This document shows positions 1 through 64,000 of a DNA stretch of 64,000 nucleotides, one piece after another. Location: positions 640,001 through 704,000 of the forward strand of contig CAVRKK010000002.1 in NCBI GenBank assembly GCA_963722385.1, given 5' to 3'. The notes beneath the pieces are model-generated. The model saw only the letters and a program-made list of their open reading frames with translations, was not told the origin of the DNA and did not search any database. Within the stretch, counting starts at the first letter, position 1. Every line of letters starts with the position of its first letter. Made by a program: the position numbers and the translations under genes. Source of the DNA: an uncultured bacterium. Lineage in GTDB: Bacteria; Babelota; Babeliae; Babelales; Babelaceae.

Positions 1-4
1 TCTG

Positions 5-652
5 CTAATCGAAGCCAAGCAAGCGTGCAAAGTACCAGCGCAAAGGATACACAAGCATGATAGCGCCAAGCACACCATCGATCCTATCTAAAAAGCCCCC
101 ATGACCAGGCAATAACGAACCAGCATCTTTCAGGCCAACGCGCCGCTTAAGATACGACTCAAAGAGATCACCTGCCGTTGCTGCAGTGCAAATCATCAGG
201 CAGAAGATAAAAATTGCTCCTAGGGATGATGGATGACCGCTTGAGGCTAAAAATATTTCTGAGCCACAGAGCGCCGCGACAAACCCACCAACTACGCCTT
301 CCCAGGTTTTTTGAGGACTAATAGCAGGACACAGCTTATACCTACCCCATTGCTTGCCCGCCAAAAATGCCCCAGCATCATAACTTGACACCGTCACCAG
401 TAAAAGCGAAAGCAAAAGGCGCATGGCGCCCTGATTAAGGGCTACTAATAAGAGAAATGGTAAAATAGGATACAGCGGGGTAAGCCATGGCAGACGAAAG
501 AGCGGCCACTCGGTCCTCAAAACAAACAAGAGAACACCAATTAAAATGAGCGAAAAAACCCATGCAGGTGCGTATACATAGCAGGCTATGAGGCCGACTA
601 TGAGTACCGTGCTTGTTATCATTCTTTGAAGAAGTTCGTGATGAAATCTCAT
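5..652 (-). CDS. cdsA: Phosphatidate cytidylyltransferase (CDP-diglyceride synthetase)
   Basis: Hydrophobic protein with the family motifs ISPQKTWEG, GDLFESYLKR and KDAGSLLPGHGGFLDRID. Confidence 0.95.
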   Translation of the reverse strand: MRFHHELLQRMITSTVLIVGLIACYVYAPAWVFSLILIGVLLFVLRTEWPLFRLPWLTPLYPILPFLLLVALNQGAMRLLLSLLLVTVSSYDAGAFLAGKQWGRYKLCPAISPQKTWEGVVGGFVAALCGSEIFLASSGHPSSLGAIFIFCLMICTAATAGDLFESYLKRRVGLKDAGSLLPGHGGFLDRIDGVLGAIMLVYPLRWYFARLLGFD

Positions 653-658
653 TGGTAT

Positions 659-1027
659 TTATTCTTCGGCGGCGGTAAAAGCGTTGGCAATATAGGTAAG
701 AGTATAATTGCTTTCTTGCTTTTCTAAAAGAGCAACATCAAATCGATATACCCTGTCTTGCAACCTCTGGTAAGCTATGTAGGCACGCGCTGTCTTGATA
801 ATCTTTTTTTGCTTATCACGACCAACTACTTCCGATAGATGAAAATAGTGGCGCTGACGCAGCTTTACCTCAACAAAGATAAGAAGCTCGCCCCTCACCG
901 CAATAATATCAATTTCACCCCAGCGAAGTGCATAATTATACGCGGCAATGGAAAATTGCTGCTCCTCAAGATAACGGCCAACCAGCTGCTCACCCTCAGA
1001 GCCGAGTTGCCTGCGGATATTTACCAT
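659..1027 (-). CDS. YraN/UPF0102 family putative endonuclease
   Basis: LGSEGEQ...WGEIDII...FVEVK...RFDV motifs; 122 aa. Confidence 0.92.
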   Translation of the reverse strand: MVNIRRQLGSEGEQLVGRYLEEQQFSIAAYNYALRWGEIDIIAVRGELLIFVEVKLRQRHYFHLSEVVGRDKQKKIIKTARAYIAYQRLQDRVYRFDVALLEKQESNYTLTYIANAFTAAEE

Positions 1028-1856
1028 GTCGTTTCGTTTGTAACCATCTTGTTATAAAAGATTCTTCAGGCTCAGCATGCTTGTCCACGTAATCGCTTAC
1101 TTGCGTAAGAGCATACACTAAGCCGTCTCGGTATATCTCCGGCGAGGAAGTATCAATCTGGCCAAGGTTCAGAAGGTTTTCAGCACCCTTGAGATTGGCA
1201 GCATATTCTTTGAGGGCATATTCGAGGCGATCATGCGCAGCCTTAAGAACACTCTGCTTCGGCTCGTAAACGTATTTACTCAGGTAAAATTGTATGGCAG
1301 CAACTTCGCTTTTAAGTAGTTTTAAAAGCGTGAGACGAATAATTTTCTTTACGTCCTTAGTATATTCGGTTCCTTCAGGAAACTCCTCAAGAAATTGCCG
1401 CGCAAGAGCGAGCGTCTCAAGCGTTTTGCTCTGATCTTTGCTACTAAGAAGCGAATCATACTTATTGGCCACAATCTCACGATACAAAACGTACGTTATA
1501 GCCGGACTTCCTGGGTAAAAGATCTTATACTGATTATAAAGCTTGCTCGCCTTGCTGCGCTGGCCCAGTTCCATGTAGAGATCAGCAAGCTCAAGGGTAA
1601 GCTCACGTCGCACATCATGGTCTTTGGCTAAACTAAGCGCATGATCAAGGTACTTGGCAGCAAGAGCGCTATCCTGCATTTTGAGATAATAATTTTTGCA
1701 TGTTAATGCTTCTTCTAGGTTCGTTTGACGGATACCCTTCATCGGTAACACTTCAACATTCGCTTTCCGGAGCCGTCGCGATGTCTGGACCCGTGGTCCG
1801 CAACCGCTCATAAAAACGATGGCAAGCAGAAGCAAAATTCTGAAATAATATGTCAT
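996..1856 (-). CDS. bamD: BamD-like outer-membrane assembly lipoprotein (TPR)
   Basis: Lipobox-like MSGC; TPR-like helices with YPGS, DQSKT and FLEEFPEG segments typical of BamD/YfiO. Confidence 0.7.
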   Translation of the reverse strand: MTYYFRILLLLAIVFMSGCGPRVQTSRRLRKANVEVLPMKGIRQTNLEEALTCKNYYLKMQDSALAAKYLDHALSLAKDHDVRRELTLELADLYMELGQRSKASKLYNQYKIFYPGSPAITYVLYREIVANKYDSLLSSKDQSKTLETLALARQFLEEFPEGTEYTKDVKKIIRLTLLKLLKSEVAAIQFYLSKYVYEPKQSVLKAAHDRLEYALKEYAANLKGAENLLNLGQIDTSSPEIYRDGLVYALTQVSDYVDKHAEPEESFITRWLQTKRHGKYPQATRL

Positions 1857-2007
1857 GTAGTGCCCGTTGATCGTTGAATTATTGTTATTTTAGCTTATAA
1901 ACTGGCTCTTGCGAGCTTTTAACCAAGCACATACTTAATGTATTACACAATTTGTTATCAGGCAAGTCTGTGGTATCTTAAGTAATAAAATATAAGGGGT
2001 TTTCCTC

Positions 2008-3720
2008 ATGGTGGAAAAAAATATTGGCGAAATCCTAAAAGAGCTGGGCCTCATTAGCTCCGAGCAATACGAAACGTTTCAAGCGGCAAGCAAAAAGCTC
2101 GGACAGGATTTTGAAACGTATGTCATTGCCCACAATCTTGTGCGTGACAAAGACCTTGCCCAAGCGCGGGCGGTCAAGTTCGGTTTGCCATTGATAGAGG
2201 TGATTACCGATAAAATGGCAGAGCCCGATGTGCTCGGCAAAATTCCCTTAAAATTCCTTCGCGAAAATAGCATCATCCCTTTACGCAGCCCGACGGGCAC
2301 CATCATAATAGCCATGGCCGACCCGCTCAATTACCAACCCGCCGATGAGCTCGACAGCCTCTTTGGGGGCTCAACATCCCGCGCCGTGGCAGCACGCTCA
2401 ACCATTATTGATGCCATTAATCGTTATTACCCTCTTGAAGGCACCAAGCAAATGATCGCCGAGCTTGAGGAAGAAAAAGGCCTCGGACCCGAAATGGATT
2501 TCGGTACGATCCAAGAAGAAGATATATTGGGCATGGCAAGCGAGGCGCCTATCATAAAGCTCGTCAATCATATTCTCTATCAGGCGGTCAAGCGGGACGC
2601 CTCAGATATTCACATCGAGCCTTTTGAAAAAGAGCTCCAAGTACGATATCGCATTGATGGTGTTCTCCACACGGTTATGATGCCCCCTAAGCGTGCGCAA
2701 GCAGCGATTATATCTCGTATCAAAATTATGGCTAACTTGAATATCGCTGAAAAGCGACAGCCGCAGGATGGTCGCATTCAGATCAAGATTGCGGACAAGC
2801 CAATTGATATACGGGTATCGGTGCTGCCCGTTGTCTTTGGCGAGCGCGTTGTGATGCGGCTATTGGACCAAAGTAAAACATTTGCCTCGTTATATGAGCT
2901 CGGCTTTAGCGAGCGCGATTTTAAGATTGTGATGAATAGCATCGCGCAACCCAATGGCATCATCTTAATCACCGGTCCAACCGGCTCTGGTAAGACAACA
3001 ACCCTCTATGCCATCTTGAGCAAGCTCAATAGCCCCGAAGTTAATATCATTACGGTTGAAGACCCCGTTGAATACCAAGTCCCTGGTATCGGACAAGTAC
3101 AGGTAAAAGAGAGCATAGGGCTCACCTTTGCCGCCGCGCTTCGCTCCATTCTGCGCCAGGACCCCGACATCATCATGATTGGTGAAACACGCGACCGGGA
3201 GACGGCCCAGATTGCTATTCAAGCCGCCCTGACCGGGCATCTTGTCTTGAGCACATTGCATACCAATAGTGCAGCAGCCAGCATCACCCGCTTAATTGAC
3301 ATGGGTATCGAGCCGTTCCTCATCGCATCAACACTTTTGTCAGTCGTAGCCCAGCGACTCGTGCGCAAGCTTTGTCCCCATTGCAAGAGAGAGTACAAGC
3401 CTGATCCTGATCTCTTAAAGCGCCTCGGAATATCACCAGCGCAGGCCCAGCATATACATTTTTACCAGGCAGTTGGCTGCCCCGAGTGCTCAAACACTGG
3501 CTACAAAGGACGAATGGCTCTCTTTGAAGTAATGCTTATGAGCAATACAATTGCACGTATGACCGTGGAGCGAGCTGATTCCGCGCTTATTCAGCAGGAA
3601 GCAGTCAAAGAAGGCATGACACTCTTGCTTGATGATGGCGTTCGCAAGGTCAAGCTCGGGCTGACAACGATCGAAGAGGTCCTTTCTGTTGCTACAACCG
3701 CTGTGCAGGAAGCGCTCTAA
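2008..3720 (+). CDS. gspE: Type II secretion / type IV pilus assembly ATPase (GspE/PilB)
   Basis: ASDIHIEP, Walker A GPTGSGKTT, TVEDPVE, LRQDPDIIMIGETRD, TGHLVLSTLHTN and two CxxC pairs. Confidence 0.95.
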   Translation: MVEKNIGEILKELGLISSEQYETFQAASKKLGQDFETYVIAHNLVRDKDLAQARAVKFGLPLIEVITDKMAEPDVLGKIPLKFLRENSIIPLRSPTGTIIIAMADPLNYQPADELDSLFGGSTSRAVAARSTIIDAINRYYPLEGTKQMIAELEEEKGLGPEMDFGTIQEEDILGMASEAPIIKLVNHILYQAVKRDASDIHIEPFEKELQVRYRIDGVLHTVMMPPKRAQAAIISRIKIMANLNIAEKRQPQDGRIQIKIADKPIDIRVSVLPVVFGERVVMRLLDQSKTFASLYELGFSERDFKIVMNSIAQPNGIILITGPTGSGKTTTLYAILSKLNSPEVNIITVEDPVEYQVPGIGQVQVKESIGLTFAAALRSILRQDPDIIMIGETRDRETAQIAIQAALTGHLVLSTLHTNSAAASITRLIDMGIEPFLIASTLLSVVAQRLVRKLCPHCKREYKPDPDLLKRLGISPAQAQHIHFYQAVGCPECSNTGYKGRMALFEVMLMSNTIARMTVERADSALIQQEAVKEGMTLLLDDGVRKVKLGLTTIEEVLSVATTAVQEAL

Positions 3721-4214
3721 TGCGCCATGGCTTTGGCCTTCTAGAGCTTGCAATCGCTCTTGGCGTACTCGCACTTATTGCTCTCTTGACGCTGCCAACG
3801 CTGCGTATCATTGATGAGCTGACTGTATCACTCGCGGTCGATAATCTTTATGCGCAGTTGCTCAGCCTGCAACAACAGGCGCGCTTACTAGGCAAGATCC
3901 GTACCATGACGGTGTTTCCAGAAGCTGGCTCATATAGCGTGGCATCAAAAAAGTATGTACTGCCACCCCTTGTACGCTTTGGCATTATCCCCGGCGTCAA
4001 AGGACCGCCATCAAAGCCGCTCAACACCCTTAGTAAGCCGGTAACGTTTACCGACCAGGTGATCACGTTTCATCCTTCGGGAGCTTTACAATCAGGAGCG
4101 CTCTACCTTACCGATCAAGCGGGGCTCTGTCTTTATGCGGTGACCGTGGGGGTAGCGCCCTATTCATATGTCCGGCGATATGCCTATCAAGATGGCTGGG
4201 TACTCATGTCATGA
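3720..4214 (+). CDS. Prepilin/pseudopilin (GspH/FimT-like)
   Basis: Class III signal GFGLLELAIAL; start overlaps the gspE stop. Confidence 0.8.
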   Translation: MRHGFGLLELAIALGVLALIALLTLPTLRIIDELTVSLAVDNLYAQLLSLQQQARLLGKIRTMTVFPEAGSYSVASKKYVLPPLVRFGIIPGVKGPPSKPLNTLSKPVTFTDQVITFHPSGALQSGALYLTDQAGLCLYAVTVGVAPYSYVRRYAYQDGWVLMS

Positions 4215-6967
4215 AGGCACTCATTACGCTCATGGCAATCACCATAGGTAGCGCGCTCGGCTTTTGTCTAATCGGCCTTCAGCTGAGCCATGATGAGCAC
4301 GTCAAAAAGGTTGTCGAGCAGCACGTAATGGCGACGCTCAGCAGAGGGCTTGGCTGTTCTCTCAACGGGCGCCTCGAAAGCTTTAACCTGCTAACCGGTA
4401 TGTTAGAATTTTCCGATGTTATTGCCGAGGACCGACGAAAGAGCTGGCGATGGCATGCGCAGCAGGCCTTTGTATCTTTTTCTCGCTTTGAGCTTCTCTT
4501 GCATCGTGTTTTGAAGCTCCACATCACGCTTGCCGCCGTTGAAGCATTTTCGCATCTTAATGGTATACAATTAGCGATTACTTCGCACATTAAAGCCTGG
4601 ATTTCATTGCCTGCCGGCCCGCTTGTTACTTCGCTCAAGTCGCTTCGCCTGCGTGATGCCCGGATAAGAATTATTGAGGCGGGCGGCCAGGCTCCGTCAG
4701 AATCATCAGCCACCCTGCATGGGCAGCTAACCATAACCGCGCACGCGGTGCAAATCGCTGCCGCTTTGGGAGACGCAACGGTCACACGGCACGGGGTACG
4801 ATACTTTGAAGCAGCAAGCGGTTTATGTCGTGCTTATATTCCACGAACAGATGCTCATCGATCCAAAGACGTTCTTCACCTTGATCTTAACGCGGTGGGT
4901 AAGTGTGCCTGCCTGCCCTCCTTTAAGCCGCAGTGCTCATTAACGGCGTCATGGCAATCAGGCAAGGTGAGTGGAATATTTTATAGCGAACACCATGAAA
5001 TGGACGCCAAGCTGGTCGGTGACACAAGTGCGGTAACCGTTACCGGCAAGGTGCCCTATAGGTATGTAGCCGATTTTATGGGCCACGCCGAGCCGGAAGC
5101 ATTTGTCGGTGATGCTGCCTATGTTCTTACGTCATCGCCGAAAGCGTTAGCGCTTAAGAAGGCAAGTGGCACGGTCACGCTCAACGCTGGTCGCTACCGC
5201 GCTTATGACGTACCCCAAGGCACGCTGCAATTTAAAACAATGCCCGACACCCTACAAGGCGAGGCGGCGCTTTCTTATGGTGGCCTGCGCGTTGGAGGTG
5301 ATTGGCAATGGGATATGCAGACACGTCGCGGGCATGCCACGTGCGCTAACGTTAGTGAATTTGTTCTACCTGGAGTTGGCGTTTGTCCTTCGCAGGCTGC
5401 TCATGCCGATATTGCACTTGATGCAGCAGGAATTATAGAGGGTTCCTATGGTATTGATCTTGACCAGAACGATGAAACAATAAAGGGAAACTTTAAGATT
5501 GGCAAGCATGGCGGCGAGGTTACGATTGCTCGGGGCGAGGGGTTACTGGCGCTTAGCGCAAAATTTGAGCCGCGTATGCACCTTTCTGCACTTGATTACA
5601 AAGAGGGAGATGGGCAGCAAGCAACCGTTATCTGCTCAGCAGATGGCGCTTTTGAGGGAAGAATCGAGTATGGGATTCTTAAAAAGCTTACCAAGCTGCT
5701 CAAGGTGGGCAATATGGAGGTAGGAGGCGAAAGAGCGGCGTCGGTTCGCGGTAGGCTCAAGGGCGATAAGGTGTTTTTTGAGAGCGAATTTGATCAAGCA
5801 CGCATCCGCTTACCCGAGACGTATACAATCGTGCAAGCAGGCCAGCTACGGGGTGAGCTCGACTGGCGAGCGGGTTCGCTTATTCTGCACGAGGGGCAGG
5901 TGACGCTTAACAAGGGAAAGATCCGAATCCCTCATGCCAACCTCTCCTGCCCACGTTATCGCGACTTTATATCCGGCGACGTTCCTGCGCCGCCCATTTT
6001 TGTGCATATGCCGCTTATTCTGGACGACTGCTTTGTCCACTGGAAAAAAGATATTATTGGGAGCGTTTCTGGCATCCTTACGCTAAGCATTACCGATGAG
6101 CAGGCGCTGATCAAAGGGTATGTTACGCTCGACAAGACCCATATACAGAGCAACGTGCTCTCATCTAAGTTTGAGGCTGAGTTGACCAAGGGTATTATGA
6201 TGGCACGTGATAAGCCGCTCGCCAACGTGAAGCTTGATATTGGCATCATTTCGGGAACACTGGTACGCGTCAAAACAGCGTTTTTGAAGGCCGATGCACT
6301 CTTCCGGCTTGCGCTGCACGGGACCTTGGCTATGCCTGAGCTCTCTGGGAGCATACAGCTTGCCGAAGGGGTGCTCAATTTTCCCTATCAGCCACTTTAT
6401 ATTACGCATGGGCGTATTTATTTCTTTGCGCATCAGCTTCAAGACCCGACGCTGGAGCTTGCTGCCAAGAACAAGATAAAGAATTATGTGGTCACCATGA
6501 ATGTAACAGGCTCGTTACGCCAGCCGCTTATAACGTTTACTTCATCGCCCGAACTGACCGAGGGTCAAATTATCACGTTGCTCTTAGGCGGCGCCGAGGA
6601 CGGGTCGTTGTTTCTTGCCATGCCGGTTTCGCTTACGAACAGTATTGAGAACCTGATGTTTGGGCCAGCCGAGTCGACTTCGCAGCTCCAGCGATACCTG
6701 GGCAATCTCTTCAAGCCGCTCAAAAGTGTTCGCATCGTCCCGCGTTTTAGCGATGAGTCTGGGCGAGGCGGGCTGCGCGGCTCGCTTATGATCGAGGTTA
6801 ATGATAATTTGCGAGCGACCATTCAGAAGAATTTTGATTTATCAGAGGACGTGCTTATCGAAGTGGAGTACGGCCTGCCCAATAATATGGTCATACGCGC
6901 CGTAAAAGACGAGCGCGGCGATCTGGGAGCCGAGCTAGAAAAAGTGTGGAAGTTCTCACGCCCGTGA
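4211..6967 (+). CDS. tamB: TamB/AsmA-like translocation and assembly module protein
   Basis: N-terminal membrane anchor, long beta-rich body, DUF490-like C-terminus (PELSGSIQL, DPTLELAA, TSSPELTEGQIITLLLG). Confidence 0.8.
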   Translation: MKALITLMAITIGSALGFCLIGLQLSHDEHVKKVVEQHVMATLSRGLGCSLNGRLESFNLLTGMLEFSDVIAEDRRKSWRWHAQQAFVSFSRFELLLHRVLKLHITLAAVEAFSHLNGIQLAITSHIKAWISLPAGPLVTSLKSLRLRDARIRIIEAGGQAPSESSATLHGQLTITAHAVQIAAALGDATVTRHGVRYFEAASGLCRAYIPRTDAHRSKDVLHLDLNAVGKCACLPSFKPQCSLTASWQSGKVSGIFYSEHHEMDAKLVGDTSAVTVTGKVPYRYVADFMGHAEPEAFVGDAAYVLTSSPKALALKKASGTVTLNAGRYRAYDVPQGTLQFKTMPDTLQGEAALSYGGLRVGGDWQWDMQTRRGHATCANVSEFVLPGVGVCPSQAAHADIALDAAGIIEGSYGIDLDQNDETIKGNFKIGKHGGEVTIARGEGLLALSAKFEPRMHLSALDYKEGDGQQATVICSADGAFEGRIEYGILKKLTKLLKVGNMEVGGERAASVRGRLKGDKVFFESEFDQARIRLPETYTIVQAGQLRGELDWRAGSLILHEGQVTLNKGKIRIPHANLSCPRYRDFISGDVPAPPIFVHMPLILDDCFVHWKKDIIGSVSGILTLSITDEQALIKGYVTLDKTHIQSNVLSSKFEAELTKGIMMARDKPLANVKLDIGIISGTLVRVKTAFLKADALFRLALHGTLAMPELSGSIQLAEGVLNFPYQPLYITHGRIYFFAHQLQDPTLELAAKNKIKNYVVTMNVTGSLRQPLITFTSSPELTEGQIITLLLGGAEDGSLFLAMPVSLTNSIENLMFGPAESTSQLQRYLGNLFKPLKSVRIVPRFSDESGRGGLRGSLMIEVNDNLRATIQKNFDLSEDVLIEVEYGLPNNMVIRAVKDERGDLGAELEKVWKFSRP

Positions 6968-6991
6968 GTGTACTCATCTGCATTCAATCGA

Positions 6992-7214
6992 ATCGCCTGT
7001 GCGGCTGGCACGCCTATGCTGCGGGCAGCAGGAGCGTGCTCCTGCACCTGTCGATTTTGTTTCTTTCTTTACATGCTTATTTCTCGATTTTGTTTAATGC
7101 CATAACCGTGCGGAGCGCATGATTACGGCAAACGCAATTCTCCTCACGGAGAATAGAAAGTTTCTTATATGTCAACAGCAGCTTCTCTATTAAAAGAGGA
7201 CTAAAATCTTTAAT
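6992..7214 (+). repeat. Intergenic hairpin repeat family, copy 1 (3'-truncated, type 2)
   Basis: ATCGCCT end, two 17-bp units, GCAGGAGCGTGCTCCTGCACC hairpin and CAATTCTCCTCACGGAGAAT; closely matches the 5' part of the copies at 52332 and 61314 and stops after CTAAAATCTTTAAT. Confidence 0.85.
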
Positions 7215-7324
7215 ATATATTAGCTTCTTTTTACTTAATGTACAAAACAAAGATAAGAGCTTAGAGGGGAATACACACTGTTTTATCTTTTGATACTTTT
7301 CGGCGATCGTGTTTGTTATTCATA

Positions 7325-7501
7325 AGAAGAAAAGTGCTGTACGAAGCTCAAAAGCCGTTTGATTTGATCTTAAAAAATGAACATGGTACATTTTGGCGTC
7401 GACTTATAGATATGTTCAGGAACGGTGAATTAGATTCAAGCTTCACGTTAAGCACAATTCAGACGATTCTTGCAACACTCAGTATCAGATTTAATGATTA
7501 A
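7325..7501 (+). pseudogene. C-terminal fragment of a large serine recombinase spanning the left attachment site
   Basis: KVLYEAQKPFDLILKNEHGTFWR aligns with KVLYDANKPFDLIINNEDRVLWR at the end of the 17829-19289 recombinase. Confidence 0.8.
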
Positions 7502-7524
7502 CAGATAGTTTACTTAAGAATTCA

Positions 7525-7552
7525 AGCGAGGAGGTTAGTTAACCTCCTCGCT
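7525..7552. terminator. Hairpin, probable bidirectional terminator
   Basis: AGCGAGGAGGTTA-GT-TAACCTCCTCGCT perfect inverted repeat between convergent reading frames. Confidence 0.6.
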
Positions 7553-7608
7553 AACTCCTCAGCTTAGAAAAATAGCCACATCGATGCCTTAGAGCTATTC
7601 ATGATTGA

Positions 7609-8763
7609 CTAACTATTCTTTTCATGTTTTGTTATGGTCTTTGTAACCCACGCAGATATTGTGTACAAAGCAACAGGAGCCATCGTCTCCTTAATAGTCG
7701 CGTACTCCGACAAAGCACCCGTTTGACACGTTTGAAATACATGGTTCAGATTAGGCAATTCAATGAGTGTATACTCCTTATGCCCAGATATTTCAAAAGC
7801 TTTTTTAAGAATTGGAAATATCTTAGCTGGCGAAGTAGTCATATCAAGACTTCCTACAATCGCTAGTGTAGGAACCTTAATGGCCTCCAGAATAGGCCTT
7901 GGATCATAATTCAAATAAAAGTGATATGCAGGCGAAGTTACTATATTCACATACATATCAATCTTCGGTTCGGTAAATGCCCAAGATAGCCTTTCTGATT
8001 CACGCTTCATTGAATCTGGAAGCTTAGCCCAATAATGAACTATCGCATCTCTAATGTGCTGACCAGCAGCTTGTTTATCAATTTCTTGCTGAGCTATTGT
8101 GTAAATAGCAGATCTCAAGGATTTATCACCAGCGATAAATTCTTCACTTGCACCATCTACTCGTAGCTGCAAACCTGCTTGATAAACAATATTGTCTACA
8201 CCAAGTGCAATATATGGTGCCATAAGTACCATAAAATTTACATCTTTAGATTGTGCTGCAACCATAGTAGCTATAAGGCCACCTTCACTAAGTCCAATAA
8301 GTCCTATCTGATTCTTGTTAATCTCGCTTCTTGTTTTGAGATATTCAATTCCAGCAAGTACATCTTGAGCTAGTTCCTTGCTTGTTACATTTGCCCAATT
8401 TCCAGTAGACTTACCAACACCACGTTTGTCATATCGCAGTACTGCTATACCTTGCGAAGTTAAATGTTCTGCAAGAACTTTAAAATATTTGTGCCCCATA
8501 CCTGTTACGTCACGGTCATTTGGCCCATAGCCAGCAATAAGCACAACTGCAGGAAAGGTTTCATTGGCACTATCAGGGATTGTTAATGTTCCCGAAAGTG
8601 TTATTCCTTCTGCATTATTTGTATAACTAACTTCTTCTTGCTTGTGTTGAATTTTATGTGCTTGATTTGATTGCATTGTTTGTGCCTTCTCAAAGGATAT
8701 TATCAAAAAAGTTCCCATAATAATGGATAAAACTTGAAACATTTTAAACATGTTTACATCCAA
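7609..8763 (-). CDS. Secreted alpha/beta-fold hydrolase (CocE/peptidase S9/S15-like)
   Basis: LSGTLTIP, AGYGPNDRD, LRYDKRGVG, nucleophile elbow GLSEGG, LNHVFQ; N-terminal signal-like segment. Confidence 0.88.
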   Translation of the reverse strand: MDVNMFKMFQVLSIIMGTFLIISFEKAQTMQSNQAHKIQHKQEEVSYTNNAEGITLSGTLTIPDSANETFPAVVLIAGYGPNDRDVTGMGHKYFKVLAEHLTSQGIAVLRYDKRGVGKSTGNWANVTSKELAQDVLAGIEYLKTRSEINKNQIGLIGLSEGGLIATMVAAQSKDVNFMVLMAPYIALGVDNIVYQAGLQLRVDGASEEFIAGDKSLRSAIYTIAQQEIDKQAAGQHIRDAIVHYWAKLPDSMKRESERLSWAFTEPKIDMYVNIVTSPAYHFYLNYDPRPILEAIKVPTLAIVGSLDMTTSPAKIFPILKKAFEISGHKEYTLIELPNLNHVFQTCQTGALSEYATIKETMAPVALYTISAWVTKTITKHEKNS

Positions 8764-9049
8764 AATAACTAGAGACTAAAAAAAATATAATAGAAATATT
8801 TGTTTTAAATTTGCCTGAATAAAATGTTTTATTGCAATATGCGTTACATTAAAACATTAAATACTAATAATCACCATATTTCTGATGATTTTTATGCGCG
8901 GCAAACAGAAGAAGAAAAGACTTTCACAACACACCTCATAATCAGTTCAGTATCCTTAAGATACCTAAACATTCATAATTTAATCTCTCATAATAGTGTT
9001 TTAATGTCAAATCCAATAGACAAGACTTTAACGGTCCTCACATACAAAT

Positions 9050-11071
9050 TTAAAGAATTATCTCTTTTTGAGGTAAACTTACAGCATTGTTTATCTGCAA
9101 ACTGATTTCTGGAAACTGTTCGCTTATACGTTCCAAATTGCCATTCTGACCTTTAAGATATTTATCAAAAAACTGAACTAATAACGCTCGGGTTATTTCG
9201 ATCCCGCAGGTTGGATCAAGTTTAAGCGGTTGATCACCTTTCCATGGAATAAAAAGAAAAAGGTCAGTAAATGATCCATGTAAAGCATCTTTAATAACAG
9301 CATAATGAGAAGGACCCGTCATAGCATGCCATAGTTGGCGCATACGCTCTTCTTTTTCTTTTTTTTGTAATGAGCTCGTTACAAAAAGCGCAGGTACTGA
9401 AAACCCTTGTGTGGCTAATCCTTGCGGTTTACCATCAAGATCTGCTACCGCTTTACATATACCCAACACGCAGCAAGTAGCTAGAGAAGTGCCGCCGCCA
9501 AAAGAATGCCCAAACATTCCCAAACGCTGAAGATCGAGCTTGCCTGTTAAAATACCCTGAGGATCATTGCGGTTGATTTGCTCAAGCTCCTTTACAATGA
9601 ATCTTATATCATCAACCCATATTCCTTGTTCGCGTATAGATGCTTCCGCTTCGCTTTTCAATTGCCATAACTCTTGCAAATCCTTAAGACTCATTGCAGC
9701 TATTTTTTTGCCATTAGACAAAATAACTGCATCCGTAACATAAGGGTAAGCAATCCCAACTACAATGTACCCATGGCTTGCTAACTCCTCACATAAACTT
9801 GTATAAAAATGTATAGGAGACCCAAAACCTGGTGAAAAAATAATAACCGGATAAGTAGCACACGATTCTGAAACTTTGCCACTCACATAAGCATGCGTCT
9901 TCATTCCATCAAGAAAGGAAAGCTCATTAAGCGTTATTTTAAAATGTTCTTTTAGACCCTCTTTTATGGCAGCAGTACTGAGCGGATTAATATACCAAGC
10001 CTTTGTTGCATGAGGCTTGAGTTCAGCTGGATACCATATCTGAGCAACCAATTCTCGATTATCACTAACATTCTGAGAGTGAGCCTCTCTTCTACTTTTA
10101 TCAACCAGATGATAAGGCGTTGTCCCAATCGAAAGTTTTCCCATCGGAATCGGTAGTTTTCCTGTGTTCATAACCGAACATGCACCGCGTGCTTTTTCAG
10201 ACTCGTCTGAAAGTTTAAATTTCTTTAGTATTGTGCGTTGTGCATCATTCAATTGAAACGTATCTATTTTCAAAGTTCTTTGATTATCAGTTAACTTCAG
10301 AAGCTTAGGGAGCTCAGTTTTAATACGATCAAAAATTCTATCCATAACATCCTTTGGAGAGATAGAAATTTTTTCCAGGAAATGTGCAATAGTACTGCTT
10401 AGGTGACCAAAAGTAATATGCGGCTCATAGCGATATTGCTCGCTAAAAGAAGAATCATACAATTGCTTGCCATGTGATTTTTTGTATATTTCGTTGGCAT
10501 GAAGCAATGCATCTTTGATAGCTGCCCGCAATGACATCAAACCTTCTTTTCCATCATCAATTTTTATAACCAACTCCTTGATGCTACCAAAAAAATCAAA
10601 TCGATCGCTTATTTTTACCACAGATAGCGGCCCCGTTCCTTTATGGTGCTTTTGCATATCCGTCAGAGCATCAACCAATAAATACTCATTGTGCTCATCC
10701 ATTTCACCCAAGTAGTACAAGGTAATCCATAATCGTTCTTTTTTCACGAAACTTCGTGCAAAATCCTTCACCACATCTATTTTATTGAATCGTTTTAAAG
10801 CATAATTTACTTCCTGATCAATGATCTTATTTATCTCTTCTCCGATTCTTCTTTGCAATTCATAGACGAAACTGTTTGGAGAAAACTCCGTTACCACCAT
10901 AGGACCTGGCACACTAAATTTTCTTTTAGAAGCTTCAGCTACACGATAAACATCTGACGATGGAGGTATATGAGCATCTTTAACATAACATTGATTTGCG
11001 ATCATGAATGCAGCAAATAGCATAAAAAACAATGTAAAGCCAAAATTAAACATTTTCAAACGTTCAACCAT
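9050..11071 (-). CDS. Fusion of a 2H-phosphoesterase-like domain and a PAF-acetylhydrolase-like alpha/beta hydrolase; signal peptide
   Basis: N-half LWITLYYLG...YEPHITFG; C-half RELVAQIWYP, FSPGFG, LASHGYIV, GHSFGG, HGSFTD. Confidence 0.75.
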   Translation of the reverse strand: MVERLKMFNFGFTLFFMLFAAFMIANQCYVKDAHIPPSSDVYRVAEASKRKFSVPGPMVVTEFSPNSFVYELQRRIGEEINKIIDQEVNYALKRFNKIDVVKDFARSFVKKERLWITLYYLGEMDEHNEYLLVDALTDMQKHHKGTGPLSVVKISDRFDFFGSIKELVIKIDDGKEGLMSLRAAIKDALLHANEIYKKSHGKQLYDSSFSEQYRYEPHITFGHLSSTIAHFLEKISISPKDVMDRIFDRIKTELPKLLKLTDNQRTLKIDTFQLNDAQRTILKKFKLSDESEKARGACSVMNTGKLPIPMGKLSIGTTPYHLVDKSRREAHSQNVSDNRELVAQIWYPAELKPHATKAWYINPLSTAAIKEGLKEHFKITLNELSFLDGMKTHAYVSGKVSESCATYPVIIFSPGFGSPIHFYTSLCEELASHGYIVVGIAYPYVTDAVILSNGKKIAAMSLKDLQELWQLKSEAEASIREQGIWVDDIRFIVKELEQINRNDPQGILTGKLDLQRLGMFGHSFGGGTSLATCCVLGICKAVADLDGKPQGLATQGFSVPALFVTSSLQKKEKEERMRQLWHAMTGPSHYAVIKDALHGSFTDLFLFIPWKGDQPLKLDPTCGIEITRALLVQFFDKYLKGQNGNLERISEQFPEISLQINNAVSLPQKEIIL

Positions 11072-11272
11072 AATAAATCCTTAATTATAATAACCAGTTT
11101 AGATGATATGATCCCTAGACTGCAACGCTTATTAATTTGAGCTATCATTTCAGAGAAAAACGCTACACCTCATTAAAATGTTTTTTTAGTTCCCTATTGA
11201 TAGATGGGATAACTCGGCTTTTGCCTCACGGGACTTCAGAATGGCTGAATAGCAGGCCCAAACAGCCAATTC

Positions 11273-12675
11273 TTGGTTGTCTTATGTCCTAAGATTAAGG
11301 AATACCGGGAGTCTCTTTCGGCACTTAGCATCAAGCTTACGAGCTACGGTGGCTGGCCGATCAGCGTAGAATTTAAGCCATCTCCATACAGCAAGACACA
11401 GTATTCATATGCCCCGCTCAAGCCCGTTACTGTAGCTGGAGACACGTATAATCTTGCTGATATGGATGCCAAAGCATACTTGGATCTTTATCGTCGCCAT
11501 CCGCAAGCAATTGATCCTGAGGACATGGATATGATTCAGGGGCGCATTCTGTTAAATACCGATTTTCTAATAGCTTCGCCGCAAGGGCCGAAAATTTATT
11601 GTTATAATTTTATAACTAACAGCGATCCCGAGCAGTATAAAAAAGAGCTCAAGCGTATTATAAGCCGCATGATGCTTGAGTGGTTCACGAGCCCAACGAG
11701 CAAGTTTTTCCAAGAGCGTTATAAAATTGCACACGCAGCGCTCACGAAGTATTCTCAAAAGAAAAGGGGGTTCTTATACCGGGTACATCAGTAACGACAC
11801 AGCCGAGCGAAGCTCAAGAGGCTCAAGCTTTTTGGAGCAAATATCACGCATTGCAGCAAAAAAAGCGTACCGATTTTCGGGCTTTGGTGCTCTCAAGGGG
11901 TTATCATGACTGGAAAGCAGACTTACTCGATGAGGTTATGCATGATAAAGAGGAGAGCGCTTTGCTTGCGTTTCTTGGTGACGATTTATTAGCAGCAGGG
12001 TACGCTTTGGTGATACTATTGTTTCCTGAAGAGTACACCGATAATGAATTGCTATACGCCTATAACTTTTTGAGGGATCTGCGAAGGGTTCCGCTGGCCT
12101 CACGTGCTGAAATTGATCCCATGTGGATCAATGGAGAAAATACACGTTTGCTCAAAGAGCTTATACGGAAGAATCTAGAGTTCCAGAAGACGCCGCTCAA
12201 GCAGGAAATATTTCTTCTCAATATTGTATTTCAGCCGCACTGTTTGTCGGGATATCTTGGCCATGTCGCGCTTGATAAAAAGCCTTATCTTGCCGGTATG
12301 ATAAAGCTGCTAGCATACAATGATCTTCGAGCTAGACATAATGAAGCATTGGCTGTATCAGTCGATGGCATTGATAATAGTTGGCTCCAAGAGCAGGATT
12401 ATTTAATTTTTAAGCAGGCTTTGGAAACATACTTTACCGATAAAAAGAATACCGTACCTAAACAGCAGCTGTTTCTTATTAATCTTGTGAAAATTGCCAC
12501 ATATCGTGATAGTCTCGATGTTAATGAATTATATGATAACTGTGTTACAAGCGATCGTGTGCAGCTCAACGCCTATAACATGCTCCGCCAGATGCTCAAC
12601 AAGCCCCGTATTCCTTCGCTCGATCATATCAATATGACCTGGCTCAACAGTCTCCCGGTCAATAAATTTGCCTAA
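11273..12675 (+). pseudogene. Hypothetical gene apparently split by two frameshifts
   Basis: ORFs 11273-11794, 11676-11909 and 11851-12675 overlap in succession, all with non-ATG starts; frame switches fall near homopolymer runs at ~11757-11770 and ~11858-11864. Confidence 0.5.
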
Positions 12676-12927
12676 GAATATCAAACAATCAACTATAAGT
12701 TTGCATTTTACCGTTTTTACCCTTTCCATGCCACCTATTCTCACATCTTCCTCATCCTATGCAATGAAAAGCATGAGCAATTCCTCTCAAATCCTTAAAA
12801 AAGCTCATCAACAGCTGCTAAAGCTTGACGTTAAAGGCTGTATATCCTTGACGCGGAGTAAAAAATTTACTAGCATATTCCACACTAAAATTCTACCTTT
12901 TAGGCCAAGAAGAAGGACAAAATCAAT

Positions 12928-14169
12928 ATGAGGAAGCTATTTTTACTGCTCCTAGCAGCCTTATCAATTGCACAAAAAATAGTAACCATGGAGGGCGAAA
13001 GCTCATTAGGCATCCTTAGAGAACAATCTTTGATTTTAAGTAGCACTACGCCAGCAGCGGGAATTAACATAACAGCGGAAAACAGCCAAAGGCAAAACCT
13101 TTCTTTGCCTTTCAATTTAAGCAATAATGAGCCAAGATCATATCCTCGCGAGATATACTGTGTAATACTCGCAGGGGGAGTGGGCGAACGCTTATGGCCT
13201 TTAAGCAGAAAAAATAAGCCTAAACAATTTCTACCATTTACAAACAAATTATTTGTCGAAATGGTTCTCGATTGGTTGCAAACCATTGAGGGGAATAAGC
13301 ATCACTGGGTTGTCACAACTGAATCTCTAGCAGCCTCTATTAAGGAGGTCCTAGGGGAAAAAGTTGAACATATTGTTACTGAACCAGATCGTCGCAACAC
13401 TGGCCCTGCCGTTTTACTCGCTTGCCATCAAATAGCGGCCATACATCCCGATGCTTTCGTTATTTTTCTACCAGCTGATGAGGATATTCCTGAATACGAA
13501 AAATTTGGTGCAGCAGTCAATATAGTCTTTCAACAAACCACATCGCCAAACCTCATTCTTTTTGGCATTCGACCTCGTTATCCGGCAACAGGATATGGTT
13601 ACATAGAATACGAAGAAGAACTTAATCAACAATCTATCGTGCCAGTATTAAGCTTTCACGAAAAGCCCTCGCTGGATAGGGCGAAAGAGTATCTTGAAAG
13701 AAGAAATATGTTATGGAATAGTGGCATCGTATGTGGGCAAGTATCTTCCTTTTTAAGGCAATATCAGCAATATGCCGGTGAAATGTATGAAAAAATGCTT
13801 AATTTCCTTAACGGTAGCACCTCTTATCATGAACTACCTGCCCTCTCTATAGATTACGCTATTTTAGAGAGGAGCCAACAGATTTCTGTTTTGCCAGTTG
13901 ATTTTCAATGGGAACACATAGGCGATCTTGCTAGCTACCTTGCCCTACGGTCAGCTCAACAAACAACAGCAACAGTATTGCCTATTAATAGCAATAATAA
14001 CCTCATACATACAACCAATTTACAACTTATTGCCTTAGTTGATGTAAATGATCTCTGCGTGGTGGAAGAAGATGGAATACTTCTTGTCATTCCAAGAGGA
14101 AGTTGTGAAAAAATCAAAGCGGTTATTTCACAGTTAAAAAAAGATACGGGACAAGAAAGGTTTCTTTGA
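12928..14169 (+). CDS. manC: Mannose-1-phosphate guanylyltransferase with an N-terminal signal-peptide-like extension
   Basis: VILAGGVGERLWPLSR..PKQF, EPDRRNTGPA, TGYGYI, FHEKP, WNSG, SIDYAILE; preceded by MRKLFLLLLAALSIA and a linker. Confidence 0.9.
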   Translation: MRKLFLLLLAALSIAQKIVTMEGESSLGILREQSLILSSTTPAAGINITAENSQRQNLSLPFNLSNNEPRSYPREIYCVILAGGVGERLWPLSRKNKPKQFLPFTNKLFVEMVLDWLQTIEGNKHHWVVTTESLAASIKEVLGEKVEHIVTEPDRRNTGPAVLLACHQIAAIHPDAFVIFLPADEDIPEYEKFGAAVNIVFQQTTSPNLILFGIRPRYPATGYGYIEYEEELNQQSIVPVLSFHEKPSLDRAKEYLERRNMLWNSGIVCGQVSSFLRQYQQYAGEMYEKMLNFLNGSTSYHELPALSIDYAILERSQQISVLPVDFQWEHIGDLASYLALRSAQQTTATVLPINSNNNLIHTTNLQLIALVDVNDLCVVEEDGILLVIPRGSCEKIKAVISQLKKDTGQERFL

Positions 14170-14636
14170 TGTAGTCAAAATACTCTGACCCTAATTTTTT
14201 CATGCCCAGATTTTTTGGCCTATTCCACTTTTTAATATCAAGGATTTCAAAAAGCTGCTTTAAATCTGATTTTGATAATAGCGAAAAGTACAGCAAACTG
14301 CTGGATAATTATAAACAATTAAGCCCGCTGTTAAGGCGGGCCTGTTCAGGTGGTACCCGGCCATGTTTCATGCTCGCGGCCACCTTATTTTTTGTATGTT
14401 GATGCAAGTCAAAAAATATTATATACCAATTTTGTGCAAAGTCAAGCAAAATCTTACATATTTTAACAAAATATAATAAATTACTCGCCCTTAGCCAATA
14501 TGATACAATTTTCTCATCCCCCAAAACTCACTTCAGATGAAAAGATGGCAAGATATACCTAAATTTGAGATGGGGGCGGGGCCGCCTTGTATTCACATAT
14601 AACAATAATATATATCCGCTCCAGATCGCGCAATAA

Positions 14637-14936
14637 ATGTTGTATAAATATATATTAACGATGAACACAAATAATGAAGTAACACGGATGATAGTTGAAC
14701 TTCCAAAAAGCTTACATAGGAAGGCCAAGGTGGTAGCCGCTTTAAGGGGTATCAGCATAAAACAGCTTCTTATTGCAGGATTAAATCAGCAACTAGAGGA
14801 GTCCGCAGAATGCCTTGATTGTAAAGGCAGCGAATTCAATGAGGAAACAATGAAGATAATGGGGGAAATTCTTCGAGGTGAAGGGATTATTGAAGCTAAA
14901 GATACTAAGGATCTCCTCAAAAAACTAAGAGAATAG
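14637..14936 (+). CDS. Ribbon-helix-helix antitoxin (RelB/DinJ-like C-terminus)
   Basis: RMIVELPKSLHRKAKVVAALRGISIKQLL RHH pattern plus FNEETM...GEG...DLLKKL tail; toxin remnant follows immediately. Confidence 0.65.
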   Translation: MLYKYILTMNTNNEVTRMIVELPKSLHRKAKVVAALRGISIKQLLIAGLNQQLEESAECLDCKGSEFNEETMKIMGEILRGEGIIEAKDTKDLLKKLRE

Positions 14937-14939
14937 ATA

Positions 14940-15069
14940 ATGCTGATACCTCGTTTTACGCATCAATTTAAAAAAGATCGAAAGTTCTCTGAAAAACGGG
15001 GGTCGAGAAAAAGATAATACCCATATCACTTTTACTCGTATTGCGACTCACTCAGGTCTTAAATTTTGA
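14940..15069 (+). pseudogene. YafQ/RelE-family toxin remnant (internal deletion and frameshift)
   Basis: MLIPRFTHQFKKDRKFSEKRG resembles a YafQ N-terminus; in another frame ITFTRIATHSGL resembles the C-terminal RxxxHS motif. Confidence 0.7.
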
Positions 15070-15390
15070 CTATTCAACTTACCTCACTGAGAACATATAA
15101 AAAAGAAACGCTTCTTGTATTTATCGAAAATCGCATTATACTCATTCTCAATTAACCGAATCAATTTACGAGGAACAAACCAATGTTAATGCTATCACTA
15201 TTTCGAGCTATAGCTGCTCTGAAAATGGGCAGAACTTGAGTTGGTTTGTGCTTGTTGCTTAATGCGATAGCCCTTGTAGATTCAGCTTGCCTCCTTTTCA
15301 GTTACCATAATCCCCAATCAATATATTTTTTTCATTGAGTATTGATCGAAAAGACGTGATCAATGCTGTGACCATCTTTAGGAAATACCT

Positions 15391-15633
15391 ATGGGCAAAC
15401 CTAATTTTTCAATTGCGCCCGATAGAATCTTGACCGCTGAGGAGCGCGATAGGTTAACACATTTTGTTACTTTGTTGATAACCATTGACACACGATTGCG
15501 AAAGACAAGTAAGCGCTCAAAGGCAAGCAAAGCAAAGTCGGAACTATATCATAAGTCCATTCTCGAATTGACCTTATTTTTCTTCTTAATTGCTTTATAC
15601 TTGAGCTATCTCAATGAGCAAAAAAGCGATTAA
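15391..15633 (+). CDS. Small hypothetical protein upstream of rep
   Basis: ATG with AGGA ribosome-binding site; overlaps the rep start. Confidence 0.5.
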   Translation: MGKPNFSIAPDRILTAEERDRLTHFVTLLITIDTRLRKTSKRSKASKAKSELYHKSILELTLFFFLIALYLSYLNEQKSD

Positions 15634-16747
15634 CATGGTGGACACTGTTATTTTAATCTTACATAAAGATATGTTCAAAATCGGTGCCCCCGAAGCATTT
15701 TCCCCTTCAGCAAAATGGGTTGCAAATTCGCCTACGAGCCTTGCTATTCGTTCAAAGCAAAATCCCACAAAAAAAGAACTACAGGCTGGCATCTATAAGC
15801 CGCGACTTACTTTGACCAATCGAATCAAGCCCACAGGAGGCGTAGAATTGATCCTTAAAGTTGAGTTTTCATTGCCGAAGCTTCTTTTCGGCAATAACTT
15901 TGACGAGCTTGCAAGAAAGGATTTTGCCGCGCTAACACGAAAATTAGCCGTCATCCTGAATACCATGGGCATTTCCACGACTGCTGCAGCAATCGAACAA
16001 GCAGATGTTTCGGGTATCCATTATTCTAAAAATATTCCGTTAACTGATGGCTCTATTCCTTTTCAGTATATTAACAAAATTAGAGAAGCGAATATTCAAG
16101 AAGCTCTCGATAAAAGTAAGACTGAATATAGGATCGGACATAGCTTTAAATGGCATTGCAATTCCTACGAGGTTATTTTTTACGATAAAATTAAGGATCT
16201 CGAGGCAGCAAGAAAAAGCAATAAGCGATCCCTGGAAAAAGACAGCGAGCTGCAACTTGAGCTCTTTGAGCGCTTCAAAAAGCAAAAAAAGTTTGAGCTT
16301 TTACGTATGGAAGTACGACTTAATAAGCGGCAAAAAGCTAAAAGCCTATTTAAAAAGCTGGGCATTAAATCTGATTTCACCTTCAAGAGTTTATTCAAAG
16401 TTGCGATAGCAAAGAGAGTATTACTGCATTATCTTGAGCAAATCGAAAGCAAAAGACCGGCAATACTTGATTACTCTGCGATAGGTGATAAAAACCTACT
16501 TGCTACCTTGGTTACCCATAACGCTGAGCTCAATAGCAAATATATCTTGCAAATATTTGGGCTAAAAAAGGCCCTTGAGTCTTTTGATATTAGAGAGTTG
16601 CGTGCGATGCTTTCGCGCTTTAGCAACCGCACCTGGTATCGGTTAATTGCAGACGCAAACAAAATAAAATTACTTCCAGCAATTAGGCCTTTGGAAGTTA
16701 TAAAAGGATGCATCAGTAAGTTTAAACCATTGCGAATATCGACATAG
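15614..16747 (+). CDS. Replication initiation protein, phage/plasmid gene II/X (Rep_trans-like, rolling-circle) family
   Basis: EFSLPKLLFGNN, IHYSKNI, IFYDKIKD (candidate catalytic Tyr) and LLRMEVRL motifs; lies inside the island. Confidence 0.65.
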   Translation: MSKKAINMVDTVILILHKDMFKIGAPEAFSPSAKWVANSPTSLAIRSKQNPTKKELQAGIYKPRLTLTNRIKPTGGVELILKVEFSLPKLLFGNNFDELARKDFAALTRKLAVILNTMGISTTAAAIEQADVSGIHYSKNIPLTDGSIPFQYINKIREANIQEALDKSKTEYRIGHSFKWHCNSYEVIFYDKIKDLEAARKSNKRSLEKDSELQLELFERFKKQKKFELLRMEVRLNKRQKAKSLFKKLGIKSDFTFKSLFKVAIAKRVLLHYLEQIESKRPAILDYSAIGDKNLLATLVTHNAELNSKYILQIFGLKKALESFDIRELRAMLSRFSNRTWYRLIADANKIKLLPAIRPLEVIKGCISKFKPLRIST

Positions 16748-16797
16748 TTCCACCATAAAAGTTCAAGGACTGTTTCGCAAATCTTTGCAAAACTTAT

Positions 16798-17193
16798 TTA
16801 GCGCCGTACTTCTGGCTGATAGGTGACAGCTTCCTGATATTCAGTCCTTTTGAGTTTCTTGGCTTTACTTTCCTGAGGCACTTTTTTCGAAGGAACAATA
16901 GTGAACTCAAAGCCCAAAGCTTTTAATAAAACGATAAGTGTATCCAGACGAGGATTCCCACGCGAAGATAGGGTTTTATATAAACTTTCACGATTTAATC
17001 CTGACTTTTCAGCCAGACAACTCATGCCACCTTGTGCATTCACAATATCTCTAAGAGCCAATAGAAGAACTTTTTTTGCGTTTTTATCACTTGGAGTTAC
17101 ATCCTCCAAGGCTGCGTTAAGGTAGCCAGCAGCTTTTTTAGTATCTTTAAGTCTTCTATAGAGCCATTCTTCATGATTTGTATACTTTGCCAT
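16798..17193 (-). CDS. Addiction module antidote, Xre-HTH antitoxin (HI1420-like)
   Basis: AAGYLNAALE...ALRDIVNAQGGMSCLAEKSGLNRESLYKTLSSRGNPRLDT. Confidence 0.9.
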   Translation of the reverse strand: MAKYTNHEEWLYRRLKDTKKAAGYLNAALEDVTPSDKNAKKVLLLALRDIVNAQGGMSCLAEKSGLNRESLYKTLSSRGNPRLDTLIVLLKALGFEFTIVPSKKVPQESKAKKLKRTEYQEAVTYQPEVRR

Positions 17194-17527
17194 TTTTCTG
17201 TTCTCTTTCCAAATAATGATAATAATATTTATTTGCTTTACTGATATCGCTTTTCTGTTCTTTCTTAATCCCAGCCATTATAATTAGCAGTTGATCTTTA
17301 GCAATTTTCACATAATAAACTCGGTAACCAGGGCCATAATCAATTACCAATTCACATATTCCGTTCGCAGTTTTAATGGGTTTACAATTGTTAAAAATAC
17401 CAGATCTCAATCGACCAATGTAAGCAAGAATTTTGTCCTGTGTTTTCTCATCGGGAATGCCTTCTAGCCATTTCTCAAAAATATCAATGTTATTGGGCGT
17501 CTTGTAATGAATAATTTTGAAAACCAT
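17171..17527 (-). CDS. Addiction module killer protein, RelE/HigB-family toxin (HI1419-like)
   Basis: FEKWL...RLRSGIF..CKPI...GICELVIDYGPGYRVYY...GIKKEQKSDISKA; toxin-first gene order. Confidence 0.9.
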   Translation of the reverse strand: MVFKIIHYKTPNNIDIFEKWLEGIPDEKTQDKILAYIGRLRSGIFNNCKPIKTANGICELVIDYGPGYRVYYVKIAKDQLLIIMAGIKKEQKSDISKANKYYYHYLEREQKNGKVYKS

Positions 17528-17562
17528 CTACTCCCCGAATCTTTTGCAAATAACGATAACAA

Positions 17563-17580
17563 TGTAGCATATTGGCTACA
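17563..17580. promoter_or_regulatory. Palindromic operator upstream of the toxin-antitoxin operon
   Basis: TGTAGC-N6-GCTACA about 35 bp upstream of the toxin start; autoregulation by the antitoxin is inferred. Confidence 0.55.
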
Positions 17581-17828
17581 ATTTGTAAAGCATTGATTAG
17601 GCATCAAGGATGCAAACTCAAATATTGATGAGCTGGATATGTTGAAATTCTTGTTAACAAAATCGGCATCATAATAGGCCTGCTATATGGGCTGACTTAA
17701 AGGAATATTGTATATACGGAAGGCAGAGTTCGCATTCACATACCCGCTATATAAGATTGCTATAGCTGCAAAACGCGTCCTTTATGATAAAATAGCAAAA
17801 TATTAATCCAATATTATCGGGACTACTA

Positions 17829-19289
17829 ATGAAAGCAATTCTTATCGCTCGCGTAAGCACGGAGGAGCAAAGGGAAGCCGGCAATTCTTTACCAGCACAA
17901 GTAGCACGTCTAGAAAAATATTGTTTGAGCAAGGGCTTTACTATTTGGAAGACCTATAGTTTTGACGAAAGTGCCTATAAAGCACAGCGTAGCGAGTTTG
18001 ATGCGATCTTGGACATGATTAATAGCCAAAAAGAGAAAATTGTTGTGTGCTGCGATAAAGTAGATCGGCTCACGCGCAATATCTTTGATAAGCGCGTATC
18101 GCTTCTCTATGAGAAAGCGTTAAACGACCAAGCTGAGCTACATTTTGTTTCTGAAGGACAGATCATAAATAGCTCTATTTCTGCGGCCACAAAATTTCAG
18201 TTTAGCATCAGTCTCGGGCTTGCAAAATATTACTCAGATGCGATTAGCGATAACGTTAAGCGAGCTACCGAGCAAAAGCTGCGTAAGGGCGAATGGATAT
18301 CTAAGGCTCCCCATGGATACGATTACGTAACATTATCTGATGGCAAAAAAGACCTCAAAATAGTAGAGCACGAGGCATACCTGGTTAAGAAGGCTTTTGA
18401 GCTTTATGCTACCGGCGCTTTTTCTCTCAATCTCTTGCTCAAAAGATTAAAGGAAGACTTTGGTGTTGTCTGGAACAAGAGCTTTCTGGGCAAGCTTTTT
18501 ATAAACCCCTTTTATTACGGCATAATGGAGATTAAAGGCAAGCAATATCCCCATAAGTACCCACCACTTATAACTAAATCACTCTATGACCAAGTACAGA
18601 AAACAAAAAGCAACTTTAATAAGCGGAAAAAGTTCAAGTATGCTGGCCTGCCTTATATTTATCGAGGGTTGCTTCGCTGTGGCGATTGCGGACTCGCCAT
18701 AACCCCAGAGAAGCACAAGGGCTTTGTTTATTACCATTGTACCCAATATTATGGCAAGCATGATGCTACCTGGTTTCGGGAAGAAAAGATAACCGAGCTA
18801 TTAGGAAGCGTATTTAAGCGCTTACAAATGTCTGACAATATCACAAACCAGATTAGTGAAGCTCTTTCTACGGATCATGCCAATAAAGCTAATTTTACTG
18901 AAAAAAGGCGTTCTGAGCTTACGACAGAGCATAAAAAATTAACCACAATGCTCGATAATCTCTACCTTGATAAACTACAAGGGAGTATTACTGAGCGCGA
19001 TTATGACAGATTTTACAGCCGACTCCGCGACCAACTCATTGAAGTTGAGTCCCATCTTGGCCAGTTAGAAGATGCAGATGAAACTTATTATAAAACTGCA
19101 AAGTGCTTACTGAAGCTCATATCCAAAGCCCACCAACTCTTTTTAAATTCGGAAATGGAAGAACGACGGTTACTTATCAAGCTCGTACTTTCGAACTTGA
19201 GGATAGAAGGAGAAAAGGTGCTCTACGACGCTAATAAGCCATTTGATTTGATCATAAATAATGAGGATCGTGTACTTTGGCGTCCCTAA
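17829..19289 (+). CDS. Large serine recombinase (integrase) with zinc ribbon and coiled coil
   Basis: ARVSTEEQ catalytic Ser motif, DKVDRLTR, APHGY, NPFYYG, LRCGDCG...YYHC; last codons overlap the tRNA-Glu 3' end. Confidence 0.95.
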   Translation: MKAILIARVSTEEQREAGNSLPAQVARLEKYCLSKGFTIWKTYSFDESAYKAQRSEFDAILDMINSQKEKIVVCCDKVDRLTRNIFDKRVSLLYEKALNDQAELHFVSEGQIINSSISAATKFQFSISLGLAKYYSDAISDNVKRATEQKLRKGEWISKAPHGYDYVTLSDGKKDLKIVEHEAYLVKKAFELYATGAFSLNLLLKRLKEDFGVVWNKSFLGKLFINPFYYGIMEIKGKQYPHKYPPLITKSLYDQVQKTKSNFNKRKKFKYAGLPYIYRGLLRCGDCGLAITPEKHKGFVYYHCTQYYGKHDATWFREEKITELLGSVFKRLQMSDNITNQISEALSTDHANKANFTEKRRSELTTEHKKLTTMLDNLYLDKLQGSITERDYDRFYSRLRDQLIEVESHLGQLEDADETYYKTAKCLLKLISKAHQLFLNSEMEERRLLIKLVLSNLRIEGEKVLYDANKPFDLIINNEDRVLWRP

Positions 19290-19355
19290 GGGGATTTGAA
19301 CCCCTGTTTTCGCCGTGAAAGGGCGATGTCCTGGACCGGGCTAGACGATAGGGAC
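19278..19355 (-). tRNA. tRNA-Glu(TTC)
   Basis: Reverse complement GTCCCTATCGTCTAG...CTTTCAC...GGTTCAAATCCCCTTAGGGACGCCA folds as a cloverleaf with encoded CCA. Confidence 0.97.
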
Positions 19356-19363
19356 TTAAATTT

Positions 19364-19439
19364 TGGTGAGCCGCGTTGGATTCGAACCAACGACCCACAG
19401 CTTAAAAGGCTGTTGCTCTGCCAACTGAGCTAGCGGCTC
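19364..19439 (-). tRNA. tRNA-Lys(TTT)
   Basis: Reverse complement GAGCCGCTAGCTCAGTTGG...CTTTTAA...GGTTCGAATCCAACGCGGCTCACCA. Confidence 0.97.
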
Positions 19440-19492
19440 GCTTTCAAGCTGTGTCAAAGAGTATGCTTATCTCCTAAAGAGACTATAGCTAA

Positions 19493-19520
19493 AGTATAGC
19501 CCTCTAGTACTTTTTGTCAA
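19493..19520 (-). promoter_or_regulatory. Sigma70-type promoter of the tRNA-Lys/Glu operon
   Basis: TTGACA-16 bp-TATACT on the minus strand, ~55 bp upstream of tRNA-Lys. Confidence 0.75.
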
Positions 19521-19829
19521 TATATCTTCCGTGTAACGCGATAATAGCTCCAAGTTGCGTGCGAGACGCTTGCGGCCGAGCTTCTCTTTCCTTTCACAAA
19601 TTCTCTTTCAGACCGCTCGCTACGGCCAGCTGGTGTTTTTTGGGCTTTGGCGCTATTTCTTGAGCGGTATTGGTAAAGCTGGCCCAAAACAGCGCAAGAC
19701 AAAGTTGGTATTTGGAAACCATAGTGCCTCTCCCTTTTTAATAATGTGCCTCAAATATTCCTGCAGATTAGCCAATTTAACCAGATGTTATCGAAAGAAT
19801 TGGGCAAGCGGGGATCCCTTTCTTGCTTG

Positions 19830-20792
19830 TTACCCTAGGACATCCTTATGCATTTCAGATGGCTGACTCAAGTTAACCGGTACTGAGGTGCTATTGGCGA
19901 GCGAGGGATAGCCCATCTTTTGTCGTAATGCAGGAATAAACCTATCAATATATCGCTCAGTATCCTCAATGTCGTTGCCTAATTGTGCCCACCAGGCAAT
20001 TGCTTCAGGCGAGAGCTTGGCGTTCATGTTCTTTTGTTTTCTCCAAAGCTTTGTTTGATAAAAGTAGTCAACGCTTCTATTAATATAATGGTTGAGCCTC
20101 AACTCGTCCTTTCCCACTTTAACGCCTGGCTTTCCATTCGTGTAGACACATTGATGGCATGGCCATGAAAACTTCTCAAAGAGCTCTGGTTTAAGAATAG
20201 TTTTGAAAACATCAGTATTCATGCGGTTATCAGGCAAGGCAACCATATGCAGCGCCTCTATCATCAAGGTATCAACGGGAAGTTTTTGAATATTAGCAGT
20301 TCCGTAGATATGCCAATATACGTGCACACCAGGTGCTTCATCGTAAGCGGCTAAAACTTCTTGAACGGAGGCAGCTTTTGTTGGAACAAGATACTCATCA
20401 ATATCAATAAACCCAAGCCATTTCGCCTCTTGGCGAGCAGTCTCGCATGCGTGCTGATAGGCGGCTGCCTGCGTATATGTCGAAAAGGGGTATAGCGAGG
20501 TTGAATCAGGAGGTACGCGGGTAGGCCAATCGACAAGCGTAATAATCCCTTGGTCAATATAAGGGGTAAGTATTGTCATGAAGTCATCAGTGCTTATATT
20601 ATTATAAAGGTAGAAGTGCTCTACGCCGACCACAAGATGATACTCGATCCATAGCTTAAGATAAAGCGCTTCGTCCTTAAAAATGCTTGCGACGGCCAAT
20701 TGGTACTTTTTAGGCTGCGCTACCGTTTCTTCAGAAGAATTGATAAAGCCAGCCCAAAAGAATGCAAGGCAAATCGCGTATTTGGAAATCAT
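19830..20792 (-). CDS. Glycosyltransferase family 92-like protein with signal peptide
   Basis: IFKDEALYLKLWIEYH...GVEHFYLYNN, WLGFIDIDEY (DxD), LNHY. Confidence 0.82.
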   Translation of the reverse strand: MISKYAICLAFFWAGFINSSEETVAQPKKYQLAVASIFKDEALYLKLWIEYHLVVGVEHFYLYNNISTDDFMTILTPYIDQGIITLVDWPTRVPPDSTSLYPFSTYTQAAAYQHACETARQEAKWLGFIDIDEYLVPTKAASVQEVLAAYDEAPGVHVYWHIYGTANIQKLPVDTLMIEALHMVALPDNRMNTDVFKTILKPELFEKFSWPCHQCVYTNGKPGVKVGKDELRLNHYINRSVDYFYQTKLWRKQKNMNAKLSPEAIAWWAQLGNDIEDTERYIDRFIPALRQKMGYPSLANSTSVPVNLSQPSEMHKDVLG

Positions 20793-20871
20793 AATGCTCT
20801 CCCCTTTATATAGTGAGCTTGACGCAAAGTATTCTGGAAACTTACGGTTACCATTCCTATATACTTATTGA

Positions 20872-22711
<1,840 letters not shown>

Positions 22712-22715
<4 letters not shown>

Positions 22716-24307
22716 CTAAAAAAGCGCTGGGCCACATTCTCGGTGGGTCGTTGAGCGAAGGTTTTGCGATGCGGATTAGTCCGCACGTTGACATGGAAGA
22801 ACTTAAGACGGGAAAATTTGTTGCTATTGAAACGCCAGAAGGCAAATTTTTTTCGCTTATTACCGATCTTAAGCTTGAAGTGAGTAACCCTGATATTTTG
22901 CTGTTTCCTCCGCAAGAAAGCGAAAAGCTCTTAAAGAATTTTTTACCACTCAAAGATATCTACGCAACAGCGTCATTGCGACCACTCTTGTCCCTTAATA
23001 ATCATAAAAAGCCAGCACCGGTCAAGACTATTCCGCGCCATTTTGCGCCAGTACATGAGGTAGATAGTGCAGACGTAGCGCTTATTTTTGGCGATGAGCA
23101 TGAGGCGAATCGTCGCTACTTTAATATCGGCAATCCGCTTGATATGGAGGCACCTGTCTGTATTAATTTAGAAAAATTGACGGAGCGGAGCACGGGTGTT
23201 TTCGGAAAAACGGGCACGGGCAAAACATTTATAACGCGGCTTTTGTTGGCTGGGCTTATCCATAATGATAAAGCAGTGACGCTTATTTTTGATATGCACA
23301 GCGAGTATGGCCTACAGGCGCGCAAAGAGTCATCGACTGAGTCGTTTGTCAAAGGATTGAAAACACTTTTTGGCAGCAAGATAGCGCTCTTTTCGCTCGA
23401 CCCTGCCTCAACCAGGAGACGCGGCGGATCGCCTGATGTGGTATTGACGCTCAGTTACCAATCGGTAGCGGTCGAAGATATTATCGCGCTCCAGGACGAG
23501 CTTAACTTGCATCCTACAGCCTGCGAAGCCGCCCATTTGATAGCTGCTAAATATAAGCGCGACTGGCTTGCTATTTTATTGAGCCAGGGCGATCGGTTAA
23601 AGGAATTCGCTCAAGAGGTCGGCGGTCATCCCGAGTCAATCGCTGCCTTATATAGAAAATTACGGCACGTAGAGCGTTTGCCTTTCTTTACTCCTGATGC
23701 GAAAGACGACGTTTTTGAGACCATGCTTGAGTATATTAGTAAAGGCATTTCTATAATCATAGAGTTTGGTAACTTCACGTCGACTTTTTGCTATCTTTTG
23801 CTTGCCAACATTATAACCCGGCGGATACATACCCTTTATACCCAAAAGACGGAAAAATTTCTGGGCTCACATGCGCCCCAGGATGAGCCAAAAAAGCTGA
23901 TGATTGTTATTGAAGAAGCGCACAAGTTTCTAAACCCGACTGCCGCGCGCCAAACAATTTTCTCTATTATTGCGCGCGAAATGCGCAAATATTACGTGTC
24001 TCTGTTAATTGTTGACCAACGGCCTTCTGGTATAGATGCTGAAGTTCTTTCGCAGCTCGGTACCAAAATTATTGCACAGCTTAATGACGACCGTGACATT
24101 CAGGCGGTATTAACAGGCGTTAGCAATGCTTCGCAATTACGGGCGGTTTTGGCCTCACTGGAAAGCAAAAAGCAAGCGCTTGTTTTGGGGCACGCTTTGG
24201 CGATGCCCATTGTTATTGAGACACGCGCCTATGATGAAGAATTTTATAAAGCACTGACGGTCTATGAGCACCGAAGCGTGAATCACCTTATCAACGAGCT
24301 TTTTTAA
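22712..24307 (+). CDS. HerA-like (DUF87) ATPase/helicase
   Basis: HAS-barrel-like N-terminus, GVFGKTGTGKT, IFDMHSEYG, VIEEAHKF, AREMRKY, VDQRPS. Confidence 0.85.
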
Positions 24308-24318
24308 GTAGGAACTTT

Positions 24319-25095
24319 ATGGATCTAAAACATCGCCTCATGACAACGACTATTAAGGCACCGTGTTTTTATTATTCGTATGCTGATATACACCATACGC
24401 TTAAGCCTGATGCTGCGGAATTGATCAAGCAAGCCGAGAAGTATATTGAGCAGCAAGCGATACCACAAGCAACTGAGTGTTACAAGAAAGCACTTGAGAA
24501 AAATGGGAGCTCGCCCTTTTTGACGCTCAATTACGGTACCATCTTAGCTGAGCAAGGATTGGTTAATGAAGGAATCGAGGAATTGCGATCGATTGCTGAT
24601 CAAAATCAGGTTGGCAGCAGTGCTGCGTGTTATAACATTGGTACCGTTCTTCTGGGTCACCGAATGCTTAAGCCAGCACTAGAGTACCTCGAAAAGGCCT
24701 ATGAGCTTGATCCTCGCAATGTAAACATTAGTAATAATTTGGGGCTTGCCTCACTCTATGCTAAGCACGAGGATAAGGCGCGTTATTATTTTTTGAAGAC
24801 GCTCGACGAGCGTCCCGATTATGAATACGGAGCCCACAACCTTGGTTGCATTGCCTATGAGCATGATGATTTTGTAAAAGCTATTGAGTGGTTTGAAAAG
24901 GCGCGCACTATTAACCCTGCTAATTTTGCTACGCTCAACAATTTAGCATGTGCGCTGTTTCTTAATGACCAAGCAAAACAAGCACTGCCGCTGCTCTACG
25001 AGTGCATCAAAAATAATCCGTATTATCGCATGCCATATTACAATCTTGGCTTTATAGTTTATGAGAAGAAGTTGCTTGATATTGCCCAGGCTTGA
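24319..25095 (+). CDS. Tetratricopeptide repeat protein
   Basis: Repeated YNIG/NNLG/HNLG...A..LDP TPR pattern. Confidence 0.9.
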   Translation: MDLKHRLMTTTIKAPCFYYSYADIHHTLKPDAAELIKQAEKYIEQQAIPQATECYKKALEKNGSSPFLTLNYGTILAEQGLVNEGIEELRSIADQNQVGSSAACYNIGTVLLGHRMLKPALEYLEKAYELDPRNVNISNNLGLASLYAKHEDKARYYFLKTLDERPDYEYGAHNLGCIAYEHDDFVKAIEWFEKARTINPANFATLNNLACALFLNDQAKQALPLLYECIKNNPYYRMPYYNLGFIVYEKKLLDIAQA

Positions 25096-25120
25096 CAATG
25101 CGGGAAAGGGTTGTTACGCT
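25092..25120 (+). promoter_or_regulatory. Near-consensus sigma70 promoter
   Basis: TTGACA-17 bp-TACGCT with an extended -10 TG. Confidence 0.6.
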
Positions 25121-25125
25121 CAGGT

Positions 25126-25243
25126 GTGTCAGGTATTGAGCATGCTAGCAAAGATTATTGTAGTGTCCCTAAAGAACAATACGTAAAGTATTGTTCACCC
25201 CCTAACCCTTCAGCTTGATTAAGTTGAAGGGCTTTTTATTTTT
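25126..25243 (+). ncRNA. Candidate small RNA (~115 nt) or small-peptide transcript
   Basis: Lies between the promoter at 25092 and the terminator at 25206; internal hairpin GAACAATAC-GTAAA-GTATTGTTC. Confidence 0.45.
25206..25243 (+). terminator. Rho-independent terminator
   Basis: CCCTTCAGCTT-GATT-AAGTTGAAGGG stem followed by CTTTTTATTTTT. Confidence 0.75.
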
Positions 25244-25440
25244 GACGATTTAATTTCGACGGTGTTCTCATCATTGCTGTAGGCGCAGACCTCGAGGTCA
25301 AGGTCATGAAGGATTGCGGTAACTAGAAGTTCGTCTGGCAACGTATATCCGAAGCTAAAAGGGTTACGTGCTTTTTGGCTGGCAGCCTGCACTGTCATTG
25401 ATGCTAAAAGCGCACCAAACAAAATAAGCAAATTTAGCAT
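25219..25440 (-). CDS. Small exported protein (PilP-like position)
   Basis: Signal peptide then RNPF motif; directly downstream of a PilO-like gene. Confidence 0.45.
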   Translation of the reverse strand: MLNLLILFGALLASMTVQAASQKARNPFSFGYTLPDELLVTAILHDLDLEVCAYSNDENTVEIKSSKIKSPST

Positions 25441-25988
25441 ATTGAACCTTTCTCGCCTATAACATCGATAGGGGCGTCATAGGTAAGGTGGAAAGTGGCC
25501 TCAAGCAAAGTGTCATGCTGCCGAATTATCGAGCATGCTTCAAGGGCAAGCGGGTGTACTGATTGATTGAGCTGAGTAATAAATTTGAGCAATGTTGGAA
25601 AATCGCCGTGCACACTGATTTCGATACTTGGGGCTGGTTCAGGAAGCATCCCACATTTCTCAACAATCAAGCCTACCTGTGTAGCTTTTTGCATCACCCA
25701 TGCAAAGGGAGAAAAATCTGGTGAAGGCTTGCCCGTCAGCTTTTCTAAATTTGCCGTAAGTGTCTGAACGTCATGCTCGTAAAAGCTTGAGTCAAGGTGA
25801 ATGCTCTTTGCATGATTCAGTACAGTAATAAGCGGCTTGAGTCTATATGACCACCAAAACGTTGTTATCGCAATCAGGAGTACAGCTGTCATGGCATAAC
25901 GGCGTGTCGGCGACCATGCCATAACCTCGTAAAAAGCTTGTGAAAAAAAGCGCATACACTTACCTGTTAGAAACCGAGCTTGGTCCAC
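25434..25988 (-). CDS. PilO/GspM-like inner-membrane pilus platform protein
   Basis: Single transmembrane helix, coiled coil, IEISVHGDFPTLLKFITQL ferredoxin-like motif. Confidence 0.6.
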   Translation of the reverse strand: MDQARFLTGKCMRFFSQAFYEVMAWSPTRRYAMTAVLLIAITTFWWSYRLKPLITVLNHAKSIHLDSSFYEHDVQTLTANLEKLTGKPSPDFSPFAWVMQKATQVGLIVEKCGMLPEPAPSIEISVHGDFPTLLKFITQLNQSVHPLALEACSIIRQHDTLLEATFHLTYDAPIDVIGEKGSIC

Positions 25989-27190
25989 TCCATGGGGTCA
26001 ACCTGCATATTATCACCTATACGGATTTCCCAGTGAAGGTGATAACCACTGGCATAACCAGTTTTACCGAGCTTACCAATTGGGTTGCCCTTTTCAACCA
26101 TATCACCCACTTCGAGCGGAGCAAAAGAATCGAGATGAAAGAAGAGCGATAGAACGCCACAGCCATGATCGAGGACAACGGTATTGCCACTGTGAGCGTA
26201 GCGCTCCTTTATAACAACTTTGCCATTTTGTGGTGCCCATATCACGGATCGTGGAACGCCAAGAAGATCGACAGCGTTGTGGCGATACTTGCCGCGGTCC
26301 TGGGTAAGGCGCATGGTGCCATATTCGGTGGAGATGCCGCGCATTTCTAGAGGTATGTCAAAAGGACCACGCCATAATTTACGCGAGATTGAATTGCGAG
26401 AGGCTTCTTCAAGGTCTTTTTCGAGCTCTCTTTCTGAAAGACCTTGTTCAATCTCTTCTTTTATTTTATCAGGGTTTATGGTGAGTACTTGCTTTTTGAA
26501 TGGGTACATAACGACATGGAATTTATTTTCAAGCACGGCGCGATTGCCAACGTAATCGCTTAACGCAATACGTAATAGGTGTTCATTAGGTGCTTCCTCG
26601 CAGCTGATAGGGAAAAAGCATTCATAAATAAGCGAGCCATCAGATTCTGGGTAGCAGGGGTACTTTTTAGACAGGGCTTCAATGGTGGCATCTTTAAGCT
26701 CTTTATTAACTTGGAACTGTATATGTAATGTCCTGCCTTGAAATACCCGGCAATTGTTATCGGCTTTTACAAAAGCAGCTTGTAGCGGTGCGTTATCGAT
26801 GTAAAAGTTAATTTCTTTAACGGTTTCGTTTTTGTTGCGGGAGCCATCGACGGCGCTTATTTTGAGCGTATGCTTGCCCGGTGTTAATGAGCTTGTTGTA
26901 ATGGTAAAGCCGTAGTCAAACACCTTGCGGTTTATTTTATAGTGATTTATTAACGGTTTGTCATCGAGCCAAATCGAGATATCGGCCACCGTATTCTTGT
27001 CTTTTCCTGTTATGGTACAAGCGATATCGCCGGCGTAATAGCATTGGTCTTCGATGCCTGTCAAGTTTATCTCGGGAGGATAGGTATCAAGCGCTGATCG
27101 CGCGTAATAAATGCCACCTGCCGTGAGAACGAAAATAATGGGTAAAAAAATAAACGTGCGGAGTCGCGCTGTCATGACCGCCTCTTTCAA
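25967..27190 (-). CDS. M23 family metallopeptidase with N-terminal Ig-like domain
   Basis: HNAVD, GNTVVLDHG, GKTGYASGYHLHWE, VDP. Confidence 0.92.
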   Translation of the reverse strand: MKEAVMTARLRTFIFLPIIFVLTAGGIYYARSALDTYPPEINLTGIEDQCYYAGDIACTITGKDKNTVADISIWLDDKPLINHYKINRKVFDYGFTITTSSLTPGKHTLKISAVDGSRNKNETVKEINFYIDNAPLQAAFVKADNNCRVFQGRTLHIQFQVNKELKDATIEALSKKYPCYPESDGSLIYECFFPISCEEAPNEHLLRIALSDYVGNRAVLENKFHVVMYPFKKQVLTINPDKIKEEIEQGLSERELEKDLEEASRNSISRKLWRGPFDIPLEMRGISTEYGTMRLTQDRGKYRHNAVDLLGVPRSVIWAPQNGKVVIKERYAHSGNTVVLDHGCGVLSLFFHLDSFAPLEVGDMVEKGNPIGKLGKTGYASGYHLHWEIRIGDNMQVDPMEWTKLGF

Positions 27191-27422
27191 ACCAAGTCAG
27201 ATAAATACATATCAATAATAGCGTTTTTTAGGCATAACGCAACCGAAATTAAGTTGTCTACGAAGGCGACTCTGGCTCATAAGGTATGTCGCGGTTTGAT
27301 AAATCTGTGAGTCATGTATAAGATTTGTCAAGCTCAACTGCGCGATTCTGACAACCTGTCAATATTTTGCTAGACTATAGAGTAATTATCTCGAATTTTA
27401 GTTGCTTAGGATGGGGATAGCT

Positions 27423-28676
27423 ATGCTTGAGTTATACCATGATGATCCGCTTATAGCCCAGCTTATTAATGCTGAAGAGCAGCGCCAGGAAGCCGAAATT
27501 AATCTTATAGCATCGGAAAACTATGCTCCAGCGAGCATAAGGGAGCTGATGGCTTCGGTACTCACCAATAAGTATGCCGAGGGGTATCCTGGCAAGCGGT
27601 ATTATGCAGGTTGTAATATTGTCGATGAAGTCGAAGCTTTGGCCATTGAGCGTTGCAAGAAGCTCTTTGATGCCGAGCATGCTAATGTGCAGCCCCATTC
27701 GGGCACGCAGGCCAACATGGCATTATATGCCGCTTTGCTCAAGCCTGGTGACATTATCATGGGCATGGATCTTGCTTCCGGCGGTCATCTTACGCATGGG
27801 CATTTAGTTAATTTTTCTGGCATTTTATATAAAAGCGTATCGTACCATGTTGACCAACATACGGAGCTTCTTGATTACGAGGCGATTAGCCGGCTTGCTG
27901 AGCAGCACAAGCCTAAATTAATTATAGCTGGTGCTTCTGCGTATTCGCGTATTATCGAGTTTGACAAGTTCGCAGCGATAGCGCAAAGTATTGGCGCGTT
28001 TTTTGTTGCTGATATTGCGCATATTGCTGGGCTCGTTGCGGCAAGATTACATCCAAGCCCTATTGGCTGTGCTGATATAGTCTCTGGCACCACCCATAAA
28101 ACACTGCGAGGGCCGCGTGGCGGGTTTCTTTTGAGCAAGGCGTTTTATAAAGAGCGCCTAGATCGCAGCGTAATTCCTGGCATTCAAGGGGGCCCGCTTA
28201 TGCATGTTATTGCTGCTAAAGCGGCGGCGTTTCAGGTTGCCAGTAATCCTGATTTTATTGCTTATCAACAGCAAGTAGTTTCCAATGCGAGGTTGATGGC
28301 CGACGTATTACAAGGCAGGGGCTATCGTATTGTTTCAGGTGGTACTGATAATCATCTCTTCGTGCTCGATCTGCGCAATCGCGGGCTAACCGGCCTTCAA
28401 GCGGAGCAGTTGCTTGGTCAAGCGGGTATTACGGTTAGTCGCAGTTGTATACCCTTTGACTCGGAGCGGCCGTGGGTAACAAGCGGTATTCGTTTAGGCA
28501 CCGCTGCGGTTACTACCCGTGGCTTTGGGCCCGAGCAGGTGGGCATTATTGCTGAGTGGGTGGATGAGGTGCTGAGCCAGCCCGGCAATGAGGTGCTTAG
28601 GCAACGTGTGCGTGAAAAGAGCAAACAGCTTTGTGCTGCTTTTCCTGTATATCGGGATCGAGCGCGGGTAAGGTGA
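27423..28676 (+). CDS. glyA: Serine hydroxymethyltransferase
   Basis: LIASEN, NKYAEGYPGKRYY, GGHLTHG, TTHKTLRGPRGG, SGGTDNH. Confidence 0.98.
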   Translation: MLELYHDDPLIAQLINAEEQRQEAEINLIASENYAPASIRELMASVLTNKYAEGYPGKRYYAGCNIVDEVEALAIERCKKLFDAEHANVQPHSGTQANMALYAALLKPGDIIMGMDLASGGHLTHGHLVNFSGILYKSVSYHVDQHTELLDYEAISRLAEQHKPKLIIAGASAYSRIIEFDKFAAIAQSIGAFFVADIAHIAGLVAARLHPSPIGCADIVSGTTHKTLRGPRGGFLLSKAFYKERLDRSVIPGIQGGPLMHVIAAKAAAFQVASNPDFIAYQQQVVSNARLMADVLQGRGYRIVSGGTDNHLFVLDLRNRGLTGLQAEQLLGQAGITVSRSCIPFDSERPWVTSGIRLGTAAVTTRGFGPEQVGIIAEWVDEVLSQPGNEVLRQRVREKSKQLCAAFPVYRDRARVR

Positions 28677-28678
28677 AT

Positions 28679-29012
28679 ATCGCCTCCGCGGCTAGCGCGA
28701 CTACGCGTCGAGCGGCAGGGCGGCGGCCCTGCACCCGTTGCCTAATTTATTTTTCTCTACATGCCTGTCTTTTATATTTCTTTCCATGCTATAAGCATGC
28801 GTGGCGCATGCTTATAGCTATCGCAATTCTCCTAACGGAGAATAGAAAAATATGGGTTTTTTATCATGGAGCGTAGCGCACATGATAAATGGCGTAAGTT
28901 ATCGTACGCTTTGGCGTACGATAACTACTCACCAAGCCTATAAGCACTAAGCATAAACGCTATGGGGATTGTTAAGGGACGATGTCCCTTAACCGCTAGC
29001 CGCGCAGGCGAT
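28679..29012 (+). repeat. Intergenic hairpin repeat family, copy 2 (complete, type 1)
   Basis: Terminal inverted repeats ATCGCCTCCGCGGCTAGCG...CGCTAGCCGCGCAGGCGAT and at least six internal hairpins; the right end is partly duplicated at ~29057-29073. Confidence 0.9.
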
Positions 29013-29085
29013 TAGATTCAATTTGCTGCATTAGTGTGCCTGACTTTACTGGCTTACGCAGGCGATTAGATTCGTTGCTCTTAAG

Positions 29086-30693
29086 CTACCGCTTAATAAA
29101 TCGCGGGTTATGCTCCATATGCGGTGCTGAATTGTTAATCTTAAACAACGGCCTGATGTCCATTTTTAAGCCCGCATTGAACTTGCTTAATAGCTCAACG
29201 GGCGTATAAAGCGCCATGTTGCGGTTTTTGGAATAAGTCTGAACCAAATTGAGTGGGATATTCACGATCTGCGACGTTACGGGGCAAAGTCCGATGAGCG
29301 AAAAGTTGCTAAACTGCTCCCATGTTGCCTCAAGCTCATTAGGCGTATGATATCGAAGCGATTCGAGAGCACCCCTGATATCCCGCTTGCGATACAGTGT
29401 CATATCCAACGTACATATCTGGCGCCACTCTCCTCTACCTGCCATAAACTGCCACGCATAAACCGTAGGCGTAATTTTCAGCAAGGGCGGCGTACCCGTA
29501 TAAGCACCCCTGGGCAACACAGAATAACAATGAGTAATGTTTTTTCCCAAGCGCAAGTAAAAGCCATGGGCACCCGTTAGCTCAAGCAGCATGAGCGCAG
29601 CGTCAAGATCAATCGCATCTTTGATAATAATATCATCAACAGCAAATGCAACATAATCACCAGCTCGCTGATACACTGAGGCAAGCGTCAAAGCCTTAAG
29701 ATCAGCAGCGGTTCGCTGATGATGAAATATGGCTTGAGGGAAGTGCGCCTTCAGCACGTCATAGGCACGCCCGTAGCTGCTATTCGACGTTGCGTAAATA
29801 ACAACAACCTCATAAGCGCCGGTTACGTGTGCATAACAAGACTCAAGGAAGGCATACAATTGTAAGGGGCGATCTTTAGAATAAACAATGAGTCTCGCCT
29901 TCTGCTTGTCGCTCGTGACCGGCTGGGCAAGGGGCTGATACTTTCGCTTTGAGCGAATTAAGCGCTCTTGCTGCTTTTCTTTTTCTGATGGTGCCGGTAC
30001 TGGCGAGTGCTGGATGCAGAGAATATCATCAATAAAGCGATAGTGCTCTTTGCCTGCCATTTCAAGCAAGGGGAAAAGATAGGCTTTCTGAACATTGCCA
30101 TAGAAGTGACCACGGTCTATTAAGTCGCCAAGCTTAATCTGTTTTAAAAGCCAGGCACGACACGTAAACGGCAAACCAATGCACCAAGCTTTATGTGAAC
30201 GGAAAGTATTGTCCTGGTAGATGTTAAGAGGAAAATCTCCAGCGATACGCTTGCCGCTTAAGCCCTTGAGCTGGTAATTGCCGGACGCCGCCCACACCGT
30301 CGAATCTTCATAAAGCTCTGCCAACTGGGCAAGCACATTCTGGTTCGCAAAAATTTGGCCGGGCAACAATATAAGAATAACGCTCTGATCGGGGCAGCTT
30401 AAGCCTGTCGTATAAACGGCCTGTACCAACTCTTGACGGTGGCTATTAGAAGCGACCGTTAAGCAAGATTCATGCTTTTGCATAAAATCCCGGACTTCTT
30501 TAGCCTTTAACGAGCCATTGTTGATAGCGTAAAGGTGCCAGTTGATATAACGCTGATCGGTAAGCGATGCGAGTGTCTCAAAAAGGTCTTCCGATACGAC
30601 AGGTGGAACAATAATTGAAAATTTGCATGAAGCGCCTTGGATAGGCGCCGAGATGAGAGCTAAACAAAAAATAACGTTTTTATATATGCGCAT
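29086..30693 (-). CDS. Two-domain GT-A (GT2-like) glycosyltransferase with signal peptide
   Basis: N-domain resembles the GT2 domain of 39770-40990 (FPLLEMAG vs LPMLEMAG); C-domain has VYSKDRPLQL and FAVDD. Confidence 0.7.
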   Translation of the reverse strand: MRIYKNVIFCLALISAPIQGASCKFSIIVPPVVSEDLFETLASLTDQRYINWHLYAINNGSLKAKEVRDFMQKHESCLTVASNSHRQELVQAVYTTGLSCPDQSVILILLPGQIFANQNVLAQLAELYEDSTVWAASGNYQLKGLSGKRIAGDFPLNIYQDNTFRSHKAWCIGLPFTCRAWLLKQIKLGDLIDRGHFYGNVQKAYLFPLLEMAGKEHYRFIDDILCIQHSPVPAPSEKEKQQERLIRSKRKYQPLAQPVTSDKQKARLIVYSKDRPLQLYAFLESCYAHVTGAYEVVVIYATSNSSYGRAYDVLKAHFPQAIFHHQRTAADLKALTLASVYQRAGDYVAFAVDDIIIKDAIDLDAALMLLELTGAHGFYLRLGKNITHCYSVLPRGAYTGTPPLLKITPTVYAWQFMAGRGEWRQICTLDMTLYRKRDIRGALESLRYHTPNELEATWEQFSNFSLIGLCPVTSQIVNIPLNLVQTYSKNRNMALYTPVELLSKFNAGLKMDIRPLFKINNSAPHMEHNPRFIKR

Positions 30694-31483
30694 TGCTACG
30701 TGGTGCTAAAAGTCCAAGATTGGCGAGCAATTGATCAATTTGATTTTTGTATTGATGATATGGCCGTAACATATGTGAGTCTATGTAGTAGCCAGCCTTG
30801 AGTAATCGTTGATCAAACTGCCATTTTGACCGATCGATGCGCTGGTTGCCCGTCTCATAACCAAGCAGTTTAAGACGATCCGGATAGCCATGCCATTTTC
30901 TTAACAGCCAATAGAGCAGTACTTCATCAGCAGTCCAGCCAATTTTGAATGCATACCACTCTTGGATTTTAGCAGGAATTTCGTCAATAGAGCTTATACC
31001 GAAGATTTCTCTGAAAGTAGCACCCTTTGCCACGTTATAGCAAATGGGATATTGCTTAGCTTTGGTGCCATACGCTCTATCATTAAAAACAACAAAGAAG
31101 TTATCAGGCACATTGCTAATAAGGTTTGTATAATAAACTTTGCTGATAGGCAGCATGTCAATATCAGAAAGAATACATACCTCGTCAGGATAGAGCACGG
31201 GAATAAGAAGGCGGATGATTTGGCTATAAAATGACGAGGGAACTCCAGGCAACGGTGTAAAGCGTATCACGTCGCCGAATGATTCATCAGCAAAAACATC
31301 ATCAGGGGCTATAAGCGCCAATGTTGGCTTTAAACCGATATGCTCTTTCCAAGCTTTGGCAACAATAGGCCAAAACTCAAGGTACATGGGATGAGCGCCA
31401 GCCGATAAGATAACCCGCTCGGGAATAAGCGGATAAATCGACCAAGCAAAGCTTAAAGCGATAAAAAGACAGAGTAAGCGCAT
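30680..31483 (-). CDS. Putative GT-A glycosyltransferase-like protein with signal peptide
   Basis: SQIIRL, ILSDIDMLP (DxD), YPICY, WTADE, IDSHMLRP; cluster context. Confidence 0.55.
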   Translation of the reverse strand: MRLLCLFIALSFAWSIYPLIPERVILSAGAHPMYLEFWPIVAKAWKEHIGLKPTLALIAPDDVFADESFGDVIRFTPLPGVPSSFYSQIIRLLIPVLYPDEVCILSDIDMLPISKVYYTNLISNVPDNFFVVFNDRAYGTKAKQYPICYNVAKGATFREIFGISSIDEIPAKIQEWYAFKIGWTADEVLLYWLLRKWHGYPDRLKLLGYETGNQRIDRSKWQFDQRLLKAGYYIDSHMLRPYHQYKNQIDQLLANLGLLAPRSNAHI

Positions 31484-31626
31484 AACTAACCAGTATTTTG
31501 TTGTTTATAGTAAACGTATATAATCAAACATTTTTTTATCTGTCAAGCAGCTTGTGTGTGCATTCTTGATACAAAAAATATTACGTGGTATAACTTTGCT
31601 AAGCAACTTAAGAGGAGACGATTTTT

Positions 31627-32931
31627 GTGAGAAAAGTATACCGGTTAAGCACCCTGATTTTTTTAGGAATAGTGAGATTCTCTAGCCTCTCTGCAGAAAT
31701 TAAGAGCAACTCGCCCTATGACGTGACAATCGTTGGTTTTATGAAATTTGCTGACGGGTTGGGCAGAATATCGATAGGGATTGCCGATGCATTAAGCAAG
31801 CGCCTGAACGTTAATTTTATTAATACGCGCAAGGACCACACCAGTTTAGATAATCTTTCGCCAGCAGTTCACGCAATTGCAAAAAATGGGGATGCAAGGC
31901 CCGGTAAAATTGCTATTTTTACTGACTGCTTATGGGATATCGCGCGTGACCACTCAGCCGCAGTGCCCGAAACATGTGACATCAAAATTGCCTATTCTAT
32001 GCTTGAATCGAGCAAGCTTCCCCCTCAATGGGTAACTATCCTCAACAGTCGTTTTGATCTCATAATAGTTCCCGACGTTTATCATGTTAGTACCTATCAG
32101 CGATCCGGGGTTACAACCCCCATTATTGTGCTGCCACCCATCTGTTATTTAGAAGAATTTCTCGCGCACCAAAGATCGATCTCGAGCGAAGAATTTATTT
32201 TTGGCAACACCTCAGGTTTGTGGATTCACAAGAACCAGGACGTTCTTATTGAGGCTTTTGCAAAGGCATTTTCTAATGCACCGCGGGTAAAATTGCTCTT
32301 AAATGCCAGAGGCTGTGATCCCGTTCTCTGTGAGCGTATTCGCAAAAAAATAGAAACCGTCAATGCAAATAATATTGAGTTGCAGGTAAAAAATCTTTCT
32401 TGGAAGAATTATATCGACTATATGGCGTCATTAAATGTTTTTATTAGCCTATCTAAGGGTGAAGGCTTTGCTTTTGGCCCACGTGAAAGCCTTTCGCTAG
32501 GTATTCCCGTTATTATATCTGATAATACCGCACATCGCACGCTCTGCAATACACCTTTCGTTTACTCCGTACCGGCACCGATTAGAGAGCCTGCTTATTA
32601 CCCTATATTTGCCAAAGATTGCGGCTTCTTTTTTAATTGCTCCGTTGATGATGCCATTAAAGCTATGTTGGCAGTTTACCATAACTATGAACTATACCGT
32701 AAAAAAGCGTTGATGGGTAGGCATTGGGTAAAGCGTTATCTTATGAAAAATTTATACAAAAAATACCTTAATGTGGTCAGGCCACGCCAGCTTATTTTGG
32801 GAGAAAAAAATGAAGTTACCGATAGGTACCTTATGGTCAACTCGGTTGCCCTTTACCGAAAATATAAAGCACTTGAACCCGATAGCAACATGATCAAGCG
32901 ACCAAAAAAAAGGGGGGTAAAAAAAGAATAA
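31627..32931 (+). CDS. GT4-family glycosyltransferase with signal peptide (paralog 1)
   Basis: KIAYSMLES, HKNQDVLIEAF, SKGEGFAFGPRESLSLGIPVIIS (EX7E). Confidence 0.88.
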   Translation: MRKVYRLSTLIFLGIVRFSSLSAEIKSNSPYDVTIVGFMKFADGLGRISIGIADALSKRLNVNFINTRKDHTSLDNLSPAVHAIAKNGDARPGKIAIFTDCLWDIARDHSAAVPETCDIKIAYSMLESSKLPPQWVTILNSRFDLIIVPDVYHVSTYQRSGVTTPIIVLPPICYLEEFLAHQRSISSEEFIFGNTSGLWIHKNQDVLIEAFAKAFSNAPRVKLLLNARGCDPVLCERIRKKIETVNANNIELQVKNLSWKNYIDYMASLNVFISLSKGEGFAFGPRESLSLGIPVIISDNTAHRTLCNTPFVYSVPAPIREPAYYPIFAKDCGFFFNCSVDDAIKAMLAVYHNYELYRKKALMGRHWVKRYLMKNLYKKYLNVVRPRQLILGEKNEVTDRYLMVNSVALYRKYKALEPDSNMIKRPKKRGVKKE

Positions 32932-33008
32932 CATGGCGGTTTAAAAATTTATTGGCGCCATTAGTAACGAACTTCATTTAATGTAGCTGCAAAGGGAGAA
33001 AGGTAATA

Positions 33009-34133
33009 ATGGGCAGTTTATTTGGGCATAGGCGACCATACCAATTATTGTGTGCTATCTTGCTTATGGTAGGGGTAAGTCTTCCAATAAGCACGCGAAA
33101 AAGTGCCCCATTACTTGTGGGTTTTTGGAGCTCGTGGAATATCCCATGTGGCATAGCCATGTATACCAAGCATGTGAGTACAAACCTGGAGCCGTTGAAT
33201 TGCAAAACTTTTGCCTATAGCCATACGATGCCGTTAGAGCAACTAAAAAAAGCTATTATCAAGGACCGTATACAGGTTTTGAATATACAATATGAAGCAG
33301 GCATAATGCCGCCTCTTAAGATTTATCTTGATTTTGTTAAAACGATAAAGCAGTTTGGTGTAAAGGTGGTTGTCACAATGCACGATGAGCCCGACTTTGC
33401 TCAATCAATTGTGGAAGCAGCTGATTTTACCATATATCACAAGCAACCATATTATGTAAAAGGTTTAAAAAATAAAATTGCTATCTTGCCTATGGGCGTT
33501 CCGGTTTTTACGCCAAGCCTTTCACGACAAGAGATGCGCAAAAAATATGGGTATTCAGACAAGGAAACAATTTTGGTAACAACGGGATTTCTTCTTTTTA
33601 CCAAAGAGCTTGACGTCGTATTGAAATTGCTTGCGCCCCATCTTAAATCGCATCCTACCTATAGACTGCAGCTCTTGAATAGCGCAACGCCACGTAATAT
33701 GCCGATGTGCAAGATTGTCGATCAAAAGATTAAAGCGGTTTTAAATGCCTACAAGTTATGGAGGCAGGTATATTATACGGGAAAGTTTATTCCCCAGGAA
33801 GAATTAAGCGAAAGGATCTGGATGTCCGACTTAGGGTACCAATGGTTTAGTATGAACACGCATGCAAGTTCTGGTGCAGTGCGCGAGTTTATTGCGGCGC
33901 GGCTGCCTGTTGTCGTGCCTCGTTCTTCACATTATCTGAATGTTAACAAAGGGTTGGTTAAAGTAGCACGTGATAAAATTATATTTGTTCGCGAAATTTT
34001 GCAGACACTCGAAAACAAAGAAAAGCTCAAAAGGTTGACTACGCATATAGAGCAAGAATATAATCGCTTGAATTATCAGGCGGTTATACGTCACTATTAT
34101 AATATACTTAAGCAATGCGCAGCAAAAAAATAA
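33009..34133 (+). CDS. GT-B (GT4-like) glycosyltransferase with signal/anchor segment
   Basis: PCGIAMYT, VVVTMHD, TTGFLLFTK, SSGAVREFIAARLPVVV. Confidence 0.75.
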   Translation: MGSLFGHRRPYQLLCAILLMVGVSLPISTRKSAPLLVGFWSSWNIPCGIAMYTKHVSTNLEPLNCKTFAYSHTMPLEQLKKAIIKDRIQVLNIQYEAGIMPPLKIYLDFVKTIKQFGVKVVVTMHDEPDFAQSIVEAADFTIYHKQPYYVKGLKNKIAILPMGVPVFTPSLSRQEMRKKYGYSDKETILVTTGFLLFTKELDVVLKLLAPHLKSHPTYRLQLLNSATPRNMPMCKIVDQKIKAVLNAYKLWRQVYYTGKFIPQEELSERIWMSDLGYQWFSMNTHASSGAVREFIAARLPVVVPRSSHYLNVNKGLVKVARDKIIFVREILQTLENKEKLKRLTTHIEQEYNRLNYQAVIRHYYNILKQCAAKK

Positions 34134-35365
34134 AGATGTTACACAAAATTTTGATATATAAGGTACTTTTTTTGCTTTCGTGCGTGGCATGTGCTACCTA
34201 TGACGTGACCATCGTAAGTTCAGTTATAGGGTTTGCGAATGGTTTAGAACGTGTGCCGCTCATGGTAGCTGATCTTTTAGGGGATAAGCTATCTATCAAT
34301 TTTGTGCCTCCCACTAAAATTGATTTCAAGGATGTACCGGTAAAAGTAGCTCGCTTAATTCGGAACTCTAAACGCCATGCAAGTAAGGTTGCTATCCTTT
34401 TTGATCCCTTATGGTATCCAAATCCGGGAGAAGCCTTTTACAAAAGGGTACCCTATGCACCCATCAAGCTGGCCTATTCTATGATTGAAAGTACGCAAAT
34501 TCCTTCAAAGTGGACGCAAATTCTTAATTCTTCCTTTGACGCCGTTATTGTTCCTGATGCCTGGCTTGTTCCTGTTTATCAAAGGTCAGGTGTCCACATT
34601 CCCATATTTGTCTTGCCGATAGGGCTTTATCTTGATGATTTTTTATCTAAGAGCGTGCCGCTTAGGCCAAACCGTGTTTTTACGTTTGGTTTATCAGCCG
34701 CTGGGGTTCATGGAAAAAACCATGAGTTGCTTATAAATGCTTTTTTAGAAGAGTTTGGTCAGAATAATCCCCATGTTAGGCTAAGATTACACAGCCGCGG
34801 TGGTAGTGAGGTAGAGAAAATTAAAGCATATGTTAAGCGCCTCAAGGTTTCTAACGTCGAGTTTATTCATAAGGTTTTTTCACAAAAAGAATATGTTGAT
34901 TTTATGGCAAGTATCGACTGCTATGTTACGTTATCAATGGGTGAAGGGTATTCAATTACGCCCCGTGAGGCGCTTGCACTTGGCCGGCCTGTCATTATTT
35001 CTGCTAATACGGCGCATCAGACTATTGTGGATGCCGGGTTTGTGCGTGCGGTACCGGCAGCTATTCCCGAAAAGGCTTTTTATTCGGTCTTTGGCAGCAA
35101 CCTTGGCTATAAGTTTAACTGTGACATCAAGCATGTTAAGATGGCTCTCCGTGATGTTTACTCAAATTACGCAAAATATCGGCAAAAGGCTCTGGCTGGC
35201 AGAGGGTGGGTCAAACGCTATAATTATAAAATGCTTGAGTCGTCATATCATATGCTGCTCCGGCCAAGCAAAATAGTACTTGGAAGCACCAACCAAATAA
35301 CGGACACTGCTTTAATAACGACGTCGCGTACCCTCTATAATAAATATAAAAGCATTGGATGCTGA
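34115..35365 (+). CDS. GT4-family glycosyltransferase with signal peptide (paralog 2)
   Basis: KLAYSMIES, KNHELLINAF, SMGEGYSITPREALALGRPVIIS. Confidence 0.88.
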   Translation: MRSKKIKMLHKILIYKVLFLLSCVACATYDVTIVSSVIGFANGLERVPLMVADLLGDKLSINFVPPTKIDFKDVPVKVARLIRNSKRHASKVAILFDPLWYPNPGEAFYKRVPYAPIKLAYSMIESTQIPSKWTQILNSSFDAVIVPDAWLVPVYQRSGVHIPIFVLPIGLYLDDFLSKSVPLRPNRVFTFGLSAAGVHGKNHELLINAFLEEFGQNNPHVRLRLHSRGGSEVEKIKAYVKRLKVSNVEFIHKVFSQKEYVDFMASIDCYVTLSMGEGYSITPREALALGRPVIISANTAHQTIVDAGFVRAVPAAIPEKAFYSVFGSNLGYKFNCDIKHVKMALRDVYSNYAKYRQKALAGRGWVKRYNYKMLESSYHMLLRPSKIVLGSTNQITDTALITTSRTLYNKYKSIGC

Positions 35366-35375
35366 TGAGAAATCT

Positions 35376-36164
35376 TTACCAGTTATGATCTTTTTCATAA
35401 CCAAGGGCGATTAAGACTTCTTCTAATTCACTCTGCTTGAAAAGCGCCTTGTCTTCGGCGGTAAAATGCTTGCGCCAACTGCCTATTTGACCTGCGCGAA
35501 ACGTGACGCCTTGGCCAAAAATATTTTTCAGACACCAGCCCAAACGGTTCGTTGTTAACGGCACTTCTAAATGAGCAGCGATCTTTTTTATTTCCTCTAC
35601 TTGTTTTGCCGTGGAGCCACCGCCCTTTCGACCGACCAAGTTTTCAAAACGAACCGGACAAAAAAGTGGATCATGGATCCATGGTAAAAAGGCAGAATAA
35701 TAGCGTGGGCTAATTTTAGTTATTACATGTTGAATAAGCGGTGATAGCGATTTGCCGGTTACCAGGTGGGCCGGGTAATGTTCTAAAAATGCTGGCTGGT
35801 TGGGAGCATCCTTAAGAACATGGAAGGCGAGCGAGACAACCTGGTCCCGCGGATCGCGATAAATCATGAGCCCCTTAAAGTTATTTTGTTGAAAAAAAGA
35901 AGTTGCCACTGGTGAGTAGACGGTATGGTAAAAATAAAAGCCATTCTTGAAATTCTTAGGTAACGGTGCCTTCATGTTTATAAGGTCTTTCAGGATATTA
36001 ATGCCTGGCCTGCGCGTAAGAAGCTCGAGGCACCTGGTCAAAAGGTGAGTCCCGCATTTAGGTATGGAATTGACAAATATGTTGCCCTTTTTATAGTCAA
36101 ACTTTGCAGCTAAGCTCAACTCCGTAGCGAGTATCATGATGATCAAGTATTTCACGTATTTCAT
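35376..36164 (-). CDS. PAPS-dependent sulfotransferase with signal peptide
   Basis: 5'-PSB motif SIPKCGTHLL, 3'-PB motif RDPRDQVVS, VRFENL, FRAGQIGSW. Confidence 0.9.
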   Translation of the reverse strand: MKYVKYLIIMILATELSLAAKFDYKKGNIFVNSIPKCGTHLLTRCLELLTRRPGINILKDLINMKAPLPKNFKNGFYFYHTVYSPVATSFFQQNNFKGLMIYRDPRDQVVSLAFHVLKDAPNQPAFLEHYPAHLVTGKSLSPLIQHVITKISPRYYSAFLPWIHDPLFCPVRFENLVGRKGGGSTAKQVEEIKKIAAHLEVPLTTNRLGWCLKNIFGQGVTFRAGQIGSWRKHFTAEDKALFKQSELEEVLIALGYEKDHNW

Positions 36165-36321
36165 AGTGTTTCCTATCTGAGAATTGCCTGAAGAAGGTTA
36201 GCATAGGTATAAGCGGTGGGACAATAAAATTGTTTTAATTTATCGATTTAGAAAAAAATGAGAGTTTGATTAGCGAGGATAAATGGTATATATTTTGGGT
36301 AAGTGTTAAAAAGGAGGCCCT

Positions 36322-37101
36322 ATGAATCGTCTGAGTGTTGTATTTTCGATCTTAATAATGACCAGTATCGGCTGCTTGTCATTTCATATACCTGCTCACT
36401 TGGCAGATGAGGCATTTCTCGAGGAGTTTCGCGCTCATCTTGGAGCCTGCACATGGGAACCGCACAAACTTTATAGTGTCTTTACCCAATACGATAAGGA
36501 AAGTTACCTAGTAAATAAAGAAAAATATCTCAAAAAATATCAATCGCTTTACGCCATAGCCAAGACGATAAAGCCGAAAAAAATAATTGAGCTTGGTACC
36601 TCCGCCGGCTCGAGCGCTGATGCCTATATCTCGGGTTCCGGAGCGGCCTATCTAGGCATAGATACTTTTGGTATTGGATATGATGTCGATGACAAGCCGT
36701 GGGATCCGTATAAAATAGCAAACAAGTTATTTAAAGCCAGAAAATTTACTAATTATCGCCTGCTTAATATCAATCTGAGAGCGTTAGCAATGTTGCCAGA
36801 GCTCGCTGATATGGTAGTGGTAGACGCAGCCCATGATTTTGACAATGAGTATCAAGACCTAAAGTTAGCACTAACGGCCAAGCCGCGGTTTATACTCGTT
36901 GATGATATCAATGGTAAAGAGTGTGCTCTGGCGGTGAAAAAATTTATCAACCATGATGTCAAAGGCAGCGTTGAGTCTTTAGCAATAATCGAGTATGAGG
37001 GAAATGGTCTGATTATTAAGCTTAAGGATTCAGGAGCACCTCGATCGCATAAAAAGCATACTAAGTCACCTAAAAAAGCGGTCCCACAGCGAGAATTATG
37101 A
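36322..37101 (+). CDS. Class I SAM-dependent methyltransferase with signal peptide
   Basis: [33 protein letters not shown]. Confidence 0.8.
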
Positions 37102-38271
37102 ATTCAGTTTCTTATAGTTTTTAATATCTTCCTCAACCATAAGTTTTGTTAAAGTATCTAAATCTGTTTTTGGCTTCCAACCAAGTATTCTTTGTGCTTT
37201 AGAAGAATCACCTACGAGATAATCGACGTCGGCAGGACGAAAATTATGGGGATCAATTTTCACCATAATTTCTCCTGAGTTTTTATCAATACCTACCTCG
37301 TCGACTCCCGTTCCTTGCCATTCAATGGTTGTACCGATTTCTGCAAAGGCTCGCTTAACAAAATCGCGAACCTTATGAGTTTTGCCTGTCGCTATAACGT
37401 AGTCCTCCGGCTTTGGCTGCTGGAGCATAAGCCACATGGCTTCAACATAATCGGCAGCATAACCCCAATCACGTGAGGCATCGAGGTTGCCGAGATAGAG
37501 GATATCTTTTTTTCCACAGGAGCGGGCTGCAACGGCACGGCTAATCTTACGTGTCACAAAATTTTCACCCCGGCGAGGAGATTCATGATTAAACAAGATC
37601 CCATTACAAGCAAATATATTATATGATTCACGATAATTAACGGTAATCCAATAGGCATATAACTTGGCGACAGCATAAGGTGAGCGGGGATAAAAGGGAG
37701 TCGTTTCTTTTTGAGGGATCTCTTGTACTTTACCATAAAGCTCGCTCGTCGAAGCTTGGTAAAACCTTGTCTTGTCTTTCAGGCCGAGAGAACGTATTGC
37801 TTCTAATACCCGTAACGTCCCTATTCCATCAACGTCCCCGGTATGCTCGGGCTGATCAAATGAAATACCAACGTCGCTTTGCGCAGCTAGATTATAAATC
37901 TCGTCAGGCCGGATCTTTTGTATCAACTTAACAACATTTGCTGTATCGCTTATGTCGCCATAATGAAGCTTAAAACGATTCGAATTCGAATGGGCACGCG
38001 TCAGATGGTCAATTCGCTGGGTATTAGGTGATGAGCAGCGCCTTGTTACCCCATGTACCTCGTATCCCTTGTTGAGCAAGAATTCGGATAAATAAGATCC
38101 GTCTTGCCCGGTAATTCCCCATATGAGCGCTTTTTTAGGCTGGTGACTACGCGGTTGCTCAGATATGCTTCCTTGTGTATTTTGGGTAAGCATAAAGAAC
38201 CACGAGCATGTGATAGCTATTCCAAACGTCACCATAATAAAAAATTTTCTATTATTGAATATATTGATCAT
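37096..38271 (-). CDS. gmd: GDP-mannose 4,6-dehydratase with N-terminal hydrophobic extension
   Basis: [50 protein letters not shown]. Confidence 0.96.
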
Positions 38272-38471
38272 TTTTCTGCCCCGCTTTACAACAATGCCAC
38301 GCCCTTTGTCGGTTGGATACTATCAAAACGCGCCCACGTTGTAAATATTACCGTTACTATTGAGTGATAAGCTTGATGGTAAAATTTTGAGCAAAAACTT
38401 GTAGCACAACGGCGCCATTTTTGTATAATAGCTTAATTAGTGGAGATTGATAATAAGCGAGGGAAAGCGCA

Positions 38472-39698
38472 GTGGTGAAAAAGTGGTTGCTCGTTATACT
38501 TGTTTCGTTCATTAAAATAAAAGCTGATGTTCCCGAGATAAATATTGTAGGGTTTATCAAGTTTGCCAATGGTTTAGGTAGGGTGACGACCACGTGGATC
38601 GATGCTTTGTCGCCCCATGTTAGAGTTAATTTTATTGATACACGGCCAACCTTTTCAAGTTCCGAAGACGTGCCAAGTTCGGTAAGAGCGATTGTTGATG
38701 GTAGAAAAAAAACTATCAGTAAAAAAGTATCGTTATTGACTGATAATTTATGGGTTCCTAAGCACAAGCACTACGATCGTGTACCTACTTCTTCTATTAA
38801 GCTTGCGTATTCTATGTGTGAATCTACGAAAGCGCCACGGCCCTGGGTTGATGCGCTTAATAAATATTTTGACGCTGTTCTCGTGCCTGATGAATTTTTG
38901 GTCGCTGTATATAAAACATCAGGGGTTCGCATACCTATTTTTGTGGTACCGCTTGCCCTTTATTTAGAAGATTTTCTCGCCCTTCCGCTCAAGCAAGCGG
39001 CGAATACGCCGTTCGTTTTTGGCATTTCAGCTGCTTTATCCCGCAATAAGAACGTATCGCTGTTAATAAAATCATTTGCCGCAGAGTTTGGCAATCGAAA
39101 AGATGTTATGCTGAAAATTCACAGTCCTTGGGAAGGTAATTGCGATGAGGTACGTGCACTGATAAGAAAGCTTAAGCTTAAAAATGTCTCTCTTTCAATA
39201 GGCAAACTTTCATGGAAAGAATACGTTGCATTTATGCGTGGTATCGATTGCTATTGTCTTCTTTCTTTGGGTGAGGGTTTTTCGATCACTGTTCGCGAAG
39301 CGATGGCGATAGGGACGCCCTGTGTCATATCGAATAATACTGCTCATACGACTATTTGCAATACGGGTCTAGTATATGGGGTGCCAGCGCTCCTGCGCCA
39401 AAAATCGGAAGGTGAATTTTACCACGTCGACGTTGGTTATAATTTTAATTGTCGCCTTGATGATGTACGCCAAGCCCTTCGTCATGTCTATCAGCAGTAT
39501 CCCTTGCACCTTGCACGCGCTCAGGAGAGGCGAACATGGGCATCGCACTATCTTATAAAAAATTGTGTGCCCATCTATAGTAATTTTGCACAACCCAAGC
39601 AACTTCGATATGGCACGCAACACAGCGTCGACGAGAGCGGCATCACGACCTCCGGCGCACTATACGAAAAGTACCAGGCTTTGTTAAGCAAAAAATAG
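38472..39698 (+). CDS. GT4-family glycosyltransferase with signal peptide (paralog 3)
   Basis: KLAYSMCES, NKNVSLLIKSF, SLGEGFSITVREAMAIGTPCVIS. Confidence 0.88.
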   Translation: MVKKWLLVILVSFIKIKADVPEINIVGFIKFANGLGRVTTTWIDALSPHVRVNFIDTRPTFSSSEDVPSSVRAIVDGRKKTISKKVSLLTDNLWVPKHKHYDRVPTSSIKLAYSMCESTKAPRPWVDALNKYFDAVLVPDEFLVAVYKTSGVRIPIFVVPLALYLEDFLALPLKQAANTPFVFGISAALSRNKNVSLLIKSFAAEFGNRKDVMLKIHSPWEGNCDEVRALIRKLKLKNVSLSIGKLSWKEYVAFMRGIDCYCLLSLGEGFSITVREAMAIGTPCVISNNTAHTTICNTGLVYGVPALLRQKSEGEFYHVDVGYNFNCRLDDVRQALRHVYQQYPLHLARAQERRTWASHYLIKNCVPIYSNFAQPKQLRYGTQHSVDESGITTSGALYEKYQALLSKK

Positions 39699-39769
39699 GA
39701 AGAAAATGCTTGATAAAATTCGACTCTTGTGCTAATTATCGCTATGATTAAGGCTGCTTTTGAGTTCCC

Positions 39770-40990
39770 TTGCATATTAAGAAATGTGGTATGCTGAAAA
39801 ACTATTTTTATTGGTTATCTATTTTCCTCTTTGGCTGCCTATCTCAGTGTGCTTATCAATGGCTTCCTTATGGTGTTAATGATGAGCATATTTCTACGCT
39901 TATGTACGCAGCACGCCGAGGTGACATAGCTCTCATGGCATCAGCGCTGAATCAAGGTGATGATATTAATGCTATTTCAAAAAGTGGTATGACAGCGCTT
40001 CATTATGCAATAGGATTTGACCAAACAGAAGCTGCGGGCTATCTTATCACCCACGGTGCTCAGGTACATATTCTTGATCAATGGGAAAATACACCCTTGA
40101 GTATGGCACGTGGGCGCAATTTAGATCCTGTCGTCAGGGCGCTCGAAGAAAAGATTTTGTCATCGACCATAGATGGCCGGACAGTTATCGACAGCAATAA
40201 GCATTTTATTATTCTGGTTGCCTCGTTTAACAATGCTCGATGGTATCGGAACAACCTAGATTCGATTTTCATGCAAAAATATCGAAAATATACGGTGATT
40301 TATATGGATGATGTATCGACTGATGGAACTTTTAACCTCGTAAGATCATATTGTGCTCAAAAAAGCGACGCATCAAACATAATTCTCCTTAAAAATAAAA
40401 AGAAAAAGTTCTGCTTGGGTAACTATATATGGGCTATAAAGCGATTTTGCCCAAGAGACGCTATTCTTATCACGCTTGATGGTGATGATTGGTTTGCTGG
40501 AAATGACGTGCTTGCCTATTTAAACGAGGTATACAAAAATCCTGCCATTTGGCTTACCTATGGGGAGTCGGTGACCTACCCAGCTTATGTGAAAACGCCT
40601 CACTGTCGTCCTATTAGTGCGCGTTTATTTGATCAAAAAGGAGCTTTGCGCAGAAAATGTGCCCAAAGAGTTTTTTGGCCAGTTCATCATTGCAGGTCTT
40701 TTTATGGTTGGCTTTTTATGTTGATTGACAAAAAAGATTTCATTGATGCCAATGGGCGCTACTTTACGTTTGCCGAAGATGTTGCGTATATGCTTCCTAT
40801 GCTTGAAATGGCTGGTGCGGCGCACCATAAGTATATTTCAAAAGTTCTTTATGTATATAATCGAGCAAACCCGCTGGTAACGTCACGAACCCGCGGCACT
40901 GATGCGGTCGAGAACAAATTTTTACAGATTTGCCGCAAAGCGCCTTATGATATGCTCAGCGTGCGACCAGGGGACATGACGGCGCAATAA
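39770..40990 (+). CDS. Ankyrin repeat + GT2 glycosyltransferase fusion with signal peptide (ATG start likely 39791)
   Basis: TLMYAA, GMTALHYA and NTPLSMA ankyrin repeats; DDVSTDGT and LDGDDW GT2 motifs. Confidence 0.88.
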   Translation: MHIKKCGMLKNYFYWLSIFLFGCLSQCAYQWLPYGVNDEHISTLMYAARRGDIALMASALNQGDDINAISKSGMTALHYAIGFDQTEAAGYLITHGAQVHILDQWENTPLSMARGRNLDPVVRALEEKILSSTIDGRTVIDSNKHFIILVASFNNARWYRNNLDSIFMQKYRKYTVIYMDDVSTDGTFNLVRSYCAQKSDASNIILLKNKKKKFCLGNYIWAIKRFCPRDAILITLDGDDWFAGNDVLAYLNEVYKNPAIWLTYGESVTYPAYVKTPHCRPISARLFDQKGALRRKCAQRVFWPVHHCRSFYGWLFMLIDKKDFIDANGRYFTFAEDVAYMLPMLEMAGAAHHKYISKVLYVYNRANPLVTSRTRGTDAVENKFLQICRKAPYDMLSVRPGDMTAQ

Positions 40991-41009
40991 AGTAAGCGAA
41001 AGGGCTTAA

Positions 41010-42260
41010 ATGCGATTATTCGTGTGTATTATGATGCTTGCCCACACTTTTTTACTGGTTGGCCACGATGTCAATGTTGTTGGCCTGATTGGTACGGAGT
41101 CTACCTCACCGCTTATTAGCACGACGATTATTGACGTTCTTAAAGACCACTTTTCAGTCAATGTTGTTGCGTCACGAGCACACTTGAGAGACAAGATTAT
41201 ACAAGCAATGTTTAAAAAGGATGTACCTTTTGATGTGCGGCGCGTTTCTCTTAATAGCGCGGTATTTGGCCCCGTTTCACTTCTTACTGATGTCATAGGC
41301 TATAAAGATCAACTTTTTTATAAAAATGTACCTAACACGGTGCTTAAATTGGCTTACTCGATGTTTGAATCTGATCGGTTGCCGCGTATGTGGGTATTGG
41401 CTATCAATCAAGATTTTGATGCGGTCATTGTACCTGATGCTACGTTAGTTGAGATATATCAAAAGTCAGGTGTACGAAAGCCCATCTTTGTTATACCTTT
41501 ACCGGTGTACGTTGAAAAAATGTTGGCAATGCCTGAAAAAAAGCTTGATAGCGGGCCTTTTGTATTTGGTGTATCCGCGGGATTTGCCGAAAGAAAAAAT
41601 TATCATGTATTACTCGAGTCATTTGCTCGCGAGTATAAGAATAGTACTGATGTGGTACTCAAAATTCATGGCAGCTGGGGCGAAAGTCGGCAGATCAGGA
41701 ATAAGATCCGGCAGCTTGGATTGCGTAACGTCCAGCTATTAGAAAGGGTGCTTACACGCGATCAATATACCAACTTTATGCGATCCTTGCATTGTTATAT
41801 ATACCTCTCTATGGGTGAGGGCTATTCATTAACACCCCGCGAAGCTGTGGCATTAGGTGTTCCCTGTATTCTTGCGGATCATACGGTTCACTGTGTGCTT
41901 GGCGGAATACCCAGTATACGCAAAGTGCCAGCGACCACGTGCGTGAAAGCATATTTTTCTGGCAACGAGCATTGCGGCTGCTATCATCAATGCTCGGTAG
42001 ATGCGGTGTGCGAGGCGATGAGGGACATGCGTGCTCATTATGCAGCCTATCTTGAGCAAGCGCAGAAAAGTCGCTCTATTGCTCGGGAGTTTTTGCGCCG
42101 GCATCTGGCGCCACTATTTGTAACGATTATTCGTCCGGAAACGCTGCGGCTTGGAAAAGTAAATATGGTTGAGCCAGGTCAGCTCATCACCAATGATAAA
42201 AAACTTTATAACAAGTATCTTGGCATTAGGCGTCTTGTGAAAAAGCAAAGGAGATCGTGA
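41010..42260 (+). CDS. GT4-family glycosyltransferase with signal peptide (paralog 4)
   Basis: KLAYSMFES, RKNYHVLLESF, SMGEGYSLTPREAVALGVP. Confidence 0.88.
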   Translation: MRLFVCIMMLAHTFLLVGHDVNVVGLIGTESTSPLISTTIIDVLKDHFSVNVVASRAHLRDKIIQAMFKKDVPFDVRRVSLNSAVFGPVSLLTDVIGYKDQLFYKNVPNTVLKLAYSMFESDRLPRMWVLAINQDFDAVIVPDATLVEIYQKSGVRKPIFVIPLPVYVEKMLAMPEKKLDSGPFVFGVSAGFAERKNYHVLLESFAREYKNSTDVVLKIHGSWGESRQIRNKIRQLGLRNVQLLERVLTRDQYTNFMRSLHCYIYLSMGEGYSLTPREAVALGVPCILADHTVHCVLGGIPSIRKVPATTCVKAYFSGNEHCGCYHQCSVDAVCEAMRDMRAHYAAYLEQAQKSRSIAREFLRRHLAPLFVTIIRPETLRLGKVNMVEPGQLITNDKKLYNKYLGIRRLVKKQRRS

Positions 42261-43369
42261 TGGTAAGGAGCAAGATAAAGAGCTCGTTATGGAGTTTTGG
42301 TATTTTTTTGAGTGCTGGTCTCTTGTCGGGCAATGTGCTTAAGCTCAAGCCCGCCAAGAGCAAAGAGCATGCTATGAGTCTGACGCAACCATTCTTGTCA
42401 GAAATCGCTAGCCTTTTTAGTGCGGACACCTTTATTGAGACGGGCACGGCGCGCGGGAGTACGACAGCGGTAGCGCGCAAAGTTTTCAAAACGGTGCATA
42501 CCATCGAGATAAATAAAAAGCTCTTTGATTATGGCAAGAGAAGATTTAGAAAATATGGCAATGTCCATCTGTATCATGGTGATTCGACCCATATTTTACC
42601 CCAAATTCTTCCTGCCATTACGGGTAAGCCTGTATTTTGGCTTGATGGGCATAATAGTCCAGGGATGGGGCAGGGGGCGGTCAATACGCCGTTATTGGAG
42701 GAGCTAGCAATTATTAAGCAATCGGGGATTACCAATGGTATTCTTTTGATTGATGATATTCGCTGTTCGGGGTGGCCGTTGCTTTGGTGGGATATCCTCA
42801 AGAAAAGATTTGGTCCCGGCTGCCAAAATCTTTATAACACTGTCGGTGTGGGGTGGCCATCATTTAGCGAAATTTATGATACTCTACTGGCTATTAATCC
42901 ACATTATACGCTTGCTTTATATGGCGATATCCTCATAGTTTTTGAAAAAAATTGTGGCATTGTGCTGGCTCCTGAGATAGAAGCATGCATGACCAGCTTC
43001 CTATCGTTTACGCACGATATAGCGCTTGAGCATATTCTGGCTGCTGAGCGCCTTATTAGTCAGCTTGACAATGATGGGCTTGCAGCTATTAAGCAGCAGT
43101 TGCAGAATTACGGTCAGCATGAGCATGATGTATATCATGCCCACCTGCATCTTTGGTATGGTCTTTGTTTGCTTTACCGCAATCATAATAGGGAAGCGGA
43201 GAAGCATCTTACGCTTGCTTATGATGCAAGCAATAAGCATTGGAGAATAGCTTGGTATAGGGCGCAGGCAATGAAGGGCCAAGGTAAGGCGGGTGCTGCG
43301 CAGGAAATCCTGAATAAAATAGCGCATGAAATCAGTGGCTTGGAAGAGTTGCCAAGGCGTGCATATTGA
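42257..43369 (+). CDS. SAM-dependent methyltransferase-like domain + C-terminal TPR; signal peptide
   Basis: FIETGT, HTIEIN, YHGDS, FWLDGH, LLIDD; C-terminal helical repeat. Confidence 0.7.
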   Translation: MMVRSKIKSSLWSFGIFLSAGLLSGNVLKLKPAKSKEHAMSLTQPFLSEIASLFSADTFIETGTARGSTTAVARKVFKTVHTIEINKKLFDYGKRRFRKYGNVHLYHGDSTHILPQILPAITGKPVFWLDGHNSPGMGQGAVNTPLLEELAIIKQSGITNGILLIDDIRCSGWPLLWWDILKKRFGPGCQNLYNTVGVGWPSFSEIYDTLLAINPHYTLALYGDILIVFEKNCGIVLAPEIEACMTSFLSFTHDIALEHILAAERLISQLDNDGLAAIKQQLQNYGQHEHDVYHAHLHLWYGLCLLYRNHNREAEKHLTLAYDASNKHWRIAWYRAQAMKGQGKAGAAQEILNKIAHEISGLEELPRRAY

Positions 43370-44538
43370 TACAGCGAGGGACCGTGATACGATACGTTTT
43401 GATCTTGCTCGTGGGCCTACGAGCATTCGCTGTGGACAGTGAGGTATTAAGCAAAAAGGCAGTGGTTTTCGGCATTGCCGGCCAAGATGGTTACTACCTT
43501 GCGAAGTTACTTTTAAGTAAGGGCTATGAGGTACATGGTAGTATGAGGGGTGATGACCAGGAGCTTAGAGCTTCCTTATGCTCGAGTAATCCTGACTGTT
43601 CGCTTAAGCTCATAATCCACCGTGGTGACCTGGCTGATTCAGCCTATATTAAAGAGCTCATGTTCACGGTACTGCCTGATGAGGTATATAATCTGGCAGG
43701 CCAAAGTAACGTGAGTGTTTCTTTTAAGGAGCCGGTTATTACATCGCAGGTCAATGCGTTTGCCGTGCTCACTATGTTGGAGTTGTTACGAGCATTACTC
43801 CCTCACAAGAGCATTAAATTTTTTCAAGCATCAAGCAGTCACATTTTTGGTCTTGCAGGAACCGAGCATATCGTGGATGAAAATTCCCCGTTGAGCGCTC
43901 AATCACCTTATGCGATTACGAAGCTTTACAGCCATCTTATGACCCAGCTTTATCGTCAGGCATATGGGTTATTTGCCGATAATGGGATTTTGTTTAACCA
44001 TGAATCTGAGCGTCGAAGTGCTGATTTTGTATCGCAAAAAATTGTGGAACATGCCGCTGCTTATAGGTTTGGCAAAAAGCAGGTACTCAAGCTCGGCAAT
44101 CTTGATGTCTGTCGTGATTGGGGCTATGCGCCCGACTATGTTCATGCGATGTGGCTTATGTTGCAGCAGGAAGGGCCCGATGATTATGTAATTGCATCGG
44201 GCCACAGCCATTTAGTAAGGGAGTTTGTCGAACGTGCCTATGCTTATGTTAACGTTCACTTAACATGGTCGGGGTCGAATTACGATGAAGTGGGAAGTGA
44301 TAAAGAAACAAATGAAGTTGTGGTTGCTGTCGACGCGGATTTTTTTAGGCCGTCTGAGTCGCCTTGTCTTGTAGGTAATGCTTCTAAAGCAAAAAGGGTA
44401 CTTGGCTGGGAAGCAAAAACTAATTTTACGCAGCTTGTCGCCGTCATGATGGATGCTGAGTTGGCGAGGTATGTATTGGTGCAAGAAGATGGTTTTGCGA
44501 GCGAGCCAATGCTTGCTCGCAATAGTACGCTGCTCTAA
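43366..44538 (+). CDS. gmd: Divergent GDP-mannose 4,6-dehydratase homolog with signal peptide
   Basis: [37 protein letters not shown]; the catalytic segment reads ASSSHIFG. Confidence 0.85.
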   Translation: MIQRGTVIRYVLILLVGLRAFAVDSEVLSKKAVVFGIAGQDGYYLAKLLLSKGYEVHGSMRGDDQELRASLCSSNPDCSLKLIIHRGDLADSAYIKELMFTVLPDEVYNLAGQSNVSVSFKEPVITSQVNAFAVLTMLELLRALLPHKSIKFFQASSSHIFGLAGTEHIVDENSPLSAQSPYAITKLYSHLMTQLYRQAYGLFADNGILFNHESERRSADFVSQKIVEHAAAYRFGKKQVLKLGNLDVCRDWGYAPDYVHAMWLMLQQEGPDDYVIASGHSHLVREFVERAYAYVNVHLTWSGSNYDEVGSDKETNEVVVAVDADFFRPSESPCLVGNASKAKRVLGWEAKTNFTQLVAVMMDAELARYVLVQEDGFASEPMLARNSTLL

Positions 44539-44552
44539 TCTTGGCGAATTGA

Positions 44553-44901
44553 ATCGCCTGTGCGGCTGGCGGTTAAGGGACAGCGTCCCTTAACAATCCT
44601 AAAGCGTTATGCTTAATGCTTATAAGCTTGGTGAGTAGTTATCGTACGCAAAAGCGTACGATAACTTACGCCATTATCATGTACGCTGCGCTTCATGATA
44701 AAATTTAATATCGCTTGTCTATTTTCCGTCAGGAAAATTGCGTTTGTCATAACCATACGGGGCGTATGGTTATGACATTAAACAAGTCAAGAAATAAGCG
44801 TATAAAGAAAGAAGCAGAGCCTTTCGCTTACGCATATTGGTGTGGGTGCAGGGCCGCCGCCCTGCCGCTCGACGCGTAGTCGCGCTAGCCGCGTAGGCGA
44901 T
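44553..44901 (-). repeat. Intergenic hairpin repeat family, copy 3 (complete, type 1, inverted relative to copy 2)
   Basis: Reverse complement is colinear with 28679-29012, including the GTTAAGGGAC..GTCCCTTAAC, GTTATCGTACGC..GCGTACGATAAC and GCAGGGCGGCGGCCCTGCACC hairpins. Confidence 0.92.
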
Positions 44902-44991
44902 ATATATTCTACTCCACCCCGGCGCGAAACTATAGACGGTAACCGAAGATAATGATACAGTGGTTGTGTTAATCAAAAAAGTGCGATATTT

Positions 44992-47187
44992 ATGCAGAAA
45001 TTACGTATTGGCGTTTTAATGGGTGGCCGGTCCCAGGAGCGCGAAGTTTCACTCAATTCAGGCCGTACGATTTGCGATCATGTAGACACGTCATGCTATG
45101 TCGTTATCCCGCTGTTTCAGACAAGCGACGGTGCGTTATATGTTATGCCGAGCACTTTTCTTCATCGCGGTAAAATTAGCGATTTTGAACATCGCTTGGC
45201 GACTGAGGCTCAAAAAATAAGCTGGCACGAGCTTAAAGATATCGTTGATATTGTGTACATAGCACAACATGGTCGATTTGCTGAAGATGGCTCGCTACAG
45301 GGGCTTTTTGAAACCATAGGCATCCCCTACGTTGGTTCCAAAGTGCTGGCAAGCGCCCTTGGCATGGACAAAGCAATGCAATGCATATTTTTAAAAACAG
45401 CGGGGATAAATGTTCCAAAAAGAGTCGTTGTGCCGCCAAAAAAAGCAGGCGACGGCATAGCTCAAGGGAACTTGTGGCCCGGCTTTGCTTTTCCTTGCGT
45501 GGTAAAGCCAAGCGGTGAAGGATCAAGCCTTGGCGTTAGTGTAGTCTATGATATTGAAGAACTGATTGATGCGATCAAAAGGGCTTGTACGATAACCCCC
45601 GGCATTGAACAAGCAGTTATTATTGAAGAGTATATCCAGGGGATGGAGTTTTCATGCATTGTCTTGACCGATTATAAGGCGGGCGAGCTTCTGCCGTTGC
45701 CGCCAACGGAAATCATTCTGAACCAAGGGATGCTCTATTTTGATTATGAACAAAAATACATGCCGGGCAAAGCGATAAAGCATACACCGGCGCGCTGTAG
45801 TATGGAGCAACAAAAAAAGATCCAAGAAACCTGCATCAGTGTTATGCGAATATTGGGTATTCATAACATAGCACGTATCGATGGCTTTTTAACGGCTGAT
45901 GACCGCGTTATTATTATCGATCCTAACACGTTTTCTGGCATGGACCCGGCAAGCTTTGCCTTTGTTCAAGCTGCAGAGCTGAATATGGGCCATACGCACC
46001 TTATTAACCACCTGATCGAAACGGAGTTGCACGCATACGGTATGCTTACTAATTATGCTGAACGAAACGGTGAGATGAATAGAGTAGCTGAAAAAAAGCT
46101 GCGGGTAGGCGTCCTGTTGGGTGGTGCTTCCAACGAAAGGGAGATTTCCCTTGCTTCTGGTAGAAACGTTATGTATAAGCTGTCTCCCCACAAATATGAG
46201 CCAATCGCTCTTTTCGTGAGCTCTGCTCGCCAGCTCTACAAAATTGACCAGCGCCTGCTGGTACGCAATACGACAGCCGAAATTGAGGCATCGCTTGAGG
46301 TGGGTATGCATATACCGTGGAGCGAGCTGCCAGATCATATTGATTTTGCTTTTAACGGCCTACATGGGGGACATGGCGAAAATGGCTGTGTTCAAGGAAC
46401 GCTCGAAACGCTTGCTCTCCCCTATAATGGTTCATCAGTGCTTGCCAGCGCTCTCTGCATGGATAAATTTAAAACAACACAACTGCTGCGCGAAAAGCAT
46501 ATTGCTGTTCCACAAGCACAGCTTATAACACGAAAAATGTGGGAATCGACGAGTTTCGCGCCAGTAAGCTGCTATCCATGCATTATAAAGCCAAATGATG
46601 ACGGTTGCAGCGTGCTTGTGCAGAAAGCGTATTCAAATGAGGAATTGAGAGCTGCGCTCGGTCTTATTTTTGCTTCGGGAAAGCATGAAGCGCTTGTTGA
46701 AGAATTTATTACCGGCATGGAACTTACCGTGGGCGTTATTGGTAACACCCATTCCTATGCCTTGCTGCCGAGTATGTCGGTTGCTCAAAATAGCATCCTC
46801 TCTATTCAGGAGAAATTTTTGCCAGGAGCTGGCGAAAACCAGACGCCGGCGCCATTGGCACCGGCAGCAATACGTCTTGTTCAGCGCACGATGGAAAATG
46901 CCTATAGCGCTGTTGGCTGTAAAGGATATGCTCGCATCGATTGTTTTTATCAGCCAAGTGCTATAAGCCCGACCGGCCAAGACCGCGTGGTAATTTTAGA
47001 GATCAACACACTACCAGCGCTTACGCCGGCAACTTGCCTGTTTCATCAGGCTGCTGAAGTGGGCTTGCGCCCCATGGAATTCATAGATCTGCTTGTCCAA
47101 CTTGGCCTAGAAGAGCATTCATCACCACTGTTGGCAAGTAAGCCAGAGATCGTTATCGATACATTGGTGCAGCACCGCAATGCATGA
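44992..47187 (+). CDS. ddl: D-alanine--D-alanine ligase, two Ddl modules in tandem
   Basis: GGRSQEREVS...HGRFAEDG...MDK...KPSGEGSS, then again GGASNEREIS...HGGHGENG...MDK...KPNDDGCS...EINTLP. Confidence 0.92.
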   Translation: MQKLRIGVLMGGRSQEREVSLNSGRTICDHVDTSCYVVIPLFQTSDGALYVMPSTFLHRGKISDFEHRLATEAQKISWHELKDIVDIVYIAQHGRFAEDGSLQGLFETIGIPYVGSKVLASALGMDKAMQCIFLKTAGINVPKRVVVPPKKAGDGIAQGNLWPGFAFPCVVKPSGEGSSLGVSVVYDIEELIDAIKRACTITPGIEQAVIIEEYIQGMEFSCIVLTDYKAGELLPLPPTEIILNQGMLYFDYEQKYMPGKAIKHTPARCSMEQQKKIQETCISVMRILGIHNIARIDGFLTADDRVIIIDPNTFSGMDPASFAFVQAAELNMGHTHLINHLIETELHAYGMLTNYAERNGEMNRVAEKKLRVGVLLGGASNEREISLASGRNVMYKLSPHKYEPIALFVSSARQLYKIDQRLLVRNTTAEIEASLEVGMHIPWSELPDHIDFAFNGLHGGHGENGCVQGTLETLALPYNGSSVLASALCMDKFKTTQLLREKHIAVPQAQLITRKMWESTSFAPVSCYPCIIKPNDDGCSVLVQKAYSNEELRAALGLIFASGKHEALVEEFITGMELTVGVIGNTHSYALLPSMSVAQNSILSIQEKFLPGAGENQTPAPLAPAAIRLVQRTMENAYSAVGCKGYARIDCFYQPSAISPTGQDRVVILEINTLPALTPATCLFHQAAEVGLRPMEFIDLLVQLGLEEHSSPLLASKPEIVIDTLVQHRNA

Positions 47188-47221
47188 TTATATCTCTTTT
47201 TCCCCGTACGGCCCCGATTGT

Positions 47222-47665
47222 CTAGGGTTGACCTGAAGTAATACTTGCTTGTAAGACATTATTCTGCTGCGTTACCGTAATGGTCGCATCTCCAGTGCTT
47301 GATGGAAAACGACGGCTAGATACCTCGACAGGAGTTACCGACTTATCATCGGTGGTGATGTAGATATTGCCGACGGAGCACACCCAGCCTTTGAGACGCC
47401 CAGATTTATAGGAGCGATCGAGGTGCACCGTTTTTCCTGGTGGCGCGCTTAATGGCTTTTCGTCGTGACATGTAGTGCTGTTGAATGCTTCATACTGAAC
47501 TATAGCACTGATGACTTTATCGGTCTTGTTGACGAAGTAAATGCTTGCAATAGCCGATATGCTCTGGTTGATTCCCAGCAGGAAACTGGCAGCAAGAAAT
47601 ATACAAGATCGTAGTGAGATCATAATAAGCTCCTTTTTTATTTCAACGGTTAGTATTATTATCAC
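47222..47665 (-). CDS. Secreted hypothetical protein (start probably MISLR)
   Basis: Signal peptide, beta-rich body with two Cys. Confidence 0.65.
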   Translation of the reverse strand: MIIILTVEIKKELIMISLRSCIFLAASFLLGINQSISAIASIYFVNKTDKVISAIVQYEAFNSTTCHDEKPLSAPPGKTVHLDRSYKSGRLKGWVCSVGNIYITTDDKSVTPVEVSSRRFPSSTGDATITVTQQNNVLQASITSGQP

Positions 47666-47906
47666 TCACACTATCATAAATATGTTTCAAATATCAATAA
47701 TTGTTAAATAGGCTAACCAGAATACTGACATAATGCTATCGAAAAATCTTGCTCTTGGTAGCATTTCGGGATAATATAAAGCGACCAAATTTGTATATCA
47801 TAAACTGAAGGGGAGCGTCCCGTTGATAGATTTATTCCCGCATTACGGCAGAGGGTTCGATAAATCAGATGTTTTGGCAGAAAATATTGTCATAAAATAC
47901 GGGTAA

Positions 47907-48353
47907 ATGCTGGAAATAGTCGAGAACATCTCTATGACAACCATGACGAATACGCTCACGCTTGAGATTGCACAAAGAATGGCTGATGCGGCTCAAAAAG
48001 CCGCATCAGAAATGGACCTAAAGATTGCCATTGCTATCATGGACAACCATGGCAACCTCAAGTATTATCGGCGGATGGATGACAATAGCTTTATCAGCGT
48101 CCGCATGTCCCAGCTTAAAGCACTTACTTCTGCAAGTATGCCAATTTCTACCAAGGCACTTGCTGAGCGAAATCAAAAAATCCCCAATGGGCCCTATCTC
48201 AATGTTCCTGGTATTGTGCTCCTTGAGGGAGGTTTGCCAATCATTACCCCAGACAAGCAACATATCGGATCAATTGGCATCAGTGGCGCGACCCCGGAGC
48301 TTGACGGCATGTGCGCACAGGCTGCCATAGATGCAATCGTTGATTATTTATGA
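47907..48353 (+). CDS. GlcG/HbpS family heme-binding protein
   Basis: AIAIMDNHGNL...RMD...KALTS...GGLPI...IGSIGISG...D. Confidence 0.9.
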   Translation: MLEIVENISMTTMTNTLTLEIAQRMADAAQKAASEMDLKIAIAIMDNHGNLKYYRRMDDNSFISVRMSQLKALTSASMPISTKALAERNQKIPNGPYLNVPGIVLLEGGLPIITPDKQHIGSIGISGATPELDGMCAQAAIDAIVDYL

Positions 48354-48359
48354 GCAAAA

Positions 48360-48629
48360 ATGTCTAAAAAATGGGTAAAGCATGTGCAAGAGACGTCTTT
48401 TGCGATGGACATTCCTGCGGGCCTTTTTACGCGATCACCGCGGCAGATTGCTTTAGGGCTTAAGCAGGCGGTTCTGAGCAGTAACCGCACCAAGGGGACC
48501 AAGTTTCAGTCAGCGATGTCTATGCTGAATTTCTATATTAACCGCGCCGGTAAGAACCTCTCACCAGAAGATCGCGAGCGACTCGAAAAAGCAAAAATTG
48601 AGCTTCGCAAAGCATTTAACCGGCAGTAG
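48360..48629 (+). CDS. DUF3175-like small protein
   Basis: KWV..V..TS.AMD..GLFT, FQSAMSMLNFYINRAGKNL, LEKAKIELR. Confidence 0.8.
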   Translation: MSKKWVKHVQETSFAMDIPAGLFTRSPRQIALGLKQAVLSSNRTKGTKFQSAMSMLNFYINRAGKNLSPEDRERLEKAKIELRKAFNRQ

Positions 48630-49221
48630 ACTTTTTAGCAAAAAATGCCAAGCCTTTGCGCAGCAGCGCATCAAATGTTGCATGCTCGAGCCAGCCCTCT
48701 TTCTTTAAGTGCTCAAGGCATGCACTGGTTTCTGCTCGCGAATACCCCAGCGAAGCAAGTACTTCTGAAAGTTGCTTGATAGAAGAGACCGTGGGCGTTT
48801 GGCTAAATTCAGGAGAAAGTGAAAGCTTGCCGATCTTGTCTTTGAGTTGCATAATCAGGCTTTCTGCCTTTTTGGGGCCGACGCCATCGATACCATGAAA
48901 CGCTCGCACGTCACCTGATAGCACTGCTGAGACAAAAAGAGCCGGTGAAAGAGCGCCGAGAATTGCCAGCCCTATCTTGGGTCCAATACCCGAACAAGCA
49001 ATGATTAATGAAAAAATATGCCGCTCATCGCTGCTCGCAAAACCAAAGAGCTGCATGCCCTGATCCTGCGTTACGTGGGTATAAATAGCAAGTTCCAGGG
49101 GGCCGCCTAAGGTAGCATGAACATTAGATGGCACGGTTACCAAAAAGCCTATACCATTGGCAACCAGTGTGATATGGGGTGTCTGAACAGCGTGGGCAGT
49201 GCCCGTCAAATAAGCAATCAT
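48616..49221 (-). CDS. ruvA: Holliday junction DNA helicase subunit RuvA
   Basis: MIAYLTG start with AGGA RBS, LFGF, SGIGPKIGLAIL, GVGPKKAE, LASLGYS. Confidence 0.95.
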   Translation of the reverse strand: MIAYLTGTAHAVQTPHITLVANGIGFLVTVPSNVHATLGGPLELAIYTHVTQDQGMQLFGFASSDERHIFSLIIACSGIGPKIGLAILGALSPALFVSAVLSGDVRAFHGIDGVGPKKAESLIMQLKDKIGKLSLSPEFSQTPTVSSIKQLSEVLASLGYSRAETSACLEHLKKEGWLEHATFDALLRKGLAFFAKKSTAG

Positions 49222-49311
49222 GCGGTTCCTTTTTTTACTTTTACTATTGTATAAAATTCGCGAGCTATTGACAAATCCAGTAGTTCTGGTAGTTTTCATG
49301 GTAGTAGCTGT

Positions 49312-49387
49312 GCGGGAATAGCTCAGTTGGTAGAGCGTTGCCTTGCCAAGGCAAAGGTCGCGGGTTCGAATCCCGTTTCCCGCTCCA
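49312..49387 (+). tRNA. tRNA-Gly(GCC)
   Basis: GCGGGAATAGCTCAGTTGGTAGAGCG...TTGCCAA...GGTTCGAATCCCGTTTCCCGCTCCA; TTGACA at 49268 upstream. Confidence 0.98.
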
Positions 49388-49458
49388 ATATCTGCAACTT
49401 ATCATAAAATTCATCATTATTATTTTGCCAAAATTATCGCAGAAAAAGGTTAGGGTTT

Positions 49459-50061
49459 ATGAAATCAATAATGCAGGAAGCATCCTCCATTGCCAAGGCC
49501 ATTGAACAAGCATGGATGACAGCAGGCCAGCCTGCCGAGTTTACCATCAAAGTTTTGGAAGAGCCTCAAAAGAACTTTATCGGTTTTACGACACGATCTG
49601 CCAAGATAGCACTGTTTTTTGAAATGGCGCCCTCGGCAAAGCCGCAAGCACCAAAAGCAAAACCAGCTGTTTCAAGGCACACTGAAGCCAAAGTGATGCA
49701 ACCTAAGCCAGTTATACAAGAACGCGAGCAAAAAGAGCCAGTAGCCCCGCGGCAAGCGCATCCCACGCGCAGGCAATACAAGCCATATTGGAACGATGCC
49801 ATGGTCAATTTTACCAAGGAATGGCTCCAGGAAACATTGAGCCTGATGGGCATCGGCAACGTACCCTTTACGATAGAGCCATCCGACTTTTATTTGCGGG
49901 TAACTTTTGGTCAAAGCTTAATCGGTGAGGAAGCACAAGAAAAACGCTTATTTGCCAGCCTTGCGACGCTTATTATCGAAACGCTCAAGCGAACGTTCAA
50001 GACCGGCCTGCGCGGTCACAAAATTGTACTCATACCGGCAGCCCATGATAGTCAGTCGTGA
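49459..50061 (+). CDS. jag: Jag/EloR N-terminal-domain protein (short form)
   Basis: MKSIMQEASSIAKAIE...IKVLEEPQKNFIGF Jag_N pattern; directly upstream of mnmE. Confidence 0.65.
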   Translation: MKSIMQEASSIAKAIEQAWMTAGQPAEFTIKVLEEPQKNFIGFTTRSAKIALFFEMAPSAKPQAPKAKPAVSRHTEAKVMQPKPVIQEREQKEPVAPRQAHPTRRQYKPYWNDAMVNFTKEWLQETLSLMGIGNVPFTIEPSDFYLRVTFGQSLIGEEAQEKRLFASLATLIIETLKRTFKTGLRGHKIVLIPAAHDSQS

Positions 50062-51421
50062 TGAAGAAACCATTATAGCGCAATGTACACCGCGTGGCAG
50101 CGGGTCGCTGGCATTATTGCGCCTGTCAGGCGACAATGCCATAAACATTGCTGATTTATTGACCAAGCTGCCCAAGATTCAATCTCTACAAGCCGCTCCT
50201 TCCCATACAATTCATTATGGCTGGGTTGTTGATAAAGGCGGCGCCAAAGTCGACCAAGTAATGATAAGCATACTTCGTGCACCTCGTACGTTTACTGGCC
50301 AAGACACCATCGAAATTACGTGCCACAACAATCAGTTTATTATCGAAGAGATTATTGCTCTTGCCATTGGGTACGGTGCTCGCCACGCGCAAGCGGGCGA
50401 ATTTTCGCAGCGGGCATTATTGCATGGTAAAATTGACCTTGTCCAAGCAGAAGCGCTTAATGAACTTATTCATGCGCAGAGCCAGCAGGCGCTCAAAAAA
50501 TCGCTTGCCCAACTTGAAGGCACGCTCTCCCAGTGGATAACACATATCGAGGGAGAGCTTGTACGTAGTCTTGCCTGGTGTGAAGCGAGCTTTGAGTTTC
50601 TCGATGAAGAGCAAGAATTTGGCGATCAAATCAAAGAGCATCTGCAAGGGCTCTTAAAGATGATTGAGCATACAAAAAAAACGTTTGATAACAACCAGCA
50701 CCTCAGGCAAGGCGTTCGTATAGCGATGATCGGCTCGGTCAATGCCGGCAAGTCTTCCCTGTTTAATAGCCTGCTTGGGCATAAGCGATCTATCGTAACC
50801 AATATTCCCGGGACAACGCGAGATACCATTGAAACTGGGGTATATCGCAAGGGGCTTTATTGGACGTTGATTGATACGGCAGGAATTCGCCCCACCGACG
50901 ATATTATCGAGGCTGAGGGTATTGAGCGCTCATTGGCTGAGGGCAAGAAAGCAGATATTATCGTACTTGTTTTTGACGGGTCTGCCCACTTGACCGAGGC
51001 AGAGCGTGCATTTTACGTATCTTTCATGCAGGATTACCAACACAAGACCATATTGGTACATAATAAAGCCGATCTGGCCGGTATAAGCAACCTTGATATG
51101 TCTGACGCCGCACTACGAGTTTCAGCACTAAGTGGGGAGGAAGTAGCCCTTGTAGAGTGCGCTCTTCAAGCAAAGATCAACGCGCTTTTTGGACATGCTC
51201 TTGAAGCACCTTTTTTATTAAACGAGCGACATTACAAGCTTTTGCTGGGGCTTGAAAAAAAGCTGAGCGAGATCGTAAGCATGCTCTCAGGAGTTACTCA
51301 CTATGAGCTCGTATCTTTTCACCTAAGGCAAGCACTCGAGCACGTGACTGAGTTAACCGGTAAAAGTATCAGCGAAGCAGGCTTGGATGCTGTGTTTAGG
51401 GAATTTTGTGTCGGCAAATAA
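50045..51421 (+). CDS. mnmE: tRNA modification GTPase MnmE (TrmE)
   Basis: TIIAQCTP.G, APRTFTGQD, GSVNAGKSS, PGTTRD, DTAG, NKAD, C-terminal FCVGK. Confidence 0.97.
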   Translation: MIVSRDEETIIAQCTPRGSGSLALLRLSGDNAINIADLLTKLPKIQSLQAAPSHTIHYGWVVDKGGAKVDQVMISILRAPRTFTGQDTIEITCHNNQFIIEEIIALAIGYGARHAQAGEFSQRALLHGKIDLVQAEALNELIHAQSQQALKKSLAQLEGTLSQWITHIEGELVRSLAWCEASFEFLDEEQEFGDQIKEHLQGLLKMIEHTKKTFDNNQHLRQGVRIAMIGSVNAGKSSLFNSLLGHKRSIVTNIPGTTRDTIETGVYRKGLYWTLIDTAGIRPTDDIIEAEGIERSLAEGKKADIIVLVFDGSAHLTEAERAFYVSFMQDYQHKTILVHNKADLAGISNLDMSDAALRVSALSGEEVALVECALQAKINALFGHALEAPFLLNERHYKLLLGLEKKLSEIVSMLSGVTHYELVSFHLRQALEHVTELTGKSISEAGLDAVFREFCVGK

Positions 51422-51439
51422 AACAGAGTATTCTCCGTA

Positions 51440-52330
51440 TTGGCGAGGCGTGTCATGGATTATAATCGTATTTTCTTGATGCTTAATTGCTTTTTTGTTG
51501 CATCGGTGATAGGTGTACTTTTTTACCGCTTTAATATGGCATCGGGCGATGAACCTCATGGGCTTTTTGATGCGCGGGGGATTCCTAGCCAAGCATTGAT
51601 ACGGCTGCTTGATGTTTTGCAGGTTTCACATGAGAGAACGATTGAAAGCATGGTAAATGCTACACAAAAAACACTTTTGCGCCCTGCAGGCGCTGAGCGC
51701 TGGGAAGCGGAAGATAGATACGGTGAAAAAAAGCCAAAGCTTATGCCTTTGTTTGATCAGTTGGGCATGATTCAAAAAAAAGTTCCCTCTCAGCAGCATT
51801 ATGCGTATGTAGTTTTGCTTGGCTCGTTATATGATAACGTCAAAGACCGGTTACTCTTTCTTGCGCGGGCATGGGACCGAGGGGTTAGGTTTGACACATT
51901 GGTGCTTTTGGGGGGTCAGCGGCCTTTGCTTCATGATGAGCAGGAGAGCTTAAAGGCGCTTGCTCCATCTGAGAAGCCACTTTCTGAAACTGACATGTTA
52001 AAGCTTGCTTATCATTATTTATCTATTCCCCAGACCATGAGAGAGGTTCCGGTTGTTTTTGTGGACGCTCCTAAGCCCCTAGGAGCACGTAGGCCAACAA
52101 CGAGTGACACGATTGCCGCATGGCTAAGCATGCAGCCCATTTCTGGATCGGTTTTAGCAGTTTCTTCTCAGCCATTTATAGGTTATCAGGATGCGGTTTT
52201 GCACACTTTTTTGCCAAAAGATTTTGTAGTGGAAACGGTTGGCAATAACGCTCGCGAAGAAGTGACCACGGCGGTATATCTCGATACACTGGCTCGCTGG
52301 CTTTATCAACTCCGACAGCAAGCAGAATAA
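51440..52330 (+). CDS. Membrane-anchored hypothetical protein, possibly YdcF/DUF218-like
   Basis: N-terminal TM; VVLLGS, LGGQRPL, SETDM, RPTTSDT, VSSQPF. Confidence 0.55.
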   Translation: MARRVMDYNRIFLMLNCFFVASVIGVLFYRFNMASGDEPHGLFDARGIPSQALIRLLDVLQVSHERTIESMVNATQKTLLRPAGAERWEAEDRYGEKKPKLMPLFDQLGMIQKKVPSQQHYAYVVLLGSLYDNVKDRLLFLARAWDRGVRFDTLVLLGGQRPLLHDEQESLKALAPSEKPLSETDMLKLAYHYLSIPQTMREVPVVFVDAPKPLGARRPTTSDTIAAWLSMQPISGSVLAVSSQPFIGYQDAVLHTFLPKDFVVETVGNNAREEVTTAVYLDTLARWLYQLRQQAE

Positions 52331-52331
52331 A

Positions 52332-52746
52332 GAATATCGCCTGCCGGGCCGACTTCGCCAAGGCTGGGCGCCTCCGCGGCGAGCGCGCCTGTGCCGCGGG
52401 CACACCTACGCAGTGGGCGGCAGGAGCGTGCTCCTGCACCTGTAGATTTTGTTTCTTTCTTTATAAGCTTATTTCTCAACTTTGTTTAATGCCATAACCA
52501 TGCGGAGCGCATGATTACGGCAAACGCAATTCTCCTAACGGAGAATAATTTTTTGTTCTCTAGTAAATCTCTAAAATCTTTAATAAATAAAAGTCTGATG
52601 AGGCCCTCCGTAATAGCCCGGCGCATCCTTCCGGGATGCAAGGTGCATGAGTAGGGCCGCTTGGATTAGGGGCCGGGGAAAGCGGCGCATGGGTTGCAAG
52701 GGGGTTTGCGAGAACCCCGCTTGCCGCTCGCCGCGGAGGCGTATTC
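52332..52746 (+). repeat. Intergenic hairpin repeat family, copy 4 (complete, type 2)
   Basis: Three 17-bp units, shared 5' hairpin module, 3' end CGCTCGCCGCGGAGGCGTATTC complementary to the 5' unit. Confidence 0.9.
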
Positions 52747-52802
52747 GCTAATCACCTTCTCTTGGAGGTTGTTTCAGATGAGCTACGTCGCAGATATCGC
52801 AT

Positions 52803-52840
52803 AAAAAAACGAGCCATGAGTTTTAGCCCATGGCTCGTTT
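52803..52840 (-). terminator. Rho-independent terminator of the OmpA-family gene
   Basis: Minus strand AAACGAGCCATGG-GCTAAAAC-TCATGGCTCGTTTTTTT. Confidence 0.8.
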
Positions 52841-52861
52841 AAATCTTGACGACAGGATCGC

Positions 52862-53629
52862 TTATAACGCGCCCTCTTCTTCAAAGCCGTCTTCTTCTTC
52901 AGGCTCTTGCTGCTCGGTGGCCTGAGATGACTCGGCAGCAACCTGCTCTGCTGGCTCTTTAAGTACGTAGAACTCAACACGCCGATTTGCCGCTTGCTGT
53001 TCCATATCGCCTTCTGGAACGAGGCACATCTCATATCCTCGGCCGACGACCTTCATTTTTTCTCGTGGAACTCCCTGCTCAGTAAAGTACTTCGCAACTG
53101 CCTCAGCGCGTTGCTCGGATAGATGCATGTTATACAGGGCGGAACCAGCAAAACGACATGCATGGCCCTCTACAACAATTGTTGAACCCTTGCGCACTAA
53201 GCCAGAAATTCTTCTGAGGTTGGCATCAAGGACTGCCTGCTGATCTGGTCTTATTGAATATTCACCAAAACTAAAGTAAACAGGCCTGAAGCCGTGCTCC
53301 TGTGCTTGATCAAGGCGCTTGTCGACCCATGCCTCATCAACCAAGTCATGTTCAACTAAAGCAATCTCTTCTTCTGTTGCTGGTGCTGGCGGTACAAATG
53401 CATTGCCAGGCTCTTCTAAAATAAAGCCCTCAACATCTTCGCTGGCCATTGGCTTGCTTTCAACTTCATAGGCACCCGGCATTTGCTCGGTATATGCCTC
53501 TTGAACACAAGGCTCAATAACAGTTTCTGTCGAGACTGGGCGCGCTCTCACTATCCTTCGCTGACAAGGCTGGCGACAGGCAGGAATAGCTAAAAGCGCC
53601 AGTCCAAGAAGAACTATTCTTTTGTTCAT
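52862..53629 (-). CDS. OmpA/Pal-family peptidoglycan-associated lipoprotein
   Basis: Lipobox-like IPAC; VYF, VEGHAC, YNMHLSEQRA, VVGRGYE, NRRVE. Confidence 0.9.
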   Translation of the reverse strand: MNKRIVLLGLALLAIPACRQPCQRRIVRARPVSTETVIEPCVQEAYTEQMPGAYEVESKPMASEDVEGFILEEPGNAFVPPAPATEEEIALVEHDLVDEAWVDKRLDQAQEHGFRPVYFSFGEYSIRPDQQAVLDANLRRISGLVRKGSTIVVEGHACRFAGSALYNMHLSEQRAEAVAKYFTEQGVPREKMKVVGRGYEMCLVPEGDMEQQAANRRVEFYVLKEPAEQVAAESSQATEQQEPEEEDGFEEEGAL

Positions 53630-53783
53630 GGGACCATCTCCGGTATCATAAGGGAGTAAATGTTATTATGTATAACGCACTTTAGCACAAATTTTTCTAA
53701 TTTTCTACTTATTATCAGAGATATAAGGTATGCTAGTAATATACAAAAAAAGAATTACCTGAGCCGATAACGTTCGATTTACT

Positions 53784-55304
53784 ATGAAAAAAATTTTAAT
53801 TAATGACAATCTTTGGCAAACACGTATCGCTATTATCCATGATGAAAAACTGGATAATCTTTACCTTGGCACACCCTCAACCGAGAGCCTTGAGCGCTGC
53901 TATTTCAAAGGCAACGTCGTAAAGGTGCTTCCTGGCATTCAGACAGCCTTTGTCGACATTGGGCAAGAAAAGGCTGGTTTTCTCCACATTTCTGAGATAG
54001 ATCGCGAGCTTGCTATTAAACGCATGAGCGAACAGCTTGAAGATATCGATGAGACAGATCACGCCGAAAGGCCCGAGCTGCCGACTCGCCGAGAAATGGA
54101 CATCAACAAGATCTTGAAAGAGAAGGAATCGATCCTTGTCCAGGTCAGCAAAGAGCCGGTTTACGAAAAAGGCGCTAAGCTCACCACCTGTTTTACTCTA
54201 CCTGGCCGCTTTATTGTTCTGATGCCGAATATTCCGCGTATTGGCATATCAAAGAAAATAGAGGACCGTGACGAACGTAACCGCTTGCGTGAACTCGTCG
54301 GCAAGCAATTACCTGAGGGCATGGGAGCTATTATCAGGACCAGCTCAGAGCACAAGCAAGAATATGAGATTTCCCAGGATATTGCATATTTGCTTGATAC
54401 GTGGCAAACAATTCTTAAGCGCTATAAAGAATCGGAGCCCGGCCAGAAACTTTACGAAGATATTGACATATCACTTCAGGTTATACGCGACCATCTTGAT
54501 AGCGATGTTGAGCTTGTGTTATGCGACAATTATGAAAGCCAAAGCCGCATTTATAAATTCGTTAAGCGCATAGCGCCCGAGCATGCATATAAGATTCGCT
54601 TGTATGAAGATAAATTGCTACTCTTTCAAAAGTTTGGTCTCGAAAGACAAATCGAACAAGCACTTGAAAAAAAGGTATATTTAAAATCCGGTGGCTCGCT
54701 TATTATAGAGACAACCGAAGCAATGACGGTTATCGATGTCAACACAGGACGGTACACGGGACAATCAAGACTTGAAGAAACAATTCTCAAGATCAACCTT
54801 GAAGCAGCAGAAGAAGTTGTCAGGCAGCTCAGGTTGCGTAACATTGGTGGACTAATTGTTATCGATTTTATCGATATGGTTTCAGTTGCGCATCGTCAAA
54901 AGCTTTACCGCTTTTTAGAGAAAACATTGAAAGAGCAGGATAAATTTCAATCAGTTGTACTCAAAGTTTCCGAATTTGGTCTTGTACAAATGACACGCAA
55001 GCGTTCAGGTAAAACGCTCATTCAGCAAATGACCGAAACCTGTCATACGTGTCGGGGGCTTGGATTTGTCAGATCAGTTTCAACGGAAAGCTTTATGATT
55101 TTACGGAAGTTACAAGAAGAACTCATCCATAAACCCGCCAGTAAAACCGCGATCACTCTTTCGGTGCACCCGACTATTTTGACCTATATCACGTCAACCG
55201 AGTACAATGCCATACTGAATCTTGAAAAGGCATATAAGGTAAAAATTATGCTGGTAACGCATGATAGTCCTGATAAAAGCTTGTACGAGATGAGCTACGA
55301 TTAG
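53784..55304 (+). CDS. rng: Ribonuclease E/G family (RNase G-sized)
   Basis: KVLPGIQTAFVDIG, LVQVSKEP, SGGSLIIE, IDVNTG, LRNIGGLIVIDFIDM, FGLVQMTRKR, CxxC. Confidence 0.95.
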   Translation: MKKILINDNLWQTRIAIIHDEKLDNLYLGTPSTESLERCYFKGNVVKVLPGIQTAFVDIGQEKAGFLHISEIDRELAIKRMSEQLEDIDETDHAERPELPTRREMDINKILKEKESILVQVSKEPVYEKGAKLTTCFTLPGRFIVLMPNIPRIGISKKIEDRDERNRLRELVGKQLPEGMGAIIRTSSEHKQEYEISQDIAYLLDTWQTILKRYKESEPGQKLYEDIDISLQVIRDHLDSDVELVLCDNYESQSRIYKFVKRIAPEHAYKIRLYEDKLLLFQKFGLERQIEQALEKKVYLKSGGSLIIETTEAMTVIDVNTGRYTGQSRLEETILKINLEAAEEVVRQLRLRNIGGLIVIDFIDMVSVAHRQKLYRFLEKTLKEQDKFQSVVLKVSEFGLVQMTRKRSGKTLIQQMTETCHTCRGLGFVRSVSTESFMILRKLQEELIHKPASKTAITLSVHPTILTYITSTEYNAILNLEKAYKVKIMLVTHDSPDKSLYEMSYD

Positions 55305-56599
55305 CCAGGGCGTATCCACCTAAAGCCGAACAGCTGCTCAGGCTCAGGGGTATAGCGTTCTTGGTCAGCTTCTTTGAGTATGTGGCGTATAAGTGTCTTA
55401 ATTTTGTGAGGGAACTTTTTATTGCTCAACGGCGCCATGTGCTCGCGTATACTTGTCTTGTAGTTAATGTCAGTTAGCATGCGCGTTAATTTTTTGGGTA
55501 AGTCATTGTAGCTGGTGAGCACTTCGCCGAGCTTGTGCTTTTTGACAATTTCGGGCTGCATCCGCTCGACCTCCAGCGGCTCCGATACGCTGTCAATGAG
55601 CAGGGGAACTTGCATTTCTATCGCTTCAACGAGCGTTGTAGCACCTGCCTTGGTAATTAAGACATCCGAAATAGCCATAAGGTCAGATATTCTTCGGGTA
55701 AAGCCAATAATAGATCTGGTCACATTGGGCGGAAACTTGATACGCTCGATGCTTTTGCGAATAGCTTCGTTTTTGCCAATACAAATAAGCAGGTGTAAAG
55801 AAAAGTCCATTTTAGCAATATGCTTAAGGTACGCGACCGATTTAGATGAACCCGTCGCACCCATGAGCATCATGACGACTGGCTTGTTTGCAGGTACGCC
55901 AAAATCTTTTCTTATTTGTTTTTTGTCTTTAGGTTGAAAAAAATCAGGCCTGAGCGGGAATCCATAGGCTTTAATAAAATAGGGGTAAATCCATGCTTCT
56001 TTGGCTTTGTCGCGGAGCAACTCATCGTCAAAGGGAAGCGTGCAATAGAATGGACGGGACGGGTACATATCCGTTAGGTAACGGCTTGTATCACAGTCGG
56101 GAGCTATCAGTAAGAAGGGTATATTGAGGCGCCGTGCCGCCTCATTGAGCGCGTAATTTAAAACGGGTATGACCGAAATAACCAAGTCCGGTTTTTCGAT
56201 GCGTAAATATTTTTCAAGCTCATCCTCAAGATAGCGCGTGTGGCGGCGCATCGATGATATGCCGAAGAAAAATGTTTTATTAATGATCCAGCGGCAATCG
56301 CGTGCCAGCAAGCAATTGTAAAAATCCTCGCTGTCCATATAACCAAAAGATAAAGCGCGCACGGGGTCTAATTTCCCCCAGACTTTTTCAAGGGGATTAA
56401 ATGCGACCAGATCGTATTCCGGGCAAAGATAATTTTTTAATGCATCGAGCATCGATTTATGCGCACCACCGCCCTTGCTCCAAGCGATAGCAACTTTTTT
56501 CTTTTTATGGGCTATCGTACTACCATATGCTGCCTGCTCACCAATTTGCAGCATGCCAATTACGAAGCTTATAAGAATCCAATAAGCACTTTTTTTCAT
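55301..56599 (-). CDS. MGDG-synthase/UgtP-like (GT28) glycosyltransferase with signal peptide
   Basis: GGGAH, KPDLVISV, GFPLRPDF, MGATG, SDVLITKAGATTLVEA. Confidence 0.88.
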   Translation of the reverse strand: MKKSAYWILISFVIGMLQIGEQAAYGSTIAHKKKKVAIAWSKGGGAHKSMLDALKNYLCPEYDLVAFNPLEKVWGKLDPVRALSFGYMDSEDFYNCLLARDCRWIINKTFFFGISSMRRHTRYLEDELEKYLRIEKPDLVISVIPVLNYALNEAARRLNIPFLLIAPDCDTSRYLTDMYPSRPFYCTLPFDDELLRDKAKEAWIYPYFIKAYGFPLRPDFFQPKDKKQIRKDFGVPANKPVVMMLMGATGSSKSVAYLKHIAKMDFSLHLLICIGKNEAIRKSIERIKFPPNVTRSIIGFTRRISDLMAISDVLITKAGATTLVEAIEMQVPLLIDSVSEPLEVERMQPEIVKKHKLGEVLTSYNDLPKKLTRMLTDINYKTSIREHMAPLSNKKFPHKIKTLIRHILKEADQERYTPEPEQLFGFRWIRPG

Positions 56600-56843
56600 A
56601 TAATTTTTTAGACCACCATACGTAGCGATAGTTAATATACGTATTTAGCCTACACTACTTTGTTTATCAAAACAATAGTATGCCTTAAAGGCGATTATAC
56701 CAAGGTTCTCCGCAAATTTACATGCAAAAGCAGGCTTTCGGACCCGATATTTGTTAGCAGGGCCTTGGCGAGCCGCTTGACGAATTAAACATATTGACTA
56801 ATAGTTAATAAGGTTGTTATAATTATTCAAAATAGCTGTTAAG

Positions 56844-58349
56844 TTGGTAAAAAATATGAGGTCTTTAATGAATTTAAAATTTATATGCGCACTACTTTTT
56901 CTCTTGTTCGGTGCAGCGCCTATAATGAGTATGGAAGGCGGCAAGCGACCTAATAAAGAAAAAGAAAAGGAAAAAGAGCAAGAACGTTCGCGCGCTGAAG
57001 AAGCAGAAAAAAAAGAAGAAGAACGACCAGCAACCAAAAAGCCTCGTTATGGTCAAGCCGAAGAGGCTGAAGCACCAATAAAATTGGAAGAAGCAAAGCC
57101 TTGGAGCGGTGTTGCACAAATAGAATTGCTCTCTTCTCTGAGCCAAGATATTGTTAATTACGATGATGCGCGGCTTGCTCTTGAAAATGGGGCCGATGCC
57201 AGTTCATGGCATGGTATTATAGAGGAAGCGTTTGATAGCCCACTTTTGTTTCTACTCCGCCGAATTGCCAGCCCAGAAAATTGGGGAAGGCAACAAAATC
57301 CACTGAAACTCATAGAACTTCTTATCGAATATGGTGCTGATGTTAATCAGGCAGGCTTCGCGCAAGGAAGGTCCGAGCTTCCGCTTTTAATAGCATTAGA
57401 CAATAACAATAAACAGCTTGCCGAATGGTTACTTAAGCATGGAGCTAATATATGGCACCATGCTTTTGTTGAGAGAGCTACAAATTCTCGTGATATTCTG
57501 CTTCTTCTTCAGCGTTATGGGCTTGACGTAAATACTTGGATAGGTACTATGCTGCACAGCGCTACAAATGCTTATTTGCAAGCCATAAGATTGGGGAACA
57601 TGAGCGAGCAGTTGCAAATGAAAAAGGTGCTCGATTATCTTATATTTTTGGGCGTTAACCCTGAGAAATATCAAGCGCAGAGACCGCTTGAAGGGTACCT
57701 CAACACACTACTTCCTATTTTAAGAAACATTGCTTTGGACCAAACAGAGGCAGCTTTAGAAGGTCTCAAAAAAATTGAAGGCTCCCTTCGGCCATGGATG
57801 TATGCTTACTTGCCTATTAAAGATGACTCACGAATAGACCTTGTAAACATTGCTTTTCGTCTGGCAGCTGCTCATGAGAATATTGCTATTGTCACCTATC
57901 TTTTTCGTCAATTTATGCCTATTTTAAGACCGAGCACTCTTCGGACATCTTTCTTGACGGCAGCTCTCACAGGGCATATTTCTATTCTTGAGATGCTGTA
58001 TAATGCACAATTGGTCGAAGGAACCGAATGGACTCAAAACCTCAATGGGGCACTGAGGGCTGCTGCTCAGCAACGCCATAGAGATGTGGTAGCTTTTATC
58101 TTAAAAATAGCTAAAGAGCTGGCTGCTGTGGGGAAAGTTGAGCCCCTCAAACTTCTTGATGTAATCGAGCATCTCAATGTGCTGTTGGGCAATCAGAAAT
58201 TGCCTCAAAACATAAGAAGGCAGTTTGAGCAAATCCGACAAATGCTCTGGGATCAAATTATTCTTAGGACTCAAGAATCAATGGCGGCGGCCTCTTCTTC
58301 GCAGCTAAGACCAGGAGCTCAGCCGCCGGGCTATTTTGGAGGTGAGTAA
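56844..58349 (+). CDS. Secreted ankyrin repeat protein (ATG start 56856 or 56868)
   Basis: Signal peptide, K/E-rich tract, LLIEYGADVN, LLKHGANI, AAAHEN, AALTGH, AAQQRH ankyrin-like repeats. Confidence 0.85.
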   Translation: MVKNMRSLMNLKFICALLFLLFGAAPIMSMEGGKRPNKEKEKEKEQERSRAEEAEKKEEERPATKKPRYGQAEEAEAPIKLEEAKPWSGVAQIELLSSLSQDIVNYDDARLALENGADASSWHGIIEEAFDSPLLFLLRRIASPENWGRQQNPLKLIELLIEYGADVNQAGFAQGRSELPLLIALDNNNKQLAEWLLKHGANIWHHAFVERATNSRDILLLLQRYGLDVNTWIGTMLHSATNAYLQAIRLGNMSEQLQMKKVLDYLIFLGVNPEKYQAQRPLEGYLNTLLPILRNIALDQTEAALEGLKKIEGSLRPWMYAYLPIKDDSRIDLVNIAFRLAAAHENIAIVTYLFRQFMPILRPSTLRTSFLTAALTGHISILEMLYNAQLVEGTEWTQNLNGALRAAAQQRHRDVVAFILKIAKELAAVGKVEPLKLLDVIEHLNVLLGNQKLPQNIRRQFEQIRQMLWDQIILRTQESMAAASSSQLRPGAQPPGYFGGE

Positions 58350-58462
58350 TTCAGGTATGGAAAAGCGAACAATTTCGCCACGCTTATTTTTCTTGCGCTT
58401 TATTTATTCCAGATGTTAAATTAAGTAAGAGTATATTAGAAATATATAAACAAAGGAAAATA

Positions 58463-58984
58463 ATGAAGCGCTTTTCCCTTGTCGTAATGCTTACTCTTAC
58501 GTGCGCGCTGGGCCTTTCAGGAATGGCTAAAAATAGCCACCGTTCGCCTGCTCACAAAAATAATAGCTGGCAAAAAGGCAGCAAAAGGTCTTTGCCCATC
58601 CATTACAATCATAAGAAAACTTGGCGTTCGCCATTCGGGGCTGGCCACCGTTATTCTTCTCGCCCATTTCACTCGAGGAAAGACTATCTTTCTGGTCGGC
58701 ACTACCGCGCTCACCCACAACGCTCGCCAAGTCGAATTAAGTGGCGCCGCCATCACCGCAGAAACTTCCCTCGCTCTCGGCGCTTTAGTAGCGGGGGATA
58801 TGGCTGGTCAGACGGAGATTACTATGACTTTGGCGGCTGGGACTATGGCGGTGATGCCTGGGGTTGGGGCTGGTGGGGGCCTATGCCACCCTATTTTTCT
58901 GCAGGCTTGGGGGTCGGTTGCGCATCGGGTATGCCAACACAGGGTTATGCTTGGCTTGGTTTTGGGTATCCACCTTATTACTGA
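58463..58984 (+). CDS. Secreted low-complexity protein (R/H/S-rich, then G/W/Y-rich)
   Basis: AAGGA RBS, signal peptide MKRFSLVVMLTLTCALG, strongly biased composition. Confidence 0.7.
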   Translation: MKRFSLVVMLTLTCALGLSGMAKNSHRSPAHKNNSWQKGSKRSLPIHYNHKKTWRSPFGAGHRYSSRPFHSRKDYLSGRHYRAHPQRSPSRIKWRRHHRRNFPRSRRFSSGGYGWSDGDYYDFGGWDYGGDAWGWGWWGPMPPYFSAGLGVGCASGMPTQGYAWLGFGYPPYY

Positions 58985-59141
58985 CCAAGCGTTCCATCTA
59001 ATGCAAACCCAGCAATATGTTGTATGAGTTCTGCGGGAGCGATGTTTGTCAGGTGGCGAACAACTTCCTCCGGATGAGCCGCTGCATAGCGTGATTGAGC
59101 TGTTCAAGGATCGCCCCGCGCTTATGCAGCGGGCACTTTTA

Positions 59142-59524
59142 ATCGCCTGCGCGGCTGGCGCGCCTCCGCGGCGAGCGGCAGGACTTAGTCCTGCACCCGT
59201 TACCATTTGTTCTCCTGCCATACTGTCCATCTTGCTCTATTTGCTATGCTTGTATAATGTGCCATACCCATGTGGGGCACATGGCTAGGCACTTTCGCAT
59301 TCACCTTCGGTGAAGTTTGTAATAACCCCTTTTGTTCATCGCCAGTAAAGCTTTTAGGGCTGTTTGAAAAAATCATGGAAAAGTCCGAATTTCATCATGC
59401 CTTGCATGATTGGCTTTTGTTTGGTGACGCGTTACGCGTCACCAAACGGCTAGAGAGCCAGTACGCAGAACCCGCCGGGATTGTTAAGGGACTACGTTCC
59501 TTAACCGCCGGCTGCGCAGGCGAT
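59142..59524 (+). repeat. Intergenic hairpin repeat family, copy 5 (complete, type 1, most diverged)
   Basis: TIRs ATCGCCTGCGCGGCTGGCG...CGCCGGCTGCGCAGGCGAT; same hairpin order as copy 2 with different stem sequences. Confidence 0.85.
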
Positions 59525-59874
59525 TTTATTCCCAGCTACCATGACCAAAGCCTCCTGTTCAAAGTTTGCTTTTGACATGCAGCTGTGTAGGCATATATCA
59601 AACCCATGATGGTATATGGAAGGGCCGATCTGAGAAAAGGCCCTCAAGCTCCACATGAGGCTGGTTGGAAAGTATCGTATAAGGTTCGCTCAGTAAGCTG
59701 GGTGGCTAAAGGTATAAAAGCTAAGCTAATGCTGCTTGGCAAAGTTATTGGCGTAGCGACTTCGCGGTTGCCACTTCACGAATGCTTCTGTTTATAACCA
59801 TACAAGCTTGTTGTGAAAATTCGCAGATTTGTTATTCTCAAAGAAACATTGATGCGCTTATAAAAGAATTACTC

Positions 59875-61308
59875 ATGAATGATGCCTACGAAGTTGATAT
59901 CGGTATAGAAGTTCACGTTCAGCTCAAAACCAGGAGCAAGCTTTTTTGCTCAAGCGCGGTTGCGCCAGCAGACGAGCCGAACACACATATTTGTCCCGTC
60001 TGCATCGGGCATCCAGGTGTTTTGCCCGTCCTTAACACCGAAGTCATCCATTACGCCCTTATGGCAGCCCTTGGAACGTCTTCTGTCATCGCGCCTGAAA
60101 GCGAGTTTGCTCGTAAGCATTATTTCTATCCCGATTTGCCTAAAAATTACCAAATTACTCAGCATGATAAGCCTTTTTGCACCGAAGGGCATATACTCAT
60201 CCGCCTCGAAGATGGGGCGATAAAAAAAATTCGCTTGATACGCATCCATATCGAAGAAGATGCTGGCAAGAATATTCATGCGCCTCACAGCAATGAAAGT
60301 TTTGTAGACTTTAATCGTGCGGGTACGCCGCTCTTAGAAATAGTAAGCTATCCTGATATTAAAAGCTCAGCTGAAGCGCGGGCCTACCTTAAGGCACTTC
60401 GCACGCTTGTTTTGTATCTTGATATTAGCACAGGCAATATGGAAGAAGGTGCATTACGAGCTGATACCAATGTCTCGGTGCGCAAAAGAGGCCAGGCAAA
60501 GCTTGGCACGCGCTGTGAGCTCAAGAACATCAATTCTTTTAAATTTATTAGCGACGCTATCGAGTATGAAGTTGATCGCCAGATTGCTTTGCTCGAGCAG
60601 GGGCGGCCGGTGCTACAGGAAACTCGCTCATGGGATACCAAGGAGCACAAGACGGTAACGCTGCGCAGCAAAGAAGAAGCGGCCGATTACCGCTACTTTC
60701 CCGACCCTGATCTTCCTAAAATTAGAGTTACCCCCGAGGATGTGGCGCCAGTGCAAAAAAGCATGCCTGAGCTTCCCCATGAAAAGTTTGATCGTCTATG
60801 CTCGGTCTATGGACTCACGCCCTATGAAGCAGAAATACTTATCACAGATAAAGCATTAGCCGATTATTACGAGCGCGCTGCTGAAGCTTATCCAAGTAAG
60901 AGCCTTATTAACTGGGTGGTTCGGGACATACTCAAGCTGCTTAAAGAAGAGAAGCTTGCTATTGACCAGCTTTTAATGAGCCCCGTATACCTTGCTGAGC
61001 TTGTCTCTTTGCTTGAGCGTGGGACTATCAATAATCGCATCGCGCAAGAAATTTTTGAGGAAGTTTCCCGTACGGGCAAATCACCAAGCGAGCTCGTAAA
61101 GCTCAAGGGCCTTGAGCAGCTTGGCTCATCCGAAGAGCTTGAGGCAGTTATCAAAGCGATCATTGCCAACAATCCCGAGCAAGTTGCCGGCTATAAAGCA
61201 GGAAAAGAAAAGCTCTGGGGCTTCTTTGTCGGCCAGGCCATGCAAAAAACCCAAGGCCGCGGCAATCCGCAAGTTATCAACGAGCTTCTGAAAAAGTATC
61301 TCAAATAA
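59875..61308 (+). CDS. gatB: Asp/Glu-tRNA amidotransferase subunit B
   Basis: IGIEVHVQL, FARKHYFYPDLPKNYQITQ, HIEEDAGK, DFNRAGTPLLEIVS, KEEAADYRYFPDPDL. Confidence 0.98.
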   Translation: MNDAYEVDIGIEVHVQLKTRSKLFCSSAVAPADEPNTHICPVCIGHPGVLPVLNTEVIHYALMAALGTSSVIAPESEFARKHYFYPDLPKNYQITQHDKPFCTEGHILIRLEDGAIKKIRLIRIHIEEDAGKNIHAPHSNESFVDFNRAGTPLLEIVSYPDIKSSAEARAYLKALRTLVLYLDISTGNMEEGALRADTNVSVRKRGQAKLGTRCELKNINSFKFISDAIEYEVDRQIALLEQGRPVLQETRSWDTKEHKTVTLRSKEEAADYRYFPDPDLPKIRVTPEDVAPVQKSMPELPHEKFDRLCSVYGLTPYEAEILITDKALADYYERAAEAYPSKSLINWVVRDILKLLKEEKLAIDQLLMSPVYLAELVSLLERGTINNRIAQEIFEEVSRTGKSPSELVKLKGLEQLGSSEELEAVIKAIIANNPEQVAGYKAGKEKLWGFFVGQAMQKTQGRGNPQVINELLKKYLK

Positions 61309-61313
61309 CGACT

Positions 61314-61916
61314 GAATATCGCCTCCGCGGCGAGCGCGCCTGTGCCGCGGGCACACCTACGCAGTGGGCGGCAGGAGCGTGCTCCTGCACCTGTAGATTT
61401 TGTTTCTTTCTTTATAAGCTTATTTCTCGATTTTGTTTAATGCCGTAACCATGCGGAGCGCATGATTACGGCAAACGCAATTCTCCTAACGGAGAATAGA
61501 TTTTTTGTTGCCAGTAGTCTCTTTTCCCAAAATCTTTAATAAATAAAAATCTGATGAGGCCCTCCGAGTAGCCCGGCGCATCCTTCCGGGATGCAAGGAC
61601 AGAATTAGGCGGAGTAGCGCCTAATTTGACCGAAGTAGCTCTTCTTTAGAAGAGCGAAAAACGTAGGCGGAAGGGGCCGTTTGAATTAGGGGCCAGGGAA
61701 AGCGGCGCACGTGTTGCATAGGACATAAACATGCGAAGTAACGCATGTTTTGTCCAGAGCGGCCTTCGAAAGAAGGCGATTAGCGTAGGTTGCGAGAACC
61801 CCGCTTGCCGCATCGCCGCGGAGGCGTATTCATTGAGCGACAAGCTAATTTTCTTTTTTAACGCTTTGGACGCTCTCGCTTAGTTATGCGCCTGCCGCTC
61901 GCCGCGAAGGCGATTC
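61314..61916 (+). repeat. Intergenic hairpin repeat family, copy 6 (type 2, expanded, two right ends)
   Basis: 5' ~190 bp nearly identical to copy 4; extra internal hairpins; right ends at ~61831 and ~61916. Confidence 0.9.
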
Positions 61917-61961
61917 GTAAGGCTCGTTGCTTTTATCAAAGGTCATTTGCGACAGATAGCA

Positions 61962-61989
61962 TTACTTGATAAGTGATGTTATCGCACAT
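61962..61989. other. Candidate Xer/dif-like recombination site
   Basis: 11-6-11 layout TTACTTGATAA-GTGATG-TTATCGCACAT, under 80 bp upstream of a tyrosine recombinase gene. Confidence 0.5.
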
Positions 61990-62066
61990 AATTATCATAC
62001 TCTGTCCGCTAGCAATCAAAGCACTATCTGTAGTATCATAAATAGAATTTTGAGCAAGGTTATTCC

Positions 62067-63032
62067 ATGAAGCCTAAAAAACAAACGCTTTTACCCATTG
62101 AACACAACAAGCCGCCCTTTGTCGAGGCGCTTGATCAATTTTTGGCAACACTTGACGTTACACGTGGCTCAAGAGGCACCTATCGTAATGCTCTGCGCCA
62201 ATTCCTTTACTGGTTTGTAAATCAAAAAAACATGACCCCCACGCGCGAGACAATACTTATTTATAAAGAAGAGCTTGACCTCAAAGGCTTGCGTCCTGCA
62301 ACACGCGCTTGTTACCTGGTAGCCGTACGCAAATTTTTTGAGTGGACCGAGAGCCTTAAAATTTATCCTAATATCGCTAAAGGCATTAAAGGAGCACGTC
62401 GTGCACTCAAGCATCACCAAAAAGACGCTCTAACGATCCCTCAAATTAAACAAATACTTGGTTGTGCCGCTAAAGATAGTCTTGGAGGCAAACGCGACTT
62501 CGCGCTCATCAACTTACTCGTTAGAACAGGGCTCCGCCTCATAGAAATCGTACGCGCCAATTACCAAGACCTTGACCTTCAAGGAGAGGAAGCCCTTTTA
62601 TGGGTCCGCGGCAAGGGGCGCGATGGCAAAGATGACTGCGTCATACTTGCCCAAGAAGCGCTAAAGCCGCTGCTCCACTATCTGCGTGCACGGGGGCTTA
62701 AATCAGCCACCGAACCACTTTTTGCCTCACTGAGCGACCGTAATCGTGGCAAACCCTTAACCACGTATTCGCTTTCGCGTATTATTAAGGGCTACCTACG
62801 GCAAGCCGGTCTCAATACGCGTCGCATCACTGCCCATAGCCTCCGCCATACGTTCGGTGTTTTATCAATTAAGGCAGGAGCATCACTCTATGAAGTACAG
62901 CTGGCAATGCGCCATACAAACCCAGGCACGACCGAAATATATCTCGGGGATATTGAGCGACAAAAAAGGCTCGAGGGCGCACCAGAGAGGAAAGTAAGCG
63001 ACCTTTTAAGCGAAGAGGGTATTGGGGGATAG
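62067..63032 (+). CDS. Tyrosine recombinase (XerC/D-like)
   Basis: SAM-like N-domain, TGLRLIE, GKGR, AHSLRHT, MRHT...TEIY catalytic residues. Confidence 0.93.
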   Translation: MKPKKQTLLPIEHNKPPFVEALDQFLATLDVTRGSRGTYRNALRQFLYWFVNQKNMTPTRETILIYKEELDLKGLRPATRACYLVAVRKFFEWTESLKIYPNIAKGIKGARRALKHHQKDALTIPQIKQILGCAAKDSLGGKRDFALINLLVRTGLRLIEIVRANYQDLDLQGEEALLWVRGKGRDGKDDCVILAQEALKPLLHYLRARGLKSATEPLFASLSDRNRGKPLTTYSLSRIIKGYLRQAGLNTRRITAHSLRHTFGVLSIKAGASLYEVQLAMRHTNPGTTEIYLGDIERQKRLEGAPERKVSDLLSEEGIGG

Positions 63033-63088
63033 CTTGCAAGAGGCGACAAAAATTGTGTATCTTGTAAGAGATATAAAAGGGGGCAAAA

Positions 63089-63718
63089 ATGAAGAAAGCA
63101 TTGTTTAAAAGTACTTTAGTAATATTAAGTACCGCAGCAGTCGCCACGGTTGCTTATATTAATAGTCAAGAGGCGCGATTAACAAAGCCTACATATCAAG
63201 GAGAACATATGAGGAAACAGCACGGCATTACGAAAAGCATAGAGCCAAATATTGGCATCTCAGCACAGGATCGTTCAAGCTCAAGCGCGATTTTAAATGA
63301 AGTTTTGGCGACAACGTATGTTTTATTGGTAAAAACGCAAAATTACCACTGGAACCTTGTTGGCCCTGAGTTTCATGATTATCACCTTTTGCTTGATGAT
63401 CACTATAAAAGACTGCAGGAATTTGCCGATGATATAGCTGAGCGAGTGCGTGCTGTTGGCGGGATAGCACTGGGGTCATTGCAAGAATTTTCTCAGCAAA
63501 GCAAAATTAAAGATGATAGCGGCGATGTACCAACACCACGACAAGCGATAGAGAATCTGCTCGCAGACCATGAAGCTTTGATCAGGCTTATTCGCGAAGG
63601 GATTAATATTACTGGTGAACATAATCGCGATATGGGTACGAATAATTTCTTCTGTGAGCAAATTATGAAACATGAAAAAATGGCATGGATGCTACGCTCA
63701 CTCCTTGAGAGAAAGTAG
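63089..63718 (+). CDS. dps: Dps family ferritin-like protein with N-terminal signal-like extension (internal start 63209)
   Basis: KTQNYHWNLVGPEF..YHLLLD, DDIAERVRAVG, D.GT, HEKMAWML. Confidence 0.93.
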   Translation: MKKALFKSTLVILSTAAVATVAYINSQEARLTKPTYQGEHMRKQHGITKSIEPNIGISAQDRSSSSAILNEVLATTYVLLVKTQNYHWNLVGPEFHDYHLLLDDHYKRLQEFADDIAERVRAVGGIALGSLQEFSQQSKIKDDSGDVPTPRQAIENLLADHEALIRLIREGINITGEHNRDMGTNNFFCEQIMKHEKMAWMLRSLLERK

Positions 63719-64000
63719 CGCTCCATAAAAAATGGAGACGCTCTGGCATACCTCACTTATGTTCTCCATGCTTAGCCTTTACTTAGACACATACCCTCCT
63801 AAAGGCTTGATATAGCATATGCCTCGTAGTTTGATAGTTTACATGCAAGCTTGACAAGCTACGTTAACCTCACTTGCACGCCCTACTTTTTACTCACCAG
63901 CCTTTACTTGTAGGGGAGCATAACTGGCGGATTGTTTTTTTTACGAGCACATTCAAGCTCGGCATGCCCATAAGTATTAGAGAGTATGCCTACGTCTCCA

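Follow-up and report, generated by a model that had tools for sequence, protein, structure and literature searches.

How transposase-less REP-like repeats spread and affect their hosts is an open question. Correia elements, which are bacterial MITEs, represent gene-less inserts with inverted ends. The REP, REPIN and BIME sequences, which are associated with RAYT, are extragenic hairpin units that occur as singlets, tandem arrays and inverted doublets, with structured spacers, compensatory stems and a biology of single-stranded DNA (ssDNA); the portions of this literature available for comparison report no mutation footprint (PMC3116915, PMC3733652, PMC6006769). The Escherichia coli RRS/TRIP1 is a 200-bp multi-hairpin repeat with a GGGTGCAGGG..CCCTGC hairpin, for which two conserved fork-oriented copies, gaps on the lagging strand only and about 2 kb of ssDNA that diminishes with distance from the repeat are reported (bioRxiv 10.1101/2023.10.01.560376, PMC13308219). 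Two further systems are the Ssn nucleases, whose NTS/SRM hairpin repeats are handled as ssDNA and whose NTS loop has a CCGCG..GCG core (PMC11893778), and GRINS, skewed repeats within PKS coding sequence with a local, intense nucleotide skew that is tied to repeats and gene conversion (PMC8256042).

The repeat analysed here has features in common with each of these systems: the gene-less build and inverted ends of MITEs, the unit arrangements, structured spacers, compensatory stems and ssDNA biology of REP-like sequences, the multi-hairpin build with the same hairpin and a putative zone of outward-fading ssDNA as in RRS, a core similar to that of the NTS loop, and a local skew tied to repeats and gene conversion as in GRINS. 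It was recognized in a 64,000-nucleotide stretch of the genome of an uncultured Babelaceae bacterium (contig CAVRKK010000002.1, hereafter the window). In contrast to REP/REPIN sequences, the foot of its hairpin carries no GTAG/GTGG or CGTC tetranucleotide, no RAYT is flanked by the arm, its doublets span 300-600 bp, and one arm sequence is common to several phyla. It differs from RRS in being mobile, two-armed, present in either orientation and equipped with a terminal unit, and blastn of the element against the 222-bp RRS repeat gave no match. From Correia-type MITEs it is set apart by its lack of a target duplication, its ragged ends and the absence of a matching IS among four end sets compared, and from the Ssn systems by the absence of an arm-bracketed GIY-YIG gene from 10 genomes. 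Unlike in GRINS, the skew is polar and located in unique genes that flank an intergenic repeat. Taken as a whole, the observations are best explained, with somewhat better than even confidence, by an orphan REP/REPIN/BIME-like DNA that acts as ssDNA and leaves a polar footprint; that the element is REP-like and functions at the DNA level is highly probable.

All six copies listed in an earlier note on this DNA are present in the window (6992, 28679, 44553 on the minus strand, 52332, 59142 and 61314), and for five of them an element end lies within 25 bp of a stop codon (stops at 6967, 28676, 44538, 52330 and 61308). The order of hairpin A, T-rich spacer, hairpin B and hairpin C was found in every copy. 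The note had extended a common order to the entire element, but it is limited to the left half, because beyond hairpin C three kinds of interior are found: class I, class II and a third type. The first copy (6992..7154, plus strand) is a left half only, with terminal units, hairpin A (7028-7048), T-rich spacer, B (7099-7129) and C (7137-7154) but no right arm. Class I is represented by two full copies. The one at 28679..29012 (plus) comprises the left arm (28679-28738), B (28788-28818), C (28826-28843), D (28861-28888), E (28897-28926) and the right arm (28963-29012), and its equivalent at 44553..44901 (minus) comprises A (44845-44865), B (44746-44776), C (44722-44738), D (44674-44701), E (44637-44666) and the right arm (44553-44602). 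The 52332 copy is a full class II element (52336..52741, plus) with tandem 17-nt terminal units, A (52420-52440), B (52491-52521), C (52529-52546), a class II interior from 52595 and a right arm at 52689-52741. Its class II counterpart at 61314 (61318..61914, plus) contains nested extra hairpin modules, a right arm (61785-61829) and a further terminal unit (61880-61915). The remaining copy (59142..59524, plus) combines a left arm, a variant B (59261-59290) and a variant C with a reverse-strand GAA triloop (59300-59314) with the third interior type and a class I right arm (59475-59524). The statement that no transposase gene lies beside any copy requires a qualification: a tyrosine recombinase gene (62067..63032, plus) neighbours the 61314 copy at a distance of about 150 bp, although its score falls below every XerC/XerD/integrase cut-off. 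It is not cargo of the element, since its ortholog in G008 follows gatB without the element.

The genome-wide search established a family of 52 blastn clusters, corresponding to about 55 gene-less, intergenic copies in the host genome (G000). Both orientations relative to the neighbouring genes are used (27 versus 25 of 52). The comparison of empty and filled sites revealed empty orthologous sites at two positions. One copy has entered an operon junction that used to be tight and splits rny and ymdB, which are separated by 482 bp with the element and by 5-35 bp in G001, G015, G006 and G020; these are four of six relatives, the other two having another gene in between or a partial match. The second example is gatB and the recombinase gene, which lie less than 100 bp apart in G008, where no element separates them. 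The ends are ragged with variable GAAT-type 5-mers and show no consistent direct repeat, although some end calls are imperfect and a 2-bp duplication is possible. No junction bypassing an entire copy was present in the contigs of four sequencing runs, an uninformative outcome because assemblies break at the repeat.

An intact copy consists of an inverted pair of a roughly 45-bp arm flanking mosaic hairpin interiors, and the inverted arms of about 20-35 bp in full copies represent terminal inverted repeats. Read outward, the conserved arm (e.g., 28695..28738, minus) has the form GGGTGCAGG-loop-CCTGC, followed by a short linker and a terminal hairpin CGCC/CGAC-GCRNA-GGCG/GTCG. DNA folding of the copy at 28677-29012 gave z = -10.5 and -10.7 on its two strands, and the folding energy of the whole element hardly differs between strands. 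The proposed compensatory stem changes were recovered in the 33 of 46 core copies with a fetched locus: 88.6% of cells pair, and 47 cells changed on both sides versus 4 on one side. None of 500 shuffles equalled the two-sided changes, an outcome that is not a probability because the copies are mutually related. Regex pair counts for hairpins D and F and the right arm proved unreliable and were discarded. That structure rather than sequence is conserved proved wrong for the ends, since the arm is near-identical across phyla. Between copies, hairpins B and C share 78% identity and the spacer 46%, the latter being the sole hypervariable part. The T-rich spacers were also considered as guides, but 46 queries yielded 23 matches of 15-23 nt outside elements (E 0.009-0.034), which we took as chance.

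Hammerhead ribozymes are characterized by a core of CUGANGA and GAAA around stem II. The class II interior carries CTGATGAG, but the stem is followed by GCTTG or GTTCC instead of GAAA, there is no Rfam match, and this candidate was rejected. Hairpins B and C appear tuned to the reverse strand, on which the hairpin-C loops have the form c(GNNA)g or c(GNA)g in 40 of 42 cases. These 40 comprise 35 non-GNRA tetraloops and two triloops, GNRA accounting for 3 of the 38 G..A tetraloops. Such c(G..A)g loops fit the rule for DNA mini-hairpins (PMC13037366), and this loop grammar is indicative of ssDNA rather than RNA.

A search for a cognate transposase or HUH nuclease found no transposase, RAYT or Ssn nuclease for the element. 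Pfam analysis of 150 of the 187 neighbouring ORFs detected no transposase or HUH match and one resolvase only, and clustering of neighbouring ORFs gave no mobility protein in common. Y1 matches are present in 7 of 10 other arm-bearing or related genomes (incomplete), none of them flanked by the arm, and absent from the clostridial genome G261. GIY-YIG genes occur at 22 loci in 10 genomes, three of them near one arm and none bracketed. Two IS200 copies of the host genome, IscB and TnpB were dismissed as partners, as their four end sets are unlike the arm. An nhmmer search with all 52 copies detected no IS terminus beyond the clusters, although a partner may have been lost or left out of the assembly. 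One half-copy abuts an rve fragment, which is the frameshifted remnant of an IS3-like element and is missing from G001 and G051, and a small GIY-YIG copy in the host genome is broken and has different flanking repeats.

The arm is multicopy in Binatota, Planctomycetota, Clostridia and Chloroflexota, with at least 128 stretches; outside the host it stands alone, forms tandem arrays or makes up short doublets. Exact matches number 119 in G261, nine in G263 and 16 in G265, and a reversed-pattern control gave none. Viral contigs contained two matches within a coding region and two further scans were empty; a metagenome scan with the B-C junction had 0 matches, and blastn against plasmids and phages retrieved nothing beyond short, weak ones. 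Both this distribution across phyla and the mutation footprint described below are absent from the earlier note.

Silent sites beside intact copies are enriched in G and T on the strand that enters the repeat, and this bias fades about 1.5 kb outward (34 of 36 intact copies). In the window, the copy at 28679 is flanked on the left by a plus-strand G+T excess at four-fold sites of glyA (27150..28650, +0.20 over 2 kb) and on the right by a minus-strand excess (29040..30540, +0.16 over 2 kb). The skew step amounts to 0.21 for full class I (22/24) and 0.19 for full class II copies (12/12), compared with -0.001 at 642 control gaps and 0.007 at 14 IS copies; in 2000 draws from 447 control regions, none equalled the footprint in any bin out to 4 kb. 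The footprint is present for both gene orientations. Partial copies show a small step (0.03, 9/16), left-arm-only copies are not clearly one-sided (5/10 left, 7/10 right), and the strength of the footprint does not correlate with copy divergence (rho 0.14, n = 46). This one-strand bias in the genes beside intact copies suggests that the repeat is a site of repeated DNA opening. Among orthologs, rny of the host has the highest skew of 29 and ymdB the lowest of 25, but topA and groEL run contrary to the prediction (2 of 7 tests fail), and the host ranks second of 31 genomes.

A footprint is also present in G261, whose arms have a single orientation (0 of 40 loci with an inverted unit nearby). 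The excess lies on the outer side only, with 25/29 and 27/34 positive loci in the first two 500-bp bins, and the step is positive in 27 of 36 (p = 6e-4), a comparison that has no element-free control set in this genome. No local step is seen in three other groups: Binatota (46 loci, with the same sign on either side), Planctomycetota (24 loci) and other relatives of the host (20 loci).

One explanation of the footprint is a polymerase roadblock resembling RRS, in which the folded arm would arrest DNA synthesis and a gap of up to 2 kb would remain after replication, without the involvement of a dedicated nuclease. RRS holds the same hairpin, its two hairpins rank first and second when 22.5 kb of E. 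coli DNA is scanned with the arm model, and its gap length agrees with that of the footprint. We nevertheless consider a roadblock unlikely: RRS gaps are restricted to the lagging template and hence to the origin side, whereas origin and terminus sides are equal here (0.070 versus 0.064, 38 copies); the G261 footprint lies on the C-rich strand outside the arm and not 5' of the G-rich strand; and the RRS hairpins lack the terminal unit and score only 12-13 bits, compared with 35-57 for ten window arms, some of which were used to build the model. Rather less likely still is that paired arms extrude as a long stem-loop, which SbcCD would cut to give a two-ended double-strand break with resection of both sides. 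The mirror-image footprint of the host, strong at two-armed copies only, and the presence of sbcD in 5/5 genomes tested would fit such a break, but the unpaired arms of G261 give a one-sided footprint, and other intergenic hairpins of at least 12 bp reach a step of just 0.03 (29 sites).

The footprint could also be a property of the target site, if an ordinary DDE-type MITE inserted where the skew already switches. Inverted ends, lineage-specific insertion, the over-use of convergent gaps (16/52 versus 98/571) and the two failed ortholog tests are compatible with this scenario. It is improbable given that convergent control gaps have no step (0.007, n = 114), that partial copies in the same kind of target do not have one of the size seen at intact copies, and that the rny-ymdB flip is extreme in the host only. 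The missing target duplication, the ragged ends and the dissimilar IS ends likewise oppose a classical MITE. Of the non-autonomous MITE/REP-like element originally proposed, the REP-like insert stands, supported by empty sites, both orientations and inverted ends. The other original proposal, a multi-copy structured RNA selected for folding, is very improbable. The two-sided stem changes and the A.C mismatches on the strand read earlier that become G.U on the opposite strand (22 versus 6) speak for it. Against it, the Rfam search with gathering and E-value thresholds found nothing significant and hence no described family, stem swaps run from Watson-Crick to Watson-Crick pairs, the loops are of the DNA type with triloops and tetraloops interchanging in hairpin C, hairpin-B loops are also found flipped, orientation is independent of the genes, and an RNA role leaves the flanking footprint unexplained.

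For the orphan REP-like element acting as ssDNA, the unit is the polar arm of about 45 bp, in which a hairpin is accompanied by a small terminal one whose loop is closed by G..A; in the host, two such arms stand tail to tail around exchangeable hairpin modules. The arm would fold transiently, and a putative host or trans-encoded, hairpin-recognising enzyme would cut or open the outward-running strand, about 1-1.5 kb of which would be removed outward and then refilled. This removal would expose the entering strand to C-to-T and A-to-G damage, and the same ssDNA events may supply copying, module swapping and gene conversion between copies. That the arm causes the footprint is probable; nicking and resection as the route is a tentative proposal, which we rate somewhat below even. 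More speculative, and on balance doubtful, is a wider reading in which the arm is a cis signal conserved in five or more bacterial phyla and related to RRS, but mobile and dispersed. It would be read by a general host DNA-processing activity and not by its own transposase, open about 1.5 kb in one fixed direction, mutagenise one strand of the neighbouring genes and spread by the same event. If true, it would offer a route for the multiplication of orphan REP-like repeats. If causal, the footprint of each intact copy would alter codon usage across about 3 kb of housekeeping genes and bias the local skew from which replication origins are inferred. The arm is a short, portable sequence, and in two distant lineages it comes with an effect on flanking DNA that has a direction, a limited reach and a measurable size, which makes the question of the spread and effects of such repeats testable.

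The literature searched contains no description of the element or its footprint, but the atypical class 2.6 and class 3 repeats of PMC6006769 and the supplements of the RRS papers may list the arm. In the arm alignment, GGGT precedes the hairpin, and GTAG is confined to a variable loop position, where it is one of the variants.

The earlier note had counted six copies of a modular hairpin element in the window, and all were found as described, at 6992, 28679, 44553 (minus strand), 52332, 59142 and 61314. With these as blastn queries, 52 clusters of the element were detected in the surrounding genome (G000; 1.6 Mb in two contigs), 36 of which were classed as full-length and 16 as partial. An nhmmer search added seven further regions, four of them resembling decayed copies, and an Rfam search of the element matched no family. 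Both ends carry the same conserved arm, which reads outward from GGG(T/AT)T through a hairpin and a short linker to a terminal hairpin. The four base pairs of the terminal stem covary, and the GCRNA loop that they enclose is conserved; on the left side this terminal unit is often reiterated with a 17-nt period. The left half common to the copies comprises the arm, a T-rich spacer of about 45 nt and hairpins B and C. The right half falls into two main classes (I and II) with extra modules nested in loops, thus identifying the copies as mosaics. Mean identity between copies is 46% in the spacer versus 78% in B and C, and the distances in these two parts are weakly correlated (rho 0.22).

The compensatory stem changes of the earlier note were borne out, being two-sided in 47 cells versus one-sided in 4, a count given without p-value because the copies are related. 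Its title, according to which structure and not sequence is conserved, does not hold for the ends, which keep their sequence, the same arm recurring across species and phyla. On the strand opposite the one read there, 40 of the 42 parsed copies have a hairpin C loop closed as c(GNNA)g or c(GNA)g, three additional copies without a perfect stem lying outside this number. The loops are GTCA (19), GTTA (13), GTGA (3), GCCA (2), GGCA, GCA and GGA (one each), with only three GNRA loops among them. This pattern fits the DNA mini-hairpins that, according to PMC13037366, are far stabler than their RNA counterparts. Loops of the c(G..A)g type occur in 45/234 hairpins on this strand and 15/234 on the other; the background is 16/1686, counted with a slightly longer stem. 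Hairpin B mismatches on the strand of the earlier note are A.C in 22 cases versus G.T in 6, and its loop is found in flipped forms (GGG/CCC, TGG/CCA). Folding energies of the whole element did not separate the two strands.

The copies are intergenic, their orientation relative to genes is balanced (27 vs 25), and convergent gene pairs are mildly over-represented as sites (16/52 copies vs 98/571). The rny-ymdB gap measures 482 bp in G000, where a copy fills it, and 5-35 bp in four relatives. In genome G008 gatB adjoins the ortholog of the recombinase gene beside the 61314 copy, with no element between them; G001 harbors its own version after glyA in reversed orientation. No consistent target duplication was found at the element ends, both of which are preceded by variable GAAT-type 5-mers. 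One class I half-copy (L088:575-1430; G000 C2:439075-439930) is abutted and truncated by a frameshifted IS3-like remnant.

The strict arm pattern has matches in 5 of 261 genomes of the phylum, and a covariance model in 4 of 141 genomes of a separate sample; the model extends the set to a second family through two genomes whose arms are recognizable. Between species the arm is retained and the interiors differ. A GTDB-wide search located at least 128 stretches with the arm pattern, their hosts belonging to Binatota, Planctomycetota, Clostridia and Chloroflexota; in the matches listed the arm stands alone, in tandem arrays of 40-bp units or in short inverted doublets, and a few of them are chance matches within genes. 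One clostridial genome contains 119 exact matches. At Binatota loci (among L103-L178) solo arms tend to lie with their C-rich strand on the strand that is G-skewed in both flanks (about 29/45 loci), which suggests an orientation bias relative to replication. Upstream of gatB in genome G052 (L246) lies an array of direct repeats of about 50 nt, which recur inside one element of the same genome (L074).

The flanks of the element bear a strand-skew footprint, scored at four-fold degenerate sites of the flanking genes with correction for coding strand and replichore. G and T are in excess on the strand running 5' to 3' into the element, on both sides and in both gene orientations; when 447 control regions were resampled 2000 times, no draw reached the excess out to 4 kb. 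Measured over 2 kb, the step between the flanks (left minus right) is above zero for 22/24 full class I and 12/12 full class II copies, but for only 9/16 partial copies; the same measure gives -0.001 across 642 other gaps, 0.03 where a gap contains a long hairpin (29 sites) and 0.007 beside 14 IS copies. With distance from the element the step declines from 0.11-0.14 in the first 1.5 kb to 0.06 at 1.5-2 kb and roughly 0.02 farther out. Within the window the 28679 copy has an evident footprint in either flank, and the remaining copies give a mixed picture. For seven genes chosen in advance, comparison with orthologs from element-free sites revealed the predicted shift of G000 in five but not in the other two; the skew of G000 ranks highest of 30 for rny, lowest of 26 for ymdB and second for gltX, and G000 is second among 31 genomes overall. 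In genome G261, where the arms of 40 loci point in one direction, the excess is restricted to the outer side, where G-C is +0.24 over the first 500 bp, +0.155 up to 1 kb and down to about 0.04 by the 1.5-kb mark. No local skew step was seen in Binatota, Planctomycetota and other host relatives. At 25 tRNA loci of G000 away from the element the step has the opposite sign (-0.085; positive in 4/25), as though the G/T-rich strand were the one leaving the locus.

Single-stranded DNA, for example the lagging template, accumulates T and G via deamination. Together with the footprint, this implies that, immediately beyond each arm, the entering strand is repeatedly exposed or else recopied in an error-prone manner. 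We infer a nick at the folded arm, after which the strand would be removed outward and refilled. A symmetric break at the element could draw on the sbcD gene that is present, but the one-sided footprint at unpaired arms argues against it. The footprint is equal on the origin and terminus sides, which speaks against a plain lagging-strand gap as described for the Replication Risk Sequences (RRS) of E. coli, although RRS and arm have the hairpin motif in common and the best two E. coli matches of the arm model, both weak, are RRS. Nicking at the folded arm is the favored explanation.

The element is an orphan. The mobile-element genes of G000 comprise ISAs1-, IS630-, IS4/IS701- and IS5-like transposases, IS200, IscB and TnpB, and the ends compared, those of IS200, IscB and TnpB, show no relation to the arm. 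The arm brackets neither the Y1/RAYT genes seen among ten other genomes nor the GIY-YIG genes of a set of ten, and clustering of the neighboring ORFs and Pfam annotation of 150 of 187 of them yielded no candidate enzyme. The element behaves like REP/REPIN/BIME sequences (PMC3116915, PMC3733652, PMC6006769), but it lacks the GTAG/GTGG or CGTC foot of their hairpins, and no RAYT gene flanked by the arm was found. It departs from MITEs in that no consistent target duplication was seen, from RRS in homology and from Ssn (PMC11893778) in that no GIY-YIG gene of the ten genomes is flanked by the repeat on both sides. GRINS (PMC8256042) are skewed repeats whose layout is unlike that of this element. 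A literature search, with most subscription papers and supplements outside its scope, retrieved no description of the arm family or the footprint.

Several further loci of G000 were recorded. Two IscB genes are present (L082:270-1810, C2:1160226-1161509; C1:291690-292889), the former being of full length and carrying RRXRR and HNH domains as well as an omega-RNA-like leader, and a TnpB element lies at L086. IS200 exists in two near-identical intact copies with clear hairpin ends (L001, L002), one of which is surrounded by repeated genes with HINT domains and by large genes present in multiple copies. L306 (C1:296557-296762) is a small GIY-YIG gene that is broken; the hairpin repeat upstream of it is of another kind, and G008 has intact relatives of the gene. 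In the window, a 140-codon frame (58808-59230, minus strand) begins within the fifth copy and overlaps the plus-strand gene 58463-58984; without match in a Pfam search, it is probably a shadow frame. The stretches 7330-7400 and 19214-19284 form a 71-bp repeat (80%) of a serine recombinase gene's 3' end; this gene (17829-19289) borders on two tRNA genes (19281-19439), and the ensemble likely represents the remains of an integrative island. A tmRNA gene (63730-63999, minus strand) is located at the window edge.

Follow-up and report, generated by a model that had tools for sequence, protein, structure and literature searches.

In the window examined here (the whole 64,000-nucleotide stretch of DNA), a gene for a large serine integrase runs into the 3' end of a tRNA-Glu gene, and a preliminary description placed the attachment site (attP) of an integrated element inside that integrase gene. 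The question raised by this locus was whether integration exchanges the C-terminus of the recombinase and, if so, what the exchange does. The proposed layout was borne out, as the same arrangement was found in relatives, including natural joined genes.

The integrated, short form of the integrase (17829..19289, + strand) has 486 aa. Its Resolvase, Recombinase, and Zn_ribbon_recom domains were matched above cut-off, and it has the features of a large serine recombinase, i.e. a Resolvase domain with a Ser nucleophile (catalytic S10), a Recombinase domain, and a zinc ribbon (candidate ligands C284, C287, C304, and H311) with a coiled-coil, the last taken from a structural model. The best structural matches were SPbeta integrase chains (E 1e-18), and the domain order and fold are those of the phage large serine integrases (SPbeta SprA/SprB, phiC31, Bxb1, LI). 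Weak profile matches were also obtained to the serine recombinases of stacked islands, SCC CcrA/CcrB/CcrC and XisF. The NCBIfam CcrA/B/C models scored 75, 71.7, and 32.6 bits, below their cut-offs of 900, 700, and 900, and the Ccr and XisF profiles together spanned 33–91 bits against cut-offs of 375–900. As had been described, the frame ends WRP* on sequence antisense to the 3' end of the tRNA-Glu (ttc; 19278..19355, - strand), which is intact and has its own CCA.

The core sequence TTTGGCGTC has two occurrences in the window, at 7392 and 19276, both on the + strand and none on the other (base composition would predict some 0.2 for each strand), in agreement with the earlier claim of a left core at 7392..7400 and a right core at 19276..19284, the latter overlapping the CCA end of the tRNA. 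The match itself is real, but the repeat is not limited to 9 bp: it extends over 71 nt that are 80% identical (7330–7400 v. 19214–19284). The tRNA-Glu match is a 7-nt run starting at TGG, and the core is taken as 7–9 nt. A chance 9-mer was ruled out by the 71-nt repeat, the tRNA-end pattern in relatives, and the codon evidence from the tail and arm discussed below. When 19284 was joined to 7401 in silico, an 11,884-bp circle with a single open frame of 518 aa resulted, and the gene arithmetic previously given (486 aa integrated, 518 aa joined, a 33-aa tail) was thus reproduced. Positions 7401–19284 are an integrative, plasmid-like element of 11.9 kb at the tip of the tRNA-Glu gene, one of a large family. 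From the dyad symmetry of that family, the crossover is probably at +5/+6 from the T of TGG (7398–7399).

The left, host-side arm (7330..7393, + strand) resembles both the resident gene and the protein P0002. Of the 62 bases preceding the left core, 48 are identical to the resident integrase gene; of the 22 residues encoded, 18 match P0002 and 14 the resident enzyme. Over the first 16 codons, the differences number 2, 0, and 6 at codon positions 1, 2, and 3, respectively. A decayed long target-site duplication was ruled out, since the differences are biased to third positions and the arm is nearer to P0002. By this codon pattern, the bases are the C-terminal segment of a different, related integrase of the tRNA-Glu type, not host DNA. 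The segment is best read as the leftover 3' end of an older, tandem element; it could also be a decayed attP remnant. If the arm is such an old integrase end, as we infer, the tail at 7394–7501 belongs to the resident enzyme.

This detached tail (7394..7501, + strand) encodes W plus 34 residues, 33 of them new after the shared WR. It matched the C-terminus of the natural long form P0020 (probability 98%, E 6e-14), and a tail profile matched 146 times, in 59 of 151 genomes of the phylum, none of the matches lying in an open frame longer than 192 aa. The search against Pfam gave nothing meaningful; weak, word-based searches recovered only P0020 itself with the P0020 tail region and no full-length protein that combined the remnant arm with the tail. 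The preliminary description had left it to an alignment of homologues to establish whether the tail is conserved. It is, at D6, F8, R9, N10, and I22, and it is present in natural long forms. Tails were open for at least 31 codons in 11 of 11 cases, and a codon-position permutation test yielded p 0.003. At codons 16–30, pN/pS was 0.53, as opposed to 1.16 and 1.9 when the frame was shifted and 0.91 for array units. These codon statistics show the tail to be under protein-level selection beyond the att site. It is predicted to form two helices where the zinc-ribbon domain ends, adjacent to the coiled-coil; the model with the tail had low overall confidence (pTM 0.45, tail pLDDT 59–79) and yielded no contacts.

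Among the relatives, the integrase ended exactly at a tRNA 3' end (CCA) in 20 of 22 loci, and 5–7 nt were common to both ends in 20 of 22 end pairs. Of 61 integrase C-termini in metagenome loci, 43 read through into a tRNA or tRNA-like T-arm, 16 reached another tail, and 2 ran off the contig. A second element in the same genome, at tRNA-Gln, has a like layout with its tail 8,507 bp upstream. Symmetry peaked at +5.5 (0.52 in 20 joined ends); the natural joined sites (n=8) gave 0.32 without a clear peak. Judged from these ends, the family has a serine integrase that recombines at the last 5–7 bases of tRNA genes, with attP at a Trp codon near the end of its gene. Chromosomal copies end in tRNA-antisense filler and carry the tail at the opposite end, and natural joined genes exist, one of them on a circular contig. 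That contig (L112; 7,575 bp) was the one circular contig among 82 loci; it has a terminal repeat of 123 nt and an ORF of 407 aa that spans the join, and it lacks a tRNA. It carries rep and a 540-aa long-form integrase from a joined gene, comes from a 51%-identical relative, and could instead be a collapsed tandem repeat. A locus 93% identical to it (L108) has an integrase that ends in tRNA-Asn. In one 90%-identity cluster, four short and three long forms were found, i.e. near-identical enzymes in both forms. The notion that long forms are a separate clade was rejected; in a tree, a quick one only, they were scattered among short ones.

Tandem elements account for some of this variety. In one pair (L139), the elements are 82% alike, the first enzyme ending in a tail and the second in tRNA-His; a further tandem join was found at L046. 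In cluster 8, the three long forms have three different tails, and the tail sequence is thus not tightly matched to the body. The host-side arm is variable, and new elements thus land before old ones, the old integrase end receiving the newcomer's tail (L139, cluster 8).

The explanation that we judge best as a whole, and hold with about even confidence, is a family of integrative, plasmid-like elements with attP in the integrase gene, in which the tail favors integration and the tailless form excises. On the circle, the joined gene would give the long form with its 33-residue tail, and this two-helix tail, at the zinc-ribbon end and next to the coiled-coil, would favor integration (attP x attB). 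Integration would trade the tail for tRNA-antisense filler, leaving the short form. The tailless form, the sole one that an integrated element would make by itself, would perform excision, and the tail swap would do the work of a separate directionality factor. The swap may set the direction of recombination. In the available portions of the reports on phage large serine integrases, the att site lies outside the gene and direction is controlled by a separate recombination directionality factor (RDF; PMC11722253, PMC5737554). The SPbeta RDF is described there as binding DBD2 and the coiled-coil hinge, and the C-terminal integrase residue F532 as mattering for direction (PMC11722253); RDFs fused to the integrase C-terminus are described as acting within the subunit (PMC5737554). 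In engineered fusions, a C-terminal appendage promotes excision. This effect is of the opposite sign and counts against a tail that favors integration.

The att-in-integrase layout has published precedents: DsiB (McMurdie 2011, PMC3146451), streptococcal rumA ICEs (Ambroset 2016, PMC4701971), and Mx8. In the Dehalococcoides ssrA islands, as excerpted, the DsiB gene always overlaps the att site at its 3' end and takes its stop codon from outside; some islands are in tandem, and some have no integration module (PMC3146451). Compared by description, the tRNA-Glu element shares the overlap of the integrase gene with the att site. However, the DsiB target is ssrA with a direct repeat of about 20 bp, whereas the present family uses the CCA end of many tRNAs, with 5–7 nt of core common to the ends. 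The six-gene module reported for those islands (including a second recombinase, DsiA, and ParB and Mom homologs) had no counterpart among the scanned ORFs of the tRNA-Glu element, in which a Rep_trans-like gene is found instead; moreover, the missing tail was identified here and found to be under selection. The rumA ICEs, according to the portion of PMC4701971 available, have a single serine integrase with att inside its gene and an excised form of other length and C-terminus, and a functional difference between the forms was proposed, not tested. They are conjugative and disrupt a protein gene, whereas the tRNA-Glu element, 11.9 kb long, leaves the tRNA undamaged, and no conjugation module was recognized in it. 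In Mx8, attP is inside int, and integration gives a short replacement C-terminus and lower activity (as cited in PMC4701971). The Mx8 enzyme is a tyrosine recombinase, so the present serine enzyme works alike without being a member; 112 residues are replaced by 13 in Mx8, as opposed to 33 by 1 here.

Mx8 also supplies the strongest competing reading, one that we consider possible though doubtful. The architecture would be the same, but the swap would be an activity dimmer or off switch: the short form would be weak or dead, the element locked in, and excision rare or carried out by the long form from a tandem neighbor or incoming circle. The truncated Mx8 integrase is cited as less active (PMC4701971), and for DsiB, full function was proposed to require the circle or a position behind another island in tandem (PMC3146451). 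Decayed and tandem copies are many in the family, and the ends derived from tRNA range in length from 3 residues to long read-throughs, which marks them as filler. Against this, a lone integrated element must make its circle with the short form, and the family has a circle (L112); the short form also retains its three Pfam domains together with the coiled-coil.

At the tRNA-Glu locus only, it is conceivable, if rather improbable, that 7330–7501 is the uninterrupted end of a single relative that decayed without having been split, or holds the tail of a third, deleted element; the tail would then not be the resident's, and the true left end would be lost. The preliminary description had named such a case for 7325–7501 as refuting, and part of it held, in that the arm left of the core derives from another integrase; but tandem integration yields exactly such a join (L139, also L046). 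The reading also draws on a decayed body-plus-tail remnant elsewhere in the same genome (C2:482775-482540) and on the empty syntenic site, which was not found in five genomes searched, where the TamB-tRNA-Glu order is not kept. The dyad symmetry of the rebuilt attP is weak as well (3 of 14 pairs), and the score is the same with the resident arm as with the remnant arm, so it does not discriminate the fit of the tail. Together with departures from consensus at two conserved Phe positions, this weak symmetry indicates that the tail may be decaying or not cognate. On the other side, GC is low throughout the interval between the cores (0.386 v. 0.496 and 0.438), no further junction was found between them, and the 7-nt run from TGG matches the tRNA-Glu.

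The preliminary description had suggested that integration state may toggle the stability or directionality of the enzyme, and attP is known to switch C-terminal degrons in phage repressors. A degron on one of the two forms is nevertheless quite unlikely, judging from the alignment: conservation is internal to the tail, its ends and those of the filler are heterogeneous, and no terminal motif was common to the 21 aligned tails. That the open frame after the core is due to chance, or is retained only as a DNA-binding site, is hardly credible, although codons 1–10 double as an att half-site and array units keep about 45 bp before diverging freely, given that selection continues at codons 16–30, past any half-site, and that natural joined proteins exist.

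A wider, tentative extension of the direction-setting reading would be a phylum-wide, self-switching clade. In it, the detachable two-helix tail would be a built-in directionality module: without any RDF, the product of one gene would integrate when made from the circle and excise when made from the chromosome. Such enzymes would recognize chiefly the tRNA arm and accept whatever arm lies downstream; they would move between tRNA targets through the crossover dinucleotide and line up toxin-antitoxin cassettes devoid of an integrase in rows resembling integrons. The system bears on how serine integrases without an RDF choose direction; that an att-in-gene swap matters was proposed for DsiB and the rumA ICEs and, in the portions of those reports available, not tested. 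In this family, short and long isoforms come in matching pairs, the sites are short and defined, and the module of 33 residues can be put on or taken off. Should the tail indeed determine direction, the system would be a natural switch made of a single gene and would provide integrases that target conserved tRNA ends and leave them unharmed. The swap at tRNAs also explains why the C-termini recorded in databases for such recombinases often consist of antisense tRNA sequence instead of genuine protein.

The terminator-like hairpin noted earlier after the tail was located as a 12-pair hairpin at 7525..7552, between the tail and a convergent hydrolase gene (-21.8 kcal/mol, z -3.5, 1 of 200 shuffles equally good); as a terminator it is only possible, having no clean T run and being absent from the list of the terminator scan. 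A cargo block (7609..14169) follows, comprising two alpha/beta hydrolases (7609–8763 and 9050–11071, both - strand), two ORFs without a Pfam family (11273–11794 and 11851–12675), and a ManC-like nucleotidyltransferase (12928–14169). A small, 99-aa Arc-like (ribbon-helix-helix) regulator (14637..14936, + strand; phrog_582, E 7e-4) had no homolog in 35 related loci. An 80-aa ORF directly ahead of rep (15391..15633, + strand) is a candidate regulator or directionality factor; it had no family in Pfam, PHROGs, or NCBIfam and tblastn matches in 3 of the 35 loci. No sign that the relatives are phages was seen in these comparisons: viral contigs with P0020 numbered 0, the alignment found 2 distant loci among such contigs, and two records at 30–33% identity came from the phage collection and two from the plasmid collection, both fetched phage records being without a terminal repeat. 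The 377-aa rep product (15614..16747, + strand) had no Pfam or PDB sequence match, and its assignment to the Rep_trans fold is a weak one from three concordant lines, namely phrog_702 (E 7e-4), an Atlas score of 0.97 to clusters with Phage_CRI on 25–31% of members, and a model (pTM 0.78) for which RepDE-type structures ranked 2–4 (E 0.002–0.0035). These lines do not distinguish a gpII-type rolling-circle initiator from a MOB_T relaxase. In 23 of the 35 loci, a homolog precedes the integrase. Between rep and the integrase lies a type II toxin-antitoxin pair (16798..17527, - strand), whose RelE/ParE-type toxin and HI1420-type antitoxin matched TIGR02683 and TIGR02684 above cut-off.

The resident integrase, a large serine recombinase of 486 aa (17829-19289, + strand), scored above cut-off for the Resolvase, Recombinase, and zinc-ribbon families, and its final codons overlap the CCA end of a tRNA-Glu on the opposite strand. 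The core TTTGGCGTC was found only at 7392 and 19276, and joining the element ends yields an open frame of 518 aa on a circle of 11,884 bp; the core positions and the lengthened frame given in the preliminary description were thus borne out by the sequence. The match of 9 bp that it had claimed was too short, as the repeat around the cores comprises 71 nt at 80% identity and reaches into the left flank, where a 62-base stretch directly preceding the left core shows 77% identity to the 3' end of the resident integrase gene. A hairpin described there as terminator-like was confirmed by folding (7525-7552), but it is absent from the terminator calls. The GC content of the element interval was 0.386 (vs. 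0.496 to the left and 0.438 to the right). We are highly confident that the integration architecture is real. The integrase gene is preceded by a toxin-antitoxin pair, and a Rep_trans/gpII-like protein (15614-16747) was tentatively assigned from three weak lines of evidence; among 35 tRNA-adjacent loci, 23 have a homologue of the latter upstream of their integrase. The cargo includes a 673-aa protein (9050-11071, - strand) with a 2H-phosphoesterase-like domain and a PAF-acetylhydrolase-like hydrolase.

The C-terminal swap is conserved in the family. In a protein search, 3,358 matches were obtained among 8,000 scored candidates, of which the best 120 were examined. Classified from protein sequence alone, 74 had their stop no more than 5 residues from the Trp, 32 ran on through the tRNA antisense, and 14 were “other”; three of these last (P0019, P0021, and P0023) proved to be short or tRNA forms that had been mis-parsed, so that 11 of the 120 have a different tail. 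The closest named relatives among the matches listed were from Candidatus Babeliales, and the host therefore probably belongs to this order, as far as a mobile gene can indicate it. Among the 22 loci read as DNA, 20 had the Trp codon coincident with a tRNA 3' end (Glu, Asp, Gln, Arg, and Asn); of the two exceptions, L046 lies within an array and L047 has a broken gene. Integrase C-termini were located 61 times in 82 metagenome and viral loci: 32 fell at a called tRNA and 11 at a tRNA-like T-arm, another 16 at a different tail, and 2 at contig ends. In the genome containing the window (G000), another element, at tRNA-Gln, is laid out in the same way: its tail is 8,507 bp upstream, and its integrase has a frameshift close to the start. 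Contig C2 of this genome has additional remnants of decayed integrases, together with orphan tail sites (48.5-74 kb, 482-483 kb, 949-953 kb, 431815, 1083820, and 1265530), several of them far from any matching tRNA. A profile built from 21 tails found matches in 59 of 151 genomes of the phylum; the open frames around the 146 matches listed are no longer than 192 aa, and therefore none of them is joined to an integrase. At one locus (L035, G003:C1:614592), possibly as a result of an inversion, a well-kept tail and a tRNA-Asp integrase 14 kb away are on opposite strands.

Of 22 pairs of element ends, 20 had 5-7 nt in common, counted from TGG. When the ends were joined (20 sites, many of them kin), symmetry peaked between +5 and +6 (0.52 vs. 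0.14-0.37 at other centres); natural joins had a symmetry of 0.32 and no clear peak. A crossover at +5/+6 would restore the tRNA CCA from the Trp codon.

Tail sites were collected with a DNA matrix limited to their first 30 bases, which gave 26 distinct matches. The sites of the multi-site loci L039, L045, and L048 and one degenerate site were set aside, and 11 were kept. In codons 16-30 of these tails, identity was 0.57, 0.70, and 0.41 at codon positions 1, 2, and 3, and pN/pS (uncorrected, with pS near saturation) was 0.53, vs. 1.16 and 1.9 in the shifted frames; for ten array units of L039 and L045 it was 0.91. The codon-position permutation (p = 0.003) and the finding of 11 open tails out of 11 (chance of 0.26 each) are both overstated because of kinship among the sites. 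This codon pattern shows the tail to be protein and, as judged from sequence, selected as such. The window's tail (7394-7501) differs from the consensus at two Phe positions.

The preliminary description had proposed that, with an att site inside the integrase gene, excision would swap the C-terminus of the enzyme, and at the level of the family this swap was established, with both forms seen. In one 90% cluster of seven members, whose bodies are identical to P0069 at 455-464 of 482 positions, four stop after WCA and three bear three different tails. Long forms were dispersed among short forms in a quick tree of 51 rows. The window's tail aligns to the C-terminus of a natural long form, P0020, with a probability of 98%. 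An AlphaFold model of P0020 (pTM 0.45) places two helices in the tail (484-491 and 501-515; pLDDT 59-79), and the best structural matches were SPbeta integrase chains. Among the 82 loci, a terminal repeat was seen in one alone, L112; its 123 nt define a circle of 7,575 bp that is devoid of a tRNA and carries a rep gene, a 407-aa ORF spanning the join, and a long-form integrase of 540 aa that shares 51% identity with the enzyme of the window; L108, 93% identical to L112, ends in tRNA-Asn. A collapsed tandem repeat would look identical to this circle.

The left flank (7330-7393) reads as the end of another, related integrase, because its translation, an integrase C-terminal segment, matches P0002 at 18 of 22 residues (vs. 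14 of 22 for the resident enzyme) and its nucleotide differences are concentrated at third positions within the first 16 codons. The same two observations ruled out a decayed duplicate. Elements also stack in tandem: L139 has two head-to-tail elements, 82% alike, in which the enzyme of the first terminates in a tail and that of the second in tRNA-His. Internal joins in G001 (L046) resemble this arrangement. Tandem integration would yield a join of remnant to tail, as in L139. The poor conservation of the host-side arm (21 tail sites) is consistent with an enzyme able to place an element ahead of an older one. Alternatively, the remnant and tail at the window's left end may be one decayed gene that was never split; the tail scored 3/14 for symmetry with either the resident or the remnant arm, and no empty syntenic site was found in the 5 genomes searched.

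On the circle, which must integrate, the enzyme would be in its long form, and a lone integrated copy, which must excise, would make the short form only; the tail would therefore most simply bias the direction of recombination, a proposal to which we give an even chance. In a study of SPbeta (PMC11722253), DBD2 and the hinge of the coiled-coil were the places at which the RDF (directionality factor) works, and one C-terminal integrase residue was important for direction. RDFs fused to the integrase C-terminus work within the subunit, according to the portion seen of another report (PMC5737554), although their effect is opposite in sign to the proposed role of the tail. The main rival, in which the swap is a dimmer like that of Mx8, is possible but doubtful; excerpts of Ambroset 2016 (PMC4701971) cite Mx8 and describe att sites within the serine integrase genes of rumA ICEs. 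A degron function is unlikely. In the passages seen of McMurdie 2011 (PMC3146451), dsiB always overlaps attL, and its full function is perhaps restricted to the circle or to a position behind a tandem island. The word “tRNA” is absent from the main text, as accessed, of Durrant 2022 (PMC10083194). No publication on this tRNA-CCA integrase family or on a test of such a tail was found in listings of mostly open literature; supplementary island tables may include such elements.

An integron-like row (L039:647-4543, on G039:C8) stands ahead of an intact element at tRNA-Asp and consists of five units of 697-846 bp, each of which begins with a tail-type half-site, with toxin-antitoxin genes inside (RelB/ParE; Gp49/HTH; DUF433/DUF5615; HI1420-type; a lone RelB-like gene). 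The first and last of its six sites are 97% alike over 92 bp, and the left arms are not integrase-like; closely spaced sites in L045 resemble it. Some islands at tRNA-Glu or tRNA-Asp, 2-5 kb long and bounded by tails (L187:6894-11170, L186:3938-8967, and L185:6920-9923), have no integrase and possibly moved in trans or decayed. A short palindromic repeat, probably a second small mobile family at the same CCA ends, adjoins many tRNA ends and tail junctions (L186:6232-6610 and 8572-8967; L188:1136-1546), occurs at the 3' ends of tRNA-Asp, tRNA-Ile, and tRNA-Ser in G000, and in three cases lies beside an 80-aa GIY-YIG gene. A dispersed repeat of ca. 165 bp (6992-7160 in the window, and also at 28679, 44718, 52386, 59142, and 61337) has 44 matches in the genome (27 of them 120 bp or longer) and no Rfam family; it may be MITE-like or an RNA. 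An Rfam tmRNA match (57 bits) lies at 63730-63999 (- strand) of the window; ARAGORN puts the genome's tmRNA at C2:511186-511542, and the window's match is a second or misplaced call.

Follow-up and report, generated by a model that had tools for sequence, protein, structure and literature searches.

The 13 genes between positions 29086 and 44538 of the window (the whole 64,000-nucleotide stretch of DNA that was analysed) encode glycan-building enzymes that, judged from the leaders predicted at their N-termini, are in all likelihood exported from the cytoplasm, and that probably help to build a methylated, sulfated sugar coat outside it from host building blocks. Bacterial glycan synthesis is classically a matter of nucleotide-sugar chemistry in the cytoplasm, after which the product crosses the membrane. 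GDP-mannose 4,6-dehydratase (Gmd), GT4 and GT2 glycosyltransferases, PAPS sulfotransferases and SAM methyltransferases are normally cytoplasmic, like their cosubstrates GDP-sugars, NADP, PAPS and SAM. Here it is apparently the enzymes that change place, among them the donor-making ones and, in relatives, those for SAM and PAPS synthesis. An exported sugar-building pathway was not found in the published literature searched, and its topology would be categorically new if export is confirmed; the principle that host sugar donors are used outside the cytoplasm is already known from chlamydial glycogen synthesis.

Gene content of the cluster and the genome

The features are listed below by coordinates in the window, and genes are referred to by their first coordinate. 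A "leader" is a predicted one, called by our own signal-peptide rule (a basic n-region and a best 9-residue Kyte-Doolittle mean of at least 2.2), and proteins that carry one are termed tagged.

29086..30693, minus strand: leader, degenerate GT2-like domain and second GT-A domain
30680..31483, minus strand: leader and GT-A glycosyltransferase outside any Pfam family, with invariant DxD
31627..32931, plus strand: leader and GT4 (GT-B), EX7E motif intact, Pfam above cut-off
33009..34133, plus strand: leader and probable divergent GT-B (weak; TIGR04157 E 1e-4)
34115..35365, plus strand: leader and GT4 (GT-B), EX7E intact, Pfam above cut-off
35376..36164, minus strand: leader and PAPS-dependent sulfotransferase with 5'-PSB-type motif (PF00685 E 2e-7)
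36322..37101, plus strand: leader and probable SAM methyltransferase (motif only; glycine-rich motif common to 42257)
37096..38271, minus strand: leader and Gmd (TIGR01472), Thr-x-Glu and YxxxK intact
38472..39698, plus strand: leader and GT4 (GT-B), EX7E intact, Pfam above cut-off; subfamily common to environmental chlamydiae
39770..40990, plus strand: leader, ankyrin repeats and GT2 (GT-A)
41010..42260, plus strand: leader and GT4 (GT-B), EX7E intact, Pfam above cut-off
42257..43369, plus strand: borderline leader, class I SAM methyltransferase-like domain and possible C-terminal TPR
43366..44538, plus strand: leader and Gmd paralogue, His replacing the conserved Gmd Glu, YxxxK kept
Outside the cluster:
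2008..3720, plus strand: type II/IV secretion ATPase, leaderless, possible onward export route
12928..14169, plus strand: leader and mannose-1-phosphate guanylyltransferase (ManC-like), supplying GDP-mannose
19830..20792, minus strand: leader and GT92 glycosyltransferase
55301..56599, minus strand: leader and GT28 (diglucosyl-diacylglycerol synthase-like)

All 13 open reading frames were confirmed at their coordinates. They lie on both strands in six blocks and thus form a gene cluster rather than a single operon; promoter and terminator scans gave counts at chance level (46 vs 36.2 +/- 6.6 and 20 vs 17.1 +/- 3.9, respectively). Of the five GT-B enzymes counted in a sequence-only reading of this DNA, four are GT4 proteins (31627, 34115, 38472 and 41010), whereas 33009 is a weak case, with no Pfam match, no EX7E and a best PDB sequence match at E 0.91; it has a tagged paralogue at G000:C1:215499-216638 (G000 being this genome). 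The three proteins described there as GT-A-type are borne out. 39770 is a GT2 enzyme, and its ankyrin-GT2 architecture recurs adjoining GT4 and Gmd in G008 and G009. Both 30680 and the C-terminal half of 29086 have no family match and take a GT-A fold by AlphaFold2 and Foldseek (pLDDT 95.5 and 96.2), the best Foldseek matches of the latter being GnT-I, SpsA and POMGnT1. A PDB sequence search with the profile of this C-terminal domain gave nothing useful, and the N-terminal half of 29086 resembles the 39770 GT2 domain (E 9e-11). The named homologues of 30680 are from Ca. Babeliaceae/Babeliales.

The sulfotransferase identification holds for 35376 on its family match and motif, and four tagged paralogues of it are encoded elsewhere in the genome. 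The two supposed methyltransferases are less firm: 42257 shows weak PIMT/RsmA-type matches, besides a TPR_19 match below cut-off (E 0.0045), and family-profile and PDB sequence searches with 36322 returned no match. As regards the two Gmd homologues, 37096 scores above the TIGR01472 cut-off (573.6 bits vs 415), and its homologues outside the phylum have no leader, their alignments mostly beginning at about residue 45; 43366 falls under the same cut-off (367 vs 415 bits). Alignments to PDB 2z1m and 7kf3 place the His of 43366 at the position of the conserved catalytic Glu of Gmd, and this protein is possibly a 4-ketoreductase. Family profile searches of the cluster's genes detected no wzx, wzy, wzm/wzt or priming transferase, in agreement with the earlier reading.

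By its gene content the source genome is Babelota-like (phylum Babelota/Dependentiae): it is reduced, encodes ATP/ADP translocases and two gspD, has no LPS genes, and its homologues are named Babeliales. It encodes SecY, SecA and SPase I, two secretins together with GspE/F/G-like genes, three TLC (ATP/ADP) translocases, which suggest that host nucleotides already pass through the periplasm, and five EamA transporters. A WecA/MraY-family paralogue (G000:C2:600600-601616), far below the WecA cut-off, and an ABC-2 pair, whose ATPase most resembles DrrA, are unlinked to the cluster; a WecB-like protein, GalE and three leaderless GT4 proteins are also encoded. Searches of the genome, which is 93% complete so that absences are not proof, gave no match for FlhA/SctV (FHIPEP), TatC, LpxA/B/C/D, Wzx or Wzy (PF01943, and E. 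coli RfbX, WzxC and WbbH as queries), the priming phosphoglycosyl transferase PF02397, PMT, Fcl, MetK, APS kinase or ATP sulfurylase.

Leaders in the cluster and across the genome

The sequence-only reading had given all 13 proteins an export-type N-terminus; 12 of them pass our rule, and 42257 is borderline at 2.1 against 2.2. As 474 of the 1240 called genes have a leader at their first start (about 40% of the proteome; 322 of 804 among soluble proteins of at least 150 residues), 12 of 13 has a chance probability of about 1e-4. Given this baseline and other leader-gene runs of 19, 11 and 11 in the genome, the run by itself is weak evidence; what is exceptional is the classes of enzyme involved. 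The tagging, moreover, reaches beyond the cluster, which the earlier reading did not mention: ManB, both ManC proteins (the second at G000:C1:108202-109410) and 23 of 26 further glycan-related proteins are tagged, against 3 of 69 housekeeping orthologues, while GlmU, GalE, Gnd and the three ordinary GT4 proteins are untagged. UppS, encoded once, begins with a hydrophobic anchor in this genome and in 10 of the 17 relatives scored. Enzymes working for the bacterium itself can thus acquire similar segments in this lineage, possibly in either orientation, which counts against the export reading.

The leaders are short (median 20 residues) and keep their character rather than their sequence, with a top-residue frequency of 0.29 vs 0.63 in the core. 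In the GT-A family of 30680, the -1 residue is A, G, S or C in 85% (17% background) and the -3 residue is small in 91% of the 68 of 120 rows that have both motif and leader. The n-region is more basic than the stretch following the h-region in 62-66% and less basic in 6-14%. A 19-residue Kyte-Doolittle mean of at least 2.3 is reached in only 4% of the GT-A family and 23% of GT4. Chlamydial homologues have longer, anchor-like leaders. Four sets of independently called homologues carry leaders in 35/44, 103/119 (those of 30680), 104/113 and 119/149 (those of 29086). Purine-rich sites resembling ribosome-binding sites, read by eye, precede seven of the 13 leader starts, and 29086 has a sole start codon within its first 60 codons. 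A Met-Glu/Asp/Gln mark follows 72 of 464 leaders of the genome and occurs in 1 of 39 glycan-related proteins.

Enzyme classes across the phylum

Of 32 E. coli proteins, the loose form of our rule falsely flagged three (gnd, wbbK and wzb); it was dropped for class comparison, as it miscalls first β-strands and internal starts in control loci (for example GT2 6/27, GT4 6/27). Class comparisons use a strict motif-anchored rule, applied to Gmd, Fcl, Ugd and ManC. Under it, leaders occur on 25 of 46 Gmd copies in the phylum vs 0 of 83 outside, and on 8 of 24 Fcl proteins vs 0 of 61; for Ugd the counts are 3/3 and 0/7. Leaders on these classes are thus specific to the phylum among the copies compared. 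All counts across genomes include kin, whose rows are not mutually independent. The leader states of Gmd and Fcl co-vary: in 24 loci both are tagged in 8, neither in 13, Gmd only in 3 and Fcl only in none. A quick Gmd tree has 3 or more switches of the label, and the untagged Gmd proteins, about half of the phylum copies, often adjoin tagged glycosyltransferases. ManC is tagged in 1 of 16 scored neighbours (three motif-less rows dropped). A leadered pathway had been predicted beforehand to entail that cosubstrate synthesis in the phylum is mostly tagged too, and the counts agree: 10 of 14 MetK genes and 8 of 9 PAPS-synthase genes (Sat-CysC-length proteins). Loci L185 and L192 were taken as chlamydia-like on gene content.

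PMT-like proteins and WecB/WecC adjoin gmd in some relatives; an "ER plus Golgi" model with PMT as the priming enzyme was rejected for the present genome, where PMT-like genes were not found.

Candidate acceptors

The genome encodes three collagen-like Gly-x-Thr proteins, all tagged and none with a match to the BclA_C Pfam family, which are candidate acceptors. It also encodes, away from the cluster, a tagged GT2-TPR protein whose best PDB matches are SunS and GmaR, which are protein/peptide glycosyltransferases, and this resemblance makes it a candidate priming enzyme. Collagen-like proteins are accompanied by a tagged SunS/GmaR-like transferase in 59 of 68 genomes (co-occurrence table 59/9/7/116 in 191 genomes), and 7 of 20 collagen-gene regions have tagged glycan enzymes no more than 10 kb away, against 1 of 19 controls. 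Both the collagen genes and the GT2-TPR gene are unlinked to the cluster in this genome; in some relatives the collagen genes are linked to glycan genes that are tagged. The GT4 subfamily of the cluster does not follow collagen in its distribution (11 of 20 genomes; P 0.08).

A proposed pathway outside the cytoplasm and its alternatives

We propose that these 13 genes make up one section of a glycosylation pathway operating outside the cytoplasm of this protist parasite, with the periplasm or the cell surface as its most likely site, host metabolites as its supply and exported Ser/Thr-rich proteins as its targets; location and acceptor are inferred, and the probability of the whole is evenly balanced. 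The leaders resemble the cleavable Sec/SPase I type, and the enzymes would pass SecYEG unfolded. Host mannose-6-phosphate, GTP, NADP(H), SAM, PAPS and UDP-sugars would enter through the LPS-free outer membrane, the crossing of NADP(H) being an assumption of the model. Tagged ManB, ManC and Gmd, whose genes are present, could then yield GDP-4-keto-6-deoxymannose; because no Fcl was found, its reduction to a GDP-6-deoxyhexose such as D-rhamnose is assigned to the second Gmd or to Gmd itself. The GT-A and GT4 enzymes would lengthen a chain that becomes O-methylated and sulfated. The weakest step is the last, in which the bacterium's own exported Ser/Thr-rich proteins, chiefly the three collagen-like ones, would be primed by the GT2-TPR protein; no flippase would be needed because donors are made on the acceptor's side. 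If true, this would reveal which of the host's metabolites arrive at an intracellular bacterium's envelope, point to a substitute for the LPS that the phylum has lost, and assign part of the unexplained 40% Babelota secretome a role that can be tested. Cultured Babelota exist, making direct testing possible. A wider generalization is tentative and somewhat doubtful: that Babelota and some environmental chlamydiae use the periplasm as a Golgi-like compartment, with soluble Leloir glycosyltransferases and the synthesis of nucleotide sugars, SAM and PAPS all Sec-exported, supplied by host metabolites entering through an LPS-free outer membrane, and with a collagen-like surface nap glycosylated without lipid carrier or flippase. 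This would add a topological class to bacterial surface glycosylation, gained and lost operon-wise by leader addition.

The enzymes might instead be carried onward by a T2SS to the host vacuole or cytosol, and there either surround the replication body with a matrix or modify the glycoconjugates of the host. The two secretins, the GspE/F/G-like genes, the lack of FlhA/SctV, the ankyrin fusion in 39770 and a host cytosol rich in all cosubstrates are consistent with this, as are the prediction of a T2SS as sole secretion system in Babela and signal peptides on 79 of its 126 ankyrin proteins (PMC4378268), and the chlamydial glycogen enzymes that work in the inclusion lumen (PMC4829429). We nevertheless consider it unlikely. 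Hosts normally synthesise their own GDP-mannose, SAM and PAPS, and tagged ManB, ManC, MetK and Sat-CysC are more easily explained by a compartment that lacks these cosubstrates; the rarity of the Met-Glu/Asp/Gln mark in glycan-related proteins and the anchor-like chlamydial leaders also argue against it. Thus the earlier proposal of export to a compartment holding host cosubstrates gains from the comparative evidence and the absence of MetK and PAPS synthesis, but its host cytosol or vacuole, and host glycans as a site of action, are possible without being favoured over periplasm or surface, because of the translocases, the chlamydial leaders and the co-occurrence of tagged collagen-like and GT2-TPR proteins. 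The ankyrin and TPR fusions offered as support for host docking do not discriminate, the TPR being below cut-off.

It is quite improbable that, with export as proposed, the glycan is instead built up in the periplasm on a lipid-linked primer, either a glycolipid or Und-PP-HexNAc from the WecA-like protein, to give an LPS substitute. The WecA/MraY paralogue, ABC-2 pair, WecB-like protein, GalE, three leaderless GT4, tagged GT28 gene, missing LpxA/B/C/D and the PMT-like and WecB/WecC neighbours of gmd in relatives would suit it; against it, Wzx, Wzy and PMT are unmatched, the genes named in its favour are all unlinked to the cluster, and the ABC-2 ATPase is nearest DrrA. A cytoplasmic metabolon tethered to the inner membrane, or leaderless enzymes from downstream starts, with EamA transporters bringing in host SAM and PAPS, is very improbable. 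UppS, the five EamA transporters, a Met directly after the leader in several relatives (likewise Met27 of 37096 and GTG23 of 43366), and a sole detectable phosphohexomutase that is tagged while GlmU is not all point that way, but the leaders are short, their -3/-1 pattern lies immediately ahead of the first core strand, the 19-residue mean seldom reaches 2.3, the charge bias favours N-in/C-out, leader and domain are not separated by a start codon in 29086 or 30680, and a cytoplasmic product would require an exporter. That the leaders are an artefact of over-long reading frames, hydrophobic by chance, has a next to negligible probability: gene starts were called mechanically and the loose rule gives false positives, yet the controls are 0/83 and 0/61 under the same strict rule, the leaders recur in the four independently called homologue sets, and ribosome-binding-like sites precede seven of the 13 starts.

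Relationship to known systems

The preferred reading, a Sec-exported pathway at the periplasm or surface, has one of its closest parallels in Chlamydia trachomatis, whose glycogen metabolism occurs within the lumen of the inclusion: there, too, an intracellular bacterium exports sugar enzymes and spends a host-derived nucleotide sugar outside its cytoplasm (PMC4829429). The chlamydial enzymes, however, use type III secretion without a Sec signal peptide, the donor-making GlgC is unsecreted and the product is a storage homopolymer (PMC4829429), whereas here the leaders are Sec-type, FlhA/SctV is unmatched, donor synthesis is tagged and the proposed product is a decorated heteroglycan. Chloroviruses encode GMD and GMER, the PBCV-1 GMD also reducing its product to GDP-D-rhamnose, and Megavirinae fibril clusters include a methyltransferase, a sulfotransferase and Sat-CysC; like our cluster, these parasite-encoded nucleotide-sugar enzymes, glycosyltransferases and methyl-/sulfotransferases make a surface glycan from host metabolites (PMC9614988, PMC10117803). 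Giant-virus enzymes arise in the host cytosol and need no leader, whereas the bacterium must export its own. BclA is glycosylated in the mother-cell cytoplasm, whereas here acceptor and enzymes all bear Sec-type leaders and the three proteins have no BclA_C match. The likeness to BclA exosporium glycoproteins lies in a Gly-x-Thr collagen-like protein and a rhamnose-type O-methylated glycan (PMC6947953), here a predicted one.

Published Babelota secretomes report signal peptides on 44% of C. destructans proteins, two gspD and Babeliales without LPS genes, and name proteases, nucleases, hydrolases and ankyrins in Sec/T2SS secretion (PMC6561590, PMC4378268, PMC4776705); in the main texts of these papers "glycosyl" appears 0, 1 (a glycosylase) and 0 times, respectively, and their supplementary tables may list such enzymes as secreted. 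Wzx/Wzy, ABC-transporter and synthase-dependent pathways share with this one ManB, ManC, Gmd and GT2 and GT4 enzymes whose motifs are intact, but their enzymes are cytoplasmic and leaderless (0/83 for Gmd), and the product is carried across by a flippase or transporter. A single-protein scan of IMG/VR with the Simkania GT4 found no relative; in the ESM Atlas, phage GT4 clusters were nearest by features.

The glycan-enzyme cluster

All 13 open reading frames of the glycan-building pathway proposed in the sequence-only reading were found, in six blocks on both strands:

Window 29086-44538, both strands: 13 glycan-enzyme genes, named here by their start coordinates

Four of the five claimed GT-B glycosyltransferases are GT4 enzymes by Pfam and NCBIfam, whereas the fifth, 33009, is a tentative assignment. 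The GT-A-type assignments stood by different routes: the ankyrin-GT2 fusion by Pfam and NCBIfam, and 30680 and the C-terminal half of 29086, which lack a family match in either database, by structure models that predict GT-A folds with high confidence. One of the two claimed Gmd proteins passes the family cut-off and the other falls below it; of the two methyltransferase-like proteins, 36322 is a tentative assignment too. The sulfotransferase was confirmed by family match, and its catalytic motif is intact on sequence inspection, as are those of the four GT4 enzymes, Gmd 37096, ManC and ManB. Gmd 43366 keeps YxxxK and, by alignment, carries His at the position of a Glu in solved Gmd structures. 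As we take this Glu to be catalytic, we read 43366 as a possible reductase; 37096 is predicted to dehydrate GDP-mannose and 43366 to carry the reduction on to GDP-D-rhamnose or GDP-6-deoxytalose.

An export-type N-terminus had been claimed for all 13 proteins. Under a leader rule written for this analysis (a basic n-region and a best nine-residue hydropathy of at least 2.2), 12 pass and 42257, at 2.1, lies below the cut-off. The source genome (G000; 1.6 Mb in two contigs, C1 and C2, 93% complete) has leaders on 474 of 1240 called genes, near the 44% given for Chromulinavorax (PMC6561590). Against this baseline 12 of 13 has P ~1e-4; as tagged (leader-bearing) runs of 19, 11 and 11 genes occur elsewhere in G000, the evidence is not the run itself but the enzyme classes in it. 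Kin are not independent in any of the counts given here. We treat G000 as Babelota because it has three ATP/ADP translocases above cut-off and two secretins, no LpxC was found in the 93% complete genome, and the named homologues of 30680 are Ca. Babeliaceae or Babeliales.

Leaders across enzyme classes

Leader-bearing glycan enzymes are a real, phylum-wide feature. For the class controls a leader was counted only where the hydrophobic stretch precedes the catalytic motif (strict rule). Leaders were then present in 25 of 46 phylum copies of Gmd vs none of 83 from 80 loci outside the phylum, 8 of 24 vs 0 of 61 for Fcl, 3 of 3 vs 0 of 7 for Ugd, and 1 of 16 vs 0 of 18 for ManC, counts that omit ten motif-less rows (4 phylum, 6 control) and matches below 120 bits, draw on 40 phylum loci hand-picked across families from 150 listed matches, and include, by eye, one doubtful positive (L134) and negatives that resemble leaders (L117 twice, L128). 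The leader states of Gmd and Fcl covary over 24 loci (both 8, neither 13, Gmd only 3, Fcl only 0; for L145 the tagged copy was used, for L116 the adjoining untagged one, and truncated L129 was omitted). On a quick tree of 74 Gmd cores the leader state requires ten changes, at least three of which are forced by strong branches.

Leaders recur in four homologue sets with genes called by others (35/44, 103/119, 104/113 and 119/149). In the GT-A family of 30680 the leader has a median of 20 residues and a poorly conserved sequence, lies directly ahead of the first core strand in the structure model, and its -1 residue is small in 85% of 68 scored rows vs 17% background. As a housekeeping control, 117 E. 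coli queries yielded 69 orthologues in G000, three of them tagged: ManB, one of two Ndk, and UppS. Other usually cytoplasmic proteins bearing leaders in G000 are:

G000 C2:622460-622996, C2:218785-220224 and C2:797035-798246, and window 63089-63718: second Ndk, thioredoxin reductase-thioredoxin fusion, Nudix hydrolase, Dps

A full-text search, judged on titles and abstract openings and covering few subscription journals, found no account of leader-bearing glycan pathways in either Babelota or chlamydiae, and "glycosyl" and "glyco" are absent from the main texts of PMC4776705 and PMC12172432. Supplementary lists of signal peptides in the Babela and Chromulinavorax papers may include these enzymes.

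Donors and cosubstrates

The pathway extends beyond the cluster:

Window 12928-14169: ManC, tagged, first copy
G000 C1:108202-109410: ManC, tagged, second copy
G000 C1:257254-258771: ManB, tagged from an internal start

Among 26 further glycan-related G000 proteins, chosen by similarity, 23 pass the leader rule. GlmU, GalE, a second epimerase, Gnd and three ordinary GT4 enzymes are untagged. MetK, APS kinase and ATP sulfurylase were not found in the 93% complete genome. A metagenome locus (L220) encodes a tagged Sat-CysC fusion among sulfotransferases, and on that basis we expected, ahead of the search, that the phylum's enzymes for making cosubstrates would carry leaders too. ATP sulfurylase is present in 10 of 191 phylum genomes; eight of nine fusion-length Sat-CysC proteins pass the loose rule (without the motif anchor), the ninth appears tagged on inspection, and all three with a matched motif pass the strict rule. 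MetK is present in 16 of the 191, with 11 of 15 motif rows (10 of 14 genes) passing.

Three tagged G000 proteins, two of them fused to methyltransferases, have a common N-terminal domain without a Pfam match, which presumably resembles Anp1/COLGALT-type GT-A enzymes:

G000 C1:184237-185109, C2:613469-615082 and C2:964817-966610: proteins with the common domain

Distribution among relatives

GT6, GT10, GT17, GT23-like, GT32, GT34 and FkbM proteins occur near the relatives' loci and are mostly tagged among the matches listed; L154, in contrast, is of conventional type, encoding an ABC transporter, NeuB and a cytidylyltransferase. The cluster GT4 subfamily is found in 20 of 191 phylum genomes, and outside the phylum its protein names are Simkania, Chlamydiales, Chlamydiia and Simkaniaceae, with one each from Anaerolineae and Verrucomicrobia. 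A contig that is chlamydia-like by gene content carries a tagged island between ruvA and nth (L192:6653-12471), comprising Gmd, a collagen-like protein that matches BclA_C weakly, GT34, a methyltransferase and two GT4 enzymes, hinting at exchange between Babelota and chlamydiae.

A leaderless block adjoining manC-gmd-fcl recurs in five loci (L119, L125, L127, L141, L150) and encodes WecB, a WecC-like dehydrogenase, a Zn-dehydrogenase/Gfo fusion, a PMT-like membrane protein and a Dol-P-Man-synthase-like GT2. Its content suggests that other Babelota prime through GT-C enzymes; one WecB-like gene excepted, it was not found in G000.

Candidate acceptors

The candidate acceptors and an associated glycosyltransferase are encoded in G000 as follows:

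G000 C2:356584-358800, C2:491547-492623 and C2:846910-848262: tagged collagen-like proteins
G000 C2:1261503-1262789: GT2-TPR, tagged; best PDB matches include SunS and GmaR
G000 C1:22025-23137, C1:164469-165662, C2:606669-607940 and others: beta-propeller family

In the longest collagen-like protein the third triplet residue is Thr in 125 cases, the next commonest residue accounting for 14. Of 191 phylum genomes, 68 have collagen matches and 66 have GT2-TPR homologues; both are present in 59, one alone in 9 and 7, and neither in 116. The collagen and GT2-TPR pair is thus well supported as a module, and BclA (PMC6947953) offers a model for a collagen-like acceptor. In 7 of 20 collagen-gene regions, vs 1 of 19 controls (P 0.044), there are tagged glycan enzymes no more than 10 kb away, and 35 of 41 collagen frames are tagged. 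The two kinds of gene adjoin directly in G028-G031, G182, G206 and G235, regions picked in part for looking close. The link of this module to the 13 cluster genes is the weakest step of our reading, because in G000 neither the collagen genes nor GT2-TPR are linked to the cluster, and only 11 of the 20 genomes with the cluster GT4 subfamily also have collagen (P 0.08). The beta-propeller proteins are mostly tagged, with Ser/Thr-rich tails or repeats, and are possible further acceptors.

Where the enzymes act

G000 encodes SecY, SecA, SPase I and parts of a T2SS, whereas TatC and FlhA/SctV were not found in the 93% complete genome; Sec is therefore the only export route to consider. Judged from sequence, the enzymes very probably leave the cytoplasm, so that the export half of the earlier proposal is retained. 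Its destination, the host cytosol or vacuole, is possible but less likely. From established transporter topology, ATP/ADP translocases at the inner membrane would place host ATP in the periplasm, and the lack of MetK would likewise bring host SAM there; moreover, tagging enzymes that the host already owns fits a space without them. We thus lean towards the periplasm or surface, whether the acceptor is protein or lipid-linked. Babela grows in vacuoles with predicted T2SS secretion (PMC4378268), and Chromulinavorax lies in the host cytoplasm, with dense periplasmic material ascribed by its authors to peptidoglycan (PMC6561590). The nearest known parallel is the glycogen that chlamydiae make in the inclusion, where the enzymes arrive by type III secretion while donor synthesis stays inside the bacterium (PMC4829429); giant-virus clusters are similar in content but act in the host cytosol (PMC10117803, PMC9614988).

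A lipid-linked acceptor with the same export, a less likely variant, would accord with the WecA/MraY paralogue, ABC-2 pair and WecB-like gene of G000. Other results also weigh against our reading. Roughly one in two phylum Gmd copies, and ManC in most cases, lack leaders, at times beside tagged glycosyltransferases, and donor export would therefore be needed; G000 has five EamA transporters. Several relatives retain a Met directly past the leader, which allows leaderless isoforms. UppS also bears a hydrophobic segment:

G000 C2:1055983-1056795: UppS, single copy, with an N-terminal hydrophobic anchor

This anchor is present in 10 of 17 scored relatives (L355-L384; 13 of 30 loci left out, motif unmatched), nine of them in the family of G000, and despite it UppS could face the cytoplasm. 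No Dxr or IspG was found in the 93% complete genome, so UppS may draw on isoprenoids of the host.

Of 464 soluble G000 proteins with leaders, 72 have a small residue and then Met-Glu (more rarely Asp or Gln in place of Glu) just past the leader, with 2 at the control position and 19 in 641 untagged proteins:

Window 12928-14169 and 56844-58349: instances of the mark

After cleavage the protein may begin with a eukaryote-like Met-Glu, and the mark could label host-bound effectors; it occurs in 1 of 39 glycan-related G000 proteins.

Neighboring genes

By sequence reading, three further features of the window were noted:

Window 44992-47187: 731-residue leaderless protein directly past the cluster, resembling a tandem double D-Ala-D-Ala ligase
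Window 16798-19289: toxin-antitoxin-like small gene pair adjoining a serine-recombinase-like gene and tRNAs Glu and Lys
Window 62067-63032: integrase-like gene close to the window end
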